Positions 1 to 64,000 are shown, numbered from the stretch's first letter. The stretch: DNA of 64,000 nucleotides from a bacterium (GCA_965233585.1 CBDDTI010000295.1:160001-224000), one strand, 5' to 3'. The notes: generated from the sequence alone by a model not told the origin. Numbers and translations are program-made.

Positions 1-530
1 CCCAAAGCTGAGCCTGTAACAATCGCAATATCATCACCCGGGAAGTCATAGCTACTCAACAGATCGCGAACCTCCAATTCAACCAATTCTAAAAGCTCTG
101 GGTCGTCAACCTGATCAGCTTTGTTCAAGAACACAACTAAATGAGGCACATTGACCTGACGTGCCAACAAAATATGTTCTCTGGTTTGGGGCATAGGACC
201 ATCTGCTGCAGAGACAACCAAAATCCCTCCATCCATTTGAGCTGCACCAGTGATCATGTTTTTGACATAATCTGCGTGACCTGGACAGTCCACGTGAGCA
301 TAATGGCGACTTTCTGTCTCGTATTCAATGTGAGCTGTGGCAATGGTAATTCCACGTTCTCTTTCCTCAGGAGCGGCATCAATTTGGCTATAATCTTGAG
401 CTTCTGCTGTCCCCTGCATCGCTAAAACTTTCGTAATCGCTGCGGTTAACGTCGTTTTTCCATGGTCTACGTGCCCGATTGTACCAATATTGACATGTGG
501 CTTAGACCGATTAAATACTTCTTTTGCCAT
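1..530 (-). CDS. tuf: Elongation factor Tu (5' part; runs off window start)
   Basis: Manual translation from ATG at 530: [32 protein letters not shown]...RGITI...[23 protein letters not shown]; follows fusA; missing from the ORF track because truncated. Confidence 0.98.
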
Positions 531-612
531 AAGATTCTCCTCTAAATAATATAAAAATTGAGTCAGTAAAAAATTGAGTTTCTACCAAAATATGTTAAAG
601 ACGAAGTTTGGT

Positions 613-2664
613 TTAGTTGATCAATTGCTCTGTTACAGTCTGGTAATGACTAAAGTTCATTGTATAATTTGCATGACCTTGTGTGAGTGATCTGATTTGG
701 GTTGAGTATCCAAACATTTCACGCAAAGGGGTATGAGCAAAAATATGCTGATTGTTGTCTTCTACTTCTAAAGTGTAAATTTTTCCTTTTCTCATATTCA
801 AGTCATTGATGATTTCTCCTGCATAGTTTATGGGAGTTGTGACTTGAACATCCATGACAGGTTCTAACAACTCAGAACCTGCTTCTAAAAGAGCATTTCT
901 CAATACCAAATTAGAAGCTGCATGGAATGCCTCCACAGAAGAATCTTTGTTGAACTCCACCTCTTCTAAAAGAAACTTTACGTTGACTAAAGGGTAGCCA
1001 AACTTTGGGCTGCTCTGCAGAGTCTGCACAACAGTATCTTGAATTGCATCAATGTATTCTTGAGGTATATTCAGTTTTGGTGGAACGATTTCAAAACTTG
1101 TTGCTTCATCTTGATTTTTAGTGACTCTCATTTTGAGATAAGCACTTTGCTTCTTACCAGCTATGACTCTGTCAAATTCGTAATCTGCCACAACTTCCTT
1201 TTGAATCGTTTCCCTATAGGAGACTCGCGGGTTCCCCGTTTTACATTGCAAGCCAAATTCTTTCAATAAACGATCTACAATAATCTCTAAATGCAGCTCA
1301 CCCATACCTGAGATGATACACTGCCCTGTTTCTTTGTCTTTTTTGACTCTGAATGATGAATCTTCTTTGGTTAACCACTCCAAAGAGTTCTCCAGCTTTT
1401 CCTCGTCTGATTTTGTTTTTGCTTCAATGGCAACATCAACCACAGGTTTTGGAAAATCAATAGAATCTAACACAATCGGGAATTTTTTTTCGCAAAGTGT
1501 GTCGCCTGTGGACACAGAATTTAGCCCGATGATTGCACCAATCTCCCCCGTATGCAGCTCCTTGACTTCTTCCCTCTTATTTGAGTGCATTCGGAAAATA
1601 TGACTCACTCTTTCTGTCTTTCTCTTAGAGGAATTGAAAACATTCTGGTTGGTTTTCAAAGTTCCAGAATACACTCTCACAAAGGTCAACTGTCCTGCAA
1701 AAGAATCGTGCGCCAGTTTAAATGCTAGAACGCAGAGGTGGCTGTCTGAAGGCTTGCATTCAACTTTTTTGTTTTGATGCTGATGCACTCCTGTCACAGG
1801 GGGAACATCTAAGGGAGAAGGCAAGTAATCTACAACAGCGTTTAATAAATTGTGAATCCCCTTATTTTTATAGGCGGCACCACATAAAACAGGCACGACC
1901 TGATTCGCAAGAACCGATTTTCGTAAAGCACATTTGATTTCATTAGACTTGGGATTCAACCCACCTACAAACTTTTCAAACAAACTGTCATCTAGCTCTG
2001 CCAGAGATTCTAGCATTGTTTCCCTAGCATGCTCTGCTTCTTCTAAAGAAGTTTGAGGAATGTCTTCCATCAGCAAAGAATCTGACTGTTCCCCCCTGTA
2101 ATAGTTAGCTTTCATTTCAATCAGATCAACCACACCTTGAAAAGTATCATCAGCAAATAAAGGCAGTTGTATTGGGATCGTTTTAACTCGTAATTTAGAT
2201 TCAACAGATTCTACAGCTTTTTGAAAATCAGAGCCAACCCTGTCCATTTTATTAACAAAAATGATTCTAGGAATTTGGTAGCGATTAGCCTGCTTCCAAA
2301 CCATCTCTGTCTGGGCTTGCACACCAGCAACAGCACAAATGACAACAATCGCACCATCAAGTATTCTCAAACTTCTCTCAACCTCAAAGGTAAAATCAAC
2401 ATGACCCGGAGTGTCTATGATGTTAAGAGAATAATCGGATTGATCTACTTTCCATTGACACAATGTCGCAGCAGAAGTGATAGTAATCCCTCTATCTTGC
2501 TCCTGTGCCATCCAATCCATTGTTGCGCAGCCATCATCAACCTCACCTATATTCCTGATTTTACCAGAGTAATAAAGGATTCTTTCAGTTGTTGTCGTTT
2601 TACCAGCATCAATGTGAGCCATGATGCCAATGTTACGGGTCAGCTGCAAATGTGACCTAGTCAT
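613..2664 (-). CDS. fusA: Elongation factor G, divergent (EF-G2-like domain IV)
   Basis: [32 protein letters not shown] motifs; str operon position; ATG at 2664 overlaps the rpsG TGA (ORF track starts 2670). Confidence 0.95.
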
Positions 2665-3137
2665 CACCATCTGTAATGAGCAAAAGCCTTGTTGGCTTCT
2701 GCCATTTTATGAGTGTCTTCCTTCTTTTTAATAGAAGAACCTCTGTTGAAATAGGCGTCAAGAATTTCTCCTGCAAGTTTTTCTTTCATGGAGCGACCAG
2801 ACCTTTTAGATGCTGATTGAATAATCCACCGAATAGCAAGAGACTGTTTTCTCACAGGTCTTAACTCCATCGGTACTTGATAAGTTGATCCTCCAACCCT
2901 CCGAGATTTTACCTCTAAAGAAGGTTTTACGTTTTCAACTGCTTGTTTAAAGATTTCTACTGGGCTTTCGCTTTTTTCTTTTTCTTCAATCAAATGAAAA
3001 GCTCCATAAAGGATTTTCTCAGCAACAGATTTTTTACCATCACGAATTAAACCATTGACGAAACGACTGACTAAAACTTCTCCGTATTTGGGGTCAGGAA
3101 GAACTGGTCTTTGTTCAGCTGTGCGTTTTCTTGCCAT
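2664..3137 (-). CDS. rpsG: 30S ribosomal protein S7
   Basis: [36 protein letters not shown]. Confidence 0.99.
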
Positions 3138-3140
3138 AAT

Positions 3141-3509
3141 TTAGCCCCTCTTTGCTCCGTATTTTGACCTTGCTTGTTTGCGGTCTTTAGTTCCTGTTGT
3201 ATCCAAGGCTCCTCTAACAATGTGATACCTTACACCGGGTAAATCCTTGACCCTTCCACCTCTGACCAAAACGATAGAGTGTTCTTGTAAATTATGACCA
3301 ATGCCAGGTATGTAGCTTGTCACCTCAATTCCATTACTCAACCTGACACGAGCAACTTTTCGCATGGCTGAATTGGGCTTTTTGGGGTTAGAGGTATAAA
3401 CACGGACGCAAACTCCTCTTTTTTGAGGGCATCCTTGCAGTGCAGGAGTGTCACTTTTGGTTGTCTTCTTCTTACGACCGCGACGCACAAGCTGATTCAG
3501 AGTAGGCAT
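3141..3509 (-). CDS. rpsL: 30S ribosomal protein S12
   Basis: MPTLNQLVR...CPQKRGVC...PKKPNSA...[12 protein letters not shown]; true start is ATG 3509. Confidence 0.99.
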
Positions 3510-3540
3510 AATTCCATCTGTAATTTTGAAAAAAGCGACC

Positions 3541-3569
3541 ATTCTAACACGCTGATTTAAGATAGGCAA
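3541..3569 (-). promoter_or_regulatory. sigma70-type promoter of the str operon
   Basis: Minus strand TTGCCT-N17-TAGAAT with TGn extended -10, about 30 nt before rpsL. Confidence 0.65.
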
Positions 3570-3608
3570 TACCCAAATGACAATATTTTAGAAAAAATTT
3601 ATAAATTC

Positions 3609-3637
3609 TTGTCAAATGCCTACAAAGACTTTACAAT
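3609..3637 (+). promoter_or_regulatory. sigma70-type promoter divergent from str
   Basis: TTGTCA-N17-TACAAT, followed by GAGGA RBS before ATG 3663. Confidence 0.65.
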
Positions 3638-3662
3638 CCTACCTTAATGATAGCGAGGATTT

Positions 3663-4253
3663 ATGAAACATTTGTCATCTACTTTTCTTATTAATTTCAT
3701 CAGCATCTTGGGTTTGTCTCATTTTGCTCATGCTCAATTCATAGGCGTTGGTGCGGACGTCCCTCTTTCTTACTCTAATTCAGACTCCCAGCCTCAAGGT
3801 GTCTTTGTCCAAATCACTCATACGACTCCATTTCTTCCCAATCTTAATATGGGTTTTTTCTCATTTGAAAAAAAATTTGAATCCTCCCAAGCAGAAGGTC
3901 ACAATCTACAGGTTGATGCAACAGCTTCTTTGATTGAACTGTTCTATCATGTCCCTGTTCCATTGCTTTCTTTGGGTTTTGGTTTGGGAGGAGGGAGCAT
4001 GCTGACACGAACTGAAGTGGTGCAAAATAATTCTGTTTTACAAAAAGCCAATACTTCTGGGCAGATTATAGCTTGGTTTGTCCAGTTGGGGATTCCTTTT
4101 TGGAACACAATAGAGTTGCATGCTAGCTACCACCAAATTCAAGCAAAAGACCATAAACTTCTCAAGACAGATGATATTGAACTCATAGGGGTTGAAGACA
4201 CACAAGACCTTTCAGGAACATTGATTGCGTTCGGTTTTCAAATTGCTTTCTGA
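3663..4253 (+). CDS. Exported protein, probable small outer-membrane beta-barrel
   Basis: Signal peptide (AHA/QF), amphipathic strands, C-terminal FGFQIAF. Confidence 0.6.
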   Translation: MKHLSSTFLINFISILGLSHFAHAQFIGVGADVPLSYSNSDSQPQGVFVQITHTTPFLPNLNMGFFSFEKKFESSQAEGHNLQVDATASLIELFYHVPVPLLSLGFGLGGGSMLTRTEVVQNNSVLQKANTSGQIIAWFVQLGIPFWNTIELHASYHQIQAKDHKLLKTDDIELIGVEDTQDLSGTLIAFGFQIAF

Positions 4254-4692
4254 CTTTACCACTGAAAGCAAAGGGTTCACCCTTTTGGAAAATCTTGTCG
4301 TTTTGGCAATGATTGGCATTTTGACTTCTCTCTTGGTTGTAGATTGGGGACTTTTTTGGGAAAAGCAAAGTTTGCAGGAAGCGAGTCGTGTTGTCAAAGA
4401 TGCGATACAGCACACTCAAATTTTGGCGGTCACAAGGCGTCAAAATCAAAAATTGGAGGTTGCTGGGCAATCCATCTGGATTAGTGACTCTCCCAGCTCT
4501 GCAAACAAAATATTGTTTGATCAAGTGGCAGAAGGTATTGAGCTTCAGATGACAGGTGTTTTGACTTTTACACCTTATGGATTCAGCCGTGCAGGTTCTA
4601 TTACCATCCAGTCTGCTACCTACTCTGCACGAATTGTGGTCAATTCCATAGGAGGAGTGCGTTCTGAAAACACAGCTCTCAAATCCCCGTAA
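4225..4692 (+). CDS. Prepilin-type (GspH/FimT-like) pseudopilin
   Basis: KG/FTLLENLVVLAMIGIL type IV prepilin motif; TFTPYG and VNSIGGVR tail; start uncertain. Confidence 0.75.
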   Translation: MRSVFKLLSDFTTESKGFTLLENLVVLAMIGILTSLLVVDWGLFWEKQSLQEASRVVKDAIQHTQILAVTRRQNQKLEVAGQSIWISDSPSSANKILFDQVAEGIELQMTGVLTFTPYGFSRAGSITIQSATYSARIVVNSIGGVRSENTALKSP

Positions 4693-4696
4693 AGCA

Positions 4697-5068
4697 ATGA
4701 AGCAGGCATGGACCTTATTAGAGATGCTTGTTGCGATGACATTGTTGTTGTTTTTTATGGGGTTGTGGAGTCAAGTTGTCCAACAAACGATGGTGAGGCA
4801 TCAATCAAGAAAAAGCACAGAGTGGGTGGTTCAGTCCATGGATCTGTGGACAAGTCAAGTTGTTGCAAAGGGCTATGACGCATACCAAAACGGAGATAGC
4901 ACAGAAGAAGCCAAAACATCTTTCTCTGGTCAACAGTTCGTCTTGCGTTATGAGACCAGATTTGACAGCGATTCAAAGTCAAAAGAAATCACTTTTCAAG
5001 TCTTGACCCTCCCTGACAAAACCCAAATAGCTCAGTGGTTTGCTTTGCTAGAAATCACTCAACCTTAA
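4697..5068 (+). CDS. Prepilin-type minor pilin/pseudopilin (PilV/GspI-like)
   Basis: MKQA/WTLLEMLVAM with E5 and a hydrophobic helix. Confidence 0.7.
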   Translation: MKQAWTLLEMLVAMTLLLFFMGLWSQVVQQTMVRHQSRKSTEWVVQSMDLWTSQVVAKGYDAYQNGDSTEEAKTSFSGQQFVLRYETRFDSDSKSKEITFQVLTLPDKTQIAQWFALLEITQP

Positions 5069-5146
5069 CAACTTTGATTTTGCATTCAAAGCACTTGAGG
5101 TATAATGTCCTATTTTCTTCAAAAATTTAAACACACTTATTAAGTT

Positions 5147-5689
5147 ATGACAACGATTGTTTGTATTCGCAAAAAAGATTCTGTGGTATTAGCAGGAGAC
5201 GGGCAAGTCACACTAGGAAATACCATTATGAAAACGGGGGCGAGGAAAATTAGAAAGATGGGGGACGGCAGTGCTATTGCAGGTTTTGCTGGTTCAACGG
5301 CTGATGCCTTTGCTTTATTTGAAAAATTTGATGAAAAACTGGCGCAATATAACGGTCGCCTAGTGCGTGCAGCTGTAGAGCTGGCGAAAGAGTGGCGCAC
5401 CAGCAAAGCACTTCGCAATCTTGACGCACTACTGGCAGCGGCTGACCAGCAGTCTTCATTGATTGTTTCAGGAAATGGCGATGTCATTGAGCCTGATGAT
5501 GGAATCATCGCCATTGGTTCAGGAGGCCCCTATGCCCTTTCTGCTGCACGTGCGTTGATTGACTTTGACCTAACAGCAAGAGAAATTGCAGAACGTTCCC
5601 TTGCTATTGCCTCTGAAATCTGCCTTTACACCAATTCCTCTGTCCATTTTGAAGAACTTCCAAATCAAACTAAAGACAAATCAATATGA
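5147..5689 (+). CDS. hslV: ATP-dependent protease peptidase subunit HslV
   Basis: N-terminal [27 protein letters not shown]. Confidence 0.98.
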
Positions 5690-7029
5690 CTCTATCACAA
5701 CTACAACAAGACCCATTAGGTGCGCCTCCTAAACAAATTGTTGCCGAACTTGATAAATACATCATCGGACAATATGAAGCCAAAAAAGCGGTGGCTCTCA
5801 CACTAAGAAATCGTCAGAGAAGACTGCAACTTGCACCTGAAATTAGAAGGGAGGTCTTGCCCAAAAATATCCTGATGGTAGGACCGACTGGTGTTGGAAA
5901 AACTGAAATTGCTAGGAGAATGGCAAGATTGGTTCAAGCACCTTTTATCAAAGTAGAAGCCTCTAAATTTACTGAGGTAGGATATGTCGGAAGAGACGTT
6001 GAGTCTATCATCAGAGATTTGACACAAGTTGCTGTTGAGATGGTGCGTAGGGAGTTAAAAGAGAAGGTTCAAGAAGACGCCAAAAAAAATGCTGAGGAAC
6101 AACTCATGGATGCTCTTTTTCCAAATCTTGGCGAACAAAAAGATTCTCCAACCTACGTGAAGTTTTTGAAGCAACTCCAAGAAGGAAACCTTGAGGACAA
6201 AGAAGTAGAAATTGAAGTGCCAGAAAAAAGCCCTATGGTGGAGGTCATGCCTATCCACGTAGGCGAGTCAAGTGATTTTAACCCCGGCAATTTTCTTTCA
6301 GAATTATTCCCCAAACGCACAAAAAAACGAAAGCTCAACGTCAAAGATGCCCGTAAGCTCTTGGAACAAGAGGCGACAGAAAAGCTGATTGACACAGACA
6401 AGGCATCAGAGATTGCCATTGAACGTGTGCAGTCAAGTGGTGTTGTCTTTTTAGATGAGATTGACAAAATTGCATCGGGTGCTTCAAGTAGTGGTGGCAA
6501 GTCTCCTGATGTCTCACGCGAGGGTGTGCAGCGAGATTTATTGCCAATCGTTGAAGGTTCAACAGTCAAAACACGTTACGGCTTCGTGCAAACAGAGCAT
6601 ATTCTTTTCATTGCCGCAGGTGCGTTTCATGTGTCAAAGCCTTCTGATTTAATCCCAGAACTGCAGGGACGTTTTCCTGTGCGTGTGGACTTAGAGGCTC
6701 TTTCTCAGGAAGACTTTCAAAGGATTTTAAAAGAACCTGAAAATGCGTTGACTAGGCAGTATATTGCATTGCTTAATACAGAAGGATTGAGTCTTGATTT
6801 TACAGATGATGCCATTGATGAGATTGCAAGAATCTCTTACGAAATCAATGATTTTTCAGAAAATATTGGAGCAAGAAGGCTTCATTCGGTGATGGAGAAG
6901 TTGCTGGAAAAAATTAGTTTTGAAGCACCAGAAAAGAAAGGTGAATCTATTCAAATCACCCCCGAATATATTCAAGAGCAACTTTCTGCATTCATTGAAC
7001 GTCAAGATTTGAGCCGATACATTCTTTGA
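5686..7029 (+). CDS. hslU: ATP-dependent protease ATPase subunit HslU
   Basis: [37 protein letters not shown]. Confidence 0.98.
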
Positions 7030-7042
7030 TGCAAGCAAAGCC

Positions 7043-7753
7043 ATGACTCGTGATGAAGTTCTTGTCCAAGCACGGTTGCATTTAAAGCATTTGGGGCATC
7101 AGGGCATCAAACGTTTGACTCTTGAAGCGATGCCTTTGGATTCCATGCCTGATGCCACAGACCAAACACAAATAGTGCAAGAGGACATTTCAGAGGCACA
7201 AGCAAAGCTCCAGCAACTCTATCTTGAGGTCAAAGATAAGCCTCTTTGTAACCTTGCTCAGACTTGTCAAAACTTTGTATTTGGAGAGGGTTTAGCCACT
7301 TCACCTTTGATGATTATTGGAGAGGGACCGGGAGCAGAGGAAGACATTCAAGGGCGTCCTTTTGTTGGTCAATCTGGTCAACTTTTAGGAAAGTTTTTGC
7401 ACGCCATCGGAATTGACCGTGCCGATGTTTATATCACTAATGTTGTCAAGTATCGTCCCCCTAACAATCGGAATCCCAAACCTGACGAGATTAGGGCTTG
7501 TTTTGGCTTGCTTCAACAGCAAATTGAAATTGTCAACCCCAAATTGATTATGATCCTTGGGAATATTGCTTTGCAGACCTTATTGCCACAGGCACCGGCA
7601 GGCATTACTAAAGCACGTGGGAAACTTTGGACATATCAACAATGGCAAGTGTTACCTTCATTCCACCCTGCTTATCTCTTGCGCAATCCACCTGCTATTG
7701 AAACGGCATGGGCTGACTTTAGACAAGCTCAAACACTTGTATTTGAATCATGA
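7043..7753 (+). CDS. Uracil-DNA glycosylase, family 4
   Basis: GEGPG..ED..GRPFVG, RPPNNRNP, FHPAYLLR. Confidence 0.92.
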   Translation: MTRDEVLVQARLHLKHLGHQGIKRLTLEAMPLDSMPDATDQTQIVQEDISEAQAKLQQLYLEVKDKPLCNLAQTCQNFVFGEGLATSPLMIIGEGPGAEEDIQGRPFVGQSGQLLGKFLHAIGIDRADVYITNVVKYRPPNNRNPKPDEIRACFGLLQQQIEIVNPKLIMILGNIALQTLLPQAPAGITKARGKLWTYQQWQVLPSFHPAYLLRNPPAIETAWADFRQAQTLVFES

Positions 7754-8496
7754 AAAATTTGATACTCACTGGCACGCTCCTTTTCTGTATTGGTCTGACA
7801 CAAGGGCTAGCATATCAGCCAACTTGGCAAGATTTGGTTTTCTTTATTCAGAAGCAGTATAAGCATTTGAACAAAGCAACGATTGATCTGGAAGTAGAAA
7901 TTTTCACAGAAGAAGACTCTACAAAATATCAACAAGTTGTTTATTGGACGCCCCAATTAAAAGCTATGAAAACGTTTAATGTCTCTAAAGAATTGGTTGA
8001 CTTCTATTATGAAAGCAATGGTCTTTCTGTCAGGTTTTCAAAGCAGTCATTGCCTTACAACGTTCCTCAAATGCTTCCTCCTTATTTGCGTCTTGTCCAC
8101 CCAACGCAAATTCACCAAAATTTTGAGACTTTGCAGATCAAAGGGCGAGAAGTCTCTCTTTTTGCACATGACACTGATGGGGCATTTTTCAAAGTTGGAA
8201 ATGACCGCAATTATGTTTTAATTGACCCACAAACCCTGTTACCTGCACAGCTGATTTATGGGGTTTGGCAAGACCATCAAATCCAAACGATCAAGATTCA
8301 GTTTTCCCATCTAGTCCAATTCAGTGTGCGTTATCCAAGAGAAGTTGACTATTTTTACAACGATTTTTTATTTCAACGTGTGATTTTGAAGTACATTAGC
8401 ACCAAAAAAACAATTCCCGTAGAAAAACTTCAAAAGCAAGCCCAAGAGCTTTTGGAAACCCGTCAAATAGACTTCAACCTTGATTATACCCAATGA
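7750..8496 (+). CDS. Exported hypothetical protein (possibly LolA-like fold)
   Basis: Signal peptide; ATGA-coupled between UDG and the SurA-like gene. Confidence 0.6.
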   Translation: MKNLILTGTLLFCIGLTQGLAYQPTWQDLVFFIQKQYKHLNKATIDLEVEIFTEEDSTKYQQVVYWTPQLKAMKTFNVSKELVDFYYESNGLSVRFSKQSLPYNVPQMLPPYLRLVHPTQIHQNFETLQIKGREVSLFAHDTDGAFFKVGNDRNYVLIDPQTLLPAQLIYGVWQDHQIQTIKIQFSHLVQFSVRYPREVDYFYNDFLFQRVILKYISTKKTIPVEKLQKQAQELLETRQIDFNLDYTQ

Positions 8497-9476
8497 ACCT
8501 CCGATTTCTATCTATTCTGTTTCTGGTATTTTTGGCAAAAGCTGTGTTTGCAAATCAAATTGACTTTACGCAAATCATTGTGGGTGATGAAGTAACAACG
8601 CACCTTGAAGTGGAAGAAGCTAAACAGGTGGCTCAATCACAGATTACCAGAAGCAACTTACCTGCCGAAGAAAAACGCAGACAATTAGAGAAAGTAGAGC
8701 AAACTGTGGTCAATAATCTTGTGCAAGGATTGCTGCTCTTGAATCGTGCTAATAAGTTGAATCTGACAGTCAATGACCAACAAATTGAGACAAGGTTACA
8801 AAGGCTGGCTGAAAATAACCCTGCATTTTTAGAGCAAACAGCAAGCGAAAATGAAGATGCGGAGGAAGTGAGAGAAAACATTGCCCAAGAGTTGCTAAAA
8901 GAACAAGTCCTTGCAAGGGAAGTCAACGCCAACGTTCAAGTTTCTACTGCTGATGCACTGAGGCTTTGTTTGCAAGAAGCTGAGTTTCAAAAAAAAGTTG
9001 ACCTCTATCAAATTCTACTTCGTAACACATCAAAGCAACAAGTGTCTCAAGTGAGAACGCAAATACTTTTGGGACTTTCACAAGGTCAAACGATTGACAC
9101 CCTCACCAGACAGTTTTCTCAAGACCCCAGAGTTCAGCAAGATTCAGGGTTGGTTTCTGCTTTGCAGAGGGGGCAACTGATTTCTGCACTTGACCAAGCG
9201 GCGTTTTCCCTTCGCGAAAAACAGCTTAGCCAACCCATTCAAACCCAATTTGGCTATCATTTGTTATATGTTTCTAAAGTTATCAAACGTGATGAAAACG
9301 AATGCCGACAACTCACGCAAGGCACATCAAACGTTTACTATTTTCAAGCCTTTCGCACTCGGCAAAGTCAGTTTTTAACAAAACAATACTTTCCCAAACT
9401 GAGAAGAGAATTTGATGTCTCATGCTTCCAACTCAAAACATTGGGTCAAAAATGCCTACCTTTGCAAAAAAAGTAG
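8493..9476 (+). CDS. SurA-like periplasmic chaperone / parvulin PPIase
   Basis: Signal peptide, helical SurA N-domain, FSQDP...SG, SQPIQTQFGYHL parvulin motif. Confidence 0.85.
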   Translation: MNLRFLSILFLVFLAKAVFANQIDFTQIIVGDEVTTHLEVEEAKQVAQSQITRSNLPAEEKRRQLEKVEQTVVNNLVQGLLLLNRANKLNLTVNDQQIETRLQRLAENNPAFLEQTASENEDAEEVRENIAQELLKEQVLAREVNANVQVSTADALRLCLQEAEFQKKVDLYQILLRNTSKQQVSQVRTQILLGLSQGQTIDTLTRQFSQDPRVQQDSGLVSALQRGQLISALDQAAFSLREKQLSQPIQTQFGYHLLYVSKVIKRDENECRQLTQGTSNVYYFQAFRTRQSQFLTKQYFPKLRREFDVSCFQLKTLGQKCLPLQKK

Positions 9477-9576
9477 GCAAGAATGTCCTACCCCAAAAAT
9501 AAAGATTGTGATTGTTCGTGAGTTTGCATATCATGCTTGTTCTTAAACTTTTCAACTTTTTGTATTGGTAGTATTT

Positions 9577-9675
9577 ATGGCTCTTTCTTGGACGATTATT
9601 TTTCTTTTCATTGGCATTTGCTTGGTCGGTATTCCTACGCTAGTGCTTCTCTCACATCTCATCAAACGCAAATAG
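9577..9675 (+). CDS. Candidate 32-aa single-TM small protein
   Basis: Manual ORF MALSWTIIFLFIGICLVGIPTLVLLSHLIKRK; no clear RBS. Confidence 0.35.
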   Translation: MALSWTIIFLFIGICLVGIPTLVLLSHLIKRK

Positions 9676-9790
9676 TAAAAAAGACAATTTTGTCCTGCGA
9701 TATTTGTCCCACGCAATCAGTGCAGTTTTTTCAAAATTCAAAGAGACCTCTGTTTGTCATCAGTGATATAGTTTCATTTTAGACCAAGTT

Positions 9791-11242
9791 TTGACCGCCA
9801 CATTCATACGTTCTTTCCTCATTTGCTTTTTTGTTCTTTGTCAGACTACTTTTGCATCAAGTCTGGTCATTGCACTAAAAGCCTTGCCAAGCCATTTAGA
9901 CCCTAGAAAAGTCAATCAACAAATAGGCAGGCAAATTTCACAGCCTCTGATTTATCAAACACTCATCACGCAAGATGATACTTTGCAGATTGCATCAGGG
10001 CTTGCCTCTTCATGGACAAGCGATGCAGGTCAGCAAGCCTATACCTTCAATTTGAACCCTCAATCAACATTTTCTGATGGTTCACCAGTGCTGGCAAAGG
10101 ATGTTCAGCAGGTGATTGAATACTTTTTGACCAATACCTCACCTTTTCGTTTTTTAAGAAAAAGTATTCAAGGGGTTTCTGTGATAGACCAGCACACGCT
10201 TAGAATTGATTTGTTTCAGCCTGACCCAACATTCCTTTTTAAAATGGTTCTGCCTGTTTACAAAATGGTGGATAACAAACCCATTGGCTCGGGTGCATTT
10301 GTCATTCAAGAACACACTGCCACAGAGTTACGACTTGTTCCAAATGTTCACGCTCTTCAAGCACCTCTTCTCAAAGAAGTCATTTTTCAAGTGATTAAAG
10401 AGAAGCAGAAGCTGTTGCAAAAGCTGACAAAAGGAGAGGTTGGCTTGGCAGTCAATCAGCTTTCACCAACTGAAGCCCAAGAACTTTCCAAAGAACAATT
10501 TCGTTTCACTTCATCTCCTGCGCTGGATTACCAATACATTGCGGTCAACACACAACGTCCTTTTTTACAAGAAACGGAAGTCAGGCAGGCATTGGCTTAT
10601 GCGATAGATAGAAAGCAGTTGAAACAAAGCAGCGGACGCACCCAAGCGATTCTTGCCAAAAGCCTTTTTCCTGAAAAAACGATGTTTGATGTTGCAAATT
10701 TGGAGGAATACCCCTACAATCCCAATCTTGCTAAAACGCTTCTTCAAGGTAAAAAGTTAAAATTGAGTTATCACACAACAGAAGAGACTCAAAACTTTGC
10801 AGAGACTTTGAAGCAACAACTTCAAAAAGTGGGTGTTGCATTGACCATTCATTATGAGAATGCAACCAGCTTGTTAGGCAGGGTGAATCGTGGGGATTTT
10901 GACCTTGCTTTCATGCGATGGCGGGGAGTGAGTGACCCAAGTCTTTATTTTTCTTTATTTCACTCTTCTCAACTTCCTTCGCAAGGTGGTTTTAATCACA
11001 CTCGGTTTCAATACCCGATGCTTGATGTTCTGTTGGAAAAAAAAGATTTGGCACAAAAAATGCTCAAGGCACACTATGGCAGGGTTCAAGCCCTGTTATC
11101 CCAAGAGTTGCCCTATTTGCATTTGTGGCATACTCAGAATTATGGGGTCTTTCACAGGTCTCTTTCAGGCTTTCAAATGAATCTGATTGGGAACTATGAA
11201 TCACTCCAACGAGTCAGATTGCAAAATAAAATGCAAAAATGA
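9791..11242 (+). CDS. ABC transporter substrate-binding protein, family 5 (peptide/nickel type), orphan
   Basis: LDP, LASSW, FSDGSPVLAKDV, GSGAF, VRQALAYAIDR. Confidence 0.88.
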   Translation: MTATFIRSFLICFFVLCQTTFASSLVIALKALPSHLDPRKVNQQIGRQISQPLIYQTLITQDDTLQIASGLASSWTSDAGQQAYTFNLNPQSTFSDGSPVLAKDVQQVIEYFLTNTSPFRFLRKSIQGVSVIDQHTLRIDLFQPDPTFLFKMVLPVYKMVDNKPIGSGAFVIQEHTATELRLVPNVHALQAPLLKEVIFQVIKEKQKLLQKLTKGEVGLAVNQLSPTEAQELSKEQFRFTSSPALDYQYIAVNTQRPFLQETEVRQALAYAIDRKQLKQSSGRTQAILAKSLFPEKTMFDVANLEEYPYNPNLAKTLLQGKKLKLSYHTTEETQNFAETLKQQLQKVGVALTIHYENATSLLGRVNRGDFDLAFMRWRGVSDPSLYFSLFHSSQLPSQGGFNHTRFQYPMLDVLLEKKDLAQKMLKAHYGRVQALLSQELPYLHLWHTQNYGVFHRSLSGFQMNLIGNYESLQRVRLQNKMQK

Positions 11243-11243
11243 C

Positions 11244-11272
11244 TTGACTTTCAACTTCCAGTCAAATACAAT
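11244..11272 (+). promoter_or_regulatory. sigma70-type promoter of the porin gene
   Basis: TTGACT-N17-TACAAT; contains TTGACT-N10-AGTCAA inverted repeat. Confidence 0.7.
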
Positions 11273-11347
11273 GGCTGGTTTTTCTAGTTTGGCTGCCATT
11301 GGGGCAGTCATTTTTAACAGGGTCCATTGATTTTAAGGAGAAAAAAT

Positions 11348-12547
11348 ATGACTCTCAAACAACTCAAATCTTTGATGTTAGTAACATTCTCAGCTGCTGT
11401 CTTGTCTCAAGCTTCAGCCGCTGACGTCAAAGTTTCAGGAAGTGCAACTGGATATATCAAAAGTTTCTCTTCTAGCACAAAAGCAGCAGAGAAGGATGCT
11501 AAATCTAAATCTGTTAGCAAATGGGTGCATAAAGGTTCAGGTGCCGTCAAATTTTCAGCTGAAGAGCAGAAAGGAAGCACAACCTATTCTGCTGTCGTTT
11601 CAGGTGAAGGATACACAGGAGAAGCATTTAAATTAGATGACACTTACTTAGGAATCTCTATGGATTCAGGCTTGACCATTAAGTATGGTGGTGTCCGTGG
11701 AAGTGGTGTTGATGGCAGTTTTAGTGTTGGAGAATCTGTGGAAGCAAAAGGTGGAGCAGATTATTACTTCGGACAATACGCAAGGCAACGAAAAGGTGCT
11801 GTCATTGCATTTGCCACAGGAGACATTCATGCAGAATTAGCACTCGTTACTTTTAGTCAAGCCAAAAAAGATGATGGTACAGCTGAACTGAACTATCTAG
11901 GCTTCCGTCCTTACTTCAAATTTGACAACGGCATGATCCATGCTGATTTTGCCTATGACACCATTACTGGTGAGTCCACTGATGAAGATGACAAAGACAA
12001 AGACGAGAAGTCTGGTTTTGGACTCAATGTTCAATATTCAGGTGCAGGCGTCAAAGCTGGTTTCAACTATGGCTCTGGTGAGGATAGTGTCACAGCCTAC
12101 ACTCCTGCTGCTAAGGCAACCACTAAAAAAGTAAACAGGGTCGTTGCTGATGGCGATGGCTTTAAAGAGGAAGAAGTCGTAGTTCCTGTTGCTGAAGTCA
12201 AAGCATCCAAGAAAGTCACCAAAAAGGCTCCAGTTTCATTGGGAGTTTATGCTGGGTACGAGTTTGGAAGTGGCATGGCAGCTGGTATAAACTATAAAGC
12301 GACAACTGACGTTGAAAAAGTGGAAACTGATGCGGGGACATCTGAAACGAACCTGGCTACTGACAAAATTTACTTGGGATTTTCTCATAATGTGGGTGAA
12401 GGTCCTGTAACTTACTATGTCACTTACGCAACGTCCACTGCGACGAGTGAGGCTCAAAAGAACGCAAAAGGTGAGGATATTTCAGAGAAATTTAAATACG
12501 AGCAGAAGGTTGATGGCATTACTTTTAAAATGTCTTATGACTTCTAG
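11348..12547 (+). CDS. Major outer-membrane protein / porin
   Basis: AAGGAG RBS, signal peptide (ASA/ADV), Gly/Tyr/Phe-rich amphipathic strands, terminal YDF; own promoter and terminator. Confidence 0.8.
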   Translation: MTLKQLKSLMLVTFSAAVLSQASAADVKVSGSATGYIKSFSSSTKAAEKDAKSKSVSKWVHKGSGAVKFSAEEQKGSTTYSAVVSGEGYTGEAFKLDDTYLGISMDSGLTIKYGGVRGSGVDGSFSVGESVEAKGGADYYFGQYARQRKGAVIAFATGDIHAELALVTFSQAKKDDGTAELNYLGFRPYFKFDNGMIHADFAYDTITGESTDEDDKDKDEKSGFGLNVQYSGAGVKAGFNYGSGEDSVTAYTPAAKATTKKVNRVVADGDGFKEEEVVVPVAEVKASKKVTKKAPVSLGVYAGYEFGSGMAAGINYKATTDVEKVETDAGTSETNLATDKIYLGFSHNVGEGPVTYYVTYATSTATSEAQKNAKGEDISEKFKYEQKVDGITFKMSYDF

Positions 12548-12569
12548 TCTTATTTGACTTTTCCCATTC

Positions 12570-12603
12570 AGGAATCTCTTTTAACAGAAGGGATTCCTTT
12601 TTT
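12570..12603 (+). terminator. Intrinsic terminator
   Basis: AGGAATCTCT...AGGGATTCCT hairpin followed by a T run. Confidence 0.75.
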
Positions 12604-12849
12604 CCTTCCTCTCCTCTTTCTTCCCACCCTTTTTTTCTTTGATTCATCACAACCAGATAGAGAGGTTTTAAATCAAGACGTTTCTCTTTTCTCTTCTCTT
12701 TCATCTCTTTCACTGGTGTTGCACAGAAAAAATTTTGATTGTGAATCACGGTTGAGTTGTTGCGATTTTTTTCAACTAAACCATTCAATTTTTTTGAAAA
12801 ACTGCCGATACTAAAGTTTTTGACGTGTCCTCATCAACTAAAAGTGGAT

Positions 12850-13251
12850 ATGAAAAACTTGATTGTGCTGACCTTGATTCTGACCATTCTGACTAGCTGT
12901 TCTACATTGAGGAGGCAGAACCAACCTGTTGTCGTGCAGTGTGCCTCTATACGAATTGCACAAGCCTATGACATGCACCATCTGGCAAAAATGAAGCTGG
13001 CAGAGTATTTCAGCGGTCGTTCTCTACAAAATCTGGTAGAAGCCTACTATGCCGCCATTGACTCGGTTTACATGGGACGCCTAGCCTCAAAATGTCAAGA
13101 CCGTAAAACCAATGACCTCTTCGCCTATCAAAATCTTTTCAGACTAAATTATGAGATTTGGAAGGTTGTCCGTATCAACCTCCGTGATGAAAACGAACTA
13201 TTGATGCTCTATGGAGACCAAGCATCTGATTTGATTGACATGCCCCAATGA
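12850..13251 (+). CDS. Hypothetical lipoprotein
   Basis: MKNLIVLTLILTILTS/C lipobox; start moved from the ORF track (12757). Confidence 0.7.
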   Translation: MKNLIVLTLILTILTSCSTLRRQNQPVVVQCASIRIAQAYDMHHLAKMKLAEYFSGRSLQNLVEAYYAAIDSVYMGRLASKCQDRKTNDLFAYQNLFRLNYEIWKVVRINLRDENELLMLYGDQASDLIDMPQ

Positions 13252-13286
13252 GACGTGTGTCTTGAATGATTGAACAATCAAGTAAG

Positions 13287-15002
13287 CTATTGCTTGGGAA
13301 TGTTCTGTAAAAAAGGAATGTCTATGTCTGTGGAGGTAGAAAGTAGTAACAACAAATCGTGTTCTTCAATGATTAAATCATTGGCAGGGTGGACAAAAAG
13401 TTGCCGATTCCTTGACACTGCCAAGCCGATGCAATCGTATTCAAAAAGTAAATGCGAGACCTCCAGCCATGAAAGCTCTTTGAAACCTTCTTTGACCTGA
13501 AACACACGCAAAGAATTGGTCTTAATTTTTTGTGTCACAATCCTTTTAATGAGAATTTCATAGCCTTCATTAGAAAGACTTTGAGCCATGAGCGGTGCGC
13601 TTAACTCATCTGCATTGATATAAAAATCACAACCAATGTATTCCAAATTGGTAGCAAATTCAGGCGAGCGAAAACTGGCAACAGTCTTGACAACTCCTTG
13701 CGTCAGCGATTCCAAAATTAAAACACACATCATCGTATAGCTATCGCTACGGTGGTCTAAAAAAGCAACTTTCACATGGGAGGGTCTCATACGTGAAAGC
13801 TCATAATCTGCAACCAAATCCATCTGAACCCATTTGGTATTGTTCTCCAGTGGAAAATCAGACGGAGGAGTCTGGCGAGAAATGATGAGAACTTCTTCAT
13901 CTTGCTTGACAAATTCCAGCTCTGCCAGCAGTCTTTGAATGAATAACAGAGAATCTGAAGCAATCAAGACAACTCCTTGACTAGGGAAGTCAATTTTTTC
14001 AGGCAGTTTTGTCCCATAAGCTAGATTGTGTTTGGGAGGTTTCAAGCTCAACACACTGTCATTTTGACGAATGACGAAATCTTGGGGCGGGCTGATGTGA
14101 ATTTGCTGGTCTTCTGTCAAAATAGCAATAGGCGTCTCATTGTGGTTTTTCGCCTTGATGAAGTAATCCTTCCAAGAAAGACTACCCTCGTTTTGAGGAA
14201 GCAGTTGAGTTTGAATTTGAGGAAACATGGGATCCCGCAGAATCACCTCCCTTGTCCATAAATAGCTTTCTTGAGAAAGAAACGCCCTCACCATCATCGG
14301 AACGAAAATGTCAAAAGGATTCAGCACTCTATCGCAACCCAATTTTCTAAAGTTGGCATCGCTCCGTAATCCGTAATCAATGGCAGCGACAGTCATTTTC
14401 TTCTGGGAGATATTTTTCAGCTGGATAATGCCTGTTGTTGTCTCGCTGTTGTCTCTAAAAAAAACATAGGCATCTTTTGCATGGGCAGCACCTGCTCGTT
14501 GACTGACCAAATGCTCTGACGGATGCCCTGCAATCCAAGGCAATTTTGCAAATTCACTCCTTTGCAGAGGGTGTTTTTTGGAGGGTGCAACAATCACAAT
14601 CTTGCCTTCCTTTAATTTTTGAGGATATTCGTGAATCACAGATTCAATGAAGCGAACATCATCAGAACAGATTAAAAGATGCCCTTTTTTACGGAAGGGC
14701 TTGATGCCCAAATAGGCGGCACTTTGAAACCCAAAAAAGAGTTGTGAGAACAAAGAGATGATGAGTGAGTTGACAATCACCCCAGAAGAAATGACAAAAA
14801 TCGCAAAGACTTTTCCTTCAATCGTGACAGGAGCATGATCTCCATAGCCGACTGTGGTAATGGTCACAACTGTCCACCATAAACTTTCAAAGAGGTCTGC
14901 AAAGTCTTTGTTTGTTCCTTCTTCAATGATAAAAATCCCAAAAGTGGCAGTGATGACAGAAAGGAGCAGAAAAAAGCATGCAAAAATCCATTGTCTAGAC
15001 AT
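13287..15002 (-). CDS. 2TM potassium channel with long RCK-like C-terminal region
   Basis: SLWWTVVTITTVGYGD selectivity filter; two repeated Rossmann-like units. Confidence 0.9.
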   Translation of the reverse strand: MSRQWIFACFFLLLSVITATFGIFIIEEGTNKDFADLFESLWWTVVTITTVGYGDHAPVTIEGKVFAIFVISSGVIVNSLIISLFSQLFFGFQSAAYLGIKPFRKKGHLLICSDDVRFIESVIHEYPQKLKEGKIVIVAPSKKHPLQRSEFAKLPWIAGHPSEHLVSQRAGAAHAKDAYVFFRDNSETTTGIIQLKNISQKKMTVAAIDYGLRSDANFRKLGCDRVLNPFDIFVPMMVRAFLSQESYLWTREVILRDPMFPQIQTQLLPQNEGSLSWKDYFIKAKNHNETPIAILTEDQQIHISPPQDFVIRQNDSVLSLKPPKHNLAYGTKLPEKIDFPSQGVVLIASDSLLFIQRLLAELEFVKQDEEVLIISRQTPPSDFPLENNTKWVQMDLVADYELSRMRPSHVKVAFLDHRSDSYTMMCVLILESLTQGVVKTVASFRSPEFATNLEYIGCDFYINADELSAPLMAQSLSNEGYEILIKRIVTQKIKTNSLRVFQVKEGFKELSWLEVSHLLFEYDCIGLAVSRNRQLFVHPANDLIIEEHDLLLLLSTSTDIDIPFLQNIPKQ

Positions 15003-15041
15003 GAATGAAGAGAAGTTTAGGGTGAATCAAAATGTTGAGGA

Positions 15042-17066
15042 TTACTGCTTAAATTTGGCAAAGAAGTCTGCCCTTGCAGATTCGGTAGCACGCGCCTTTT
15101 CTTCTTTGGTGCAAATGAAGTGTGGAGGGTTTTGGAACAAGTTTGCTGATAAATCTTTGACAAAACATGAGGGTTGACAATTAATGGTTTCTTTGTAACG
15201 TCTTTTTGTTCTATATGCAGAAAGTGTGAGTTCTTCACAGGCACGAGTCATGCCCACGTAGCAAAGTCTTCTTTCTTCCTCCATTCGTTGCTCTTGCATA
15301 GCAATCTTATTGGGAAATGACTCATCAACCATTGATGTCATAAAGACGTAAGGATATTCTAACCCTTTCACACTGTGATATGTTGCAAGGGTGACTAAAT
15401 TTTGTTGGGCGTCATCAGACCTGTCTTCGTTTTGGAACAAGGCAATCCGTTCCAAATAGTTTTTGAGCGTGGCATCAGGATAACGTTCGGCGTAAAAATG
15501 GAGTCCACGAGAAAGCTCTAACACACATGAAACACGTCTTTCTTTAGTTTGGGTGTCTGTGTCCTCTTGTCTCAATGCTTGTAAAAATCCTGTGTGTTCC
15601 AACAGAGCATCAAAGGCATTTCCTAATGTTTCTTTTTCAAACATGTTTTGAAAATGCTTAATCATCTCGCAAAATCTTCCCATAGAATCTGCTGCTGTGG
15701 CAGAAAGATTTGGAATATGAGAGGCATAAATCATGGTGCTAAACAATGAACGTTCATTGTCTCTGGCAATCTGTGTGATTTTGGTCAAAGACACCTGACC
15801 AATTCCGCGTCTTGGAAAAGCAACAGCTCGTCTTAAACCGACTTCATCACTAGAATTTGCAATGACCCGCAAATAGGCTAGAACATCTCTAATTTCACGC
15901 CTTTCATAAAAGCTCAGTGAACCTTTGACTTTGTAAGGAATTTGGCATTCTCGCAAGGCTTCTTCAATTTGACGAGATTGAAAATTAGAACGATATAAGA
16001 TGGCATAATCTCCATACTTTCTGGCTTGTCCTTGTGTTTCGCTTCTCAAGACTTTGGCAATACGAGCCACCTCTTCTCTATCATTGTCTTCATAAACCCA
16101 GCGAATCTTTTTGCCTTGTGGTTTGCTAGACCATAGCTTTTTGTCAATGCGATTGGGATTATTTGCAATGATTTGGTTTGCCGCCTCTAAAATCACGGAA
16201 GTAGAACGATAATTTTGCTCAAGTTTAATTGTCTTGGCTTGTGGAAAGTCTTTTTGAAAATCTAAAATATTGCGTTGGTCTGCACCCCTCCAGCCATAAA
16301 TAGATTGGTCATCATCTCCTACAACACACAAATTTTGGTGTTCCTTTGTCAAGAGTTGCAACAGTTCATATTGTGGTCTGTTGGTGTCTTGATATTCATC
16401 AACCATGACGAAGCGATTCTGTGTTGACAGCTCTGCATTGACATCAGGAAAAGTGCGGAGCAACCTCAAAGTTTGTAAAAGCAAATCGTCAAAATCCATC
16501 AATCCATTGGTAAACAAATAGCTTTGATATTCTTGGTAAATGGGTTCAACTTCTTTGGCAGTTTGCGACCCCCACTGTGCATCAAGTAGCTGAAAGAAGT
16601 TGCCATTTTGCATTTTGCAAGTGCTGATACAACGCAAGATAGCTTTGTATTCATCTTTTTTCAAATCGTATCCTTGGTCTTCTGCAACCTGTTTGATGAG
16701 GGCAAGTTGGTCAGAGGCATCATAAATGGTGAAGTTTTTAGGATATTTGAGGCGGTCTGCATATTGACGTAAAACACGAACACAAAACGAATGAAAAGTA
16801 CAAACCCTCACTTGTTTGGCACGCCCCCCAATCATTTGCTTCAGTCGGTCTTTCATCTCTTCTGCGGCTTTGTTGGTGAAGGTTACAGCCAAAATCTGAT
16901 GGGGTAGGATTTGATGAGACTCAATCATGTGTCCAATTCTCGCGATGATGACACGTGTTTTGCCGCTTCCTGCCCCTGCAAGCAAAAGCAAAGGTCCTTG
17001 AATACTCATCACTGCTTGTTGCTGTTGAGGGTTGAGCTGTTGAATTTTGGGAGGAATTTTAGACAT
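15042..17066 (-). CDS. UvrD/PcrA/Rep-family DNA helicase
   Basis: AGAGSGKT, TFTNKAA, VDEYQD, VGDDDQSIY, QNYRS, KGLEY, YVGMTRA. Confidence 0.96.
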   Translation of the reverse strand: MSKIPPKIQQLNPQQQQAVMSIQGPLLLLAGAGSGKTRVIIARIGHMIESHQILPHQILAVTFTNKAAEEMKDRLKQMIGGRAKQVRVCTFHSFCVRVLRQYADRLKYPKNFTIYDASDQLALIKQVAEDQGYDLKKDEYKAILRCISTCKMQNGNFFQLLDAQWGSQTAKEVEPIYQEYQSYLFTNGLMDFDDLLLQTLRLLRTFPDVNAELSTQNRFVMVDEYQDTNRPQYELLQLLTKEHQNLCVVGDDDQSIYGWRGADQRNILDFQKDFPQAKTIKLEQNYRSTSVILEAANQIIANNPNRIDKKLWSSKPQGKKIRWVYEDNDREEVARIAKVLRSETQGQARKYGDYAILYRSNFQSRQIEEALRECQIPYKVKGSLSFYERREIRDVLAYLRVIANSSDEVGLRRAVAFPRRGIGQVSLTKITQIARDNERSLFSTMIYASHIPNLSATAADSMGRFCEMIKHFQNMFEKETLGNAFDALLEHTGFLQALRQEDTDTQTKERRVSCVLELSRGLHFYAERYPDATLKNYLERIALFQNEDRSDDAQQNLVTLATYHSVKGLEYPYVFMTSMVDESFPNKIAMQEQRMEEERRLCYVGMTRACEELTLSAYRTKRRYKETINCQPSCFVKDLSANLFQNPPHFICTKEEKARATESARADFFAKFKQ

Positions 17067-17131
17067 TGAAACTATTGCTCAAATGGTGTGTAATGGAAAG
17101 TTTTTTTGACTCTATTTGGAGGATTTGAACC

Positions 17132-18691
17132 ATGGATCCAAATTATTATGTCATTTCTCTTGCGCCCGGCTGTATTGAGGGTTTGAAAGTTGGTGTTGAA
17201 AAGAAAGGCTCTGCTTTTTGTGATGAGACTTACTCCAAGTTGTGGGAAAACGATTTGATTTTGGACTCTGAACAAAACCTTGAGCAGTTTATCAAGTTTC
17301 ATGGCTGGAATCAAGGGTATGTTCGTGCTATCCTGCCAGCCAGCCTTGTTTCCACACGTTCCATCTCCTTTCCCTTTAACGACCCAAAAAAAATTAAACA
17401 AGCCTTGCATTTTAAAATAGAATCCGAACTGCTCCAAGAATTGGATTCTGTTCAGTTGGCATACCAAATCATACTTTCTGACCAAGATGCAGAGGTGATT
17501 GTTTACACAACATCTAAATCTGAGATTGAGCGACTAGACCAAGTCATCAGTCATTACAACCTGCTTTTATATGAGGTCAGCTTTTACGGGCATGCTCTAC
17601 TTCATACCTTGCCCCAAGTTATTGATGAAAATGACTATTACCAAGTTTATCTAGGTGTAGAAGAAGTTTTTGTCAACTGCATCAAAAATAGACAACTTGT
17701 CAAAAATAAATTTTTTCAAACTCAATTTCTTGACATTCTAAAATATTTGCTTGCGACCGAATTGGAAATTGCACCCAACGAAGAAATAGAACTTGAAGAA
17801 GACGAAGCCTTTGCCCTGTTGGAAACAGAAGGTAGCTTGGAGGGAACTCCCGTTTTTGAAAATGAACCACGCAAGGAGTTAATTCAGGAAATCACCCAAC
17901 TTTGTCATCAACTTAACTTTTTCTTTGGCACTATGCCAGAGCAAGAGATTTTAATTTACGGCAAACTTTCGGATTTAGTTAGATTTGACGGACAGACCTT
18001 TCAACCACATTTGGCGCAACTAGACCAATGGATTGAAAGCAATGATGAACAATGGGGGATTCTTTCTACACTTGCTGACAGTTCTGACTTTCTGAATGCT
18101 CAAAATGCCCCTGTCACATTTTATTCCAGAACCAAATTTCTTGGCTTTTTGATGTTGAGGAAGTTTGCAATCCGTGCGTTCATGGTAGGTTTTTTGTTCA
18201 TTGCAACTGGTTTCTCTTTGGCTGTTGGAAGGTATTGGGAGCAAACCTTATCTGAACAAGCCACCGTCAAAAATCAAAGATTATTGCAAGAACGTTTACA
18301 AATGTTATTGCCTGACGAGGCTGTTACAAATCTGACTCAAGGTGTAGAGCTTTTGAAGGAAAAAATCCAAAAAAGGCAGTATGAGTTAAACATCAGTACT
18401 CCCTTCTTTGAAAGAAACTACTCCAGTTTGAATTTGTTGAAGCAAATCTCAAACACCTTTCCTTCCTTTGCGGAGTCCTCCATTGATCATATCAAATTCT
18501 TGGAATCAGAGCTTTTGATTAGTGGTCAAACTAAAAATTATGACCAACTTGAGGAAATTAGGAAGATTGTTGAGGGTTCTCAATTTTTCGCCAATCAAGT
18601 TGTCAAAGTCACCAATAATAGAACATCAGAAGGGGTGCTGTTTCAAATCATTGTGCGATCTGAAAATCTAACAGAAAGTACAGATTTGTGA
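17132..18691 (+). CDS. GspL / PilM-PilN-like inner-membrane platform protein
   Basis: Actin-like N-domain (RSISFPF..PKKIKQAL), single TM, periplasmic domain with ISGQT..YDQL. Confidence 0.65.
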   Translation: MDPNYYVISLAPGCIEGLKVGVEKKGSAFCDETYSKLWENDLILDSEQNLEQFIKFHGWNQGYVRAILPASLVSTRSISFPFNDPKKIKQALHFKIESELLQELDSVQLAYQIILSDQDAEVIVYTTSKSEIERLDQVISHYNLLLYEVSFYGHALLHTLPQVIDENDYYQVYLGVEEVFVNCIKNRQLVKNKFFQTQFLDILKYLLATELEIAPNEEIELEEDEAFALLETEGSLEGTPVFENEPRKELIQEITQLCHQLNFFFGTMPEQEILIYGKLSDLVRFDGQTFQPHLAQLDQWIESNDEQWGILSTLADSSDFLNAQNAPVTFYSRTKFLGFLMLRKFAIRAFMVGFLFIATGFSLAVGRYWEQTLSEQATVKNQRLLQERLQMLLPDEAVTNLTQGVELLKEKIQKRQYELNISTPFFERNYSSLNLLKQISNTFPSFAESSIDHIKFLESELLISGQTKNYDQLEEIRKIVEGSQFFANQVVKVTNNRTSEGVLFQIIVRSENLTESTDL

Positions 18692-18750
18692 TTTAAAATC
18701 TGATTTTTATGATATAATCCCTTGCTTTTGACGTATCATCAAATTTTATT

Positions 18751-19104
18751 ATGAACCAAGAACAACTTCATCAGTTTGAACAAAAACTTGTTCAAATGAG
18801 GCAACAAATTTTAGATGAATCAGACCATACTCGCTTTGATCTAAGACAAGAAGACACTCTTTTATCTGATGCTTATGATCGCGCATCTTTGGAAACAGAC
18901 CGCAGTACAGTCTTACGTATTAGAGACAGAGAACGTAAATTACTCCTGAAGATTGAGCAAGCATTAGAGAGAGTTCACCAAGAAACTTTTGGCTTTTGTT
19001 TGGAATGTGAAGAAGAAATCCCTTATGAAAGATTGAATGCCCGCCCGATGACTACATTGTGTATTGAATGCAAGGAACAACAAGAAAAAGGAGAAAAGTT
19101 TTAA
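18751..19104 (+). CDS. dksA: RNA polymerase-binding protein DksA
   Basis: DAYDRA coiled-coil tip, RDRERKLL.KI, CLEC...RLNARP...CIEC zinc finger. Confidence 0.93.
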   Translation: MNQEQLHQFEQKLVQMRQQILDESDHTRFDLRQEDTLLSDAYDRASLETDRSTVLRIRDRERKLLLKIEQALERVHQETFGFCLECEEEIPYERLNARPMTTLCIECKEQQEKGEKF

Positions 19105-19246
19105 ATTCAGACTAGTCAAATTGTTTGGTGACACCCGCAAAGCATTCAAATTTCCTATGACTGACACGACCAGATCAGACTTCAAAATTTTGCCATCAAT
19201 CATTATTTACCTTCCTAATACATTTTTCAAACAGACAGGCAGACAC

Positions 19247-20383
19247 TTAGCCACATGATGAAAAAGTAGAACAAGAGCGGTGCAAAAAGCCTTGATTGAT
19301 TTGTGTCTCAAGAGACTCGTCATTGGGAGGCAGAAATGGCATGGATTGATTCCAAACTGCAGGTTTTTCCATACACAAATAGACATTCATTTTGGGAGCA
19401 AGTTTGTAAATCTGCTTTTGTGCTAAAGAATACATCTTTTGCCTGATAGACTTGAGGTAACGTTGTTTGCCATCTTCTGCCTGTACGAATTCTCCTAAAA
19501 AAATCTCGCTTTTGGGAAATCTTTCATCAACAACTGCTCTGAGTTTTGGCAAGCAACGCAGAGTCCCAAGGCTCAGCCAGACTATTTTTTCAGGAGGTAT
19601 GGCATCAAAAAGTTGCTCAATAAGTTCTGAATAGTTTTTTTCCCAACCCTGATGCCAAATCATTGGGTCAAGATGAAATGCCACAGGGTAGCCCGCCCGC
19701 ACTGCTTTTTGTGCAGCAAGAAGTCTTTCATGCAACCGAGCAGTTTTAAATTCTTCACGGTTGACAATCACTTCAGGGTTGATAGACCAGCTGATGACGG
19801 TCTTTCCACGATGCTCCAAATCCAGCAAATGATCCACGTAATCTGATTTGGTTTTTAACTCTAAAATGGTCTTGGGTAGTGTTGCAAAAAATGGAATAAC
19901 TTTTTGATTGATTTGCAAAATGGGGTCAAATGCCAAACTGTCCGAATACTCACCAGTCCCAACTCTCAACAAACGATGAGGCTGTTTCAGCACATACGAT
20001 TTGACATCAGCAAGAATTTTGTTGAGGTTGGCATGAACGGTCACAACAGGTTTATTCAGAAACGCTTGTAAGATGCAATAAGTGCATTCAAAAGAGCAAT
20101 TTTCAATAAAATCAATCGTGAGATAGTTGCAACACAATGCAGATTGAGTGTTGCCCGGACATGGCTTGATAGCAATGCCGGGAAAGTTTTTGAGGTGCAA
20201 AATTTTTTTGGCTTGCGTCAAAGGATTTTTCGCAGGGTCAGAAATGAAGGTGTCTTTGTGCCACTCATACTTTTCCACAGTGCGAGCTTCAATAGAAGAG
20301 AAAGTTTGTAAAATTTCCTGCACGAAGGGTTCATTTTGGATACTTTGGTCAACAATGATTTGGTCAGGACGGTAGGATTTCAT
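19247..20383 (-). CDS. Spore photoproduct lyase-like radical SAM protein
   Basis: CSFECTYC motif, GTGEYSDS, ELKTKS, SWSINP, DGKQRY, YLCME. Confidence 0.85.
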   Translation of the reverse strand: MKSYRPDQIIVDQSIQNEPFVQEILQTFSSIEARTVEKYEWHKDTFISDPAKNPLTQAKKILHLKNFPGIAIKPCPGNTQSALCCNYLTIDFIENCSFECTYCILQAFLNKPVVTVHANLNKILADVKSYVLKQPHRLLRVGTGEYSDSLAFDPILQINQKVIPFFATLPKTILELKTKSDYVDHLLDLEHRGKTVISWSINPEVIVNREEFKTARLHERLLAAQKAVRAGYPVAFHLDPMIWHQGWEKNYSELIEQLFDAIPPEKIVWLSLGTLRCLPKLRAVVDERFPKSEIFLGEFVQAEDGKQRYLKSIRQKMYSLAQKQIYKLAPKMNVYLCMEKPAVWNQSMPFLPPNDESLETQINQGFLHRSCSTFSSCG

Positions 20384-21306
20384 AAGGAGTGGTTTCTAAA
20401 AAAATTTTCAGCTTGTTGTAGATCGGACTGAATTTGTAGTTTTAAGTCAGAAACGGAATCAAATTTGATTTCACCCCGTAGCTGTTTTTGTGGTATGACC
20501 TCTAAATTTTGCTCGTAAAGAGAACCTTCAAAGCCAAAGAGATAGGCTTCTAAAAGTGGAGTCTTTTTGTTAAAAGTAGGTCGGATTCCCCAGTTGATGA
20601 TAGCGTGAAATGAACGCTGTCGGTAGTGAGCAATGGCAGCATAGACACCATATTGCAAGGGCAACTTAAATTCAAAACTTAAATTGGCAGTGGGGAAGCC
20701 CAAAGTGCGTGCAAGTTGCAAACCTTGTTGCACTTTGCCCCTAATGCTATACGGACGCCCCAGCAGCTTTTCAACGTTTTGAAAATCACTCTCTGAAATG
20801 GATAATCTAATCTGACTACTGCTAACCTTTAAACGATTATCTAAAACAGGCTCAAGAATTTTGACATCAAAGCGATGTTGCTTTCCTTCTTCCTGAAGCA
20901 ATGCTATGTCTCCCTGACGATCTTTGCCAAACCTAAAATCTGCTCCTGTGACAATGCTCTTTAGGTTGAATTGGCTCAAAAGGAATTGATGGATAAATTC
21001 TTTGGCAGGCACATTGGCAACCGATTCGTCAAAAGTGACCGAATACATGGCATCAAGACCATTTTTTTTGAAAAATTCCCTTTGCTGTTCTGGAGAATTA
21101 ATTCTGCCTAGAAACCCAGATTTTTGAAAAAACTCTTTGGGATTGGGTGTGAAGGTCATTAAAACAGTAGCACCACCTAATTTTTGTGCTTCTTGTTTCA
21201 TCACTTGCAAGATATGACGATGCCCCAAATGGAATCCATCAAAATTCCCAATAGTCAGAACAACAGGCGTTTTGGTGAGATGATGTTGAGTGAAATTGAA
21301 AAGCAT
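20380..21306 (-). CDS. ribF: Bifunctional riboflavin kinase/FAD synthetase
   Basis: GNFDGFHLGH, DFRFG, VSSSQIR, LGFPTAN, GIRPTF. Confidence 0.97.
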   Translation of the reverse strand: MLFNFTQHHLTKTPVVLTIGNFDGFHLGHRHILQVMKQEAQKLGGATVLMTFTPNPKEFFQKSGFLGRINSPEQQREFFKKNGLDAMYSVTFDESVANVPAKEFIHQFLLSQFNLKSIVTGADFRFGKDRQGDIALLQEEGKQHRFDVKILEPVLDNRLKVSSSQIRLSISESDFQNVEKLLGRPYSIRGKVQQGLQLARTLGFPTANLSFEFKLPLQYGVYAAIAHYRQRSFHAIINWGIRPTFNKKTPLLEAYLFGFEGSLYEQNLEVIPQKQLRGEIKFDSVSDLKLQIQSDLQQAENFFRNHSL

Positions 21307-21485
21307 AATCTACAACAATAGCCTTCAAGTATGTCATGGAATGCTTGGATTTTGTAGAGTTTTGAAAATTTAAAACGTTCTTGTCAAACCTCCCCAGCAT
21401 CTGACTTGATTTTTTAGTCAAATCAGATTGTTCTCTTTTGATTTGTGTTACAATGTCGGCTTTTCAAGTTGATTTATGGTGAAGT

Positions 21486-22586
21486 ATGCGATTGACTTCC
21501 AAGCAAAAAAAGATTTTAGATGTCGTGATTCAGAAATCTCCAATCAGTGCAGTTGAGATTTTTGACACTTTAGAACATGTTGTCGGTCAGAAGCGTCGTT
21601 CTCGGCTCAATTCATTTCGTAAGATTTTGGGGCGAATGGTGAATCAACATGTGATGAGCAAACGACCTGATGGGTTGTATGTGCCTTTGTCTGACGATCA
21701 AATTTTCCGTTGCAAGAAAACAGAAGTGATTTTGAATGATTTGAGAAGGATTAGGCAAGATGGCAAGCCCTTCAGCCTGACAACTTTGCTTGGTTATGAG
21801 TCATTCCATTATTGGACAACAGCTCTTGTCAAGTTTCAGCAGACCACAGGCAGTCCAAATCTTTCAATCTATGAACCGCTAGACTTTGACACAGATAAGC
21901 TGGAATTATTGATGATGCTCATGGAAGTAGATTTAGAGGCTATGGTACGCAGTCATCTTATTTTTTGTCAAACACATCAAAAGACTTTGCAACAAACGGT
22001 TCATCAAATTTTGTGTGAAAAAATGAGTCATTACAAAATCTCTCGTAAAAAGCTGATGGCGGAAATTCAAGCATCTGCTTCTCATTCTTCTCCTTTGGTG
22101 GTGATTAAACAAATGCTAGAACCTGCAGGTATGCTCTCACCTAATGATTTGTCTAAAATTCTACAATCTTTCCAGACTTCCTTTTTACAAAACTACGTTC
22201 AACAAAAGTTGGAGCATGCGACTTTTGAAAAAGGAGAATCTTCTTTGGCTAAAAGATTTCCAAGCCTATTTTCTGGGCAATGGAAGTGGGATTTGCTTTA
22301 CACAAAAATGATTCAAAAGATGGTTCAATTTGCTAAATCTCAAAAGATTTATCAATCCCAAGAAGAGTGGCTTGCCAAGCAGAAGAATGAATCCAAACAA
22401 CGTTTTCAGCAAACGCAAGTGAATGACCCCTATGCCGTTTTGGGACTGCGGAGAGGAACATCTATTGAAGAAGTCAAAACAGCCTTTCGCCAACTCTCCA
22501 AACAGCACCATCCTGACTCTGGGGGAAGTGCAAAAGAATTTCAAAATATTCTACATGCTTATCGTCAGCTTATGGAGAAAAAATAG
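21486..22586 (+). CDS. Protein with C-terminal J-domain and possible N-terminal wHTH
   Basis: DPYAVLGL...VKTAFRQLSKQHHPDSGG at the C-terminus. Confidence 0.8.
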   Translation: MRLTSKQKKILDVVIQKSPISAVEIFDTLEHVVGQKRRSRLNSFRKILGRMVNQHVMSKRPDGLYVPLSDDQIFRCKKTEVILNDLRRIRQDGKPFSLTTLLGYESFHYWTTALVKFQQTTGSPNLSIYEPLDFDTDKLELLMMLMEVDLEAMVRSHLIFCQTHQKTLQQTVHQILCEKMSHYKISRKKLMAEIQASASHSSPLVVIKQMLEPAGMLSPNDLSKILQSFQTSFLQNYVQQKLEHATFEKGESSLAKRFPSLFSGQWKWDLLYTKMIQKMVQFAKSQKIYQSQEEWLAKQKNESKQRFQQTQVNDPYAVLGLRRGTSIEEVKTAFRQLSKQHHPDSGGSAKEFQNILHAYRQLMEKK

Positions 22587-22587
22587 C

Positions 22588-22615
22588 TTGCATTGTGATT
22601 TTGATGTGGTACAAT
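22588..22615 (+). promoter_or_regulatory. Promoter of the tRNA-Val/tRNA-Asp operon
   Basis: TTGCAT-N16-TACAAT with TGn extension, 16 nt before the tRNA. Confidence 0.6.
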
Positions 22616-22631
22616 GGTACGTTTTTCTCTT

Positions 22632-22707
22632 GGGTGCTTAGCTCAGCTGGGAGAGCGGCGGCCTTACAAGCCGTAGGTCACAAGTTCGATCCTTGTAGTA
22701 CCCACCA
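22632..22707 (+). tRNA. tRNA-Val(TAC)
   Basis: Cloverleaf: GGGTGCT/AGTACCC acceptor, CTTACAA loop, GTTCGA T-loop, CCA. Confidence 0.96.
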
Positions 22708-22716
22708 CCCTTAAGC

Positions 22717-22793
<77 letters not shown>

Positions 22794-22836
22794 CTTCTTG
22801 AGGCTTTGTCAGAAATCTTGATATTCAAAAAAAGCC

Positions 22837-24936
22837 ATGACTCTTCAAGTATTACCTTCTTATGTTTCTGGAAATTGGGAGGCAGGACGAGCTATTCATC
22901 AACCTGCACTGAATGCTTTAACACAAGAACCGATTTGTGATATTAGCTCAAAAGGTTTTGATTTTGCTCAAATTTTACACCATGCTAAATCTCATGGTGC
23001 TTGTTTGCGGAACTTGACCTTCCATGAACGAGCCACGAAGATCACGGCATTAGCCAAGCATCTCAACGGTTTGAAGAAAAAATACTATCCAATCTCTATG
23101 CAAAGCGGAGCCACTCTGGTTGATAGTCAAGTTGACATAGATGGTGGTATCCAAACCTTGTTTGCCGTTTCCAGTCTTGCCAGACGAGGCTTGCCTGATG
23201 AAAAAATTGCCTACGAACAAGGACATGAAATGCTATCCAGAAACGGCACTTTCATTGGTAAGCATCTTTTAGCACCCAAGCATGGCGTAGCTCTTTTAAT
23301 CAATGCCTTCAATTTTCCTTGTTGGGGCATGTTAGAAAAGCTAGCCTCGGCTTTTATTGCTGGTGTACCTGTCATTGTCAAACCTGCAAGCATCACTTCT
23401 TACATTGCTCAAGCTGTTGCTGAAGACATCATTAGCAGTGAAATTTTACCGATAGGAAGTTTTCAAATCATCAATGGGAGTTTAGGAAATTTATTTGACC
23501 TGTTAGATGAACAAGATTCAATTCATTTCACTGGTTCGGCTCAAACTGCCAATTTGCTCAAAGCACATTCAAACCTTTTGAAACAAAGTATTCCCTTTCA
23601 TGCTGAAGCAGATTCCTTGAATTTTGCCATGTTGAGTGAGAAAGCTGTGGCAGATGATGAAGAATTTACAGCTTGCATTGAAGAAATTGCAAAAGAACTC
23701 ATGACCAAAGCAGGGCAACGTTGCACTTGTATTCGCAGAATTTTTGTTCCTGAAACACTGCTTGAGGATTTTCAAAAAAAACTCAAAGCAAGGCTGGTTC
23801 AAATCAAAATAGGCGATCCAACAAATGAGCAAACTCAAATGGGAGCATTAGTTGGGCAATCTCAAAAAGATGATGTTTTAGCGGGGGTTGAAGAATTACA
23901 ACAGCAAGCCTCTATCATGTTTGATGGAAGTCAAAATGAAAGGCTTGGCAGTGCAGAAATTTTACAAAAAGGAGCATTTGTTCCTCCTATGTTGTTACTA
24001 GATGAAGCTGCTGCCACAAAAGAAAACTTAGTGCATCAAAAAGAAATTTTTGGACCTATCGCAACGCTCATTCCTTATGCTCATCTAGATGACGCAATTC
24101 AAGGTATTCGTTTAGGCAAAGGCAGTTTGACAGGCAGTGTTTATAGCAACTCTCCTCAAGAAGCCAAAACTTTGATTGCAGAAATTGGTGCATGGCATGG
24201 GCGAATCAACCTCATTAATCGTGAAGGACTAAAAGAAAATCCCGGGCACGGTACCGTCATGCCTCAAATGGTGCATGGCGGACCGGGACGTGCTGGTGGC
24301 GGTGAAGAATTAGGCGGGATTCGGGGCATCAAACATTTTTTGCAACGAGTTGGCATTCAAGGTTCAGCAGCCATGATCAGCCGTGTCAGTGGGGATTGGT
24401 CTCCTCATGCCCAATCTGAGAAATCCCAAAAACATCTTTTTCGCTTCACTTTCAATGAGCTTCAAATTGGTCAAGGTCTTGAAACCCACCGCCGTACCAT
24501 CACAGAAACGGATATTGTCAATTTTGGTTGCTTGAGTTGGGATCATTTTTATGCTCATTTTGACAAACAAGCAGCAGAACGTTCTATGTTTGGTAAGCGT
24601 GTGGCTCACGGATATTTCGTACTTGCTGCTGCTGCAGGATTATTTGTTGATCCTGCAGAAGGTCCTGTTCTTGCCAATATCGGTTTAGAAGAGTTGAGAT
24701 TTTTAGAACCGGTGTATGCGGAGGATACGATTTTTGTTCGGCTCACTTGCAAACAAAAAACCATCAAACCGCATCGTGATTTAACACAACCTCCTTGTGG
24801 CGAGGTCAAGTGGCTTGCACAAGTTTATAATCAAGATGAAACTTTAGTCGCTCAATATGTAGTGCTGACCTTGGTTAGAAGAGATGACACATGCAAGAAT
24901 GTCAGCCATACCAATTCTGAATATCAACCTGCATAA
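22837..24936 (+). CDS. paaZ: Bifunctional oxepin-CoA hydrolase / aldehyde dehydrogenase
   Basis: INAFNFPCWGMLEK, EADSLN, KAGQRCT, HGGPGRAGGGEELGG plus MaoC domain (RVAHGYF). Confidence 0.96.
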   Translation: MTLQVLPSYVSGNWEAGRAIHQPALNALTQEPICDISSKGFDFAQILHHAKSHGACLRNLTFHERATKITALAKHLNGLKKKYYPISMQSGATLVDSQVDIDGGIQTLFAVSSLARRGLPDEKIAYEQGHEMLSRNGTFIGKHLLAPKHGVALLINAFNFPCWGMLEKLASAFIAGVPVIVKPASITSYIAQAVAEDIISSEILPIGSFQIINGSLGNLFDLLDEQDSIHFTGSAQTANLLKAHSNLLKQSIPFHAEADSLNFAMLSEKAVADDEEFTACIEEIAKELMTKAGQRCTCIRRIFVPETLLEDFQKKLKARLVQIKIGDPTNEQTQMGALVGQSQKDDVLAGVEELQQQASIMFDGSQNERLGSAEILQKGAFVPPMLLLDEAAATKENLVHQKEIFGPIATLIPYAHLDDAIQGIRLGKGSLTGSVYSNSPQEAKTLIAEIGAWHGRINLINREGLKENPGHGTVMPQMVHGGPGRAGGGEELGGIRGIKHFLQRVGIQGSAAMISRVSGDWSPHAQSEKSQKHLFRFTFNELQIGQGLETHRRTITETDIVNFGCLSWDHFYAHFDKQAAERSMFGKRVAHGYFVLAAAAGLFVDPAEGPVLANIGLEELRFLEPVYAEDTIFVRLTCKQKTIKPHRDLTQPPCGEVKWLAQVYNQDETLVAQYVVLTLVRRDDTCKNVSHTNSEYQPA

Positions 24937-24942
24937 AAATTG

Positions 24943-26145
24943 ATGATGCCTCAAGCCTTCATTTGTGATTATATTCGTACTCCAATTGGTCGTTATGCCG
25001 GTGCATTATCCCGTCTGCGAACTGATGATTTAGCTGCTTTAGTGCTTCAAGAAATAACAAACCGCAATCCATCAGTGGACTGGGAAAGATTAGATGATGT
25101 CCTCTTGGGGTGTGCCAACCAGGCAGGAGAAGACAACCGCAACATTGCACGAATGGCAACACTGCTAGCAGGTTTGCCCCAAACTGTACCTGCAGTCACG
25201 ATTAACCGCTTATGTGGTTCAGGACTTGATGCTATTTTGAATGCCTCTCGTATGATTCAGTCGGCAGAAGCAAATTTGGTCATTGCTGGAGGAGTAGAGG
25301 GCATGAGTCGCGCTCCAATGGTGATGCCTAAAGCCACTGTAGCCTTTTCAAGGCAAGCTGAAATTTACGATACCACTATGGGATGGCGTTTTGTCAATCC
25401 TGCTTTAAAAGCACAATATGGAGTGGATACGATGCCAGAAACTGCAGAACATGTTGCCAAACGTTTTCAAATTAGCCGACAAGCCCAAGATGAATTTGCC
25501 TTTCAATCACAACAAAAAACAGCAAAAGCCATCGCCAATCAACGTTTGACAAGTGAAATCATTCCAGTCAGCGTTCCTCAACCCAAAGGTGAGAATGTGT
25601 TGATAGCTCAAGATGAGCATCCACGAGAAACCAGTTTGGAAAAACTTGCACAGCTAAAACCTCTTTTTCCCAAAGGAACGGTTACAGCAGGAAATTCCAG
25701 TGGAATCAATGATGGTGCTGCTGCAGTCTTAGTGGCTTCCGAAGAAGCCATTCAGCAATATCAGCTTGAACCCTTAGCAAGAGTGATTGCAGGAGCAGTT
25801 TCTGGTGTAGAACCAGCGATCATGGGAATCGGTCCTATTTCTGCGACACAAAAACTTTGTCAAAGACTGAAATTGCAACTAGATGATATTGGAATTATTG
25901 AACTTAATGAAGCCTTTGCCAGTCAAAGCCTTGCCGTTTTGAATGGATTAGGAATAGATACAGATGATGAACGGGTCAATCCTAACGGAGGTGCGATTGC
26001 TCTGGGACATCCATTAGGTATGTCTGGAACTCGTATTGCGGGAACGGCAATCAAAGAACTGCGTCTTAAAAATCAAAAACTGGCGTTAGCTACTATGTGC
26101 ATTGGTGTAGGGCAGGGAATTGCTGCAGTCTTTGAGAAAGTTTGA
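24943..26145 (+). CDS. paaJ: 3-oxoadipyl-CoA/3-oxo-5,6-dehydrosuberyl-CoA thiolase
   Basis: GCANQAGEDNRN, NRLCGSG, DTTMGWRFVNP, GHPLG, MCIGVGQG. Confidence 0.93.
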   Translation: MMPQAFICDYIRTPIGRYAGALSRLRTDDLAALVLQEITNRNPSVDWERLDDVLLGCANQAGEDNRNIARMATLLAGLPQTVPAVTINRLCGSGLDAILNASRMIQSAEANLVIAGGVEGMSRAPMVMPKATVAFSRQAEIYDTTMGWRFVNPALKAQYGVDTMPETAEHVAKRFQISRQAQDEFAFQSQQKTAKAIANQRLTSEIIPVSVPQPKGENVLIAQDEHPRETSLEKLAQLKPLFPKGTVTAGNSSGINDGAAAVLVASEEAIQQYQLEPLARVIAGAVSGVEPAIMGIGPISATQKLCQRLKLQLDDIGIIELNEAFASQSLAVLNGLGIDTDDERVNPNGGAIALGHPLGMSGTRIAGTAIKELRLKNQKLALATMCIGVGQGIAAVFEKV

Positions 26146-26152
26146 TAATAAT

Positions 26153-26193
26153 ATGTCAAAAAATGTTGACATGATGAAAATGAAGACTATAAT
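26153..26193 (+). promoter_or_regulatory. Consensus sigma70 promoter of paaA with overlapping inverted repeat
   Basis: TTGACA(26166)-N16-TATAAT(26188); ATGTCAA-N6-TTGACAT. Confidence 0.75.
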
Positions 26194-26234
26194 CTAGCCC
26201 AGAACAGCGTTACAACATCACAAAACTAGCAACG

Positions 26235-27209
26235 ATGTACAGTCAATTAGTAGAAGTTCAAGACCAAACCCTTGACGATGCCAAGCATCAGGAATTTCAA
26301 CAGCGAATTGACCGCGGAGAAAAGATAGAGCCCAAGGATTGGATGCCTGACGCTTACCGTCAAACCTTGATTCGTCAAATCTCGCAGCATGCCCATTCTG
26401 AAATTGTGGGCATGTCTCCTGAACGCAATTGGCTGACCAGATCGCCTTCCTTGCATCGCAAAGCCATTTTACTTGCCAAAATTCAAGATGAAGCGGGACA
26501 TGGGTTGTATCTCTATTCTGCTGCTGAAACACTTGGAGTAGAACGAGAAACATTAGTGCAAAACTTACTCAATGGTAAAGCCAAGTATTCCAGCATTTTC
26601 AATTATCCTGCTTTGACTTGGGCAGATATGGGAGCAATTGGTTGGCTTGTTGATGGAGCAGCCATTATCAATCAAGTTTCACTTTGTAAAACGTCTTATG
26701 GTCCTTATGCGAGGGCAATGGTTCGGATTTGTAAAGAAGAAAGTTTTCATCAACGGCAGGGCTACGATATTTTGTGGAAATTGGTTCACGGTTCAGAAGC
26801 TCAACGCAACATGGCTCAAGATGCTGTCAACCGTTGGTGGTGGCCTGCTTTGATGATGCTGGGACCGATGGATTCAGAATCAGTGCATGGAGATCAATCC
26901 ATGAAATGGAAGATTAAAATCATGGGTAATGAAGAAACACGTCAAAAGTTTTTGAATCAAACTGTGCCTCAATTAGAACAACTAGGACTCACTGCACCTG
27001 ACGAGCAACTCAAATACGATGAACGCACTGGTTCATATCAGTATGGTCCCATTGATTGGAAGGAATTTTATCGCGTCATTCAAGGTCAAGGTCCGTGTAA
27101 TAAACAAAGGTTACGTACACGTCAAAACGCTCATGATCAGCAACGTTGGGTGAGTGAGGCTGCTGGTGCATACAGCCAATCACAACACAAAAACAAGAAA
27201 TCAGCTTAA
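26235..27209 (+). CDS. paaA: Phenylacetyl-CoA epoxidase catalytic subunit A
   Basis: [26 protein letters not shown] diiron motifs. Confidence 0.98.
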
Positions 27210-27238
27210 GTTTGACTATAAAATCCAACTCAGGTGTC

Positions 27239-27532
27239 ATGGAATCTCAACAAGACAAGCCGATTCTCTATGAAGTTTTTGTGCGGTCTCAAAGTTCTGT
27301 TGGTCATCAGCATGTTGGTAGTTTACATGCCACCAATGATCGGGAAGCTCTTTTGAATGCACGTGATTTGTACACTCGTAGGAATGAAGGCATCAGCCTC
27401 TGGGTTGTTCCTTCGGAATCCATCATTGCCAGTGATTTTGCAGACAATGATTCACTTTTTGATCCTGCCAAATCTAAGGTTTACCGACATCCTACCTTCT
27501 TTCCTCCTCCAGAAGGAGTGAAAAATTTGTAG
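27239..27532 (+). CDS. paaB: Phenylacetyl-CoA epoxidase subunit B
   Basis: YEVFVR, HVGSLHA, ARDLYTRRNEG, YRHPTF. Confidence 0.97.
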   Translation: MESQQDKPILYEVFVRSQSSVGHQHVGSLHATNDREALLNARDLYTRRNEGISLWVVPSESIIASDFADNDSLFDPAKSKVYRHPTFFPPPEGVKNL

Positions 27533-27571
27533 AGATAGTCTTATTCATTAACTCTGTTATAGGAAAAAATT

Positions 27572-28588
27572 ATGTTCAAAAAAACATGTCTCAAAAGTTT
27601 CATCTTCTTTTCAGGATGGCTGATGGCATCGGCTGTTTATGCAGAAACGATGAAGATTGGAACGTGGCTCTCCCCTAAACATCCTCAAAATGCAGTGGTT
27701 CTGCCCACTTGGGGAAAATGGATTGAACTCGCAACGGATGGGCGAGTGAAAATACAACTAGTCTATCACCAAGGACATCCAAAAGGTGTTTTTGGTGATG
27801 TGGAAGATGGCAATTATGATGCAGGTTGGTCTTTTCATGGATACTTTCCCGGTAAGTTTAAGCTGACAGTGATAGCAGAATTGCCTTTGCTTGGTGCAGA
27901 ACCAGAAGCCGCTTCTGTGGCACATTGGCGAATTTATCAAAAGTATTTTAAAACTGGCAAAGCCAATGAGCATAAAGGGCTGGTTCTTGCTGGATTATTT
28001 TTACATGGTTCAGGTGAAATTATGATGCGTGAGCCTGTGGAGAATTTGGCAGAGATGAAAGGTAAAAAGATACGTGTAGGTGGTGGTGTTCAAGGTGCTA
28101 TTGCTGAACAACTAGGAATTAAAGCAGTGCCTGCTCCCGGTTCAAAGGTTTATGAAATCCTCTCTCAAGGGATTGCTGATGGTGTGTTCATGCCAGTCGG
28201 AGAACAAAAAACTTTACGTCTTTCGGAAGTCACCTCGTTCATCTATCAATCCCCACAAGGCATGTATCTAGGCAGTTTCAGTATCTTCATCAGCCCAGAT
28301 TTTTTAAGCAAGTTGAGTCAGAAAGATCGTGAAGCTGTCATGTCCGTTTCTGGAGAATCACTATCGGCTTTAGCTGGTCGTATCTGGCAAAAAAATGATG
28401 CAGAAGGCTATGCCAAAGCACGTCAGGCAGGACATCAAATTGTAAAATGGTCAGCATCGGATCAACGTGAATTTGAAAAAATTGCCAAAGAGATTGAAAG
28501 CGACTGGCTCAAAAGTGTTGAATCTCGCAGAGTTGATGCCAAAAAAGCACTTGCTGAATTTCGTGCCATTGCCCGAAGTTATCAGTAA
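27572..28588 (+). CDS. TRAP transporter substrate-binding protein DctP
   Basis: Signal peptide, ATDGRV, MKGKKIRV, YEILSQGIADG. Confidence 0.92.
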   Translation: MFKKTCLKSFIFFSGWLMASAVYAETMKIGTWLSPKHPQNAVVLPTWGKWIELATDGRVKIQLVYHQGHPKGVFGDVEDGNYDAGWSFHGYFPGKFKLTVIAELPLLGAEPEAASVAHWRIYQKYFKTGKANEHKGLVLAGLFLHGSGEIMMREPVENLAEMKGKKIRVGGGVQGAIAEQLGIKAVPAPGSKVYEILSQGIADGVFMPVGEQKTLRLSEVTSFIYQSPQGMYLGSFSIFISPDFLSKLSQKDREAVMSVSGESLSALAGRIWQKNDAEGYAKARQAGHQIVKWSASDQREFEKIAKEIESDWLKSVESRRVDAKKALAEFRAIARSYQ

Positions 28589-28597
28589 CATGCAATT

Positions 28598-28625
28598 CCT
28601 CTATTCCTTTTTTAAGGAGTAGAGG
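28598..28625 (+). other. Intercistronic stem-loop after dctP
   Basis: CCTCTATTCCTT-TTTT-AAGGAGTAGAGG 12-bp stem with no U tail. Confidence 0.6.
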
Positions 28626-28679
28626 TGACAGACTCATGTTTTTTAAATCTGATGAAAAAGGCAGTTTTACAGAACCACC

Positions 28680-29156
28680 ATGAACCTTTCCAAAATATCT
28701 CATTTCGTAGAAAGTCTTTTAGAAATTATCGTGTGTTGTTTCCTTTTCGCCTTGATGTGGATCACCACGGTTGATGTGATTGGTCGCTATGTGTTCAACT
28801 CGCCCTTGTTTGGTTCCACAGAATTGACAGAATTGACACTCACTTTTGTTTTTTTCGCAACACTTCCGTTACTCTGTTTGAAGAATGAACACATTTCAGT
28901 AGATTTGCTAGAACATCATTTTAGCTCCAGATTCAAATATGTTCGTGAAATCATCAATCAATTTTTATTAATCTTGTGTATAGCAACTATGGGCTGGGGC
29001 ATGTATTTACTTTTATTACGTGCTTGGCGTGATGAATTGGTTAGCGAAATTTTAGAGATTCCTACCTCCTACATTCTTCAATATACGTTGGCTTTGTTAG
29101 TCGTTGCTGTGTGGTCTTGTCTGATGTTTGTCATGGGTCACCTCAAAAAACGATAA
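28680..29156 (+). CDS. TRAP small permease DctQ
   Basis: 4 TM; DVIGRY.FNSP, ELTE, HISVD. Confidence 0.9.
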   Translation: MNLSKISHFVESLLEIIVCCFLFALMWITTVDVIGRYVFNSPLFGSTELTELTLTFVFFATLPLLCLKNEHISVDLLEHHFSSRFKYVREIINQFLLILCIATMGWGMYLLLLRAWRDELVSEILEIPTSYILQYTLALLVVAVWSCLMFVMGHLKKR

Positions 29157-29173
29157 TTCCTATATTCTTCAAT

Positions 29174-30502
29174 ATGGAACTTGCTCTCATTGGCTTTGGC
29201 AGTTTGATTGTTTTACTACTGCTTCATGTTCCTATAGCCATGGCGATGGGAATCGTTGGTTTTTTTGGGTTTGCGGTTTCTAATGGCTTGTTCATTGAAG
29301 AATCATTGATAACTTTTCAATGGAAGTCCTTATTTTATTTGGTAGGCAGAACCACCAATTCCCTGGTGCAGTCCTATGAATTATCTGTCATTCCACTGTT
29401 TATTTTGATGGGAGATTTTATTTCTCAAGGAGGTTTGTCCAAAGATTTATATCGCTTTGCCAACGCCTTAGTTGGGCATTATCGTGGTGGACTTTCACTT
29501 TCAACCATTTTGGCTTGTGGAGGATTTTCATCGGTTTGTGGGTCATCGCTCGCCACTACGGCAACCATGTCCAAAATTGCTTATCCTGAAATGCAAAAAA
29601 ACGGATACAGTCAAGAGTTAGCTTGCGCTTCTGTTGTAGCTGGAAGTACCCTAGGCATTTTAATTCCACCAAGTGTCATTTTGATCATTTATGGATTGAT
29701 TACAGAACAAAGCATTCGTGAACTCTTTGCTGCAGGATTCTTGCCCGGCTTATTAGGAATACTTTTGTATCTGGGGGCGGCACGTTATGTGGTTTGGAGA
29801 AAACCTGAGGCAGGCCCTGCTTCTCAAAAATATTCTTTTCAAGAACGTTGGCATGCTCTCTTGAAAGTGTATCCTTCTATACTTTTATTTTTAGTGGTGA
29901 TGGGTGGAATTTATGGAGGAGTTTTTACACCAACGGAAGCGGCAGGAATTGGGGCAACCGGTGGATTTCTCATTGCATTGCTGAAACGTAGTCTGAACTG
30001 GTCTTCTTTATTTCACGTTCTCAAAACTTCATCTATCACTTCAGCAAAATTGTTTCTACTGCTCATCGGTGCTTCTATTTTTTCAAGATTTATCAATGAC
30101 ACAGGGGTTGCTAATGAACTGACCATGACCATTGCTAGCTTACAAGTGAATCCTTATGTCATCATTATTTTGATGATGGTGGTTTATATTCTCTTGGGAA
30201 TGGTGCTTGAAAGTTTATCTATGATCTTATTGACGGTGCCGTTGTTTTTTCCTGTCGTTTCAGTCTTGGGTTTTGATTTAGTGTGGTTTGGAATTTTAGT
30301 AGTGGTGGTGACAGAAATCAGTTTGATTACTCCCCCTGTGGGGTTGAATGTCTTTGTCATGTCTAGTGTTCTCAAAGGAGTTACACCTACCACTATCTTT
30401 AAAGGAGTCACTCCCTTTTGGGTAGCTGACATGATTCGTCTCATTTTGCTGATATTCTTTCCAATGATGAGCCTCTGGCTTCCTAGTTTGGTTTACCGTT
30501 AG
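29174..30502 (+). CDS. TRAP large permease DctM
   Basis: IPLFILMG, GSSLAT, LGILIPPS, FTPTEAA, ITPPVGLN. Confidence 0.95.
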   Translation: MELALIGFGSLIVLLLLHVPIAMAMGIVGFFGFAVSNGLFIEESLITFQWKSLFYLVGRTTNSLVQSYELSVIPLFILMGDFISQGGLSKDLYRFANALVGHYRGGLSLSTILACGGFSSVCGSSLATTATMSKIAYPEMQKNGYSQELACASVVAGSTLGILIPPSVILIIYGLITEQSIRELFAAGFLPGLLGILLYLGAARYVVWRKPEAGPASQKYSFQERWHALLKVYPSILLFLVVMGGIYGGVFTPTEAAGIGATGGFLIALLKRSLNWSSLFHVLKTSSITSAKLFLLLIGASIFSRFINDTGVANELTMTIASLQVNPYVIIILMMVVYILLGMVLESLSMILLTVPLFFPVVSVLGFDLVWFGILVVVVTEISLITPPVGLNVFVMSSVLKGVTPTTIFKGVTPFWVADMIRLILLIFFPMMSLWLPSLVYR

Positions 30503-30565
30503 CATCTAATAAGCAAGAAACTTAGTTGGATTTGGCAACTTTCAGAAACTTTTGGAATGGAATAG

Positions 30566-31333
30566 ATGGAACTTGAAAACTTAACAAGCATTGAAAAGTT
30601 TTTGCTGCAATTAGCAGACAATGGAATAGTGCATAGTCATCGGCTTTGTCAATGGTGTTCTCATGCCCCAGAGTTGGAATTAGAAATGAGTTTAGCAAAC
30701 ATTGGTCTGGATCATTTAGGTCAAGCAAGACTTTGGCTAGAAGCTTTGACTCAGGAATTGTCAATCAAAGGCATCCACATGACCGAAGATCAAATGGCTT
30801 ATTTTCGCGAAGATAATGAGTTTTTTAATTTGCTTCTTCTTGAACAGGAAGATGAAGACTTTGCTCATGCAATATGCAAAATGTTTTTTTATGATTTATA
30901 TCATCAGCTTGTTCTGCAACAACTAGTCCATTCCAATCACCTTGTTTTTGTTGCCACTGCTCAAAAAGCACTGATTGAGGTTGGCTATCATGTCAAGTTT
31001 TCAAAGCACTGGTGTCAAGTCTTGTGTCAAGGTACACCAGAAAGCCTCAATCGTATGGAATCTGCTATTGATTATTTATGGCAGTATTGCGGCGAGTTCT
31101 TTGTTCCCGCTAGGCAAGAGGAACAACTGATTCAAGAGAACATACTGAATTTAGAACAAATCAAAACAATATGGTCTCAAGAAGTTTTTGCTGCGATGCC
31201 TCAAGTCAAAATTGACAAAGAATTAGATTTTCATCTTCCTTTAGGCAAGCAAAATCATCACACAGAATACTTAGGATATTTGCTAGCAGAGATGCAAGTT
31301 TTAGCACGTAAACATCCTCATGCTCAATGGTAA
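30566..31333 (+). CDS. paaC: Phenylacetyl-CoA epoxidase subunit C
   Basis: WCSHAPELE, LDHLGQAR, HTEYLGYLLAEMQ...P.AQW. Confidence 0.95.
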   Translation: MELENLTSIEKFLLQLADNGIVHSHRLCQWCSHAPELELEMSLANIGLDHLGQARLWLEALTQELSIKGIHMTEDQMAYFREDNEFFNLLLLEQEDEDFAHAICKMFFYDLYHQLVLQQLVHSNHLVFVATAQKALIEVGYHVKFSKHWCQVLCQGTPESLNRMESAIDYLWQYCGEFFVPARQEEQLIQENILNLEQIKTIWSQEVFAAMPQVKIDKELDFHLPLGKQNHHTEYLGYLLAEMQVLARKHPHAQW

Positions 31334-31339
31334 TTCCAA

Positions 31340-31831
31340 ATGCAAACTTCATTCAGTCTCAAACATGTTGAACGTATTGTTGCACAAGTGCCGGATCCTG
31401 AAATGCCGATGGTCACTATTCAAGATTTAGGAATCTTAAAGCGTGTTGAGGTTTTGAAGAATCATCATTTTCAAATTGTGATGACTCCTACCTTTAGTGG
31501 TTGCCCTGCCATGCAAGAGATTGAGCAAAGCATTGCCCAATCTTTGCTTGATGCTGGTGTTCAAAATTTTAAGATTGTCAGAGAACTTGACCCCCCTTGG
31601 ACTTCACAAAGGATTACACCTCAAGGAAGAAAAAAATTGATTGCCAATGGTATTGCTGTTGCTGATGAAGGGTTGCTTTGTCCCAGATGCCAAAGCTCCA
31701 AGGTTGCCATGTTGAGTGAATTTGGTGCAACTTCTTGCAAAAGTTTTGCACGTTGTCGCTCATGCCAAGAACCTTTTGAAGTCTTCAAATCGCTTGCTCC
31801 ACCTCGTTTTATAAAAAAAATTGATGGCTAA
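31340..31831 (+). CDS. paaD: Phenylacetate-CoA oxygenase maturation subunit D
   Basis: VPDPEMP, DLG, TPTFSGCPAM, CPRC, FGATSCK, C..C.EPF. Confidence 0.95.
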   Translation: MQTSFSLKHVERIVAQVPDPEMPMVTIQDLGILKRVEVLKNHHFQIVMTPTFSGCPAMQEIEQSIAQSLLDAGVQNFKIVRELDPPWTSQRITPQGRKKLIANGIAVADEGLLCPRCQSSKVAMLSEFGATSCKSFARCRSCQEPFEVFKSLAPPRFIKKIDG

Positions 31832-32897
31832 TGCTTTTCAACCGCTTCGTATCCAATCAGTTCAGGCACTGACTGATGATGCCTTGTTGATTGAATTGAA
31901 ACGTCCCAAAACTTTTCACTTTAAAAGTGGTCAGCATCTCTCCATTCAGTCCGAAATTGACAATGAAATGGTGTTTAGAACTTATTCTATTTGCACAACA
32001 CCTCAGTCTGAAAAACTTGCAATAGGGGTGCGTGTTTTACCTCATGGAATTTTTTCTAATTGGCTACAACAAAATGCAAAAGCAGGTGATTTCTTAAACT
32101 GTTCTGTACCAACCGGTTTATTTCATTTGCATCCTCCCAAATCTCATAAACAGCATAATTTGTTTATTGCTGGAGGGAGTGGAATTACACCGATTGTTAG
32201 TATGCTAGAAGAATATTTGGAAAGGTTTGAGCAAACTCAAGCGACCTTGCTTTATTCCAACCGTAGCTTTGCTTCAACCATGTTTTTTGAACACCTGATG
32301 CAACTGAAAAATCGTTACATCGGACGATTGCAACTCTTTTTTCTCACCAGCAGACAACAACAAATTCAAAACTGGTTACATTCTCGCTTGAATGGAGAGG
32401 CATTGATGCAGCTACAGCAATTCAAAGTCATTGATCTACAGTCTTATCAAGATGTTTATTTGTGTGGTCCCAGAGGTATGATTGACGGATGCTTAGAAAT
32501 TTTAGATGAACATGAATTTCCTCAAGCACAACTCCACTACGAGTTGTTTACTTCTACTACAATTTCGGCAAAACAGGTTCAACATCAATCCAGTCCAGAA
32601 TTAAGGGAACATCAAAAGCTGGCTCAAATCTCATTTCAATATTTAGGAGAAATTCATCAAATTGACTTTGTGGAAGATGACCACTCTATTTTGACTGCTG
32701 CAGCAAGACAAGGGCATCAATTACCTTATGCTTGTGCAGGGGGAGTTTGTGGAACTTGCCGCGCTAAAATCTTAAAAGGTTCTGCTCAGATGTCAGAAAA
32801 TTACGCACTGGATCAAGAAGATTTAGCAGAACATTTTGTGCTGACGTGCCAAGCGATTCCTACAACCGATGAAGTGTTTTTGAATTTTGATTATTGA
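31824..32897 (+). CDS. paaE: Phenylacetyl-CoA epoxidase reductase subunit E
   Basis: RTYSI, AGGSGITP, YLCGP, CAGGVCGTC...LTCQ 2Fe-2S motif. Confidence 0.95.
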   Translation: MANAFQPLRIQSVQALTDDALLIELKRPKTFHFKSGQHLSIQSEIDNEMVFRTYSICTTPQSEKLAIGVRVLPHGIFSNWLQQNAKAGDFLNCSVPTGLFHLHPPKSHKQHNLFIAGGSGITPIVSMLEEYLERFEQTQATLLYSNRSFASTMFFEHLMQLKNRYIGRLQLFFLTSRQQQIQNWLHSRLNGEALMQLQQFKVIDLQSYQDVYLCGPRGMIDGCLEILDEHEFPQAQLHYELFTSTTISAKQVQHQSSPELREHQKLAQISFQYLGEIHQIDFVEDDHSILTAAARQGHQLPYACAGGVCGTCRAKILKGSAQMSENYALDQEDLAEHFVLTCQAIPTTDEVFLNFDY

Positions 32898-32923
32898 AGT
32901 CAATCTTTTTTCTGATACTTGAT

Positions 32924-33526
32924 ATGCCATTCTATGAATTTGAAGGTGCGAAACCTGTGGTGAGTGATAAGAGCTATGTTCACCCCACTGCAGTGATTAT
33001 AGGAGATGTTTGGATTGCAGAAGATTGTTACATTGGTCCGTGTGCTTCTTTGCGTGGGGATTTTGGCAGAATCCGAATCTGTCAAGGTGCTAATGTACAA
33101 GATTGCTGCATCCTCCATTCCTTTCCAGAAAAAGAGCTCATCCTCCATGAAAACGTTCATGTTGGACATGGTGCCGTGATTCATAGTGCCGTGATTGAAA
33201 AAGATGCCATGGTGGGCATGCACGCTGTCGTTTTAGATCATGCTGTTGTAGGTGAGCAAGCAATCATTGCTGCAAATTCTACCGTGCCAACACATTGCCA
33301 AGTTCCTCCTAGAGTCTTATTTGCAGGGACACCAGGGAAAGTGAAACGTGAGCTTTCTCAAGACAATATCCAAGCCAAACGGCTTGCAACTGAAGCTTAC
33401 CATCAGCTAGCTCAACGATCTTTAAATGGATTGCATGAAACAGAACCACTCAGAGAGGCATCACGCCAACGTCCTCAAATCCCTTGGCAAATCCAATTTG
33501 ATGCCAATTTCAACATGAAACAATGA
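32924..33526 (+). CDS. paaY: Phenylacetate degradation protein PaaY (hexapeptide repeat)
   Basis: YEFEG..P, VHPTAVIIGDV, ASLRGDFG; paa context. Confidence 0.9.
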   Translation: MPFYEFEGAKPVVSDKSYVHPTAVIIGDVWIAEDCYIGPCASLRGDFGRIRICQGANVQDCCILHSFPEKELILHENVHVGHGAVIHSAVIEKDAMVGMHAVVLDHAVVGEQAIIAANSTVPTHCQVPPRVLFAGTPGKVKRELSQDNIQAKRLATEAYHQLAQRSLNGLHETEPLREASRQRPQIPWQIQFDANFNMKQ

Positions 33527-33586
33527 TTTCAAATAAGCAACTTCTTGATTTTGAATGTCGCTGAAAAAGATTCTATTCGTAAAATT

Positions 33587-34357
33587 ATGCCTATCCTTCA
33601 ATTTTTGTATCACCAAAAACAAACTTTAGTCCTTCAGCTAACCAGTGAGCAACGTTATAACACCGTAGATGATGAAACGTTGAAACAATTAATAGATGCC
33701 TTACTTCAAGCAAATGCTGATTCATCGGTCAAAACCATGATCATTTATGGTGGAGATAAAAACTTTGCAGTAGGGGCAAACCTTCATGAATTGAAAGCTA
33801 AAAGTAAAGAGTATTTACGAACTGATGAAAGGCGAAAAAACTGGCAACGTTTCCAGTTGTGTCAAAAACCGATCATTGCTGCGGTCAATGGATTAGCACT
33901 AGGAGCAGGCAATGAATTGGTGATGAATTGCGACATTGTCATTGCAGGAAAGAAGGCACAATTTGGACAACCTGAAATCAATCTAGGACTCATACCAGGG
34001 GCAGGTGGAACACAAAGACTGACTCATCTCATTGGAAAAAAACAAGCCATGCTGATGCTTTTGACAGGATTGACTCTTTCTGCACAGGAAGCCTTACAAC
34101 ATGGTTTGATTTCCAAAGTTTGTCAAGATGATCTGGTCTTAGAAGAAGCACTTGCTGTGGCAGAGACCATCAACCAAAAATCATCTGTTGCTGTTACTGC
34201 TGTTAAATCATGCGTTTCTCAAGTAGAACAACTTCCTTTGCAAGAAGGATTAGCCGTAGAATATCAAGCCTTTGTTGAGCTTGCAGACTCGCAAGATCGC
34301 ACCGAAGGCATCAATGCTTTTTTAGAAAAACGCAAACCTCATTTTATTGGAAAATAA
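33587..34357 (+). CDS. paaF: 2,3-dehydroadipyl-CoA hydratase
   Basis: Crotonase motifs KPIIAAVNG.ALGAG.E, FGQPEINLG.IPGAGGTQRL. Confidence 0.88.
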   Translation: MPILQFLYHQKQTLVLQLTSEQRYNTVDDETLKQLIDALLQANADSSVKTMIIYGGDKNFAVGANLHELKAKSKEYLRTDERRKNWQRFQLCQKPIIAAVNGLALGAGNELVMNCDIVIAGKKAQFGQPEINLGLIPGAGGTQRLTHLIGKKQAMLMLLTGLTLSAQEALQHGLISKVCQDDLVLEEALAVAETINQKSSVAVTAVKSCVSQVEQLPLQEGLAVEYQAFVELADSQDRTEGINAFLEKRKPHFIGK

Positions 34358-34376
34358 TTCAAATCACTCAAATATT

Positions 34377-35177
34377 ATGGAAACTATTGATTTAGAATGG
34401 ATTGAATCTGTTGCGATGTTAACGCTCAACCGTCCTGATTCTCTCAATAGCATCAATCTCACAATGCACGAAGAGCTAGCCCAAGCGTTGAAACAAATCA
34501 AAACTTCTTCTGCACGTGTCATGTTGCTGACAGGAAAAGGTCGTGGATTTTGTGCAGGACAAGATTTAACCGACCGAACTGTTGCAGCTGATTCAAACTC
34601 CAAAAAAACAGAAACACAAATAGATTTAGGAAAGTCTTTAGAAAAACACTACAACCCTTTAATCCGCACTCTTCAGTCTTTAGAGATTCCAATCGTTTGT
34701 GCAGTCAATGGTGTTGCCGCTGGTGCTGGAGTGTCTTTAGTTTTAGCATCTGATATTGTCTTGATGAGTAAAAAAGCCAAACTCACATTAGCCTTTAGCC
34801 GAATTGGATTAGTACCTGATTCGGGCTGTAGTTGGTTTTTGACACAATGTTTAGGAACTAAACGAGCATTAGCTCTAGCCATGTTAAGTGAAAGCATCAC
34901 TGCAGAACAAGCTCAAAACTGGGGAATTGCATGGGAAGTTTATCAAGAAGGCTCTTTACAAAAAGGAGCTATGGAATTTTGCCAAAAGCTAGCAGCGGCG
35001 CCCACCAAAGGTTTAGGATACCTCAAACGATGTTTTGCGACTGCCGACACTTCCAGCTTAAACGAACAACTGAACCACGAACGAGAGTTTCAACAGCTTG
35101 CAGGAAGAACCAAAGACTACCAAGAAGGCGTCGCAGCATTTCTTGAAAAAAGAAAACCCAAATTTACTGGAGAATGA
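34377..35177 (+). CDS. paaG: 2-(1,2-epoxy-1,2-dihydrophenyl)acetyl-CoA isomerase
   Basis: GRGFCAGQDL, YNPLI, VNGVAAGAG, GLVPDSG. Confidence 0.93.
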   Translation: METIDLEWIESVAMLTLNRPDSLNSINLTMHEELAQALKQIKTSSARVMLLTGKGRGFCAGQDLTDRTVAADSNSKKTETQIDLGKSLEKHYNPLIRTLQSLEIPIVCAVNGVAAGAGVSLVLASDIVLMSKKAKLTLAFSRIGLVPDSGCSWFLTQCLGTKRALALAMLSESITAEQAQNWGIAWEVYQEGSLQKGAMEFCQKLAAAPTKGLGYLKRCFATADTSSLNEQLNHEREFQQLAGRTKDYQEGVAAFLEKRKPKFTGE

Positions 35178-36670
35178 ACAAGATGCCACAGCAAGCAGTC
35201 ATCATTGGTGGTGGAGTCATGGGACGTGGCATTGCACAGACCTTTGTGCAAAATGGCTATACTGTCTCTATTGTTGAAAATCAAGCAGAACACGCTAAAC
35301 AAATTTTAAAAATCCTTGAAAACTCTTGGCAAAAATTAGTAACACGTGGGAAATTTACCTCAAACCAGACACAACAATTTTTAGAACAACTGACAATCAC
35401 TTCTGACCTTTCAGTTGTCAAACAAGCTGATGTTGTCATTGAAGCGGTGTTTGAAGACTTAGAACTGAAACAAAATATTCTGGCTCAAGTAGAACAAATG
35501 GCATCAGAGAACACTTTGACAGCTTCCAACACCTCTACTTTTTCTATCACTGCTCTTGCCTCTGCACTTCAAAATCCTCACCGTTTAGTGGGTTTGCATT
35601 TCTTCAATCCTCCTCCAGTTATGAGACTAGTTGAAGTGGTCAAAGGCTTACAAACTGATGAAACCATCATTCAACGAGCAATACAACTTGCTGAAAATCT
35701 AGGAAAACAACCTGTGTTGTGTCAATCCTTTCCCGGTTTCATTGTCAATCGCATTTGCCGTCCTTATTATTGTGAATCTTTCAAAATGCTAGATGAACAC
35801 GCTGGCAGTATTAGCAACCTTGATACAGCACTGGAAGGTTCTGGACTTTTTCCAATGGGAGTCTTTCGGCTAGTAGATTTGATTGGAGTAGAGACTAACT
35901 TTCGTAACACCAAATCCATGTTTGAAGCCTTTTTTTATGATAACCGCTACAAACCTTCCTTCATTCAAGCAGAATATGTGAATGCAAAACGTTTTGGTCA
36001 AAAAGTAGCCCAAGGTTTGTACAGTTATCAAAACCATCAAGCCATGCGGCAAAGTGAATTTGTTCCAAAAAGTCAAATTTTTTCTGAAGAGGTTCTACTA
36101 CAATCTACCGCAACTGCTCCTTTTTGGATTCAAAATTTACAAAACATTGCCAACCAAAAAGGAGTTGCATTGAACATGCAACAGGGAGCGAGTTCTTTTC
36201 TAAAAATTGGTTCAGTGCAAATGTTAGCAACTGATGGGCAACTTGCAGAAAGTCTATTGCCATGGAAGCAAATGCCTACCATCATCATGGATTGGATATT
36301 GAGTGAAAAAGCATCAGTTTTAGCCATTCAAGCCAATCCTTTAGTAGAAAACGAAATGCTAGAACAAGTAGCATCATTTTTTGATTCGCTTGGTATCCAG
36401 TTGGTTGTAGTTCATTCACCTGCAATGGTGGTGATGCGGTTAGTAGTGATGCTCATCAATGAAGCCTTAGAGGCGATCCAACAAGGCGTGTGCAATGAGC
36501 ATGATTGTAATCTTGCTTTGAGGCTTGGCATGAATTTTCAGTTTGACATCCTGACCCTAGCAGAGCAAATTGGCTATTCCAATGTGATGCAAATTCTTAA
36601 AAATTTGTTCCAACTGTTTCAAGATGAAAAATATCGTTCCTCCTTGAGATTAAGAACAATGGCAACTTGA
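35174..36670 (+). CDS. paaH: 3-hydroxyadipyl-CoA dehydrogenase
   Basis: GGGVMGRG, SNTST, GLHFFNP, PGFIVNR, tandem C-terminal domains. Confidence 0.92.
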   Translation: MNKMPQQAVIIGGGVMGRGIAQTFVQNGYTVSIVENQAEHAKQILKILENSWQKLVTRGKFTSNQTQQFLEQLTITSDLSVVKQADVVIEAVFEDLELKQNILAQVEQMASENTLTASNTSTFSITALASALQNPHRLVGLHFFNPPPVMRLVEVVKGLQTDETIIQRAIQLAENLGKQPVLCQSFPGFIVNRICRPYYCESFKMLDEHAGSISNLDTALEGSGLFPMGVFRLVDLIGVETNFRNTKSMFEAFFYDNRYKPSFIQAEYVNAKRFGQKVAQGLYSYQNHQAMRQSEFVPKSQIFSEEVLLQSTATAPFWIQNLQNIANQKGVALNMQQGASSFLKIGSVQMLATDGQLAESLLPWKQMPTIIMDWILSEKASVLAIQANPLVENEMLEQVASFFDSLGIQLVVVHSPAMVVMRLVVMLINEALEAIQQGVCNEHDCNLALRLGMNFQFDILTLAEQIGYSNVMQILKNLFQLFQDEKYRSSLRLRTMAT

Positions 36671-36682
36671 AGGATTGAACAC

Positions 36683-37120
36683 ATGACTATGAATTTATCT
36701 CAACAAGACATTGCTGAACGTGGTGTCAAAACCATGCTAGCCAGTGATCAATGTTCTCATTCGCTGGGAATTGAACTACAAGAGATCAGGCAAGGTTATG
36801 CCAAAATGACCATGACGATTAGGCAAGACATGGTCAATGGTCATAACATTTGTCATGGAGGAATGTTATTTACTTTGGCGGATTCTACTTTTGCTTGTTG
36901 TTGCAATGGACACAACCGTGTGACTGTTGCTTCTGCTTGTAAAATAGATTTTTTACGACCAGCTGTTTTAGGAGATCAACTCACAGCAATTGGTACAGAA
37001 CGCAAAAGAGGCAAGCAGACAGGACTATGTGATGTTGAAATTTACAATTCTCACAATCAACTTGTTGCATTGTTTAGAGGCAATTCACACATTTTAGACC
37101 AATCTATTTTCAAAGAATAA
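36683..37120 (+). CDS. paaI: Aryl-CoA thioesterase
   Basis: MVNGH.ICHGGMLFTLADSTFA hotdog fold. Confidence 0.93.
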   Translation: MTMNLSQQDIAERGVKTMLASDQCSHSLGIELQEIRQGYAKMTMTIRQDMVNGHNICHGGMLFTLADSTFACCCNGHNRVTVASACKIDFLRPAVLGDQLTAIGTERKRGKQTGLCDVEIYNSHNQLVALFRGNSHILDQSIFKE

Positions 37121-37125
37121 TTACC

Positions 37126-38415
37126 ATGACCAATCTCACTCCCTTAGATGCAATTGAACGATCCAGCATTGATGAAATACGAAAAGTCCAGTTAGAAAGA
37201 ATGCAATGGAGCATAAGCCATTGTTATCAAAATATCCCACATTATCAAAAAACCTTTAAGGCTCAAGGCATTCATCCTCAAGATTTGAAACAACTGGAAG
37301 ATTTAAAGCATTTTCCTTTCACCGTGAAGGAAGACCTGCGCCAAAATTATCCGACAGGCTTGTTTGCTACACCAATGAAGGACGTTGTGCGTTTTCATGC
37401 TTCTAGTGGTACTACAGGCAAGCCAACCGTAGTAGGTTATACTCAAAAAGACATTGAAACATGGTCTCATTGTGTGGCAAGAAGTATCCGTGCAGCAGGA
37501 GGTGATGCACACAGCATTGTTCACGTTTCTTATGGTTATGGTTTATTCACTGGTGGATTAGGAGCGCATTATGGAGCAGAAAAACTAGGGGCAACCGTCA
37601 TTCCTGTTTCAGGAGGTATGACAGGTCGTCAAATCCAGATCATTGCTGACCTCAAGCCAGACATCATTATGGTCACCCCTTCCTATTTTTTAAAGATCAT
37701 CAGCGAATCTAAAAAACATGGAGTAGATCCACAACATTGGTCTCTCAAAGTCGCTATTTTAGGAGCAGAGCCTTGGACAGAAGCGATGCGTGAAGTCATT
37801 GAAACTGAGTCTTGCACTCAAGCCACCAATATCTATGGTTTATCTGAAATTATTGGACCGGGAGTTGCTCAAGAGTGCTTAGAAACCCAAGATGGTCTTA
37901 CAGTGTGGGAAGATCATTTTTATCCTGAAATCATTGATCCTAACACCTTAGAAGTTTTGCCAGATGGTCAAGAAGGCGAGCTAGTTTTTACTACATTGAC
38001 CAAAGAAGCAACACCTTTGGTTCGTTATCGTACAAGAGACCTCACCAAAATTTTACCCGGCACCTCAAGAACCATGAGGAGGATTGACAGGATTCTTGGC
38101 AGAAGTGATGACATGCTTATCATTCGTGGTGTCAATGTCTTTCCAACACAAGTAGAAGAACAAATCCTAAAAATTCCTGAATTGGAAAGCAATTATCAAT
38201 TAGAAGTCGTACAAGAAGAAAATACCAATGCCCTGCATGTTCATGTGGAATTAAAGAATGCCAACCATGATGCCAAATCAATCAAACCGCATTTAGAACA
38301 TTTGATCAAAGATTTCATTGGAATTTCTGCACAAGTCAAAATCCAGCCTCAAGGCACGTTACCTGAATCACAAGGCAAAGCTGTGAGAGTGAGAAAAGCC
38401 AACCCGAGTTGCTAG
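37126..38415 (+). CDS. paaK: Phenylacetate-CoA ligase
   Basis: HASSGTTGKPT, YGYGLFTGGLG, GAEPW, YGLSE, GRSDDMLIIRGVNVFP. Confidence 0.97.
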   Translation: MTNLTPLDAIERSSIDEIRKVQLERMQWSISHCYQNIPHYQKTFKAQGIHPQDLKQLEDLKHFPFTVKEDLRQNYPTGLFATPMKDVVRFHASSGTTGKPTVVGYTQKDIETWSHCVARSIRAAGGDAHSIVHVSYGYGLFTGGLGAHYGAEKLGATVIPVSGGMTGRQIQIIADLKPDIIMVTPSYFLKIISESKKHGVDPQHWSLKVAILGAEPWTEAMREVIETESCTQATNIYGLSEIIGPGVAQECLETQDGLTVWEDHFYPEIIDPNTLEVLPDGQEGELVFTTLTKEATPLVRYRTRDLTKILPGTSRTMRRIDRILGRSDDMLIIRGVNVFPTQVEEQILKIPELESNYQLEVVQEENTNALHVHVELKNANHDAKSIKPHLEHLIKDFIGISAQVKIQPQGTLPESQGKAVRVRKANPSC

Positions 38416-38557
38416 GTGATTCATAAAATTTGCACCATAGCCTAATTGCTGCGATTTTAAGCATAGCCATCAATGTTGAGAAGTGCTTGTCGTATCGTAT
38501 TGCGATAGATCTGCCTGATTGTTGGAGGTGACCCAACGCTTTCTCAATAGGTTTCCT
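38412..38557 (-). mobile_element. Degenerate IS5-family transposase 3' remnant
   Basis: RKPIEKALGHLQQ..RSIAIRYDK...AMLKIAAIRLW..FYES resembles the IS5-family C-terminus (R..IER.F..LK..R.IATRYDK); ends at CTAG. Confidence 0.65.
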
Positions 38558-38703
38558 AATGAGTTCTGCTCTGTTTTGAGCATCGGCATCAAGACTTCCT
38601 GTACAAGCCTCAATCAATTTGCTAACGGATAAAGAGTTGAGCCATGATTTTTTTAGCAATGATTCTGACTAAACCATGTGTTTTTGGATTGAGTTGTAGG
38701 TTG

Positions 38704-39693
38704 TTATTGCTTCTTAACCACTTTTTGCTCAATGGTGCCAAAAATATTATTGCCTTGATCGTCAGTCATTTCAATTTTGACAGTGTCTCCAAATTTTAAA
38801 AAAGGTGTTTTGGGACTGCCTAATTCAATGGTTTCAATCATACGAGCTTCTGCCAAGCAACAGAATCCTTTAGAGGCATCTTTGTTAGAAATTGTCCCAG
38901 AGCCAATGATAGTACCTGCTTTCAGTGGACGAGTCTTGGCAGCGTGTGCAATGAGTTGAGCAAAATTAAACTGCATATCTACCCCTGCATTAGGAGAACC
39001 AAATGGCTCGTTGTTAATCCAAGTTCTCAAAGGCAAATGCACTTTGTAATCCCTCCATGCACTGCCTAACTCGTCAGGGGTAACAAAAACAGGAGCAAAA
39101 GCCGTTGGAGGCTTGCCTTGCACAAATCCAAAGCCTTTAGACAGTTCAGTAGGAATCAAGTTCCGCAAGGACACATCGTTCAAAATGGTAATCAAAAGAA
39201 TATAATCACCTGCATCTGCTTCACTGACTCCCATGGGGACATGATCAGTGATGACTGCCACTTCTGCTTCTAAATCAATGCCATAGTCTTCACTAACAAC
39301 TTCAATATCTGAAGTAGCAGAAAGCAGGGGATCTGAGCCTCCTTGATACATGAGTGGGTCAGTTAAAAACTCTGGGGGCATCACGGCACCTCGTGCTTTC
39401 CGCACCAATTCTACGTGGTTTAAATAAGCCGAGCCATCTAACCACTGATACGCTCTGGGCAAAGGAGCAAGAAAGTTTTTTATCTCAAAAGGAGAGGGTC
39501 TTGGTTTTTCAGATGTGCCAGCTTCCAACTCTCCAGCTAAATATGACAATTCCAAGTGGGAGTCATCCCAATAGTCCAATGCTCTTTGCATGAAAGGGGC
39601 AATATGCAGGGCATGAACATATTGTGTCAAGTTGCGATTGACGATGACTAATTGTCCATCTAGGTTTCCGTTATTGAATGTTGCAAGTTTCAT
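38704..39693 (-). CDS. Fumarylacetoacetate hydrolase family protein (probable fumarylacetoacetase)
   Basis: APLPRAYQW.DGSAY, DLEAEV, NDVSLR, GSGTISN; downstream of hmgA. Confidence 0.9.
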   Translation of the reverse strand: MKLATFNNGNLDGQLVIVNRNLTQYVHALHIAPFMQRALDYWDDSHLELSYLAGELEAGTSEKPRPSPFEIKNFLAPLPRAYQWLDGSAYLNHVELVRKARGAVMPPEFLTDPLMYQGGSDPLLSATSDIEVVSEDYGIDLEAEVAVITDHVPMGVSEADAGDYILLITILNDVSLRNLIPTELSKGFGFVQGKPPTAFAPVFVTPDELGSAWRDYKVHLPLRTWINNEPFGSPNAGVDMQFNFAQLIAHAAKTRPLKAGTIIGSGTISNKDASKGFCCLAEARMIETIELGSPKTPFLKFGDTVKIEMTDDQGNNIFGTIEQKVVKKQ

Positions 39694-39790
39694 AATGATC
39701 TTTTAATTAAAAAATTAGGTTAAATTGAATCAATCGTCAGTCATCTCTTGACTCAAAGGTGTATAGATGACATCTACAACAACCCCACAA

Positions 39791-40639
39791 CTACAAAAGG
39801 TTTTGGAGTTGTTTTTCAGAAAGTCCAGTGATTTGGCAAATGAGTTGAGTCTCTATGCCTTGAGCGAGCATCTTTTGAGCAATGTCAAGTTTCTCTTCTT
39901 CTTTGCCTCTTTGGAATCCTCGTTGTTCTCCTTGCTGTTCCCCGAGTTGAACAGAGCTTTTTTGAATGGCAACAAACTCTTTTCTTTTGTGATGGAGTTC
40001 TAATTCTTCAGCAGTCATGCCTGCTTCATTGACAATTTCTAATGCTTTTTGAATAGAAGGATTCCAAGTAGTAGGCACTTTGTCAAAGTCTTCAGCATGT
40101 TTGACAAAATAAATCCACTGGTCTTGAATCTCTTTTAACTCTTCAAATTTTTTTTGAAACTTAGGGAGTTCAATGAAGACCAGTTCAATGTCTCCCGAAT
40201 ACTCTGTGTGCTTTTCTTTTTCCAATAACCTGAAGCAATTGATGAGTTTGTCAGAGTCTTGAAACATGACAAAGTCCACTACACTGATTGCAATGACAGG
40301 ATTGAGTAGGTGGTAGCTGTTCCCAGAGACCAACTGCATAGAATACTTTTTACAGGCATTGTAAAGGATTCTTTTTTCAAATCCTTCATGGTTGATGACT
40401 TGCATCTCAATCATCACCTGCTCACCTGTGCTTAGTGTGGCTTTCACATCTACATAGCTGTCTTTCATGCCTTTGAGCAAGGGTGAGTTGTAAGGGTCTT
40501 GGATGCTTAAATTCTCAATCTTTTCATCATTTTGAAATTCTAAGATGGAATTGAGAAAGCTAATCAGAATGTCTTGGTGTTGATCATTACCAAACACCAT
40601 CTTGAAGGCATAATCTGTCTTGACATCTAAAAAACGCAT
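39791..40639 (-). CDS. Rpn-family PD-(D/E)XK nuclease / putative transposase
   Basis: D.KTDYAFK.VFG, DV.A...IEMQ, FIELPKF, G...G...G repeats, IA.KML...ITGLS tail. Confidence 0.9.
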   Translation of the reverse strand: MRFLDVKTDYAFKMVFGNDQHQDILISFLNSILEFQNDEKIENLSIQDPYNSPLLKGMKDSYVDVKATLSTGEQVMIEMQVINHEGFEKRILYNACKKYSMQLVSGNSYHLLNPVIAISVVDFVMFQDSDKLINCFRLLEKEKHTEYSGDIELVFIELPKFQKKFEELKEIQDQWIYFVKHAEDFDKVPTTWNPSIQKALEIVNEAGMTAEELELHHKRKEFVAIQKSSVQLGEQQGEQRGFQRGKEEEKLDIAQKMLAQGIETQLICQITGLSEKQLQNLL

Positions 40640-40749
40640 CTCGGTTTTATGGAAGCTAAGGTTTTAAAAATTATCATCTCTCATGCGGAGAGGCATTTTA
40701 TCCGACTGTACGCATAATAACATAGTAGATTCTGCCATTGAAAATTCCA

Positions 40750-42036
40750 TCATGGTTGAAAGTGTTTTTTCAAGCCTGCCCAGCAATCGGTGTAATTTTT
40801 TTGCAACGTTTCTAATTCTGCTGCATAGTTGGTGAGCCGTTGTCTCAAATGACTTTCAAACATGAACGCCATGGTGTTGCTTAATTTTTCGGGTTGAAGC
40901 TCCATAGTGCTTGCCTTTTCAAAAGCATCAACATCTGGTCCATGAGGAAGCATGAGATTGTGCAAACTGAACCCACCGGGAGCAAAGCCGTCAGGTTTTG
41001 CATCATAAACTCCATAAATCAAGCCCATAAATTCAGACATGACGTTGCGATGATACCAAGGTGGTCGGAAGGTCTTTTCAGCAACCAACCAACGTTCAGG
41101 AAAGATGACAAAATCTACATTGGCTGTTCCTGCAATGGTAGAGGGAGAAGTCAACACGGTAAAAATGGAAGGGTCAGGGTGGTCAAAAAGGATTGCCCCC
41201 ACTGGAGAAAAAGTTTTGAGGTCATACTTGTAAGGAGAGTAGTTGCCATGCCATGCGACTACATCTAAAGGAGAATGTCCGATGGCGCATGACCACACAT
41301 CTCCCCCCCATTTCACCCATAAACGACAAGGCTTTTCTTGCTCTTCGTAAGCGGCAACAGGATACTTGAAGTCTCTTGGATTTGCCAAACAATTTGCACC
41401 AATGGGACCTCTATCAGGCAGAATGAAACGGCTGCCATAATTTTCGCAAATGTAGCCCCTTGCCTCATCGTGTAGTAATTCTACTTTGAACATCACACCA
41501 CGTGGAATGACAACAATCTCACCGGGTAAGGCTTCAATGATGCCTAATTCTGTGACAAACCGCAGTCCATTTTGCTCTGGAACAATCAAATACTCACCAT
41601 CAGCATTGAAGTAATAATCCTCGTTCATGGATTGATTGCAAGTATAAACATGCGATGCCATGCCTGTATTCGCATCGCTGTCTCCCGCAAGCGTGATGGT
41701 TTTGATGCCTTCAATGAAAGTATGTAGCTCTTTAGGAATAGGAATGGCTGACCAACGCAAGGCACCAAGTGGCAACGAATGTGGCTCACGGTTGGGGGCA
41801 GTTCTGACTAAGCCTTGAGGTTCTTTGTGAAATGTTCCAACATGCTTGACCGATGGACGCAGGCGATACAACCATGAACGATAATTGGCATGTTGTGGCA
41901 TTGTGAAGGCAGACCCGCTCAACTGCTCTGCATACAAGCCATAGTGGCATTGTTGCGGAGAGTTCTGACCTTGTGGCAAGGCATTGGGCAATGCTTCGGT
42001 TTCAAAATGATTTCCAAATCCACTCATGTATTGCAT
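40750..42036 (-). CDS. hmgA: Homogentisate 1,2-dioxygenase
   Basis: [49 protein letters not shown]. Confidence 0.98.
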
Positions 42037-42148
42037 GGTTTTTTTCCGCTAAAAAAAGTTAATTAGTTGAAAATGTTTAGAAAAATAACAGTTGGGTTCA
42101 AAAGATTAACATCAGCCTTCAAAAAAAATCTCTTAAACATCAGAAAGT

Positions 42149-42301
42149 TAGTTTTGATGTTGATAGCACTTCAACCAACATAAAAACTAGATTCAAAAAT
42201 GAGTAAAAAGACTTGACCAAGCCATTTTTGTCCAAATTCTAAATCGTTTGCCTTTGCAGGTATTAAACTCAACTCATCATTTTGTACTTGACTTGTCAAG
42301 T
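42149..42301. promoter_or_regulatory. Divergent control region with two inverted repeats
   Basis: TAGTTTTGATGTTG-N13-CAACATAAAAACTA (42149-42189); ACTTGAC-TT-GTCAAGT (42286-42301) overlapping TTGACT-N16-TATAAC. Confidence 0.5.
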
Positions 42302-42354
42302 GTTTCATGTATAACCACTTTTTTCAACGTCTTAACATTTTCAAGGAGAAAAAT

Positions 42355-43539
42355 ATGAATAGTCAAAAACTTTCACGTAGGTCTTTTATTGTAAAGACAG
42401 CAGTAGCCTCTGGTTCGTTAGCGCTTAGTGAAGGCTTATTGAGCCAAAATGTCTGGGCGGCAAATGGAACAATCAAGGTTGGTGTCTTGATTCCCTTGTC
42501 AGGACCTGCTGGCTTGTTTGGACCTTCAAGTCAAAACTGTGCCAATCTAGCCATTGATGAAATCAACAAAGCAGGAGGATTATTAGGCAACATGATTGAA
42601 CCAGTTTTTGCTGATGTTGGAGGGGCTCCTGCTGATGCCAAGCAAGCTGCACTCAAATTGTGGAAGGGTGAGAAAGTCAAAGCATTTATTGGAATGCACG
42701 ATAGCGCAGTTCGTGGTGCATTGACCAATTTATTCAAAGGACAGATTCCTTATATTTATACACCAGTTTATGAAGGCGGAGAATGCTCTAAGGGTGTTTA
42801 TGTCATTGGAGAAACACCAGCTCAACAGCTTCAACCTGTCATTCCTTACTTGTCCTCTCAAAAAGATGTTAATCGTTGGTATTTGATTGGAAATGACTAC
42901 AACTGGCCTCGGGATACAAATGCGATTGCCAAAAAGTACATCAATGAAGCAGGTGGCAAAATTGTGGGGGAAGAATATTTGCCCTTCACAGCAGATAATT
43001 TTGACTCCAATTTAGCCAAAATCAAACAATCTGGGGCAAATGGTGTTTTAATCACTTTAGTTGGTGGAGCATCAGTAGGTTTTAATCGTGCCTTTGCTAA
43101 TTTTGGACTATCCTCTCAAGCCATTCGTTTAGGGACTTTAATTGAAGAAAATACTTTAATGGGAATTGGTGCAGAAAATTCTAAAAATTTGTTTGCTTCT
43201 GCAGGCTATTTTGCCAATATTGATACTGGATCAGCCAAATCCTTTGCTCAAAAGTATTATCAAAAATTTGGTCAAGATGCCGCCATTTTGAATGCTTTAG
43301 GAGAATCATGTTATGAAGGTGTGATTTTACTACAAGCCCTTGTCAAAAAAGCAGAGTCTTTTTCAGTGGGGCAAATAGAAAAGATGGCTCAAGGAGTCAG
43401 CTATACAGGTCCACGTGGACAGGCTACTTTAGAGGCAAGGCATTTTGCTAAAGATATTTATCTAGCAGAAGCCCAAGGAACAACTTTCAACGTCCTGAAG
43501 ACTTTTAGTGATGTTGATTCTGGTCAGACTTGCACTTGA
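42355..43539 (+). CDS. Amide/urea-type (AmiC/UrtA/FmdD-like) ABC substrate-binding protein with Tat signal
   Basis: AAGGAG RBS, SRRSFI twin-arginine motif, YTPVYEGGEC, IGNDYNWPR, VGEEYLP. Confidence 0.9.
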   Translation: MNSQKLSRRSFIVKTAVASGSLALSEGLLSQNVWAANGTIKVGVLIPLSGPAGLFGPSSQNCANLAIDEINKAGGLLGNMIEPVFADVGGAPADAKQAALKLWKGEKVKAFIGMHDSAVRGALTNLFKGQIPYIYTPVYEGGECSKGVYVIGETPAQQLQPVIPYLSSQKDVNRWYLIGNDYNWPRDTNAIAKKYINEAGGKIVGEEYLPFTADNFDSNLAKIKQSGANGVLITLVGGASVGFNRAFANFGLSSQAIRLGTLIEENTLMGIGAENSKNLFASAGYFANIDTGSAKSFAQKYYQKFGQDAAILNALGESCYEGVILLQALVKKAESFSVGQIEKMAQGVSYTGPRGQATLEARHFAKDIYLAEAQGTTFNVLKTFSDVDSGQTCT

Positions 43540-43552
43540 ATCAACTGAGAAC

Positions 43553-44407
43553 ATGGATTTGCTTGTCACTTATGCTTTAAATTTGCTTTATGTGATCATG
43601 GTCACAGGTCTAATTGCCTTGGGACTTGGAGTTGTTTTTGGACTGTTGGGAGTCATGAACATGGCACATGGTGAATTTGTGATGCTAGGTGCTTATAATG
43701 CGGTCATCTGTCAGCAGCTTCAATTACCATTTTTCTTTGCGATTCCAATGGCAGTTCTTGTGTCAGCAGGTATTGGATTACTCATAGAATGGTCAATGAT
43801 CAAGCATTTATACCATCGTCCTTTTGATACCTTTCTTGCCACTTGGGGCATTGCTATTCTCATACGTCAAGTGGTAGAACTCATTTTTGGTAAAGAATAT
43901 CAAAGCCTGAATCAACCTATTGTTGGCATGTTCAATTTATGGGGAGCAACTTATCCCACCTATAGAGTCATCCTGATTATGTTGATTGCGCTATTTTTTG
44001 GTGGGTTATGGTTTTGGTCTCAACATAGTTTGATAGCAACCAGAATCAAAGCCATGGTTGCTAATCCTGATTTAGCAAAAGCCGTTGGTATCAACACAAC
44101 ATGGCTTTCACGTTGTGTTTTTATCTTTGGTGCTGGTACAGCAGGGTTAGCAGGGGCATTACTTTCACCACTGGTAAGGATTGAACCATACATTGGTTTA
44201 GATTACTTACTTTCTTCTTTTTTCATTTTGATTGTTGGAGGTTTAGGAACATTAGAAGGCTTGTTTCTAGGCACAACAGTCATCAATAGTATTGATGTTG
44301 TCGCTTCGGCTTTCATTAATACTACAGGCGGGTATTTTTTGGTACTCATCACATCAATCTTGTTTTTATGGTTGCGTCCTCATGGGCTTTATTCCAAAAG
44401 GATTTAA
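43553..44407 (+). CDS. Branched-chain/urea-type ABC permease (LivH/UrtB-like)
   Basis: LGVMNMAHGEF, LATWG, VGGLG, RPHGL. Confidence 0.92.
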   Translation: MDLLVTYALNLLYVIMVTGLIALGLGVVFGLLGVMNMAHGEFVMLGAYNAVICQQLQLPFFFAIPMAVLVSAGIGLLIEWSMIKHLYHRPFDTFLATWGIAILIRQVVELIFGKEYQSLNQPIVGMFNLWGATYPTYRVILIMLIALFFGGLWFWSQHSLIATRIKAMVANPDLAKAVGINTTWLSRCVFIFGAGTAGLAGALLSPLVRIEPYIGLDYLLSSFFILIVGGLGTLEGLFLGTTVINSIDVVASAFINTTGGYFLVLITSILFLWLRPHGLYSKRI

Positions 44408-44454
44408 CCATTGAGTATTGAGCAAGGTTTTTTATTTTCATTAGGAGATTAATT

Positions 44455-46410
44455 ATGTCTATTTACCCATACTTAGGAGAACTTAACGAAAAGAGATCTA
44501 TTCAAGACGAACCCAGTACAATAGCAGACTTAGATCAAGGCTATAACTGGTATCCTGATTTGATCAATTTTGATTATGTTGGAACCATAAGAAGATTAGC
44601 ACCCAGTGAAAAATCTTTCCTTAAGACTTCTTTATCAGACAGTGAAGCAAACACAGATATTGCTATTATTGGAGCCGGTCCGGCAGGTGTGATTGCAGCC
44701 TATGAATTACAGCGAGCTGGTTTTAAAAAAATTACCATTTACGATGGTGGTGAAATGGCGAGTCATTTCACTAATTATGACGACAATAAAACTAAAACTG
44801 TTTCTCGTGCTTATACTAGCAGTGATGGTTTTGAAATGGGGGCTATGCGATTCCCTGATAGAGCAAAGCTGTTCTGGCATTATTCAAGTGTTGCACTGGG
44901 TTCCAGTACTAAGGTAGAAGCTTTCCCAAATCCTGGAACTGTACCTTCCTTATTAAATTATCAGGGACAAACTTATCCTTTTCAAAGTGAGGTAAAAGAT
45001 TTGCCTGAAAAATTTACTGCTGTGAGAGACAAATTTATCACTGCCGTTAAATCAGCTGTTCCAGGGTACGAAATTGTATCTGGTTTATTGCAAAAACAAA
45101 CTCTGAATTCTGATGAGAAAAAAATTGTTGCAATTTATTGGGATACTATGATCAAGAAATATGAGAACAAAAGTTTTTTTGACTTTGCCAAAGAAGATGT
45201 TCAATTGACAGAGGAGGAGATGGACATTTTGTATAGCATTGGTTTCGGTACAGGCCCTTTTGGTCCATTATTTCCTGTCTCATTTTTAGAAATAGCAAGG
45301 ATTTTGATTTGGGATTACGGAAAGGAATATAAATATTCTTCAGAGAACACAGTGCAGCAATTGATTTATTATATGATGAATTATTTGTTGAATCCTTCCG
45401 GAGAGGAAAAAATAACTTACAAAAAGAATACAACTATCAAATCAGTACGTAGAAATAGCTATCAATCGTTGACTCTAGGTGATGCAGCAGGTCAAACGTA
45501 CGATCATGATAGATTGGTTATAGCCACTAGTCATACAAGTGCTACTGTTTTGATGGATTGTTCTGCTAGGTATGCTGACACTGAAAAACAACATCCTACA
45601 TTTGATCCTGATTCACCGTTATCTGGAGAAACAGTATCTCAAGCTGCGAAGGAGAAGTTGAATTATTTGATCAGATCATTACAAGGAAATTTCTTAATTA
45701 GTGCCTCAAAAGTATTTGTTACATTAAAAAAATTCCCTTGGGAGGAAGGAGCAGTCGCCAATTGGCCTAAGGTAGGAAGTAACCCTGTAAAAGTAGTGCT
45801 TACTGATGCGTTACCTCAACAGTCTTACTTTATTGAGAGTTCTGCCTTTCAAAAACCGGGCTTGTTGATAAGTTATGCATGGGGAAGAGAATCTAACAAG
45901 CAGGAAGGACTAGATGATTTAGCTTCAGGTGATTCGACGAACCATAATACTTCAGACGTAGGTGCTAACATGCTTTTGGGAGCTTATGACAGACTTTCTG
46001 GATTTGGTTCTAGTAGTGCTTTGTCAAATCCTATTTCAAAAATGTATGAGGTAGTAGCTGATTGTAACCAAGGTGTGCCCAAATCAGATATCAAGGTTCA
46101 TAAGCTGTTTTGGAATCAAACACCGGGTGTTTTTGGAGGGTTCAAGCTCAATGTTCCCGGATCATTGGGCAAAGTGAATGCACTTGCTTTTCAATATCGC
46201 TTTGTAAATGATTCAGAACTACCTGCTTCTTACAAAAAGATCGTCTTATGTGGAGACAGCTTTAGCTATTATGGTGGTTGGATAGAAGGTGCTGCTTGCT
46301 CAGCTGTCAATGCTGCTGCTGCAATTATGTATTCTATTGCTCCGAATAAACTAGATGATGAGGTCAAATCTTGGATCACAGATGATCCTAGACCAAGCAC
46401 CGATTCTTAA
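44455..46410 (+). CDS. IaaM-like flavin amino-acid 2-monooxygenase, paralog 1
   Basis: GAGPAG, EMGAMRFP, FPNPG, IGFGTGPFGPLF, SKVF, SYAW, GGFKLN.PG, GGWIEGA, all co-linear with tryptophan/lysine 2-monooxygenases. Confidence 0.85.
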   Translation: MSIYPYLGELNEKRSIQDEPSTIADLDQGYNWYPDLINFDYVGTIRRLAPSEKSFLKTSLSDSEANTDIAIIGAGPAGVIAAYELQRAGFKKITIYDGGEMASHFTNYDDNKTKTVSRAYTSSDGFEMGAMRFPDRAKLFWHYSSVALGSSTKVEAFPNPGTVPSLLNYQGQTYPFQSEVKDLPEKFTAVRDKFITAVKSAVPGYEIVSGLLQKQTLNSDEKKIVAIYWDTMIKKYENKSFFDFAKEDVQLTEEEMDILYSIGFGTGPFGPLFPVSFLEIARILIWDYGKEYKYSSENTVQQLIYYMMNYLLNPSGEEKITYKKNTTIKSVRRNSYQSLTLGDAAGQTYDHDRLVIATSHTSATVLMDCSARYADTEKQHPTFDPDSPLSGETVSQAAKEKLNYLIRSLQGNFLISASKVFVTLKKFPWEEGAVANWPKVGSNPVKVVLTDALPQQSYFIESSAFQKPGLLISYAWGRESNKQEGLDDLASGDSTNHNTSDVGANMLLGAYDRLSGFGSSSALSNPISKMYEVVADCNQGVPKSDIKVHKLFWNQTPGVFGGFKLNVPGSLGKVNALAFQYRFVNDSELPASYKKIVLCGDSFSYYGGWIEGAACSAVNAAAAIMYSIAPNKLDDEVKSWITDDPRPSTDS

Positions 46411-46428
46411 ATATTCACTCCACATTAG

Positions 46429-48171
46429 ATGCTTTTTCACAGTATCAAGCCTGCTGTTTTTATAGGATTGTTGGCTGTTCCTTGGATTTGGGATAGTTTC
46501 ACAGGATACCAATTAGGGCAATATCTTCTTTATGGCATTGTAGGACAAGGAATTGCTTTGTGCTGGGGAAGAACAGGTTTTTTACCTTTGGGACAAGCGT
46601 TATTTTTCGGCATAGGAGCTTATTTATCAGGTGGAGTTTTGATTCACTTTGAACAAAGTGAGTGGTCATTGTTTCCTCTTTTGATCTTGGTCATCTTTGT
46701 TCCTGCCTTCCTAGCATGGGGTTTAGGTATGATGGTTTTTAAACGTCAGGTTGGCTCTGGTGCTTATTTTTCCATGATCACTTTGGCTCTTTCTATGCTA
46801 GGATTCCAGCTTGCTAACTCAATGACTTGGTTGACTGGTGGTTTTAACGGTCTGGTTGGTATTCCTAATTTACCTCACATAGATAGCTTTGAGCATCTCT
46901 ACTACCTCATCGTTTTCATTCTGATTGGCACAAGTTATTTCCTGAGTTATCTCTTTCGTACCCCTTTTGGACAATTACTTTCAGCAACTGAACAAAATGA
47001 GATGAGGCTTCAAGTTTTTGGTTTTCAAACGTATCATTTGAAATCTTTGGTTTTTGCCATTAGTGCCACTCTTGCAGGGCTGGCTGGAGTTCTCTATGCA
47101 CCTCATCAAGGCATTGTAACACCACAGGCTGTAGGTTTTTTGTTTTCGGCAGAACTTTTGATTTGGACTGCTGTTGGAGGTCGCAATGGTTATTCAGGAG
47201 CGATTATTGGTGCAGTGCTTATTGGCTTTCTGTCATCAGGTTTAAGAGATCGTTTTGAATATTGGGAAGTTTTAGTGGCTCTTGTTTTTTTGACGGTTGT
47301 TCTGAAGTTTCCTGATGGTCTAGCAGGACAAATTTCAAAAATTCAGAAATTTTTGTTTGTTCGTCAATTTCAATCTCCAACCTTCAGACGTTCTCAAAAT
47401 TTGCCATCTTTTGTGGTGCCACCTCAGCCTGATTTGCTTTTTTCAAATGTTTCCGTCCAACTCAATTCAGTCAAACTACTCAATGACTTGAATTTTAGTA
47501 TTGCTAGTAAAGGGATTCATTGTGTGATTGGTCCTAATGGAGCGGGTAAGACTTCCATGTTTAATGCACTAGCTGGTGTGTTGCCCATTTCTTCAGGAAG
47601 CATTAACTGGGCAGGTCAATCTTTGGTTGGTCTCTCTCCTTGTGAAGCATCTACTTTAGGAATTGGACGTAAATTCCAAATTCCAATGGTGTTTCCCAAA
47701 TTAAGTATTGCTCAAAACATAGATATAGCACTTTGGTCTAATAGACTGAATTGGATCAAACAATGGTTGATGAATCCTTATCAATGGCAATCGGATTTAC
47801 TGAAAGACTTTGAAGAGCAGTTTCCTTTTTTAAAAGAGAGTTCCACAAAAGCAGGCGAGCTTTCAGTAGGGCAACGTCAAATTCTTGACTTGGCTATGAC
47901 CTTTCTTTCACAACCTCAACTGATTTTATTAGATGAACCTTGTGCAGGACTTTCTCATGCAGAAACAGCAAAGGTGATTGAAGTACTTTTAAAACTGAAA
48001 ACTAAAACTCAAGCAACGATTATGATGATTGAACATGATATGCAAGTCGTCAAGCAGTTAGCTGACCAAGTATGGGTGATGAATCAAGGGCAACTACTGG
48101 CTCAAGGCACAATGGCAGAAATTCAACAAAATACACAGGTGCAGAACATTTATACAGGAGTTTGTCATTAA
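46429..48171 (+). CDS. Fused ABC permease-ATPase (LivM+LivG / UrtC+UrtD-like)
   Basis: TM region with TGGFNG, then GPNGAGKT, LSVGQ, LLDEP, IEHD. Confidence 0.92.
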   Translation: MLFHSIKPAVFIGLLAVPWIWDSFTGYQLGQYLLYGIVGQGIALCWGRTGFLPLGQALFFGIGAYLSGGVLIHFEQSEWSLFPLLILVIFVPAFLAWGLGMMVFKRQVGSGAYFSMITLALSMLGFQLANSMTWLTGGFNGLVGIPNLPHIDSFEHLYYLIVFILIGTSYFLSYLFRTPFGQLLSATEQNEMRLQVFGFQTYHLKSLVFAISATLAGLAGVLYAPHQGIVTPQAVGFLFSAELLIWTAVGGRNGYSGAIIGAVLIGFLSSGLRDRFEYWEVLVALVFLTVVLKFPDGLAGQISKIQKFLFVRQFQSPTFRRSQNLPSFVVPPQPDLLFSNVSVQLNSVKLLNDLNFSIASKGIHCVIGPNGAGKTSMFNALAGVLPISSGSINWAGQSLVGLSPCEASTLGIGRKFQIPMVFPKLSIAQNIDIALWSNRLNWIKQWLMNPYQWQSDLLKDFEEQFPFLKESSTKAGELSVGQRQILDLAMTFLSQPQLILLDEPCAGLSHAETAKVIEVLLKLKTKTQATIMMIEHDMQVVKQLADQVWVMNQGQLLAQGTMAEIQQNTQVQNIYTGVCH

Positions 48172-48858
48172 ATGGATGCTCAGCTGGTTCTCAATCAACT
48201 TTCAGGGGGTTATGGACAGATTCAGATCATCAACAAATTCTCTTTAAGTCTCAACAAGGGTCAGGTGGCTTTCATCATAGGAAGGAATGGAGTTGGTAAA
48301 TCCACATTGATTAAAATGATCACAGGACATCTGCCTTTGATGTCAGGGACAATCCACTTTGACCAAAGAAATATCCATCAGGTTTCTGCTCATCAATATT
48401 ACAAAATAGGAATCAGCTATGCTCCACAAGAACGTATTGTTTTTGATTCCTTAACCGTGTTGCAAAATTTAGCCTTGCAACAGCATCATCTGAATTTAGA
48501 GCATTCAGTCTTTCAGAAATTTCCCAGAATCAAAGAACGTCTAAAACAACAGGCAGGAGTACTTTCAGGTGGAGAGAAAAAAATCCTTTCCTTTTGCAGA
48601 ATCATGCTTGAAAAATCCAAGTTGAATATCTTAGATGAACCGACTGAAGGAGTCCAACCTGAAAACATTGGAATCATGGCTCAAATGATTCAAGAACAAA
48701 CCTCTCTAGGTGCGTCTTTTATTATTGTTGACCAAAACCTGAATCTGATGAGTCAAGTCGCACATCATGTCTATCTTTTGGAACATGGAGAATGCCTTTT
48801 TTCTGCTCCAAATAGCACAGAGATTCAGGAAGAAATTGTCAAAAGATTACAAATTTAG
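48172..48858 (+). CDS. ABC ATPase (LivF/UrtE-like)
   Basis: GRNGVGKST, LSGGE, LDEPTEGVQP. Confidence 0.92.
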   Translation: MDAQLVLNQLSGGYGQIQIINKFSLSLNKGQVAFIIGRNGVGKSTLIKMITGHLPLMSGTIHFDQRNIHQVSAHQYYKIGISYAPQERIVFDSLTVLQNLALQQHHLNLEHSVFQKFPRIKERLKQQAGVLSGGEKKILSFCRIMLEKSKLNILDEPTEGVQPENIGIMAQMIQEQTSLGASFIIVDQNLNLMSQVAHHVYLLEHGECLFSAPNSTEIQEEIVKRLQI

Positions 48859-48970
48859 CTTGTCATCTTTGCAAAATTACTTTTTAATCTATTGTTTTTT
48901 AGCTGAACGATAGTTTTATGATTGTTATTGTTCATTTTTTATTCACAACCATTTAAGGAGAAACAATATT

Positions 48971-49921
48971 ATGAGTGCATCTTTTGCATCATCTGGAGAT
49001 TTAGGAGAAAAGAAAATCACTTTCAGCAAAATGGGTGAGCATTGCTACGGATTCACAGCAGAGGGAGACCCCAACACAGGAGTCATTGTTGGCGATGATT
49101 CTGTGATGGTGATTGATGCCCAAGCCACGCCATTTATGGCACAAAAAGTCATTGACCGTGTCAAAAGCATTACTGATAAACCCATCTCTCATGTGGTGCT
49201 GACCCATTATCATGCTGTCAGAACGCTTGGTGCTTCGGCTTACCATGCTGATGAAATCATTATGAGTGATTCTGCTTATGACTATGTTCTGGAGAGAGGA
49301 GAGCAAGATTGGGAGTCTGAATTTAGAAGGTTTCCCAGACTCTTTCAAGGACATGAAAGCATTCCCGGACTCACCTATCCCACCACCACTTTTAGTGAAA
49401 ACATGACTATTTTTCTTGGAAAATTAGAAGTGCGTTTGATGAAAATTGGAAGAGGACATACGGCAGGGGATTTGATTGTTCATGTTCCAAAGTCCAATGT
49501 TGTCTTTTCAGGAGACTTGGTAGAGTATGAATCTGCTTGTTATTGCGGAGATGCTCATCTTGGAGACTGGCCTGCCACGCTAGACAAACTTTCTGTCTTC
49601 AATGCCAATGCAGTCTTGCCCGGACGTGGTGCGGCATTGATTGGCAGAGACATGGCGAAAAAAGGGATTGCGATGACACGTGATTTCATTGTGACCCTTT
49701 ATGGAAGCGTACAGGAAAGTGTTGCCTCGCAAAAAACACTCAAGCAAGCCTTTGATGCAGCGAATGAAGCCATGCGTGACAAGTTTGGACATTTTGCTAT
49801 CTTTGAACATTGTCAGCCGTTTAGCGTGAGTCGTGCTTATGATGAAGCCAACGGCATAGACCACCCCACTATCTGGACTGCTGAACGTGATTTGGACATG
49901 TGGAATCAGCTGAACGGATAG
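48971..49921 (+). CDS. MBL-fold metallo-hydrolase of the type found in hmg clusters
   Basis: AEGDPN, THYHAVR, GHTAGD, FSGDL, PGRG. Confidence 0.85.
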   Translation: MSASFASSGDLGEKKITFSKMGEHCYGFTAEGDPNTGVIVGDDSVMVIDAQATPFMAQKVIDRVKSITDKPISHVVLTHYHAVRTLGASAYHADEIIMSDSAYDYVLERGEQDWESEFRRFPRLFQGHESIPGLTYPTTTFSENMTIFLGKLEVRLMKIGRGHTAGDLIVHVPKSNVVFSGDLVEYESACYCGDAHLGDWPATLDKLSVFNANAVLPGRGAALIGRDMAKKGIAMTRDFIVTLYGSVQESVASQKTLKQAFDAANEAMRDKFGHFAIFEHCQPFSVSRAYDEANGIDHPTIWTAERDLDMWNQLNG

Positions 49922-50029
49922 CTACTGCCTAAAAAACAACTTGAAACCTAGAATTATTACAGAAAATTTTTTGTCGTTTTAAAGTCATAACTTCTTAAAT
50001 TGTGAAAAACTAACTCATTCAGGTATAAG

Positions 50030-51331
50030 ATGAAAACCAAAAAAGTAGTAAGAGAAACCATTGCAAAAAGCAAAGAGCAAGACCGAGACTATCATGCTGT
50101 GATTTCTTGGATTAAAGACTCTGCCATTGAAGATTGTCAAGAGATGGTCGTGGTCAAGGATTCTATCAACGTGCAAGGATTTCCGACGACCAATGGAACA
50201 AAAAGCATGGGAAAAACCATTGAGCAAACAAGTGCTGGTGCTGTCCAAAAGCTGGAAGAAGCAGGGTATTTGATGACTTGCAAAACGAATCTGCATGAAA
50301 CCATGTTCGGAATCACCAGTCAAAATCATGCTTTTGGATTTGTGAAAAATCCTTTGACCGAGACAGGCATCGCTGGGGGAAGCAGTGGAGGAACTGCTGT
50401 GGCGATTGCATTGGGTTATGCAGATTTAGGTTTAGGCACGGATACAGGAGGCTCTTGCCGTATTCCTGCCTCACTCACTGGAACTTATGGCTTTCGTCCC
50501 TCCACAGGACGTTATCCCAAGGAAGGTGTCATGGTCATTTCTCCAACTCGCGACACGGTGGGGTCTTTTGCCAAGACGTTGCAAGGCATTGTGGAGTTAG
50601 ATGCTTGTATCGCCCCGCATTCTCAAACAACAGAGATTCCTGACTTCAAATCTATTCGTCTTGGTGTGGATAAAAAAACCTTTTGGCATGATGTGGATCC
50701 AAGAGTCAGCGAAGCAACCAACAAAGCCTTGAATCGCCTAGAACAACAAGGCTTCCAGCTGATAGAAGTAGATGCTCACGACATTTTAACACTGGCTAAC
50801 ACTATCTCCTTTCCTATTGTTTTGTTTGAAGCCCATGATGCCACTTTGCGAAACCTAGAACAACAAGGCGTGACTCTTGAAGAGTTTCTTGGTCAATTAA
50901 AAAGCCCAGATGTGCGTGCTGTGTTTGTAGATGGCATTGTACAGGGTTTGAGTGTTTTTGGAGAAACACGCATTGCTCAAGCAGATTATGAAGCCGTCAT
51001 GCAGCAAGAACTTCCCAAACTTCAAACGATGTATGCACAGCTTTTTGACACTCATCAACTTGATGCACTGCTTTTTCCTACCACTCCTGCCCCTGCTCTT
51101 GCGGTTGATGAACAAGGCATGATCACTTTGAATGGACAATCACAACCAGCGTTCCCCGTTTACATCAGACACATGGAGTTAAGCTCGCTAGTCGCTAGTC
51201 CAAGCCTCTGCCTGCCTTGTGGAAAAACGGCTGAAGGGTTGCCTGTTGGACTATCTTTAGATGGAATTTCTGAAAAAGACCACCATTTGTTGGCAGTAAC
51301 ACAAGCTGTGGATTCTGTTTTGTCTCACTAA
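50030..51331 (+). CDS. Amidase-signature hydrolase, IaaH/mandelamide-hydrolase-like
   Basis: VKD, NLHE..FGITS.N, GGSSGG, GTDTGGSCRIPAS, GFRPSTGRYP, SPTRDTVG. Confidence 0.88.
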   Translation: MKTKKVVRETIAKSKEQDRDYHAVISWIKDSAIEDCQEMVVVKDSINVQGFPTTNGTKSMGKTIEQTSAGAVQKLEEAGYLMTCKTNLHETMFGITSQNHAFGFVKNPLTETGIAGGSSGGTAVAIALGYADLGLGTDTGGSCRIPASLTGTYGFRPSTGRYPKEGVMVISPTRDTVGSFAKTLQGIVELDACIAPHSQTTEIPDFKSIRLGVDKKTFWHDVDPRVSEATNKALNRLEQQGFQLIEVDAHDILTLANTISFPIVLFEAHDATLRNLEQQGVTLEEFLGQLKSPDVRAVFVDGIVQGLSVFGETRIAQADYEAVMQQELPKLQTMYAQLFDTHQLDALLFPTTPAPALAVDEQGMITLNGQSQPAFPVYIRHMELSSLVASPSLCLPCGKTAEGLPVGLSLDGISEKDHHLLAVTQAVDSVLSH

Positions 51332-51340
51332 CTTAAAAAC

Positions 51341-53314
51341 ATGTCTATCTTTCCTCCACCTGAACTGGAAGATGGGGAGGCTCAAGATGTTGCCCCCCCT
51401 AAAACTGTTGAACATCTAGCCACTCAAGGCATTGTTCGCTATCCAGACTTAACGTCCAGAGTGGATTATGTTGAGACCATTCGCCAACTTTCAGACAGCC
51501 CTCATGGATTTTGCAAACAGGCTTTAAGCCAAGAAGAAGCCAATCGTTCTGTCGTGATTGTCGGTGCAGGAATGAGTGGCTTGATTGCCGCTTATGAACT
51601 CAAAAGAGCAGGCTTTCAAAACTTGACCATTCTTGATGCAGGAGACATGAGTCAGTCTGAAACCCAAACCCAAGAACCTTTGAGCTTTAGCCGAACTTAC
51701 ACCACTGCTGAAGGTTTTGAGATAGGAGCAATGCGTTTTCCAGACAAAGCCAAGTTGTTTTGGCATTATGTTGCCACCCGTCCCAGTTTGAAAACTCAAC
51801 CTGTGCAACCCTTTTCTAATCCCGGTCAAGTGCCAACCTTGCTCGTCTATCAAGGAGAATCCCACCTTTTTCAAAATCAAATCCAACCCCTTCCCCCCAA
51901 ATTTTTGAATATCAAAAAAAGGTTTGACCGCATGGTGGAACATCTGATGAAAGATAAAACGAGCCTACAATGGACAACTTCACAATTTACAAAAGTGTTG
52001 TATCAAGAACAACTGACTGAACAAGAACGCCACCAGATTAAAACCTACTGGAACGATTTTCTTTGTCATTTCAAAAACAAAAGTTTTTATGATGTGTTGA
52101 TAGAGGAAGGACAATTTGATGAGGAAGCCGTCAATATCCTTTACACCATCGGTTTAGGCACAGGTCCTTTTGGTGCTTTGTTTGAAGTGGCATTTGCCGA
52201 CATGTACCGCATTTTAATTTGGCAATACACTCAAGAATACAGCCTTGCTCCTCATTGCACTGTACAAGGAATCACTCATGCTTTTGCACAAGATTTTAAG
52301 ATTCGCACCAATACCAATGTAACAGGGGTCTGGCGTTGTGAAGGCGGGCAAGTTGTCATTGAAACTAACACCTTAGAACAAGGCAAAGTGAACACAGTCC
52401 ATGAAAAATATGACTATGCCATCATTGCCACTTCTCATCGCAGTATGTCACAAATGATGGGGTTGGCTGACAGTAGCAAAAGCAATCCTGAACGTCTACT
52501 AAAAAGTCCATTTAATCCCTACCATACTTTTCCCAATGAAACGATTTCTCAAGAGGCAGAAGTTTTTTTAAAACGGCTGATTGATGCCTTGCAAAAGACG
52601 TTTATGATTGACGCAACTAAAACTTTTGTCAGCCTCAAACAGCCTCCTTGGGAAGTCCCTGAACTCAAAGAAGACTGGCCCCGTATCCATGGTGAGCCTG
52701 TGCAAACCATCATCAGTGATACTTTATGCCAACAAAGTTATATCGTCACAACCAAAACAGGATATGGTTTGTTGTTAAGCTATGCTTGGGGAGATGAGTG
52801 TTCTCGTCAAGAAGGCTTGCAACATGTTCAACAGTCCTTGATTCCAGACTCATGGAAGGTGACATCAAACGTGCATGTCAATATCTTGCAACAAAGTTAC
52901 AATGAACTGGCGTTGGGGGGAAAATCCACCACTGAAACCAAAGTGTTATACAATCTCATTCAAAAATGTAATGCAGGTCTGTCCCCTGAAAACATTGCCT
53001 GCTACACCTTTTTTTGGCAACAGGCACCGGGAGTCTATGGAGGGTTCAAACTCAACAAACCCAATCAACATGAAGCTGTAACAACGCTTGCTCATCAAAA
53101 TGCAATCGCTCTGGCTTCTGATTCTGGTCAATCTTGGTTTCCTGAATCGTATCGTAAGATTTTTTTAGCAGGGGAGAGTTGTAGCTTTTACGGAGGATGG
53201 GTAGAAGGAGCCGCCTTTGCAGGAGTGAATGCTGCTGCTGGTGTCATGTATGAAATCAATCGTCATAAACTGCATGACAACGTTCGGAAGTTTGTGAGTC
53301 TGCCCAACGTCTGA
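51341..53314 (+). CDS. IaaM-like flavin amino-acid 2-monooxygenase, paralog 2
   Basis: GAGMSG, EIGAMRFP, IGLGTGPFG, LLSYAW, GGFKLN.P, LAGESCSFYGGWVEGA; 9 nt after the amidase. Confidence 0.85.
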   Translation: MSIFPPPELEDGEAQDVAPPKTVEHLATQGIVRYPDLTSRVDYVETIRQLSDSPHGFCKQALSQEEANRSVVIVGAGMSGLIAAYELKRAGFQNLTILDAGDMSQSETQTQEPLSFSRTYTTAEGFEIGAMRFPDKAKLFWHYVATRPSLKTQPVQPFSNPGQVPTLLVYQGESHLFQNQIQPLPPKFLNIKKRFDRMVEHLMKDKTSLQWTTSQFTKVLYQEQLTEQERHQIKTYWNDFLCHFKNKSFYDVLIEEGQFDEEAVNILYTIGLGTGPFGALFEVAFADMYRILIWQYTQEYSLAPHCTVQGITHAFAQDFKIRTNTNVTGVWRCEGGQVVIETNTLEQGKVNTVHEKYDYAIIATSHRSMSQMMGLADSSKSNPERLLKSPFNPYHTFPNETISQEAEVFLKRLIDALQKTFMIDATKTFVSLKQPPWEVPELKEDWPRIHGEPVQTIISDTLCQQSYIVTTKTGYGLLLSYAWGDECSRQEGLQHVQQSLIPDSWKVTSNVHVNILQQSYNELALGGKSTTETKVLYNLIQKCNAGLSPENIACYTFFWQQAPGVYGGFKLNKPNQHEAVTTLAHQNAIALASDSGQSWFPESYRKIFLAGESCSFYGGWVEGAAFAGVNAAAGVMYEINRHKLHDNVRKFVSLPNV

Positions 53315-53393
53315 TGGATACTTCCATCAAAGAAACTAAAGTCATTCGTCAATAAGCCGAGCGAGTCAATTCATTTTTTCAAATCAAACACTT

Positions 53394-55019
53394 ATGAAAA
53401 GTCCCCATTGGAGAGAAGTAGAACAAATGCGGTTTCAGCCTGTTCATGCCAAGCCTGCCCAAAGTGACATCATCATCGTCGGAGCAGGACCTGTTGGAAT
53501 GAGCCTTGCCATTGATCTGGCACAGCGAGGCATCAAGAGTCTTGTCTTGGATGATGAAAACCGTGTTTCCGATGGCTCACGTGCGATATGTTGGGCAAGA
53601 AAAACATTAGAGATTTTCACAAGGTTAGGCATTGGTGAGACCTTGCGAGAAGAAGGCATCCAATGGACAACAGGCAGAGTGTTCCATCAAGACAAACTCA
53701 TTTACAAACAACAACTCACTCCTGACACTTTCCCTGAAAATCCTTTTTTTGTGAATTTTCAACAATCCTTATGCGAGTACCTGCTTATCAAACGTTGTGA
53801 AGCCTTGAACATTGAGATTCGTTGGAAAAATAAGTTGATTGACTTTGAGCAAAATGAACAAGGAGTGTCGTTGCAAGTCCAAGCTCCAGATCAAAAGTAT
53901 CAGCTTCAAACCAAGTATTTGATTGCTTGTGATGGTGCAAGGTCTTTTGTGAGAAGGCAGCTGGGTTTGGAGTTTGAAGGTCAAAGATTCCGTGACCGCT
54001 TCTTGATTGTGGATATAGAAATGAAAGGGGAGTTTCCGCAAGAACGTTGGTTTTGGTTTGAGCCTCCTTTTCATCAAGGACAATCTACTTTACTGCACAA
54101 ACAACCTCAAAATGTGTGGCGAATTGATTTTCAACTAGATGCCAACCAAGAAACCAGCAATCAAGAACTCAAAAACGAGCAAGATGAAGCCTCAATCGCT
54201 AAGAGAGTGCGTGCTTTTTTGGGACGTGATGACTTGGAGTTTTCTATTGTGTGGTTTTCCATTTATTCGTTCACTTGCCGTCGTTTGAAGAACTTTCGGC
54301 ATGGCAATATCTTTTTTGCAGGAGACAGCGCCCATGTGGTGTCTCCATTTGGGGCAAGAGGAGGTAACGGAGGCGTGCAAGATGCAGAAAACTTAGCATG
54401 GAAACTTGCTGAAGTTTTGTCAGGGAAAGCACACCCCAAATTGTTAGACACTTATGAAGAAGAGCGGATTTCTGCTTGTGATGAAAATATCTTGCATTCT
54501 GCACGCACCACCGATTTTATGACTCCTAAATCCCAAAAATCGTATCAGTTGAGAAATGCTGTTCTCAAACTTTCACGTTTTCATCATTTTGCCAGCCGTT
54601 TAGTCAATGCAGGCAGAATGAGCTTGCCACATTCTTATCAAGGGGCAAGCCTATCTGGTCTCCTTCCACCAAACACCACCATTGCCGCAGGCGAGCCTGC
54701 CATTGATGTCCCTTTGACAAATGTGCAAGGAGAACCAACCTACTTACTCAGACACATTCAAAACTTCACCATTGTTGGATTTAGACGCCCACCTTTAGAA
54801 AAAGCCCTTGATTATGATGTTCTCAACATCAATTCTACCGATGGCACAACAACTTTGAACGATGCAGAAGGTTTGTTAGCCAAGCACTACTTCAAACATC
54901 ATAAACAAGGTGGTTATCTTGTCTTTCGTCCAGACCAACATGTCTTAGGTGTCTGTTTAGAAGAGACTCCAGAACAAGCCAAGTCTGCGATTGAGAAAGT
55001 GAGAGCAGGGAAGTTTTAG
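53394..55019 (+). CDS. Group A flavin aromatic hydroxylase (MhaA-like; candidate hydroxyphenylacetate hydroxylase)
   Basis: GAGPVG, DGSRAICW, ACDGARS, AGDSAH..SPFGARG.N.G.QD, RPDQH. Confidence 0.82.
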   Translation: MKSPHWREVEQMRFQPVHAKPAQSDIIIVGAGPVGMSLAIDLAQRGIKSLVLDDENRVSDGSRAICWARKTLEIFTRLGIGETLREEGIQWTTGRVFHQDKLIYKQQLTPDTFPENPFFVNFQQSLCEYLLIKRCEALNIEIRWKNKLIDFEQNEQGVSLQVQAPDQKYQLQTKYLIACDGARSFVRRQLGLEFEGQRFRDRFLIVDIEMKGEFPQERWFWFEPPFHQGQSTLLHKQPQNVWRIDFQLDANQETSNQELKNEQDEASIAKRVRAFLGRDDLEFSIVWFSIYSFTCRRLKNFRHGNIFFAGDSAHVVSPFGARGGNGGVQDAENLAWKLAEVLSGKAHPKLLDTYEEERISACDENILHSARTTDFMTPKSQKSYQLRNAVLKLSRFHHFASRLVNAGRMSLPHSYQGASLSGLLPPNTTIAAGEPAIDVPLTNVQGEPTYLLRHIQNFTIVGFRRPPLEKALDYDVLNINSTDGTTTLNDAEGLLAKHYFKHHKQGGYLVFRPDQHVLGVCLEETPEQAKSAIEKVRAGKF

Positions 55020-55097
55020 GCAAAAGAAACCGAATATTGATGACCTAAGTTGCTAGTAAATATTCTAAGTTTATGAGTTCACTGCCTAGTGTCTTTT

Positions 55098-57086
55098 TCA
55101 AGGAGTTTGCAAGTCGGTAATATGGCGGTAATACTCTAAGCACTCTGGATTGCCGATGGCTGACAGATTGCTAATCTGTTTGCCCATCACCACATCACGG
55201 ATACAAATTTCTGATACTTTGCCCGATCTAGTGCGGGGAATGTCTGGTACGGCAATAATTTTTGCTGGCACATGACGGGGTGTACAGGTGGTTTTAATGT
55301 GATTTTTTATCTGCTGTCTATACGCATCATGCAACTGCTGACCCTCTTTCATCACCACGAACAAAATCACCCGCACATCGTTTTGCCATGGTTGTCCAAT
55401 CACTGCACTGTCCCTGATTTTGTCAAAGGCGAGGACTTGGTTATAAATCTCTGCCGTGCCAATGCGGACACCGCCAGGGTTCAAGGTGGTATCGCTGCGC
55501 CCTTTAATCACATATCCAGTGGCGGTCTTTTCCACAAAATCTCCATGACACCAAATGTCTGGGTATTTTTTAAAATAAGCACTGCGATATTTTTGACCAC
55601 CTGCATCGTCCCAAAAGTAGATGGGCATACTTGGAAATGGTTTGACGCAGACAAGCTCACCCACCCCATTACTGATAGGCGTGCCATGGTCGTCCCATAC
55701 TTGGACAGCTTTTCCAAGCACAGGCGACACCAACTCGCCCCGATACACGGACAACAAAGGATTGCCCATTAAAAAACAACCGACAATGTCTGTTCCCCCA
55801 GAAAGCGAAGAAATATACACCCCTGACTTGACATGTGCTTGCAGCCAATCAAACTGGTTTGGTGCCAACACAGATGCAGTTGACCCTATCGTGCGTAATT
55901 GTGAAAAATCGTATTTTTTGTTGGGTTGACAATGATGATTTTGTAACATCTCGTAGTATTTTGCTCCTGCCCCCACAAACGATGCTTTTTCCACACTGAC
56001 ATATTCCATTAACACGTCCATATTGGGATACAAGGGAGACCCATCGTACAGCAATAAGGTTGCACCACATATCAGTTGCCCTACCAACCAGTTCCACATC
56101 ATCCACCCGCAAGTGGTATAAAAAAAGACCCTATCGTTAGGCTGAATATCGCTGTGATACATTCCCTCAATGGCAAATGACAGCAACATTCCCCCCACGC
56201 CATGAACAATACATTTTGGTTTGCCAGTGGTGCCAGATGAATACATAATGAACACGGGGGCATTAAATGGCACTGGCACAAACATCATCTGTTGTGGCAT
56301 GTAATCACAGATGATTTTTTCCCATGCCACATACTCATCGCCCATATGAGCTATGGAATCATCAGAATCATCGGCGGCAGTCTTTTTGGTCATGTCAAAA
56401 TACACAACCTGTTTAATTTCAGGGATGCTTGTCAGCACTTGTGACACCTTATCAAGGCTGTTGTGGAATTTCCCGTTATAGAAATATCCTGTGGCAGTAA
56501 ATAATATTTTTGGTTGGGTACTGCCAAAACGGTCTACAATCCCGCTCACTCCAAAGTCAGGAGAACAAGATGTCCACACCGCTCCAAGAGCTGTCGTTGC
56601 CAGCATGGCAATCACTGCATGGGGACTGTTGGGGACAAACCCCGCTACCACATCGCCCTTGACTACCCCCGCATCTATCAAGTATTGTTGCACTTGTGAC
56701 ACTTGGGCATGCACCATATTCCACGACATGCGGTATGCTGTATTTGCTTCAGTTTTAAAGACGAGACAATCGTCATCGCCACACTTTTTTAACAGATTTT
56801 CGGCAAAATTTAAGGTGCTGTCAGTCAAAAACTGCCCGCCAATCATGGTATGGGGATTGTCAACAATCCGCCTACCTTTGTGATAAAAAATAAGCGGAAT
56901 ATGACCACACAAGAACTGCCAAAATTTTTCTACTTCAGTAATAGAAAAAGTATGCAAATCATCGGCATTTTGCAAGTTTAGCCCATATTGTGTGTTCAAA
57001 CCTTGCATCAACCTGCCTATATTGCTGGTATGTGTGGCATCTGCAGGAGGACTACATATGGGAGTAGATAGACGTTGTTCTGTCAT
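55098..57086 (-). CDS. Acetoacetate-CoA ligase
   Basis: LNFAENLL, CSPDFG, YSSGTTGKPKCIVHG, YTTCGWMMWNW, SGGTD, GRSD.TLNPGGVRIGTAEIY. Confidence 0.95.
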   Translation of the reverse strand: MTEQRLSTPICSPPADATHTSNIGRLMQGLNTQYGLNLQNADDLHTFSITEVEKFWQFLCGHIPLIFYHKGRRIVDNPHTMIGGQFLTDSTLNFAENLLKKCGDDDCLVFKTEANTAYRMSWNMVHAQVSQVQQYLIDAGVVKGDVVAGFVPNSPHAVIAMLATTALGAVWTSCSPDFGVSGIVDRFGSTQPKILFTATGYFYNGKFHNSLDKVSQVLTSIPEIKQVVYFDMTKKTAADDSDDSIAHMGDEYVAWEKIICDYMPQQMMFVPVPFNAPVFIMYSSGTTGKPKCIVHGVGGMLLSFAIEGMYHSDIQPNDRVFFYTTCGWMMWNWLVGQLICGATLLLYDGSPLYPNMDVLMEYVSVEKASFVGAGAKYYEMLQNHHCQPNKKYDFSQLRTIGSTASVLAPNQFDWLQAHVKSGVYISSLSGGTDIVGCFLMGNPLLSVYRGELVSPVLGKAVQVWDDHGTPISNGVGELVCVKPFPSMPIYFWDDAGGQKYRSAYFKKYPDIWCHGDFVEKTATGYVIKGRSDTTLNPGGVRIGTAEIYNQVLAFDKIRDSAVIGQPWQNDVRVILFVVMKEGQQLHDAYRQQIKNHIKTTCTPRHVPAKIIAVPDIPRTRSGKVSEICIRDVVMGKQISNLSAIGNPECLEYYRHITDLQTP

Positions 57087-57105
57087 AGTCTTTGAGCCTT
57101 TCTGT

Positions 57106-58263
57106 TTATCCATTTGAGCAGTTTTCAATGCACATGGCAACGCCCATGCCTCCCCCTACGCACAGGGTGGCAACGCCCCGTTTTTGACCAAGTCTGTGCA
57201 AAGTATGTGTCAAGGTTGTCAAAATACGGCTGCCACTGGCACCGATAGGATGCCCCAAGGCAACAGCACCGCCATTGACATTGACCTTATCCGTATCCCA
57301 CCCCAGCAATCTATTGACCGCTATGGCTTGAACCGCAAAGGCTTCGTTGGCTTCAATCACATCAATCTCGTTGAGATGCCACCCCGCCCGTTGCAGTGCC
57401 ATTTGTACCGCCCCCACAGGACCTATGCCCATCAGTTCAGGGGCAACGCCTGACACCCCATAGGACACAATCCTTGCCAAAGGCGAAAGACTATGACGAT
57501 TGACATACTCTTCACTGCCCAATAACACCATTGATGCCCCATCGTTAATGCCAGAGGCATTGCCTGCGGTCACTGTGCCATTTTCTTTGTCAAATACAGG
57601 AGGCAAATCCTGTAAATCGGTCAATGTTAGATTGTGGCGAATGTGTTGGTCAGTGGCAATGCCATTGACAGTCACGATTTCATCGTTAAAATAGCCTTGT
57701 TCGGTGGCAGTTTGGGCTTTCTGTTGCGATTGCAAGGCAAACACATCTTGTTCCTCCCGACCAATATCATATTTTTTTGCCAAGTTTTCAGCAGTTATGC
57801 CCATGTGTGTCTGCCCAATGGCACACAACAAACCGTCCGTCAGCATCGTGTCCTTGAGTGCATCGGTGTTTTTTTGTGGATTTTTGCGGTCATAATAGGC
57901 ACAGAACTGTGAGAGACTCATGTTTTCTTGCCCACCGCTAAGTACACAGTCCAAACCACTTTCAATGCCTTGTACCCCCAAAATCACACTACGTAATCCC
58001 GACCCACACACTTGGTTAATGGTCAATGCTGGTGTAGATACGGGTATTCCTGCCGAAATAGCACTTTGACGGGCAGGGTTCATTCCCACCCCAGCGGTTA
58101 AAACCTGTCCCACAATCACATCCTGCACTCTATCAGGTGCAGTGCCAGATTGCTGTAATACAGCCCTCATACAGACGGTGCCTAAGCACACAGCAGAGGT
58201 GTCAGCAAAGGTTTTCATAAATCGCCCAATGGGCGTTCGTACAGCATGTAAAATATAGACCAT
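57106..58263 (-). CDS. Acetyl-CoA C-acetyltransferase (thiolase II)
   Basis: NPARQ, NQVCGSG, NEAFA, GHPIGASG, CVGGGMG. Confidence 0.95.
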   Translation of the reverse strand: MVYILHAVRTPIGRFMKTFADTSAVCLGTVCMRAVLQQSGTAPDRVQDVIVGQVLTAGVGMNPARQSAISAGIPVSTPALTINQVCGSGLRSVILGVQGIESGLDCVLSGGQENMSLSQFCAYYDRKNPQKNTDALKDTMLTDGLLCAIGQTHMGITAENLAKKYDIGREEQDVFALQSQQKAQTATEQGYFNDEIVTVNGIATDQHIRHNLTLTDLQDLPPVFDKENGTVTAGNASGINDGASMVLLGSEEYVNRHSLSPLARIVSYGVSGVAPELMGIGPVGAVQMALQRAGWHLNEIDVIEANEAFAVQAIAVNRLLGWDTDKVNVNGGAVALGHPIGASGSRILTTLTHTLHRLGQKRGVATLCVGGGMGVAMCIENCSNG

Positions 58264-58309
58264 AATGTGGCTCTTTTAGTGTTGATGAGGTTTTCTAACC
58301 CAAGGCTAG

Positions 58310-58519
58310 TCAATCAGGTTGCTGGGTGATTCGGTGAGCTTCTTCAACCAAGAATTTAAGACGTTCTGCATTGCCAACTTCATTGGCAAGTAAAAAAATC
58401 AAAGTCTGGCTGAATTGTGTAGATTGCTGCTCATCAAACGATTCATAAATATCAATCAACTGATGGTACAAGTCATCGGGGTTTTCTAAGGAATCAGGAA
58501 TGGTTTGGTTAGTCTGCAT
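58310..58519 (-). CDS. DUF2783-like small protein (MhaB-like coupling protein candidate)
   Basis: PDDLYHQLID...QS......LIFLLANEVG pattern; ATG 58519 overlaps the end of maiA; 69 aa. Confidence 0.75.
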   Translation of the reverse strand: MQTNQTIPDSLENPDDLYHQLIDIYESFDEQQSTQFSQTLIFLLANEVGNAERLKFLVEEAHRITQQPD

Positions 58520-59144
58520 CAGGTTGTTGTTGAGGTTGTGCTTGTTGAAAAGCTTGCAGTTGCAAAGCATTGTTTTGAATCTGTTTTAAGCGAGGATAGG
58601 AAGACAAATCAACCTTCCAACGTTCGGCATTATACAACTGCGGAATCAGGCAAACGTCTGCAAGGGTGGGTTCATCACCAAAACAAAACAGGTTTTGGGG
58701 ACTGACTTTCGCCTCAAGGATTGCAAAGGTTTTAGACATCCAATAGTTCATCCACTGCTGAGTCATCTCTTGCGTCAAACCATGTTCCTTTTTTAAATAA
58801 TTCAAAACTCCTAAGTTGTTGATGGGTTGGACTTCCATGGCAATATCATAAGCCACAGATAGCACTTTTGCACGCAGAGTTAAGTCTTTTGGAATCAATG
58901 CAGGTTTGGGTTGTATATGCTCCAAATAATCAATGATAACTAAGGATTGACAAAGACAAGTGCCATCATAGAGTTCCAAAGTAGGTAATACATTTGTTGG
59001 ATTTTTCTGCTGATACCAACTTTGTTGATGCTCCCTTTTTAAGAGATTGACAGGCACTAATTCATGCTCAATCTGTTTCAAATTCAAAGCAATTCGCACA
59101 CGATACGAAGAGCTAGAACGCCAATAGGTGTAAAGTTTCATCAT
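58509..59144 (-). CDS. maiA: Maleylacetoacetate isomerase (GST zeta)
   Basis: LYTYWRSSSSYRVRIALNLK, QPINNL, ADVCLIPQLYNA. Confidence 0.95.
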   Translation of the reverse strand: MMKLYTYWRSSSSYRVRIALNLKQIEHELVPVNLLKREHQQSWYQQKNPTNVLPTLELYDGTCLCQSLVIIDYLEHIQPKPALIPKDLTLRAKVLSVAYDIAMEVQPINNLGVLNYLKKEHGLTQEMTQQWMNYWMSKTFAILEAKVSPQNLFCFGDEPTLADVCLIPQLYNAERWKVDLSSYPRLKQIQNNALQLQAFQQAQPQQQPDAD

Positions 59145-59550
59145 AATTTTGTAAAGCGGGAGTTATTCAAGGGTTGCCAGCAAACGGGTGATGAAAAACG
59201 CAGATAAACCACACAACCTTCGGGTTCTGCCCGCAAACTATAACCTAAAAAATCACCTTTGTCTAGTCAATTCTTGCATCTGCCTTGATATGTCTCAAAA
59301 CTTCGTCATTCACCTCATCGCACTCCTGTCTATCCATCTGCTCTAAAGGACTTTAAGCCAACACTCTCTAAATTTAATCCTGAGACTCTGGGTCTTCAAG
59401 AAAAAGACTTGTCATAAAAATATATATTTGATAAATTATTCTTTGTTGATGAAAAAGCGAGGGCAATGAAGAAATTTTTGAGAAACATTTTTTGTCGCTT
59501 GGGATATTTTCAATGTTTTCTTGCCATTTGATTTGGATTCAAAATAAATC

Positions 59551-59648
59551 CATACACTTTCATCTTATTTGATTATGAAAAACAACTCTTAATGAGTTAG
59601 AATAGAAACGTATTCATACACTTTCATCTTATTTAATTATGAAAAACA
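59551..59648 (+). repeat. 34-bp direct repeat (33/34 identical) covering the tolC-like start
   Basis: CATACACTTTCATCTTATTT(G/A)ATTATGAAAAACA at 59551-59584 and 59615-59648. Confidence 0.92.
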
Positions 59649-61255
59649 CTTTGCTTGTCTTAATAATTTTTTTGACAGTTGTCATCAGTTCCTTTGCTCA
59701 AACAACCAATCAGGAGTTGCTTGAGGAATTTCTTCAGTCTGAAAATAGAGAGATTGTTCAAGCAGTTTTTGCAAAATATCCAAATATTCAAATTCAGACA
59801 ACAGAAGATGGTCAACTTTTAGTGAAAGTGACGCTTGAGCAAGCCCTCTGGATCGCCCAAAAATACAGCTCCAATATTGATTTAAGTGAACAAGCGTTGC
59901 GAATCCGGAGGTCTATTTGGATTGCCGAACAAAATTCACGCTATGGCACTCTTGAGTTTTCAACAGGCTTTGCCCATCAGCTCAGACAGGAAAGACCTGT
60001 CCCAGACAATGAGTTCAATTTTAGTAAACGTCAAACCCAGTCAGGCGGGGCAAAATACACGAAAGAATTAGATAGTGGTCTTTCTTACAAACTAGATTAC
60101 ACATCGCAAAAAATTCGCCAACGTTCCATCACTGCTGAAGATTCAGAAGCAGACCCTGATTTAGGAGGTTATTCTGATTGGAAACATGGAGACTCCATTG
60201 ATGCGTCTTTGACGATTCCTTTGTCCCAAGATTTGGGAGAAGTCAACCAAGTTCAAGAAAGGTTGTCAGCCATAGACGTTGAAAAAGCACAAATAGACTT
60301 GGAAGCATCAGAGCTACAAGTTTTAAAAGTGATTGCAGATCAGTATTGGGATTTTTTGGGTATTTTGAAAAAAATAGAAGTTCAGGAATCAGCACTTAAA
60401 TTGTCCGAAAAAATGCTTCAAGAAACTCAACAAAAGTTTAAACTTGGTCAGGTAGAAGAGCATGATGTTTTGAGTGCAGAATTGTCTGTTTTGTCTGATA
60501 AAGAGCAGTTGTTTGATTTGGAAATTAAAAAGGAAAATGCGCAAATCACGATGCTTGCCGCATTGAGTCCCAATTTTAGTCAAGATTTGATTTTTCAGCC
60601 AGTTGACACACCAGCAGAGACATTGTCTCAATTTGACAAAACCAATGTGTTGGAAAAAGTGAAAAAACACGATCAGCAAATTCAGAAACTAGATCAATCA
60701 GTCGCTCAAGAACATTTAAAACTCACACAAATTCAAAACAAAGATAAATCCGATATTGACCTGACTTTAGGCACTAAATTTACGGGATTGCGTGAACTTC
60801 CTTTGGAAAGCCTTCAAGATGCAGGCAGAGATGAACTGTTTGACCCGTACGTAACATTGACATGGAAAATTCCTTTTTCAGGAGATTCCATCGCTGAAGA
60901 TTACAATCAAAATCGTCTCACAGTGGCAAGGTTGACTTTGGAAAAAAGAAACCGCATGAAACAAATTGATGTTCAGGCAAAATCTATTCTTGCCTCCCTT
61001 CAGCTGCAAGAAAAACGTATTGAGTCAAATGAATATTCTTTAGACCTTGCTAAAAGACAACTGGACAAGCAAACTCAATTTTTTAGCATAGGCAAGGTGT
61101 CTTCTCTGACCTTAGAGCAAACTCGTCAACAGTATTTGCAAGCTCAAGAAACAAAAATTGACTCTAAAATATTATATGAAAAAACGAGACTGAACCTATT
61201 GGTTCTCACACGTGACCTTTATGATTTTTATTCTCTGACTCCTCTAACTCCATAA
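59639..61255 (+). CDS. TolC-family outer-membrane efflux channel
   Basis: Signal peptide, two OEP-like repeats, first gene of an MFP-RND operon. Confidence 0.85.
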   Translation: MKNTLLVLIIFLTVVISSFAQTTNQELLEEFLQSENREIVQAVFAKYPNIQIQTTEDGQLLVKVTLEQALWIAQKYSSNIDLSEQALRIRRSIWIAEQNSRYGTLEFSTGFAHQLRQERPVPDNEFNFSKRQTQSGGAKYTKELDSGLSYKLDYTSQKIRQRSITAEDSEADPDLGGYSDWKHGDSIDASLTIPLSQDLGEVNQVQERLSAIDVEKAQIDLEASELQVLKVIADQYWDFLGILKKIEVQESALKLSEKMLQETQQKFKLGQVEEHDVLSAELSVLSDKEQLFDLEIKKENAQITMLAALSPNFSQDLIFQPVDTPAETLSQFDKTNVLEKVKKHDQQIQKLDQSVAQEHLKLTQIQNKDKSDIDLTLGTKFTGLRELPLESLQDAGRDELFDPYVTLTWKIPFSGDSIAEDYNQNRLTVARLTLEKRNRMKQIDVQAKSILASLQLQEKRIESNEYSLDLAKRQLDKQTQFFSIGKVSSLTLEQTRQQYLQAQETKIDSKILYEKTRLNLLVLTRDLYDFYSLTPLTP

Positions 61256-61282
61256 ATCACCATTTTATCTTTAAGGAACAAA

Positions 61283-63076
61283 ATGACATATAAACATTAC
61301 CTCAAAATTTCTCTCATCTGGTTCATTCCTGCTTTGACTTACGCTCAAACCAACATTGATGTTTTAGAGCTGATGCCACAAACGATTAGCATTGAAAAGG
61401 ACTATATCGGAAACCTCAAATCGGAGGCAAATATTCATATCGGACTAGAAGCAGAAGGAGTTTTGGACAAAGTGCATGTTGAAAAAGGGAAACGTATTCA
61501 ACAAGGAGATTTGGTTGCAGAACTCCGCAATGACAAGCACAAGGTCAGATTGAAGATTGCTAAAGACACATTGAGTTTGAGTCAAAAGACGTATGCGAGC
61601 GAAAAGAAAACTTCAAAAACTGAAATCAAGCAGTTGGAAATAGAACTTAAAAGAGAACAGCAAAAGTCTGCTTTTGCTGCGATTGATTTGAAGAACGAAA
61701 AAGAGCTTGCCAAAAAACGATTAAGTATTTTGCAACTCCAACTTAAAGATGCTGAAGATAATTTAATTTTTACCCAAAATCAGTTGGAAAGAGACCGGGA
61801 GTCTTCTACCAAAGAAATCAAACAGCTGGAAACAGAACTGGCTAGGGAGCAAGAAAGGTCTAGTTTTGCACGAGTAAACTTGGAGAATGAAAAGGAACTT
61901 GCCAAAAAACGATTAAGTATTTTGCAACTCCAACTCAAAGATGCTGAGGATAATTTGGCATTCAACCAATCAGAGTTTGGAAGGGATCAAGGTGCTTTCA
62001 CCCAACAACTCTTAGCAGAATCAGCTTTTGAAAGATCACAATACAATTTGTCTGTGGCGCAAAATCAGTATGACCGAATCAAAGAACAAATTGCACAAGA
62101 ACAAATTGCGACCCCCGCCAAAATAGACCAACTCCAACACAATCTTAAAGTCCAAGACGACCAAACACAACTTGCTGAACAGAGACTTTCACTCAAAAAA
62201 GTATCAGTACGGACAACCCTTGAAAGGTCACAATACAATTTATCTGTAGCACAAAACCAGTATGATCAAATCAAAGAACGAATCGCACAAGAGCAAGTGT
62301 CAGCCCCTGCGAGGCAAGACCAACTTCAACACAATCTTAAAGTTCAAGAGAATCAAACACAGCTTGCACAGCAAAGGCTTCAACAAACCAAACTCAACAA
62401 ATCTCTACGACTTACAGAACTTTTGAACCATGTGCAAAAAGCCAAAAATGATCTGACGCTGTCCCAAGAAGACTTAAATCAAACTTTGGCGTACGCTCCC
62501 TCTTCTGGCTTTGTGAATGATGTTTTGTATGAGCAAGGAGAGTTTATAAACAAAGGGAGAACATTGATTCAACTCATCAAAACTGACCGAATGTTGATTG
62601 AGTTTTCTATTGCAGAACAAGACATTCCTTGGCTCAAAGTTGGGCAGGAAGCCAAAATTTCAATCCCTGCTCTCAAAAAAGAATTTCCTGCAACACTCAA
62701 TTTTATCAATCAAGAATCCTCTGACAACCGAACTTTTCAGGCAGAGTTTTTGATTGAAAACCCCAAAGACTCTCTTCGTTCTGGAATGCTAGCACAGACG
62801 CATATTTTTTTGTTTGAGGAAAAAAATCAAATTGTGATTCCGCTGAATGCTGTCTTACAAGGATTTCAAGAACAGTCAGTCTTTATTGTCCAAGATGGAG
62901 TAGCACGCAAAAAAAAGGTGCAATTAGGCTATCAATTTGACAACTTTGTTCAAATCACATCGGGCTTAACCATTGATGATATTCTTGTGATACGAGGGCA
63001 AAGTTTTATTGCTGATGGTAAAGCGGTCTCTGTCAAAAAAGTAGAAAAACAAACGGCAAATCAAGTGTATCGTTAA
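61283..63076 (+). CDS. RND periplasmic adaptor (MFP) with greatly extended alpha-hairpin
   Basis: Lipoyl halves (GVLDKV..EKG; APSSGFV...GE), LRSGM, IPLNAV; about 300-aa coiled coil. Confidence 0.88.
   Translation: MTYKHYLKISLIWFIPALTYAQTNIDVLELMPQTISIEKDYIGNLKSEANIHIGLEAEGVLDKVHVEKGKRIQQGDLVAELRNDKHKVRLKIAKDTLSLSQKTYASEKKTSKTEIKQLEIELKREQQKSAFAAIDLKNEKELAKKRLSILQLQLKDAEDNLIFTQNQLERDRESSTKEIKQLETELAREQERSSFARVNLENEKELAKKRLSILQLQLKDAEDNLAFNQSEFGRDQGAFTQQLLAESAFERSQYNLSVAQNQYDRIKEQIAQEQIATPAKIDQLQHNLKVQDDQTQLAEQRLSLKKVSVRTTLERSQYNLSVAQNQYDQIKERIAQEQVSAPARQDQLQHNLKVQENQTQLAQQRLQQTKLNKSLRLTELLNHVQKAKNDLTLSQEDLNQTLAYAPSSGFVNDVLYEQGEFINKGRTLIQLIKTDRMLIEFSIAEQDIPWLKVGQEAKISIPALKKEFPATLNFINQESSDNRTFQAEFLIENPKDSLRSGMLAQTHIFLFEEKNQIVIPLNAVLQGFQEQSVFIVQDGVARKKKVQLGYQFDNFVQITSGLTIDDILVIRGQSFIADGKAVSVKKVEKQTANQVYR
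61622..62380 (+). repeat. Two pairs of 192-nt-period intragenic duplications
   Basis: A at 61622 and A' at 61814 (KELAKKRLSILQLQLKDAEDNL twice); B at 62030 and B' at 62222 (ERSQYNLSVAQNQYD...DQLQHNLKVQ twice). Confidence 0.92.
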
Positions 63077-63129
63077 ACCAAGCTGTGGCTTGTCCAAATA
63101 CATCAAATATTTTTACCAAATAATCAAAA

Positions 63130-64000
63130 ATGAAACTTTCCCACATTCCTATCCATTTTAGAACACCTGTTTACCTGATTCTGTTTTTAATTATCATCTT
63201 GGGAACGTTAGCCTATAAACAAATTCCAAGAGAAAGTCAGCCAGATATTCAAATCCCTATTCTGATTGTGACTGTTCCTTACCCAGGTGCCTCCCCTGCA
63301 GACACAGAATCTTTAATTACGCGTAAGTTAGAAAAGGAATTTAAGGGTATTGAAAACCTTGACAAAATTACCTCCACTTCCGCAGAAAGTGTCTCTGTCA
63401 TCGTACTGAATTTTGATGCAGGTTTTGACACCAAACAGGCGAGAACTTCTGTCAGAGAAGCGATAGATTCTGTGAGACCTGACCTACCAGACGAATCAGA
63501 AACAGCAACCATCCAAGAAATCAACCTTTCTGAAACTCCCATTCTCTACGTCAACCTGTCTTCCAAAATTGGGCTAAATCGTCTAAGAATTGCTGCCGAT
63601 GATTTGAAAGATGAGATTGAAGATTTAGGAGGAGTTTTAGAAGTCAGAAGAATAGGAGGATTGACGAGGGAGATTCAAATCTTGCTAGACCCTGCAAAAA
63701 TACTCCACCACAAACTAGACACCAATCAAATTGCCAACGCCATCAATGGAGAAAATAAGGACTTACCGGGCGGGTCAATTGATTTGGGAGGGAGCAAATA
63801 CCAGTTGAGAATACCGGGTAAATTTACGAACCCCAAAGATATTGAGAATGCTTTAATTACCACCCGTGAAGGTGTGCCTATTCTGATTAAAGATGTGGGA
63901 CAAGTGGTTGATGGCTTTGAAGACTTGTCTTCTCGCTCACGTCTCAACAAAACAGAAACGGTGTCTTTGAGTGTTTCTAAAAGAAGTGGTGAAAATATTT
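63130..64000 (+). CDS. RND efflux permease (AcrB family), 5' part
   Basis: Manual translation MKLSHIPI...TM...IPRESQPDIQIP...YPGASPADTESLIT; open to window end. Confidence 0.93.
   Translation, partial: MKLSHIPIHFRTPVYLILFLIIILGTLAYKQIPRESQPDIQIPILIVTVPYPGASPADTESLITRKLEKEFKGIENLDKITSTSAESVSVIVLNFDAGFDTKQARTSVREAIDSVRPDLPDESETATIQEINLSETPILYVNLSSKIGLNRLRIAADDLKDEIEDLGGVLEVRRIGGLTREIQILLDPAKILHHKLDTNQIANAINGENKDLPGGSIDLGGSKYQLRIPGKFTNPKDIENALITTREGVPILIKDVGQVVDGFEDLSSRSRLNKTETVSLSVSKRSGENI

Follow-up and report, generated by a model that had tools for sequence, protein, structure and literature searches.

Gene content of the locus

The window, a 64,000-nt stretch of bacterial DNA (GCA_965233585.1 CBDDTI010000295.1:160001-224000), contains a 36-kb block in which two rare flavoproteins resembling phenylalanine oxidase (F1 and F2), an amidase and an amide importer are joined to complete phenylacetate and homogentisate pathways. 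The annotation was based on open reading frame (ORF) calling, Pfam searches of 37 ORFs, NCBIfam searches of 29 ORFs with curated cut-offs, and a separate search for DUF2783. The features are:

22632..22793, plus strand: tRNA-Val(tac) and tRNA-Asp(gtc) (ARAGORN, Rfam)
22837-24936, plus: paaZ (NCBIfam PaaZ, 841 bits, cut-off 563)
24940-26145, plus: paaJ/pcaF thiolase (PRK09050, 652 bits, cut-off 605)
within 22837..27532, plus: paaA and paaB (NCBIfam PaaA 510, cut-off 280; PaaB 113, cut-off 85)
27572..30502, plus: TRAP transporter dctP/dctQ/dctM (Pfam DctP, DctQ, DctM)
30566..38415, plus: paaC, paaD, paaE, paaY, paaF, paaG, paaH, paaI and paaK (NCBIfam)
38704..39693, minus: FAA-hydrolase-family gene, short type, 329 aa (Pfam FAA_hydrolase and FAA_hydro_N_2)
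39791..40639, minus: Rpn-family PD-(D/E)XK nuclease/putative transposase (Pfam PDDEXK_2, TIGR01784)
40750..42036, minus: hmgA, homogentisate 1,2-dioxygenase (TIGR01015, 670 bits, cut-off 511)
42307..44407, plus: Urt-like SBP, an amide/urea-type periplasmic binding protein (start 42307), and UrtB-like permease (start 43508) (Pfam, NCBIfam)
44455..46410, plus: F1, PAO-like FAD L-amino-acid oxidase/2-monooxygenase (PDB 3we0 E 2e-34, 2yr4 3e-29, 4iv9 9e-27)
46429..48858, plus: UrtC-UrtD fusion, permease and ATPase, 580 aa (start 46429), and UrtE-like ATPase (start 48172, end 48858) (Pfam, NCBIfam)
48971..49921, plus: MBL-fold protein (PDB 8d2z E 2e-120)
50030..51331, plus: amidase-signature amidase, IaaH/MdlY-like (Pfam Amidase; NF005688, 414 bits, cut-off 532)
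51341..53314, plus: F2, PAO-like FAD L-amino-acid oxidase/2-monooxygenase (PDB 2yr4 E 6e-32)
53394..55019, plus: MhaA-like FAD aromatic hydroxylase, PRK08132 (NF006002, 631 bits, cut-off 416)
55098-57140, minus: acetoacetate-CoA ligase (TIGR01217, 745 bits, cut-off 521)
57106-58263, minus: thiolase, acetyl-CoA acetyltransferase (TIGR01930, 439 bits, cut-off 241)
58310..58570, minus: DUF2783 protein (Pfam PF10932 E 3.5e-11)
58509..59144, minus: maiA, maleylacetoacetate isomerase (TIGR01262, 260 bits, cut-off 171)

Every gene named in the initial annotation was recovered in its place by ORF calling, Pfam and NCBIfam, and the TRAP transporter, the MBL-fold gene, the Rpn-type nuclease gene and the two tRNA genes are additions to its list. 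The paa set is complete on the plus strand (paaZ, paaJ/pcaF, paaA, paaB, paaC, paaD, paaE, paaY, paaF, paaG, paaH, paaI, and paaK ending at 38415). NCBIfam cut-offs were exceeded by PaaZ, PaaJ, PaaA, PaaB, PaaC, PaaD, PaaI, PaaK, HmgA, MaiA, the acetoacetate-CoA ligase and PRK08132; PaaE, PaaY, PaaF, PaaG, PaaH, all five Urt models and IaaH were best matches yet scored below them. The TRAP transporter genes, a candidate arylacetate uptake system, interrupt the paa operon between paaB and paaC; paaA-B-C are contiguous in two other loci (L002 and L080). The FAA-hydrolase-family protein had no NCBIfam match at E ≤ 1e-10 and is a candidate fumarylacetoacetase. Its gene is separated from hmgA by the Rpn-type nuclease gene. 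The tRNA pair, 44 bp 5' of paaZ, forms the left edge of the block, and no att-like repeat of either tRNA was found elsewhere in the window.

Nine co-directional genes with gaps of at most 112 bp form an operon-like run (42307-55019) in which F1 is inserted between the importer's two permease genes, and the amidase gene and F2, the latter starting 9 bp 3' of the former, lie exactly between the MBL-fold and hydroxylase genes. The grouping of genes in the block as a whole exceeds chance, since other genomes have its sub-modules independently. The initial annotation had reported hppD, phhA, an aminotransferase and a phenylpyruvate decarboxylase as missing from the window, and a Pfam scan of 56 of its ORFs of at least 100 aa bore this out: none had a domain of HppD, PhhA, an aminotransferase or a TPP decarboxylase. 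HppD and PhhA may nevertheless be encoded in another part of the genome, a point against the reading that we favour below. Apart from the PaaZ domain, no aldehyde dehydrogenase was found by Pfam in the window, nor was any keto-acid decarboxylase. The block contains no regulator gene, which also weighs against that reading.

Flavoproteins F1 and F2

F1 and F2 are paralogues (39% identity) that lack signal peptides and whose strong PDB matches were limited to PAO, TMO and L-AAO/MOG. With an AF2 model of F2, Foldseek returned PAO P-501 (PDB 2yr4/3ayj), which has the same fold, as the top match (E 2e-33, TM 0.70-0.73), followed by TMO and then L-AAO/MOG. From these matches, we assign both proteins to this PAO/TMO/L-AAO-MOG family, which forms amides from L-amino acids.

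The carboxylate Arg, plug-loop Phe, specificity Leu, and Gly before the cage Trp of PAO are all kept: F2 R132, F277, L280 and G619 align with PAO R143, F316, L319 and G659, and F1 has F269 and L272 at the positions of L-AAO/MOG W235 and D238, again with Gly before the cage Trp. Excerpts of PMC5832979 give these pocket positions as the determinants separating aromatic-substrate enzymes from the lysine enzyme. The pocket residues are of the PAO type (Phe/Leu/Gly), matching the aromatic-substrate enzymes PAO and TMO and not the lysine enzyme. Across a 26-row alignment, the specificity column tracked genomic context, with Val in all four classic iaaM-type rows and Asp in L029, which has a CN-hydrolase neighbour, and in L004, whose neighbours are uninformative. 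Leu is also found in the L003 and L009 clades, where a TPP decarboxylase (with an aldehyde dehydrogenase too in L009) lies near the F-like gene; these neighbours suggest a keto-acid route and count against an amide reading of the Leu column.

In one quick tree, F1 and F2 grouped with PAO-like proteins in a single clade (SH-aLRT 95) that includes P0037 (E 3e-191 to 2yr4), and the classic iaaM-iaaH pairs fell in another clade. Despite this grouping, they are just 24-26% identical to P0037, and 24-28% identical alike to PAO-like, L002, L009 and IaaM-type proteins. The earlier description of two 'IaaM-like' 2-monooxygenases therefore holds for the family and fails for the IaaM type, given the separate clade, Leu in place of Val, and the closer relation to PAO. 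To our knowledge, no link of PAO to amidase, importer or paa genes has been described, and our literature searches found none.

Importer, amidase and hydroxylase modules

The SBP carries a Tat-like signal (SRRSF) and falls in the amide/urea SBP subfamily. Its two closest plasmid relatives (59% and 51% identity) are encoded 3' of annotated iaaH genes in Variovorax boronicumulans and Burkholderia anthina, in iaaH-SBP-permease-fused permease/ATPase-ATPase operons that share the window's importer gene order and fusion (UrtB 50-53%, UrtCD 44%, amidase 36-38% identity). Unlike the window, these operons have no inserted flavoprotein gene, and their amidase gene is upstream, not downstream, of the importer genes. 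The UrtC-D fusion occurs in L002, L085 and L086. The window amidase has an intact amidase-signature motif set (KD, GGSSGG, GTDTGGSCRIP), and its named relatives are 38-45% identical; relatives bear the name indoleacetamide hydrolase.

Like IaaM/IaaH, which belong to the same superfamilies, the window has a flavoprotein gene beside that of an amidase-signature amidase, as for a route from amino acid through amide to acid. IaaM differs in its own clade and Val at the specificity column, and the pair in its biosynthetic setting; the amidase score is below the NCBIfam IaaH equivalog cut-off, which weighs against our favoured reading. DavB/DavA, a lysine 2-monooxygenase and 5-aminovaleramidase, form a catabolic amide route feeding a central pathway. 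The arrangement proposed here resembles theirs in pairing a 2-monooxygenase with an amidase for catabolism, but the DavB/DavA substrate is basic rather than aromatic and the amidase is of the CN-hydrolase, not the amidase-signature, family. L029, with its Asp and CN-hydrolase neighbour, looks like the DavB/DavA type.

An MBL-fold protein typically has the motif HxHxDH, in place of which the window protein has HYHAVR. The MBL, MhaA-like and DUF2783 genes form a contiguous module, in that order, in all five plasmid contexts (L080-L084); it adjoins hmgA in four of them, and the hydroxylases are 41-50% identical to that of the window. The MhaA-like hydroxylase and DUF2783 protein of the initial annotation are both present, the latter as a candidate MhaB-like small component, but they are not neighbours, lying 3.3 kb apart on opposite strands. 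Excerpts of PMC3053370 describe MhaAB of P. putida U, a 3-hydroxyphenylacetate 6-hydroxylase, and BxeA2727/2726 of P. xenovorans LB400 as a large FAD hydroxylase with a partner of about 60 aa, encoded next to hmg genes and yielding homogentisate. The window pair is similar in composition but differs in its separation, in a substrate that may be 4-HPA or 3-HPA, and in the conserved MBL-fold gene 5' of the hydroxylase (window and all five plasmid contexts), which does not figure in those excerpts.

On Dinoroseobacter shibae pDSHI02, the order fahA-hmgA-MarR / MBL-FAD oxidoreductase-DUF2783-pcaF-paaABCDE / TetR-paaK-paaI represents a similar arylacetate hub, in which hmg genes accompany the MBL/MhaA-like/DUF2783 module and the latter is joined to pcaF-paaABCDE (HmgA 60%, MBL 62%, MhaA-like 44%, PaaA 63% and PaaK 56% identical to the window). 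It differs in that the 19 kb examined encode neither an F-like flavoprotein nor an amidase nor an amide importer.

Recurrence of F-like genes

In L002, an alphaproteobacterial MAG, two tandem F-like genes are followed by adjacent paaJ-paaABCDE and by a Urt-like ABC set with the UrtC-D fusion (UrtA 54%, PaaA 65% identical to the window). L002 thus links two F-like flavoproteins to paa genes and this importer type independently of the window. No amidase gene lies within 10 kb on either side, which weighs against the amide route. In L001, an F-like gene is divergent from a UrtA-like SBP gene, and 33 of 79 related loci have an amidase homologue, mostly directly downstream of the F-like gene. The amidase, F2 and the hydroxylase each have a relative (78%, 80% and 80%, respectively) on a contig of 31,261 nt, and the equal size suggests that all three relatives share one contig.

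A proposed route through arylacetamides

We interpret the block as a composite island for the catabolism of aromatic C6-C2 compounds, with an arylacetate hub at its core and a route from phenylalanine or hydroxylated phenylalanine through arylacetamide to arylacetate, a reading to which we give slightly better than an even chance. In the hub, the paa genes would convert phenylacetate to acetyl-CoA and succinyl-CoA, the MBL/MhaA-like/DUF2783 module would convert hydroxyphenylacetate to homogentisate, and HmgA, MaiA, the FAH-family enzyme, acetoacetate-CoA ligase and thiolase would take homogentisate to fumarate and acetyl-CoA. Grafted onto it, the nine-gene operon would supply two cytoplasmic PAO-like flavoproteins and an arylacetamide uptake and hydrolysis module (Tat-exported amide-type binding protein, ABC permease/ATPase and IaaH-like amidase). 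Family memberships, intact catalytic and pocket motifs, the operon-like layout and the recurrence of each module in other genomes are observed; we infer the substrates of F1 and F2, an amide rather than keto-acid product, the regiochemistry of the hydroxylase, which ligand the importer binds and what the MBL-fold protein does. F1 and F2 would oxidatively decarboxylate L-Phe and hydroxylated Phe (Tyr or m-Tyr) to arylacetamides and CO2, and the amidase would release arylacetate and NH4+. PaaK would take phenylacetate, hydroxyphenylacetate would be hydroxylated to homogentisate, and the importer would take up external arylacetamide or regain leaked amide. A point against this scheme is that a cytoplasmic amide-forming enzyme leaves an amide importer with no obvious need.

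The amide route had been proposed for both Phe and Tyr. Its branch from Phe through phenylacetamide and phenylacetate to paa is reasonably supported by the family and pocket of the flavoproteins, the adjacent amidase, the importer and L002. The branch from Tyr through 4-HPA to homogentisate is conjectural, because the characterised MhaAB of P. putida takes 3-HPA, not 4-HPA (as reported in excerpts of PMC3053370 and PMC10983741), and it would need a 1-hydroxylase with an NIH shift. The initial annotation knew of no such clustered pathway; the dedicated gene cluster does appear to be new, but KEGG, as PMC2770484 and PMC11925752 quote it, already includes the chemistry from Phe through phenylacetamide to phenylacetate.

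The amidase and importer occur without an F-like gene in Variovorax and Burkholderia, and therefore could serve imported amides alone. External arylacetamides, for example the products of nitrile hydratases or IaaM-type enzymes in other organisms, would then be scavenged, and F1 and F2 would be plain L-amino-acid oxidases whose keto acids go elsewhere or, via co-produced H2O2, decarboxylate to the same arylacetates. Sequence does not discriminate between oxidase and monooxygenase chemistry in F1 and F2, and excerpts of PMC5832979 ascribe both activities to PAO and L-AAO/MOG; the decarboxylase neighbours in L003 and L009 and the F-like pair of L002 without a nearby amidase also fit. We nevertheless consider scavenging alone unlikely, given the position of F1 inside the importer gene set and of F2 immediately after the amidase gene, the lack in the window of the keto-acid enzymes searched for above, and the ties of F-like genes to an amide-type importer in two other genomes (L001 and L002).

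We think it quite unlikely that F1 and F2 act on Leu, Met, Trp or non-proteinogenic amino acids and came to lie near paa and hmg genes through island assembly. Their lineage is deep and none of its members has been characterised, the Rpn nuclease gene and the tRNA genes at the flank are hints of a mosaic origin, and, according to excerpts of PMC5832979, a specificity residue that is Leu or Phe admits Leu, Met and Phe in the engineered D238F L-AAO/MOG. Yet an F-like pair independently adjoins paaJ-paaABCDE in L002, the amidase gene and F2 are inserted within the homogentisate-forming module, and pathways for isovalerate, methylthiopropionate or indoleacetate were not found in the window by Pfam. 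F2 and the amidase could also be taken for an IaaM/IaaH pair whose product, indole-3-acetic acid or phenylacetic acid, serves as a signal and not for catabolism, as the adjacency of the two genes, the recurrence of the amidase homologue at related loci and the names of its relatives would allow; this is highly improbable, since both flavoproteins lie outside the classic iaaM clade with Leu instead of Val, none of the 20 plasmid matches exceeds 26% identity, and the pair stands amid some 30 catabolic genes with a ring hydroxylase gene directly after it. Our preferred reading, the composite island, suggests that the source bacterium breaks down aromatic amino acids via amide intermediates.

Gene content and organization of the block

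The initial annotation had proposed an "amide route" for Phe and Tyr catabolism, in which IaaM/IaaH-type enzymes feed the paa and homogentisate pathways, and every gene that it named was recovered in the block (22837..59144) by ORF listing, Pfam searches (37 + 4 ORFs) and NCBIfam searches (29 ORFs). F1 and F2, two paralogous FAD flavoproteins resembling L-phenylalanine oxidase (PAO), are nested in the central run of genes: the amidase and F2 genes sit exactly between the genes for a metallo-beta-lactamase (MBL)-fold protein and a hydroxylase, and F1 lies within the importer genes.

Features of the block and its left flank (coordinates, strand, description)
22632-22793: tRNA-Val(tac) and tRNA-Asp(gtc), ahead of paaZ with a gap of 44 bp
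22837 to 38415, +: full paa set, paaZ to paaK
27572-30502, +: TRAP transporter dctP/Q/M, between paaB and paaC
38704-39693, -: FAA-hydrolase (FAH)-family gene, convergent with the paa set
39791-40639, -: gene of an Rpn-type PD-(D/E)XK nuclease or putative transposase, flanked by the FAH-family gene and hmgA
40750-42036, -: hmgA
42307 to 55019, +: nine co-directional genes, divergent from hmgA, gaps of at most 112 bp
42307-43539, +: gene 1, Urt-like binding protein, followed by gene 2, permease (+)
44455-46410, +: gene 3, flavoprotein F1
46429-48171, +: gene 4, fused permease/ATPase, followed by gene 5, ATPase (+)
48971-49921, +: gene 6, MBL-fold protein
50030-51331, +: gene 7, amidase
51341-53314, +: gene 8, flavoprotein F2
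53394-55019, +: gene 9, PRK08132 hydroxylase
maiA, DUF2783 gene, thiolase and acetoacetate-CoA ligase, -: convergent with the nine-gene run
58310-58570, -: the DUF2783 gene (Pfam E 3.5e-11)

We scanned 56 window ORFs with a length of 100 aa or more and saw no HppD, PhhA, aminotransferase or TPP-decarboxylase domain in them, in agreement with the initial annotation. No regulator gene was found in the block. A shared operator was sought at the paa, hmgA/urtA and maiA promoter regions; all that emerged was a palindrome resembling TTGACA and some short 9-mers rich in AT, which were not convincing. Counts of promoter-like sites (43 versus 38.6 +/- 6.3 in shuffles) and terminator-like sites (14 versus 17.4 +/- 3.0) between 38000 and 57900 were uninformative.

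The Rpn nuclease gene splits hmg genes that would otherwise make up a single transcription unit. Sites adjacent to tRNA genes are typical island insertion points, and an integrative island at the two tRNA genes was considered and set aside, as no tRNA-region repeat of at least 12 nt occurs elsewhere in the window except AT-rich words; no att-like direct repeat was seen in the window, an Rfam scan returned the two tRNAs and nothing further, and at 0.37-0.46 the block is unremarkable in its GC content. To the right, 59551-59634 holds two copies of a 20-nt direct repeat at a distance of 64 nt, shortly before the outer-membrane efflux gene at 59639; genes for RND efflux (OEP, an adaptor of the HlyD type and a pump of the AcrB type) extend from here to the window end. 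A spore-photoproduct-lyase-family gene is found at 19247-20383; in other respects the organism looks Gram-negative, as it encodes a TRAP system, RND efflux that includes an outer-membrane factor, and a periplasmic binding protein exported by Tat.

F1 and F2 form a rare lineage with a PAO-subtype pocket

F1 and F2 are 39% identical to each other (E 1e-144), score above the cut-off of 19.8 bits for the amino-oxidase family PF01593 (62.8 and 72.3 bits, respectively) and carry an FAD-binding Rossmann GxGxxG at about residues 72-77. Their strong sequence matches in the PDB are only three: the L-amino-acid oxidase/monooxygenase of Pseudomonas sp. AIU 813 (L-AAO/MOG, the Lys enzyme), PAO of Pseudomonas sp. 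P-501 and tryptophan 2-monooxygenase (TMO). An AlphaFold model of F2 (16-row alignment; pLDDT 76, pTM 0.82) has the family fold, with PAO as its nearest Foldseek match (E 2e-33, TM 0.70-0.73), followed by TMO (1e-26) and L-AAO/MOG (8e-25).

Passages of a paper on this family (PMC5832979) give the roles of the carboxylate-binding Arg, the plug loop and the aromatic cage, and name three positions that set the Lys enzyme apart from the aromatic-substrate enzymes: L-AAO/MOG Trp235 (TMO Phe244, PAO Phe316), Asp238, which binds the Lys side chain (TMO Val247, PAO Leu319), and Ala515 (TMO Gly518, PAO Gly659). F1 and F2 have the family motifs, namely the carboxylate Arg (GAMRFP), a plug loop of the form GxGTGxF/W (IGFGTGPF in F1, IGLGTGPF in F2) and the aromatic cage (GGFKL and GGW). 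HMMER alignment places F2 R132, F277, L280 and G619 on PAO R143, F316, L319 and G659, and F1 F269 and L272 on L-AAO/MOG W235 and D238, with F1 also having a Gly before Trp, so that both proteins show the PAO-subtype aromatic pocket (Phe316, Leu319, Gly659). In a 26-row alignment the specificity column holds Leu in F1, F2, P0002 (a related protein), both proteins of locus L002 and the PAO-like rows, Val in all four classic iaaM-type rows, and Asp in loci L029 and L004. At L029 (9884-13272) a CN-hydrolase gene lies ~0.4 kb downstream of the F-like gene on the opposite strand, an arrangement that we take to resemble the lysine DavB/DavA pair; together with the Asp at the Asp238 position, this neighbour supports the predictive value of the column. 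From these columns F1 and F2 are therefore predicted to have a pocket that suits hydrophobic or aromatic side chains rather than basic ones; Phe cannot be told from Tyr, nor an oxidase from a monooxygenase, by sequence. Conversion of an amino acid to its amide by oxidative decarboxylation is a candidate activity of F1 and F2, suggested by their genomic context in the form of the adjacent amidase.

The lineage is rare. A word-indexed search of 5.8 billion proteins returned five matches, one of them close (P0002, 80%), and among 1.84 billion cluster representatives, searched exhaustively, 341 matched at E <= 1e-3 and only 26 at E <= 1e-30. Species-representative genomes yielded 79 loci, with no full-length match above ~31% identity, and a plasmid search with F2 found 20 records, all classic iaaM-type at no more than 26% identity. 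ESM Atlas gave F2 and the MBL-fold protein generic names only. In a quick maximum-likelihood tree (LG+G4, 77 rows), F1 groups with the pair of F2 and P0002 (SH-aLRT 99). Around this group is a clade of 16 rows (SH-aLRT 95), where it is joined by both proteins of L002 and by PAO-like proteins such as P0037, which matches 2yr4 at E 3e-191. Identity of F1 and F2 to the PAO-like rows is 24-26%, no higher than to other clades, all groups being similarly distant (23-32%), so that the placement beside PAO-like proteins is tentative. A separate 42-row clade holds the classic iaaM-iaaH pairs (L019, L021, L032, L042 and others), which come from Burkholderiaceae, Pseudomonas and Xanthomonas. The earlier label "IaaM-like" thus does not suit F1 and F2, which fall outside that clade and have Leu, not Val, at the TMO Val247 position.

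F-like genes occur beside paa genes in a second genome

We compared 32 window proteins with the 79 loci by tblastn and assigned Pfam domains to the neighbours. The co-location with paa genes that had been put forward as a check was borne out at L002 (OZ244618.1), on the chromosome of an alphaproteobacterial metagenome-assembled genome (MAG), where two tandem F-like genes are followed by paaJ-paaABCDE and then by an Urt-like ABC set with the window's permease/ATPase fusion (identities to window UrtA 54%, PaaA 65%); no amidase was found there within 10 kb on either side. At L001 the F-like gene is divergent from an UrtA-like binding-protein gene. An amidase homologue is present in 33 of the 79 loci, mostly directly downstream of the F-like gene in the classic iaaM-iaaH arrangement. 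Relatives of the window's amidase, F2 and hydroxylase (78-80% identity) each come from a 31,261-nt contig; they probably share a single contig of a related organism, equal length being no proof of this.

A TPP-dependent decarboxylase-type gene lies beside the F-like gene in an Okeania cyanobacterium (L009, 9824-16560), with an aldehyde dehydrogenase further on, and a TPP-enzyme gene lies ~3 kb from the F-like gene in a gammaproteobacterial MAG (L003, 9815-16809). These neighbours suggest, for that clade, a route from amino acid to keto acid, aldehyde and acid.

The amidase and importer form a pre-existing module

The amidase had been described as IaaH/MdlY-like. Its amidase-signature motifs VVVKD, IAGGSSGG and GTDTGGSCRIPAS are intact, including those (GGSSGG, GTDxGGS) that we assign to the Ser-cisSer-Lys catalytic triad, but it falls below the NCBIfam IaaH equivalog cut-off (NF005688, 414.1 bits versus 532). 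It is ~40 residues shorter at the N-terminus, since the match starts at profile position 80.

The importer likewise stays below the equivalog cut-offs for UrtA (227 versus 493), UrtB (229 versus 250), UrtC (189 versus 296), UrtD (214 versus 304) and UrtE (172 versus 286). Its binding protein, which has a Tat-like signal (SRRSF), is matched best in the PDB by 8tg1 (a receptor that carries no annotation), by three UrtA proteins that bind urea and by AmiC. On plasmids, its two closest relatives are those of Variovorax boronicumulans (59%) and Burkholderia anthina (51%). In both operons a gene annotated iaaH comes first, followed by those for the binding protein, a permease, a fused permease/ATPase and an ATPase, and each of these genes has a homologous counterpart in the window. 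Amidase and importer thus constitute a pre-existing uptake-and-hydrolysis module with no need of an F-like gene.

The fusion of an UrtC-like permease with an UrtD-like ATPase (580-608 aa) occurs in the window (46429-48171), at L002 (17835-19625), in the Variovorax and Burkholderia operons (L085, L086) and on a Ralstonia plasmid (L083), and looks like a signature of an amide-importer subfamily. The small catabolic plasmid pBAM1 of Aminobacter sp. MSH1 (L087), from soil treated with dichlobenil, has an amidase gene, presumably that of the 2,6-dichlorobenzamide amidase BbdA, ~4 kb from the gene for a binding protein that shares 38% identity with that of the window; this locus also links the binding-protein subfamily to aromatic amide metabolism.

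An arylacetate hub recurs on plasmids

The initial annotation's "complete paa genes" held up: PaaK, PaaABCDE, PaaG, PaaZ, PaaJ, PaaF and PaaH were all found, with PaaE, PaaF, PaaG and PaaH best matches yet below their NCBIfam equivalog cut-offs. Its MhaA-like hydroxylase with DUF2783 was likewise recognized as a PRK08132-type hydroxylase (NF006002, 630.6 bits; cut-off 416) and a small DUF2783 protein, both encoded inside the hmg-containing block. From its size (60 aa), MhaB may be a DUF2783 protein. In the literature searched, DUF2783 came up in a single paper, whose title and abstract point to an unrelated context.

Over nearly its full length the MBL-fold protein matches PDB 8d2z (E 2e-120), for which no function is given; it has HYHAVR in place of the HxHxDH expected in such a protein. 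It might be a thioesterase or lactonase. Literature searches on entries 8TG1 and 8D2Z returned nothing relevant, and the literature passages on MhaAB mention no third component.

Relatives of the MBL-fold protein occur on 187 plasmid records. In all five plasmid contexts compared (Dinoroseobacter shibae, Peteryoungia, Sulfitobacter, Ralstonia and Paracoccus) the MBL, MhaA-like and DUF2783 genes are contiguous with the MBL gene first, the hydroxylases being 41-50% identical to the window's, and hmgA is adjacent in four. On D. shibae pDSHI02 the trio runs directly into pcaF-paaABCDE, with paaK and paaI nearby. A hub of paa, hmg and MBL/hydroxylase/DUF2783 genes therefore exists without amide genes.

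The paaA-B-C genes are contiguous at L002 and on pDSHI02, versus the TRAP insertion between paaB and paaC in the window. The Paracoccus plasmid (L084) has a TRAP system 31-44% identical to the window's, beside maiA.

A proposed amide feeder and its alternatives

Taken together, the block is best read as an amide feeder grafted onto the arylacetate hub. Following this logic, Phe and also a hydroxylated Phe would be substrates from which F1 and F2 form arylacetamides, which the amidase would hydrolyse to arylacetates and NH4+; phenylacetate would enter through PaaK, a hydroxyphenylacetate would be converted via homogentisate to acetyl-CoA, and the importer would supply external or leaked amide.

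Of the Phe and Tyr routes originally drawn, the Phe branch is the better supported, because of the PAO-type pocket and the link between F-like and paa genes at L002; the hydroxy (Tyr) branch is weaker. Passages of two papers (PMC3053370, PMC10983741) describe Pseudomonas putida MhaAB as specific for 3-hydroxyphenylacetate (3-HPA) and not accepting 4-HPA; in an excerpt on LB400, the authors hypothesize that MhaAB may act on 4-HPA too, through an NIH shift. Part of a review (PMC9338888) presents Tyr to 4-HPP, 4-HPA and homogentisate via 4-HPA 1-hydroxylase. On these grounds m-tyrosine to 3-HPA fits the genes as well as Tyr to 4-HPA. In the literature searched we found no gene named for 4-HPA 1-hydroxylase (EC 1.14.13.18), and a SAR116 preprint mentioning 4-HPA 1-monooxygenase had no bearing on the block. 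A more specific joint reading, which we consider unlikely, would make F2 a Tyr 2-monooxygenase that with the amidase delivers 4-HPA to MBL/MhaA-like/DUF2783 as an NIH-shift 4-HPA 1-hydroxylase (EC 1.14.13.18), with the MBL-fold protein as an undescribed third component that is obligatory (it could be a thioesterase or lactonase), the whole an HppD-independent path from Tyr to homogentisate and the Urt-like system the first ABC importer dedicated to arylacetamides.

The main rival to the amide feeder is scavenging of external amides, with F1 and F2 acting as oxidases. That the amidase/importer module can stand alone, as it does in the Variovorax and Burkholderia plasmid operons, speaks for scavenging and against the amide route, and a cytoplasmic producer of amides does not obviously need an importer. 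The TPP decarboxylases near related F-like clades (L003 and L009, the latter with the aldehyde dehydrogenase) favour oxidases and suggest keto-acid products in part of the family; the amidase directly upstream of F2 is the context on which amide formation leans. Action of F1 and F2 on other hydrophobic substrates would agree with the predicted pocket class, and the F-paa link at L002 speaks for Phe. Auxin synthesis is a further alternative, to be set beside the separate clade of the classic iaaM-iaaH pairs. The missing regulator also counts against an amide route in the block, and hppD may lie elsewhere in the genome.

Significance

In the textbook view, bacteria degrade Phe and Tyr either with PhhA, transamination and HppD or by way of phenylpyruvate and phenylacetaldehyde, and the chemistry of a Phe 2-monooxygenase with an amidase exists as isolated enzymology. 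Conversion of Phe to phenylacetamide and phenylacetate is drawn on a KEGG map, and a paaA reporter is induced by phenylacetamide in Burkholderia cenocepacia, according to passages of two papers (PMC2770484, PMC11925752). Our literature search, which covered sources other than subscription journals, found no case in which the gene of a PAO-type enzyme shares a cluster with an amidase gene and with paa or hmg genes, and no description of the amide chemistry as a dedicated clustered catabolic pathway. The novelty therefore lies in the application and nesting of a known type of route: the block's candidate amide route is of the same type as DavB/DavA and IaaM/IaaH but, unlike these, would serve aromatic amino-acid catabolism, nested in a known arylacetate hub.

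The window and the independent alphaproteobacterial MAG provide a concrete gene set for a clustered amide route, with candidate genes for new amino-acid 2-monooxygenase specificities that may be of use as biocatalysts for aryl amides, and a candidate arylacetamide ABC importer. The MBL/MhaA-like/DUF2783 genes represent a widely conserved, undescribed module, putatively homogentisate-forming, the study of which could identify the gene for 4-HPA 1-hydroxylase; should the joint reading prove true, the organism would have a route from tyrosine to homogentisate independent of HppD. The block also offers an example of catabolic-island assembly, in which feeder genes are nested inside pre-existing modules.
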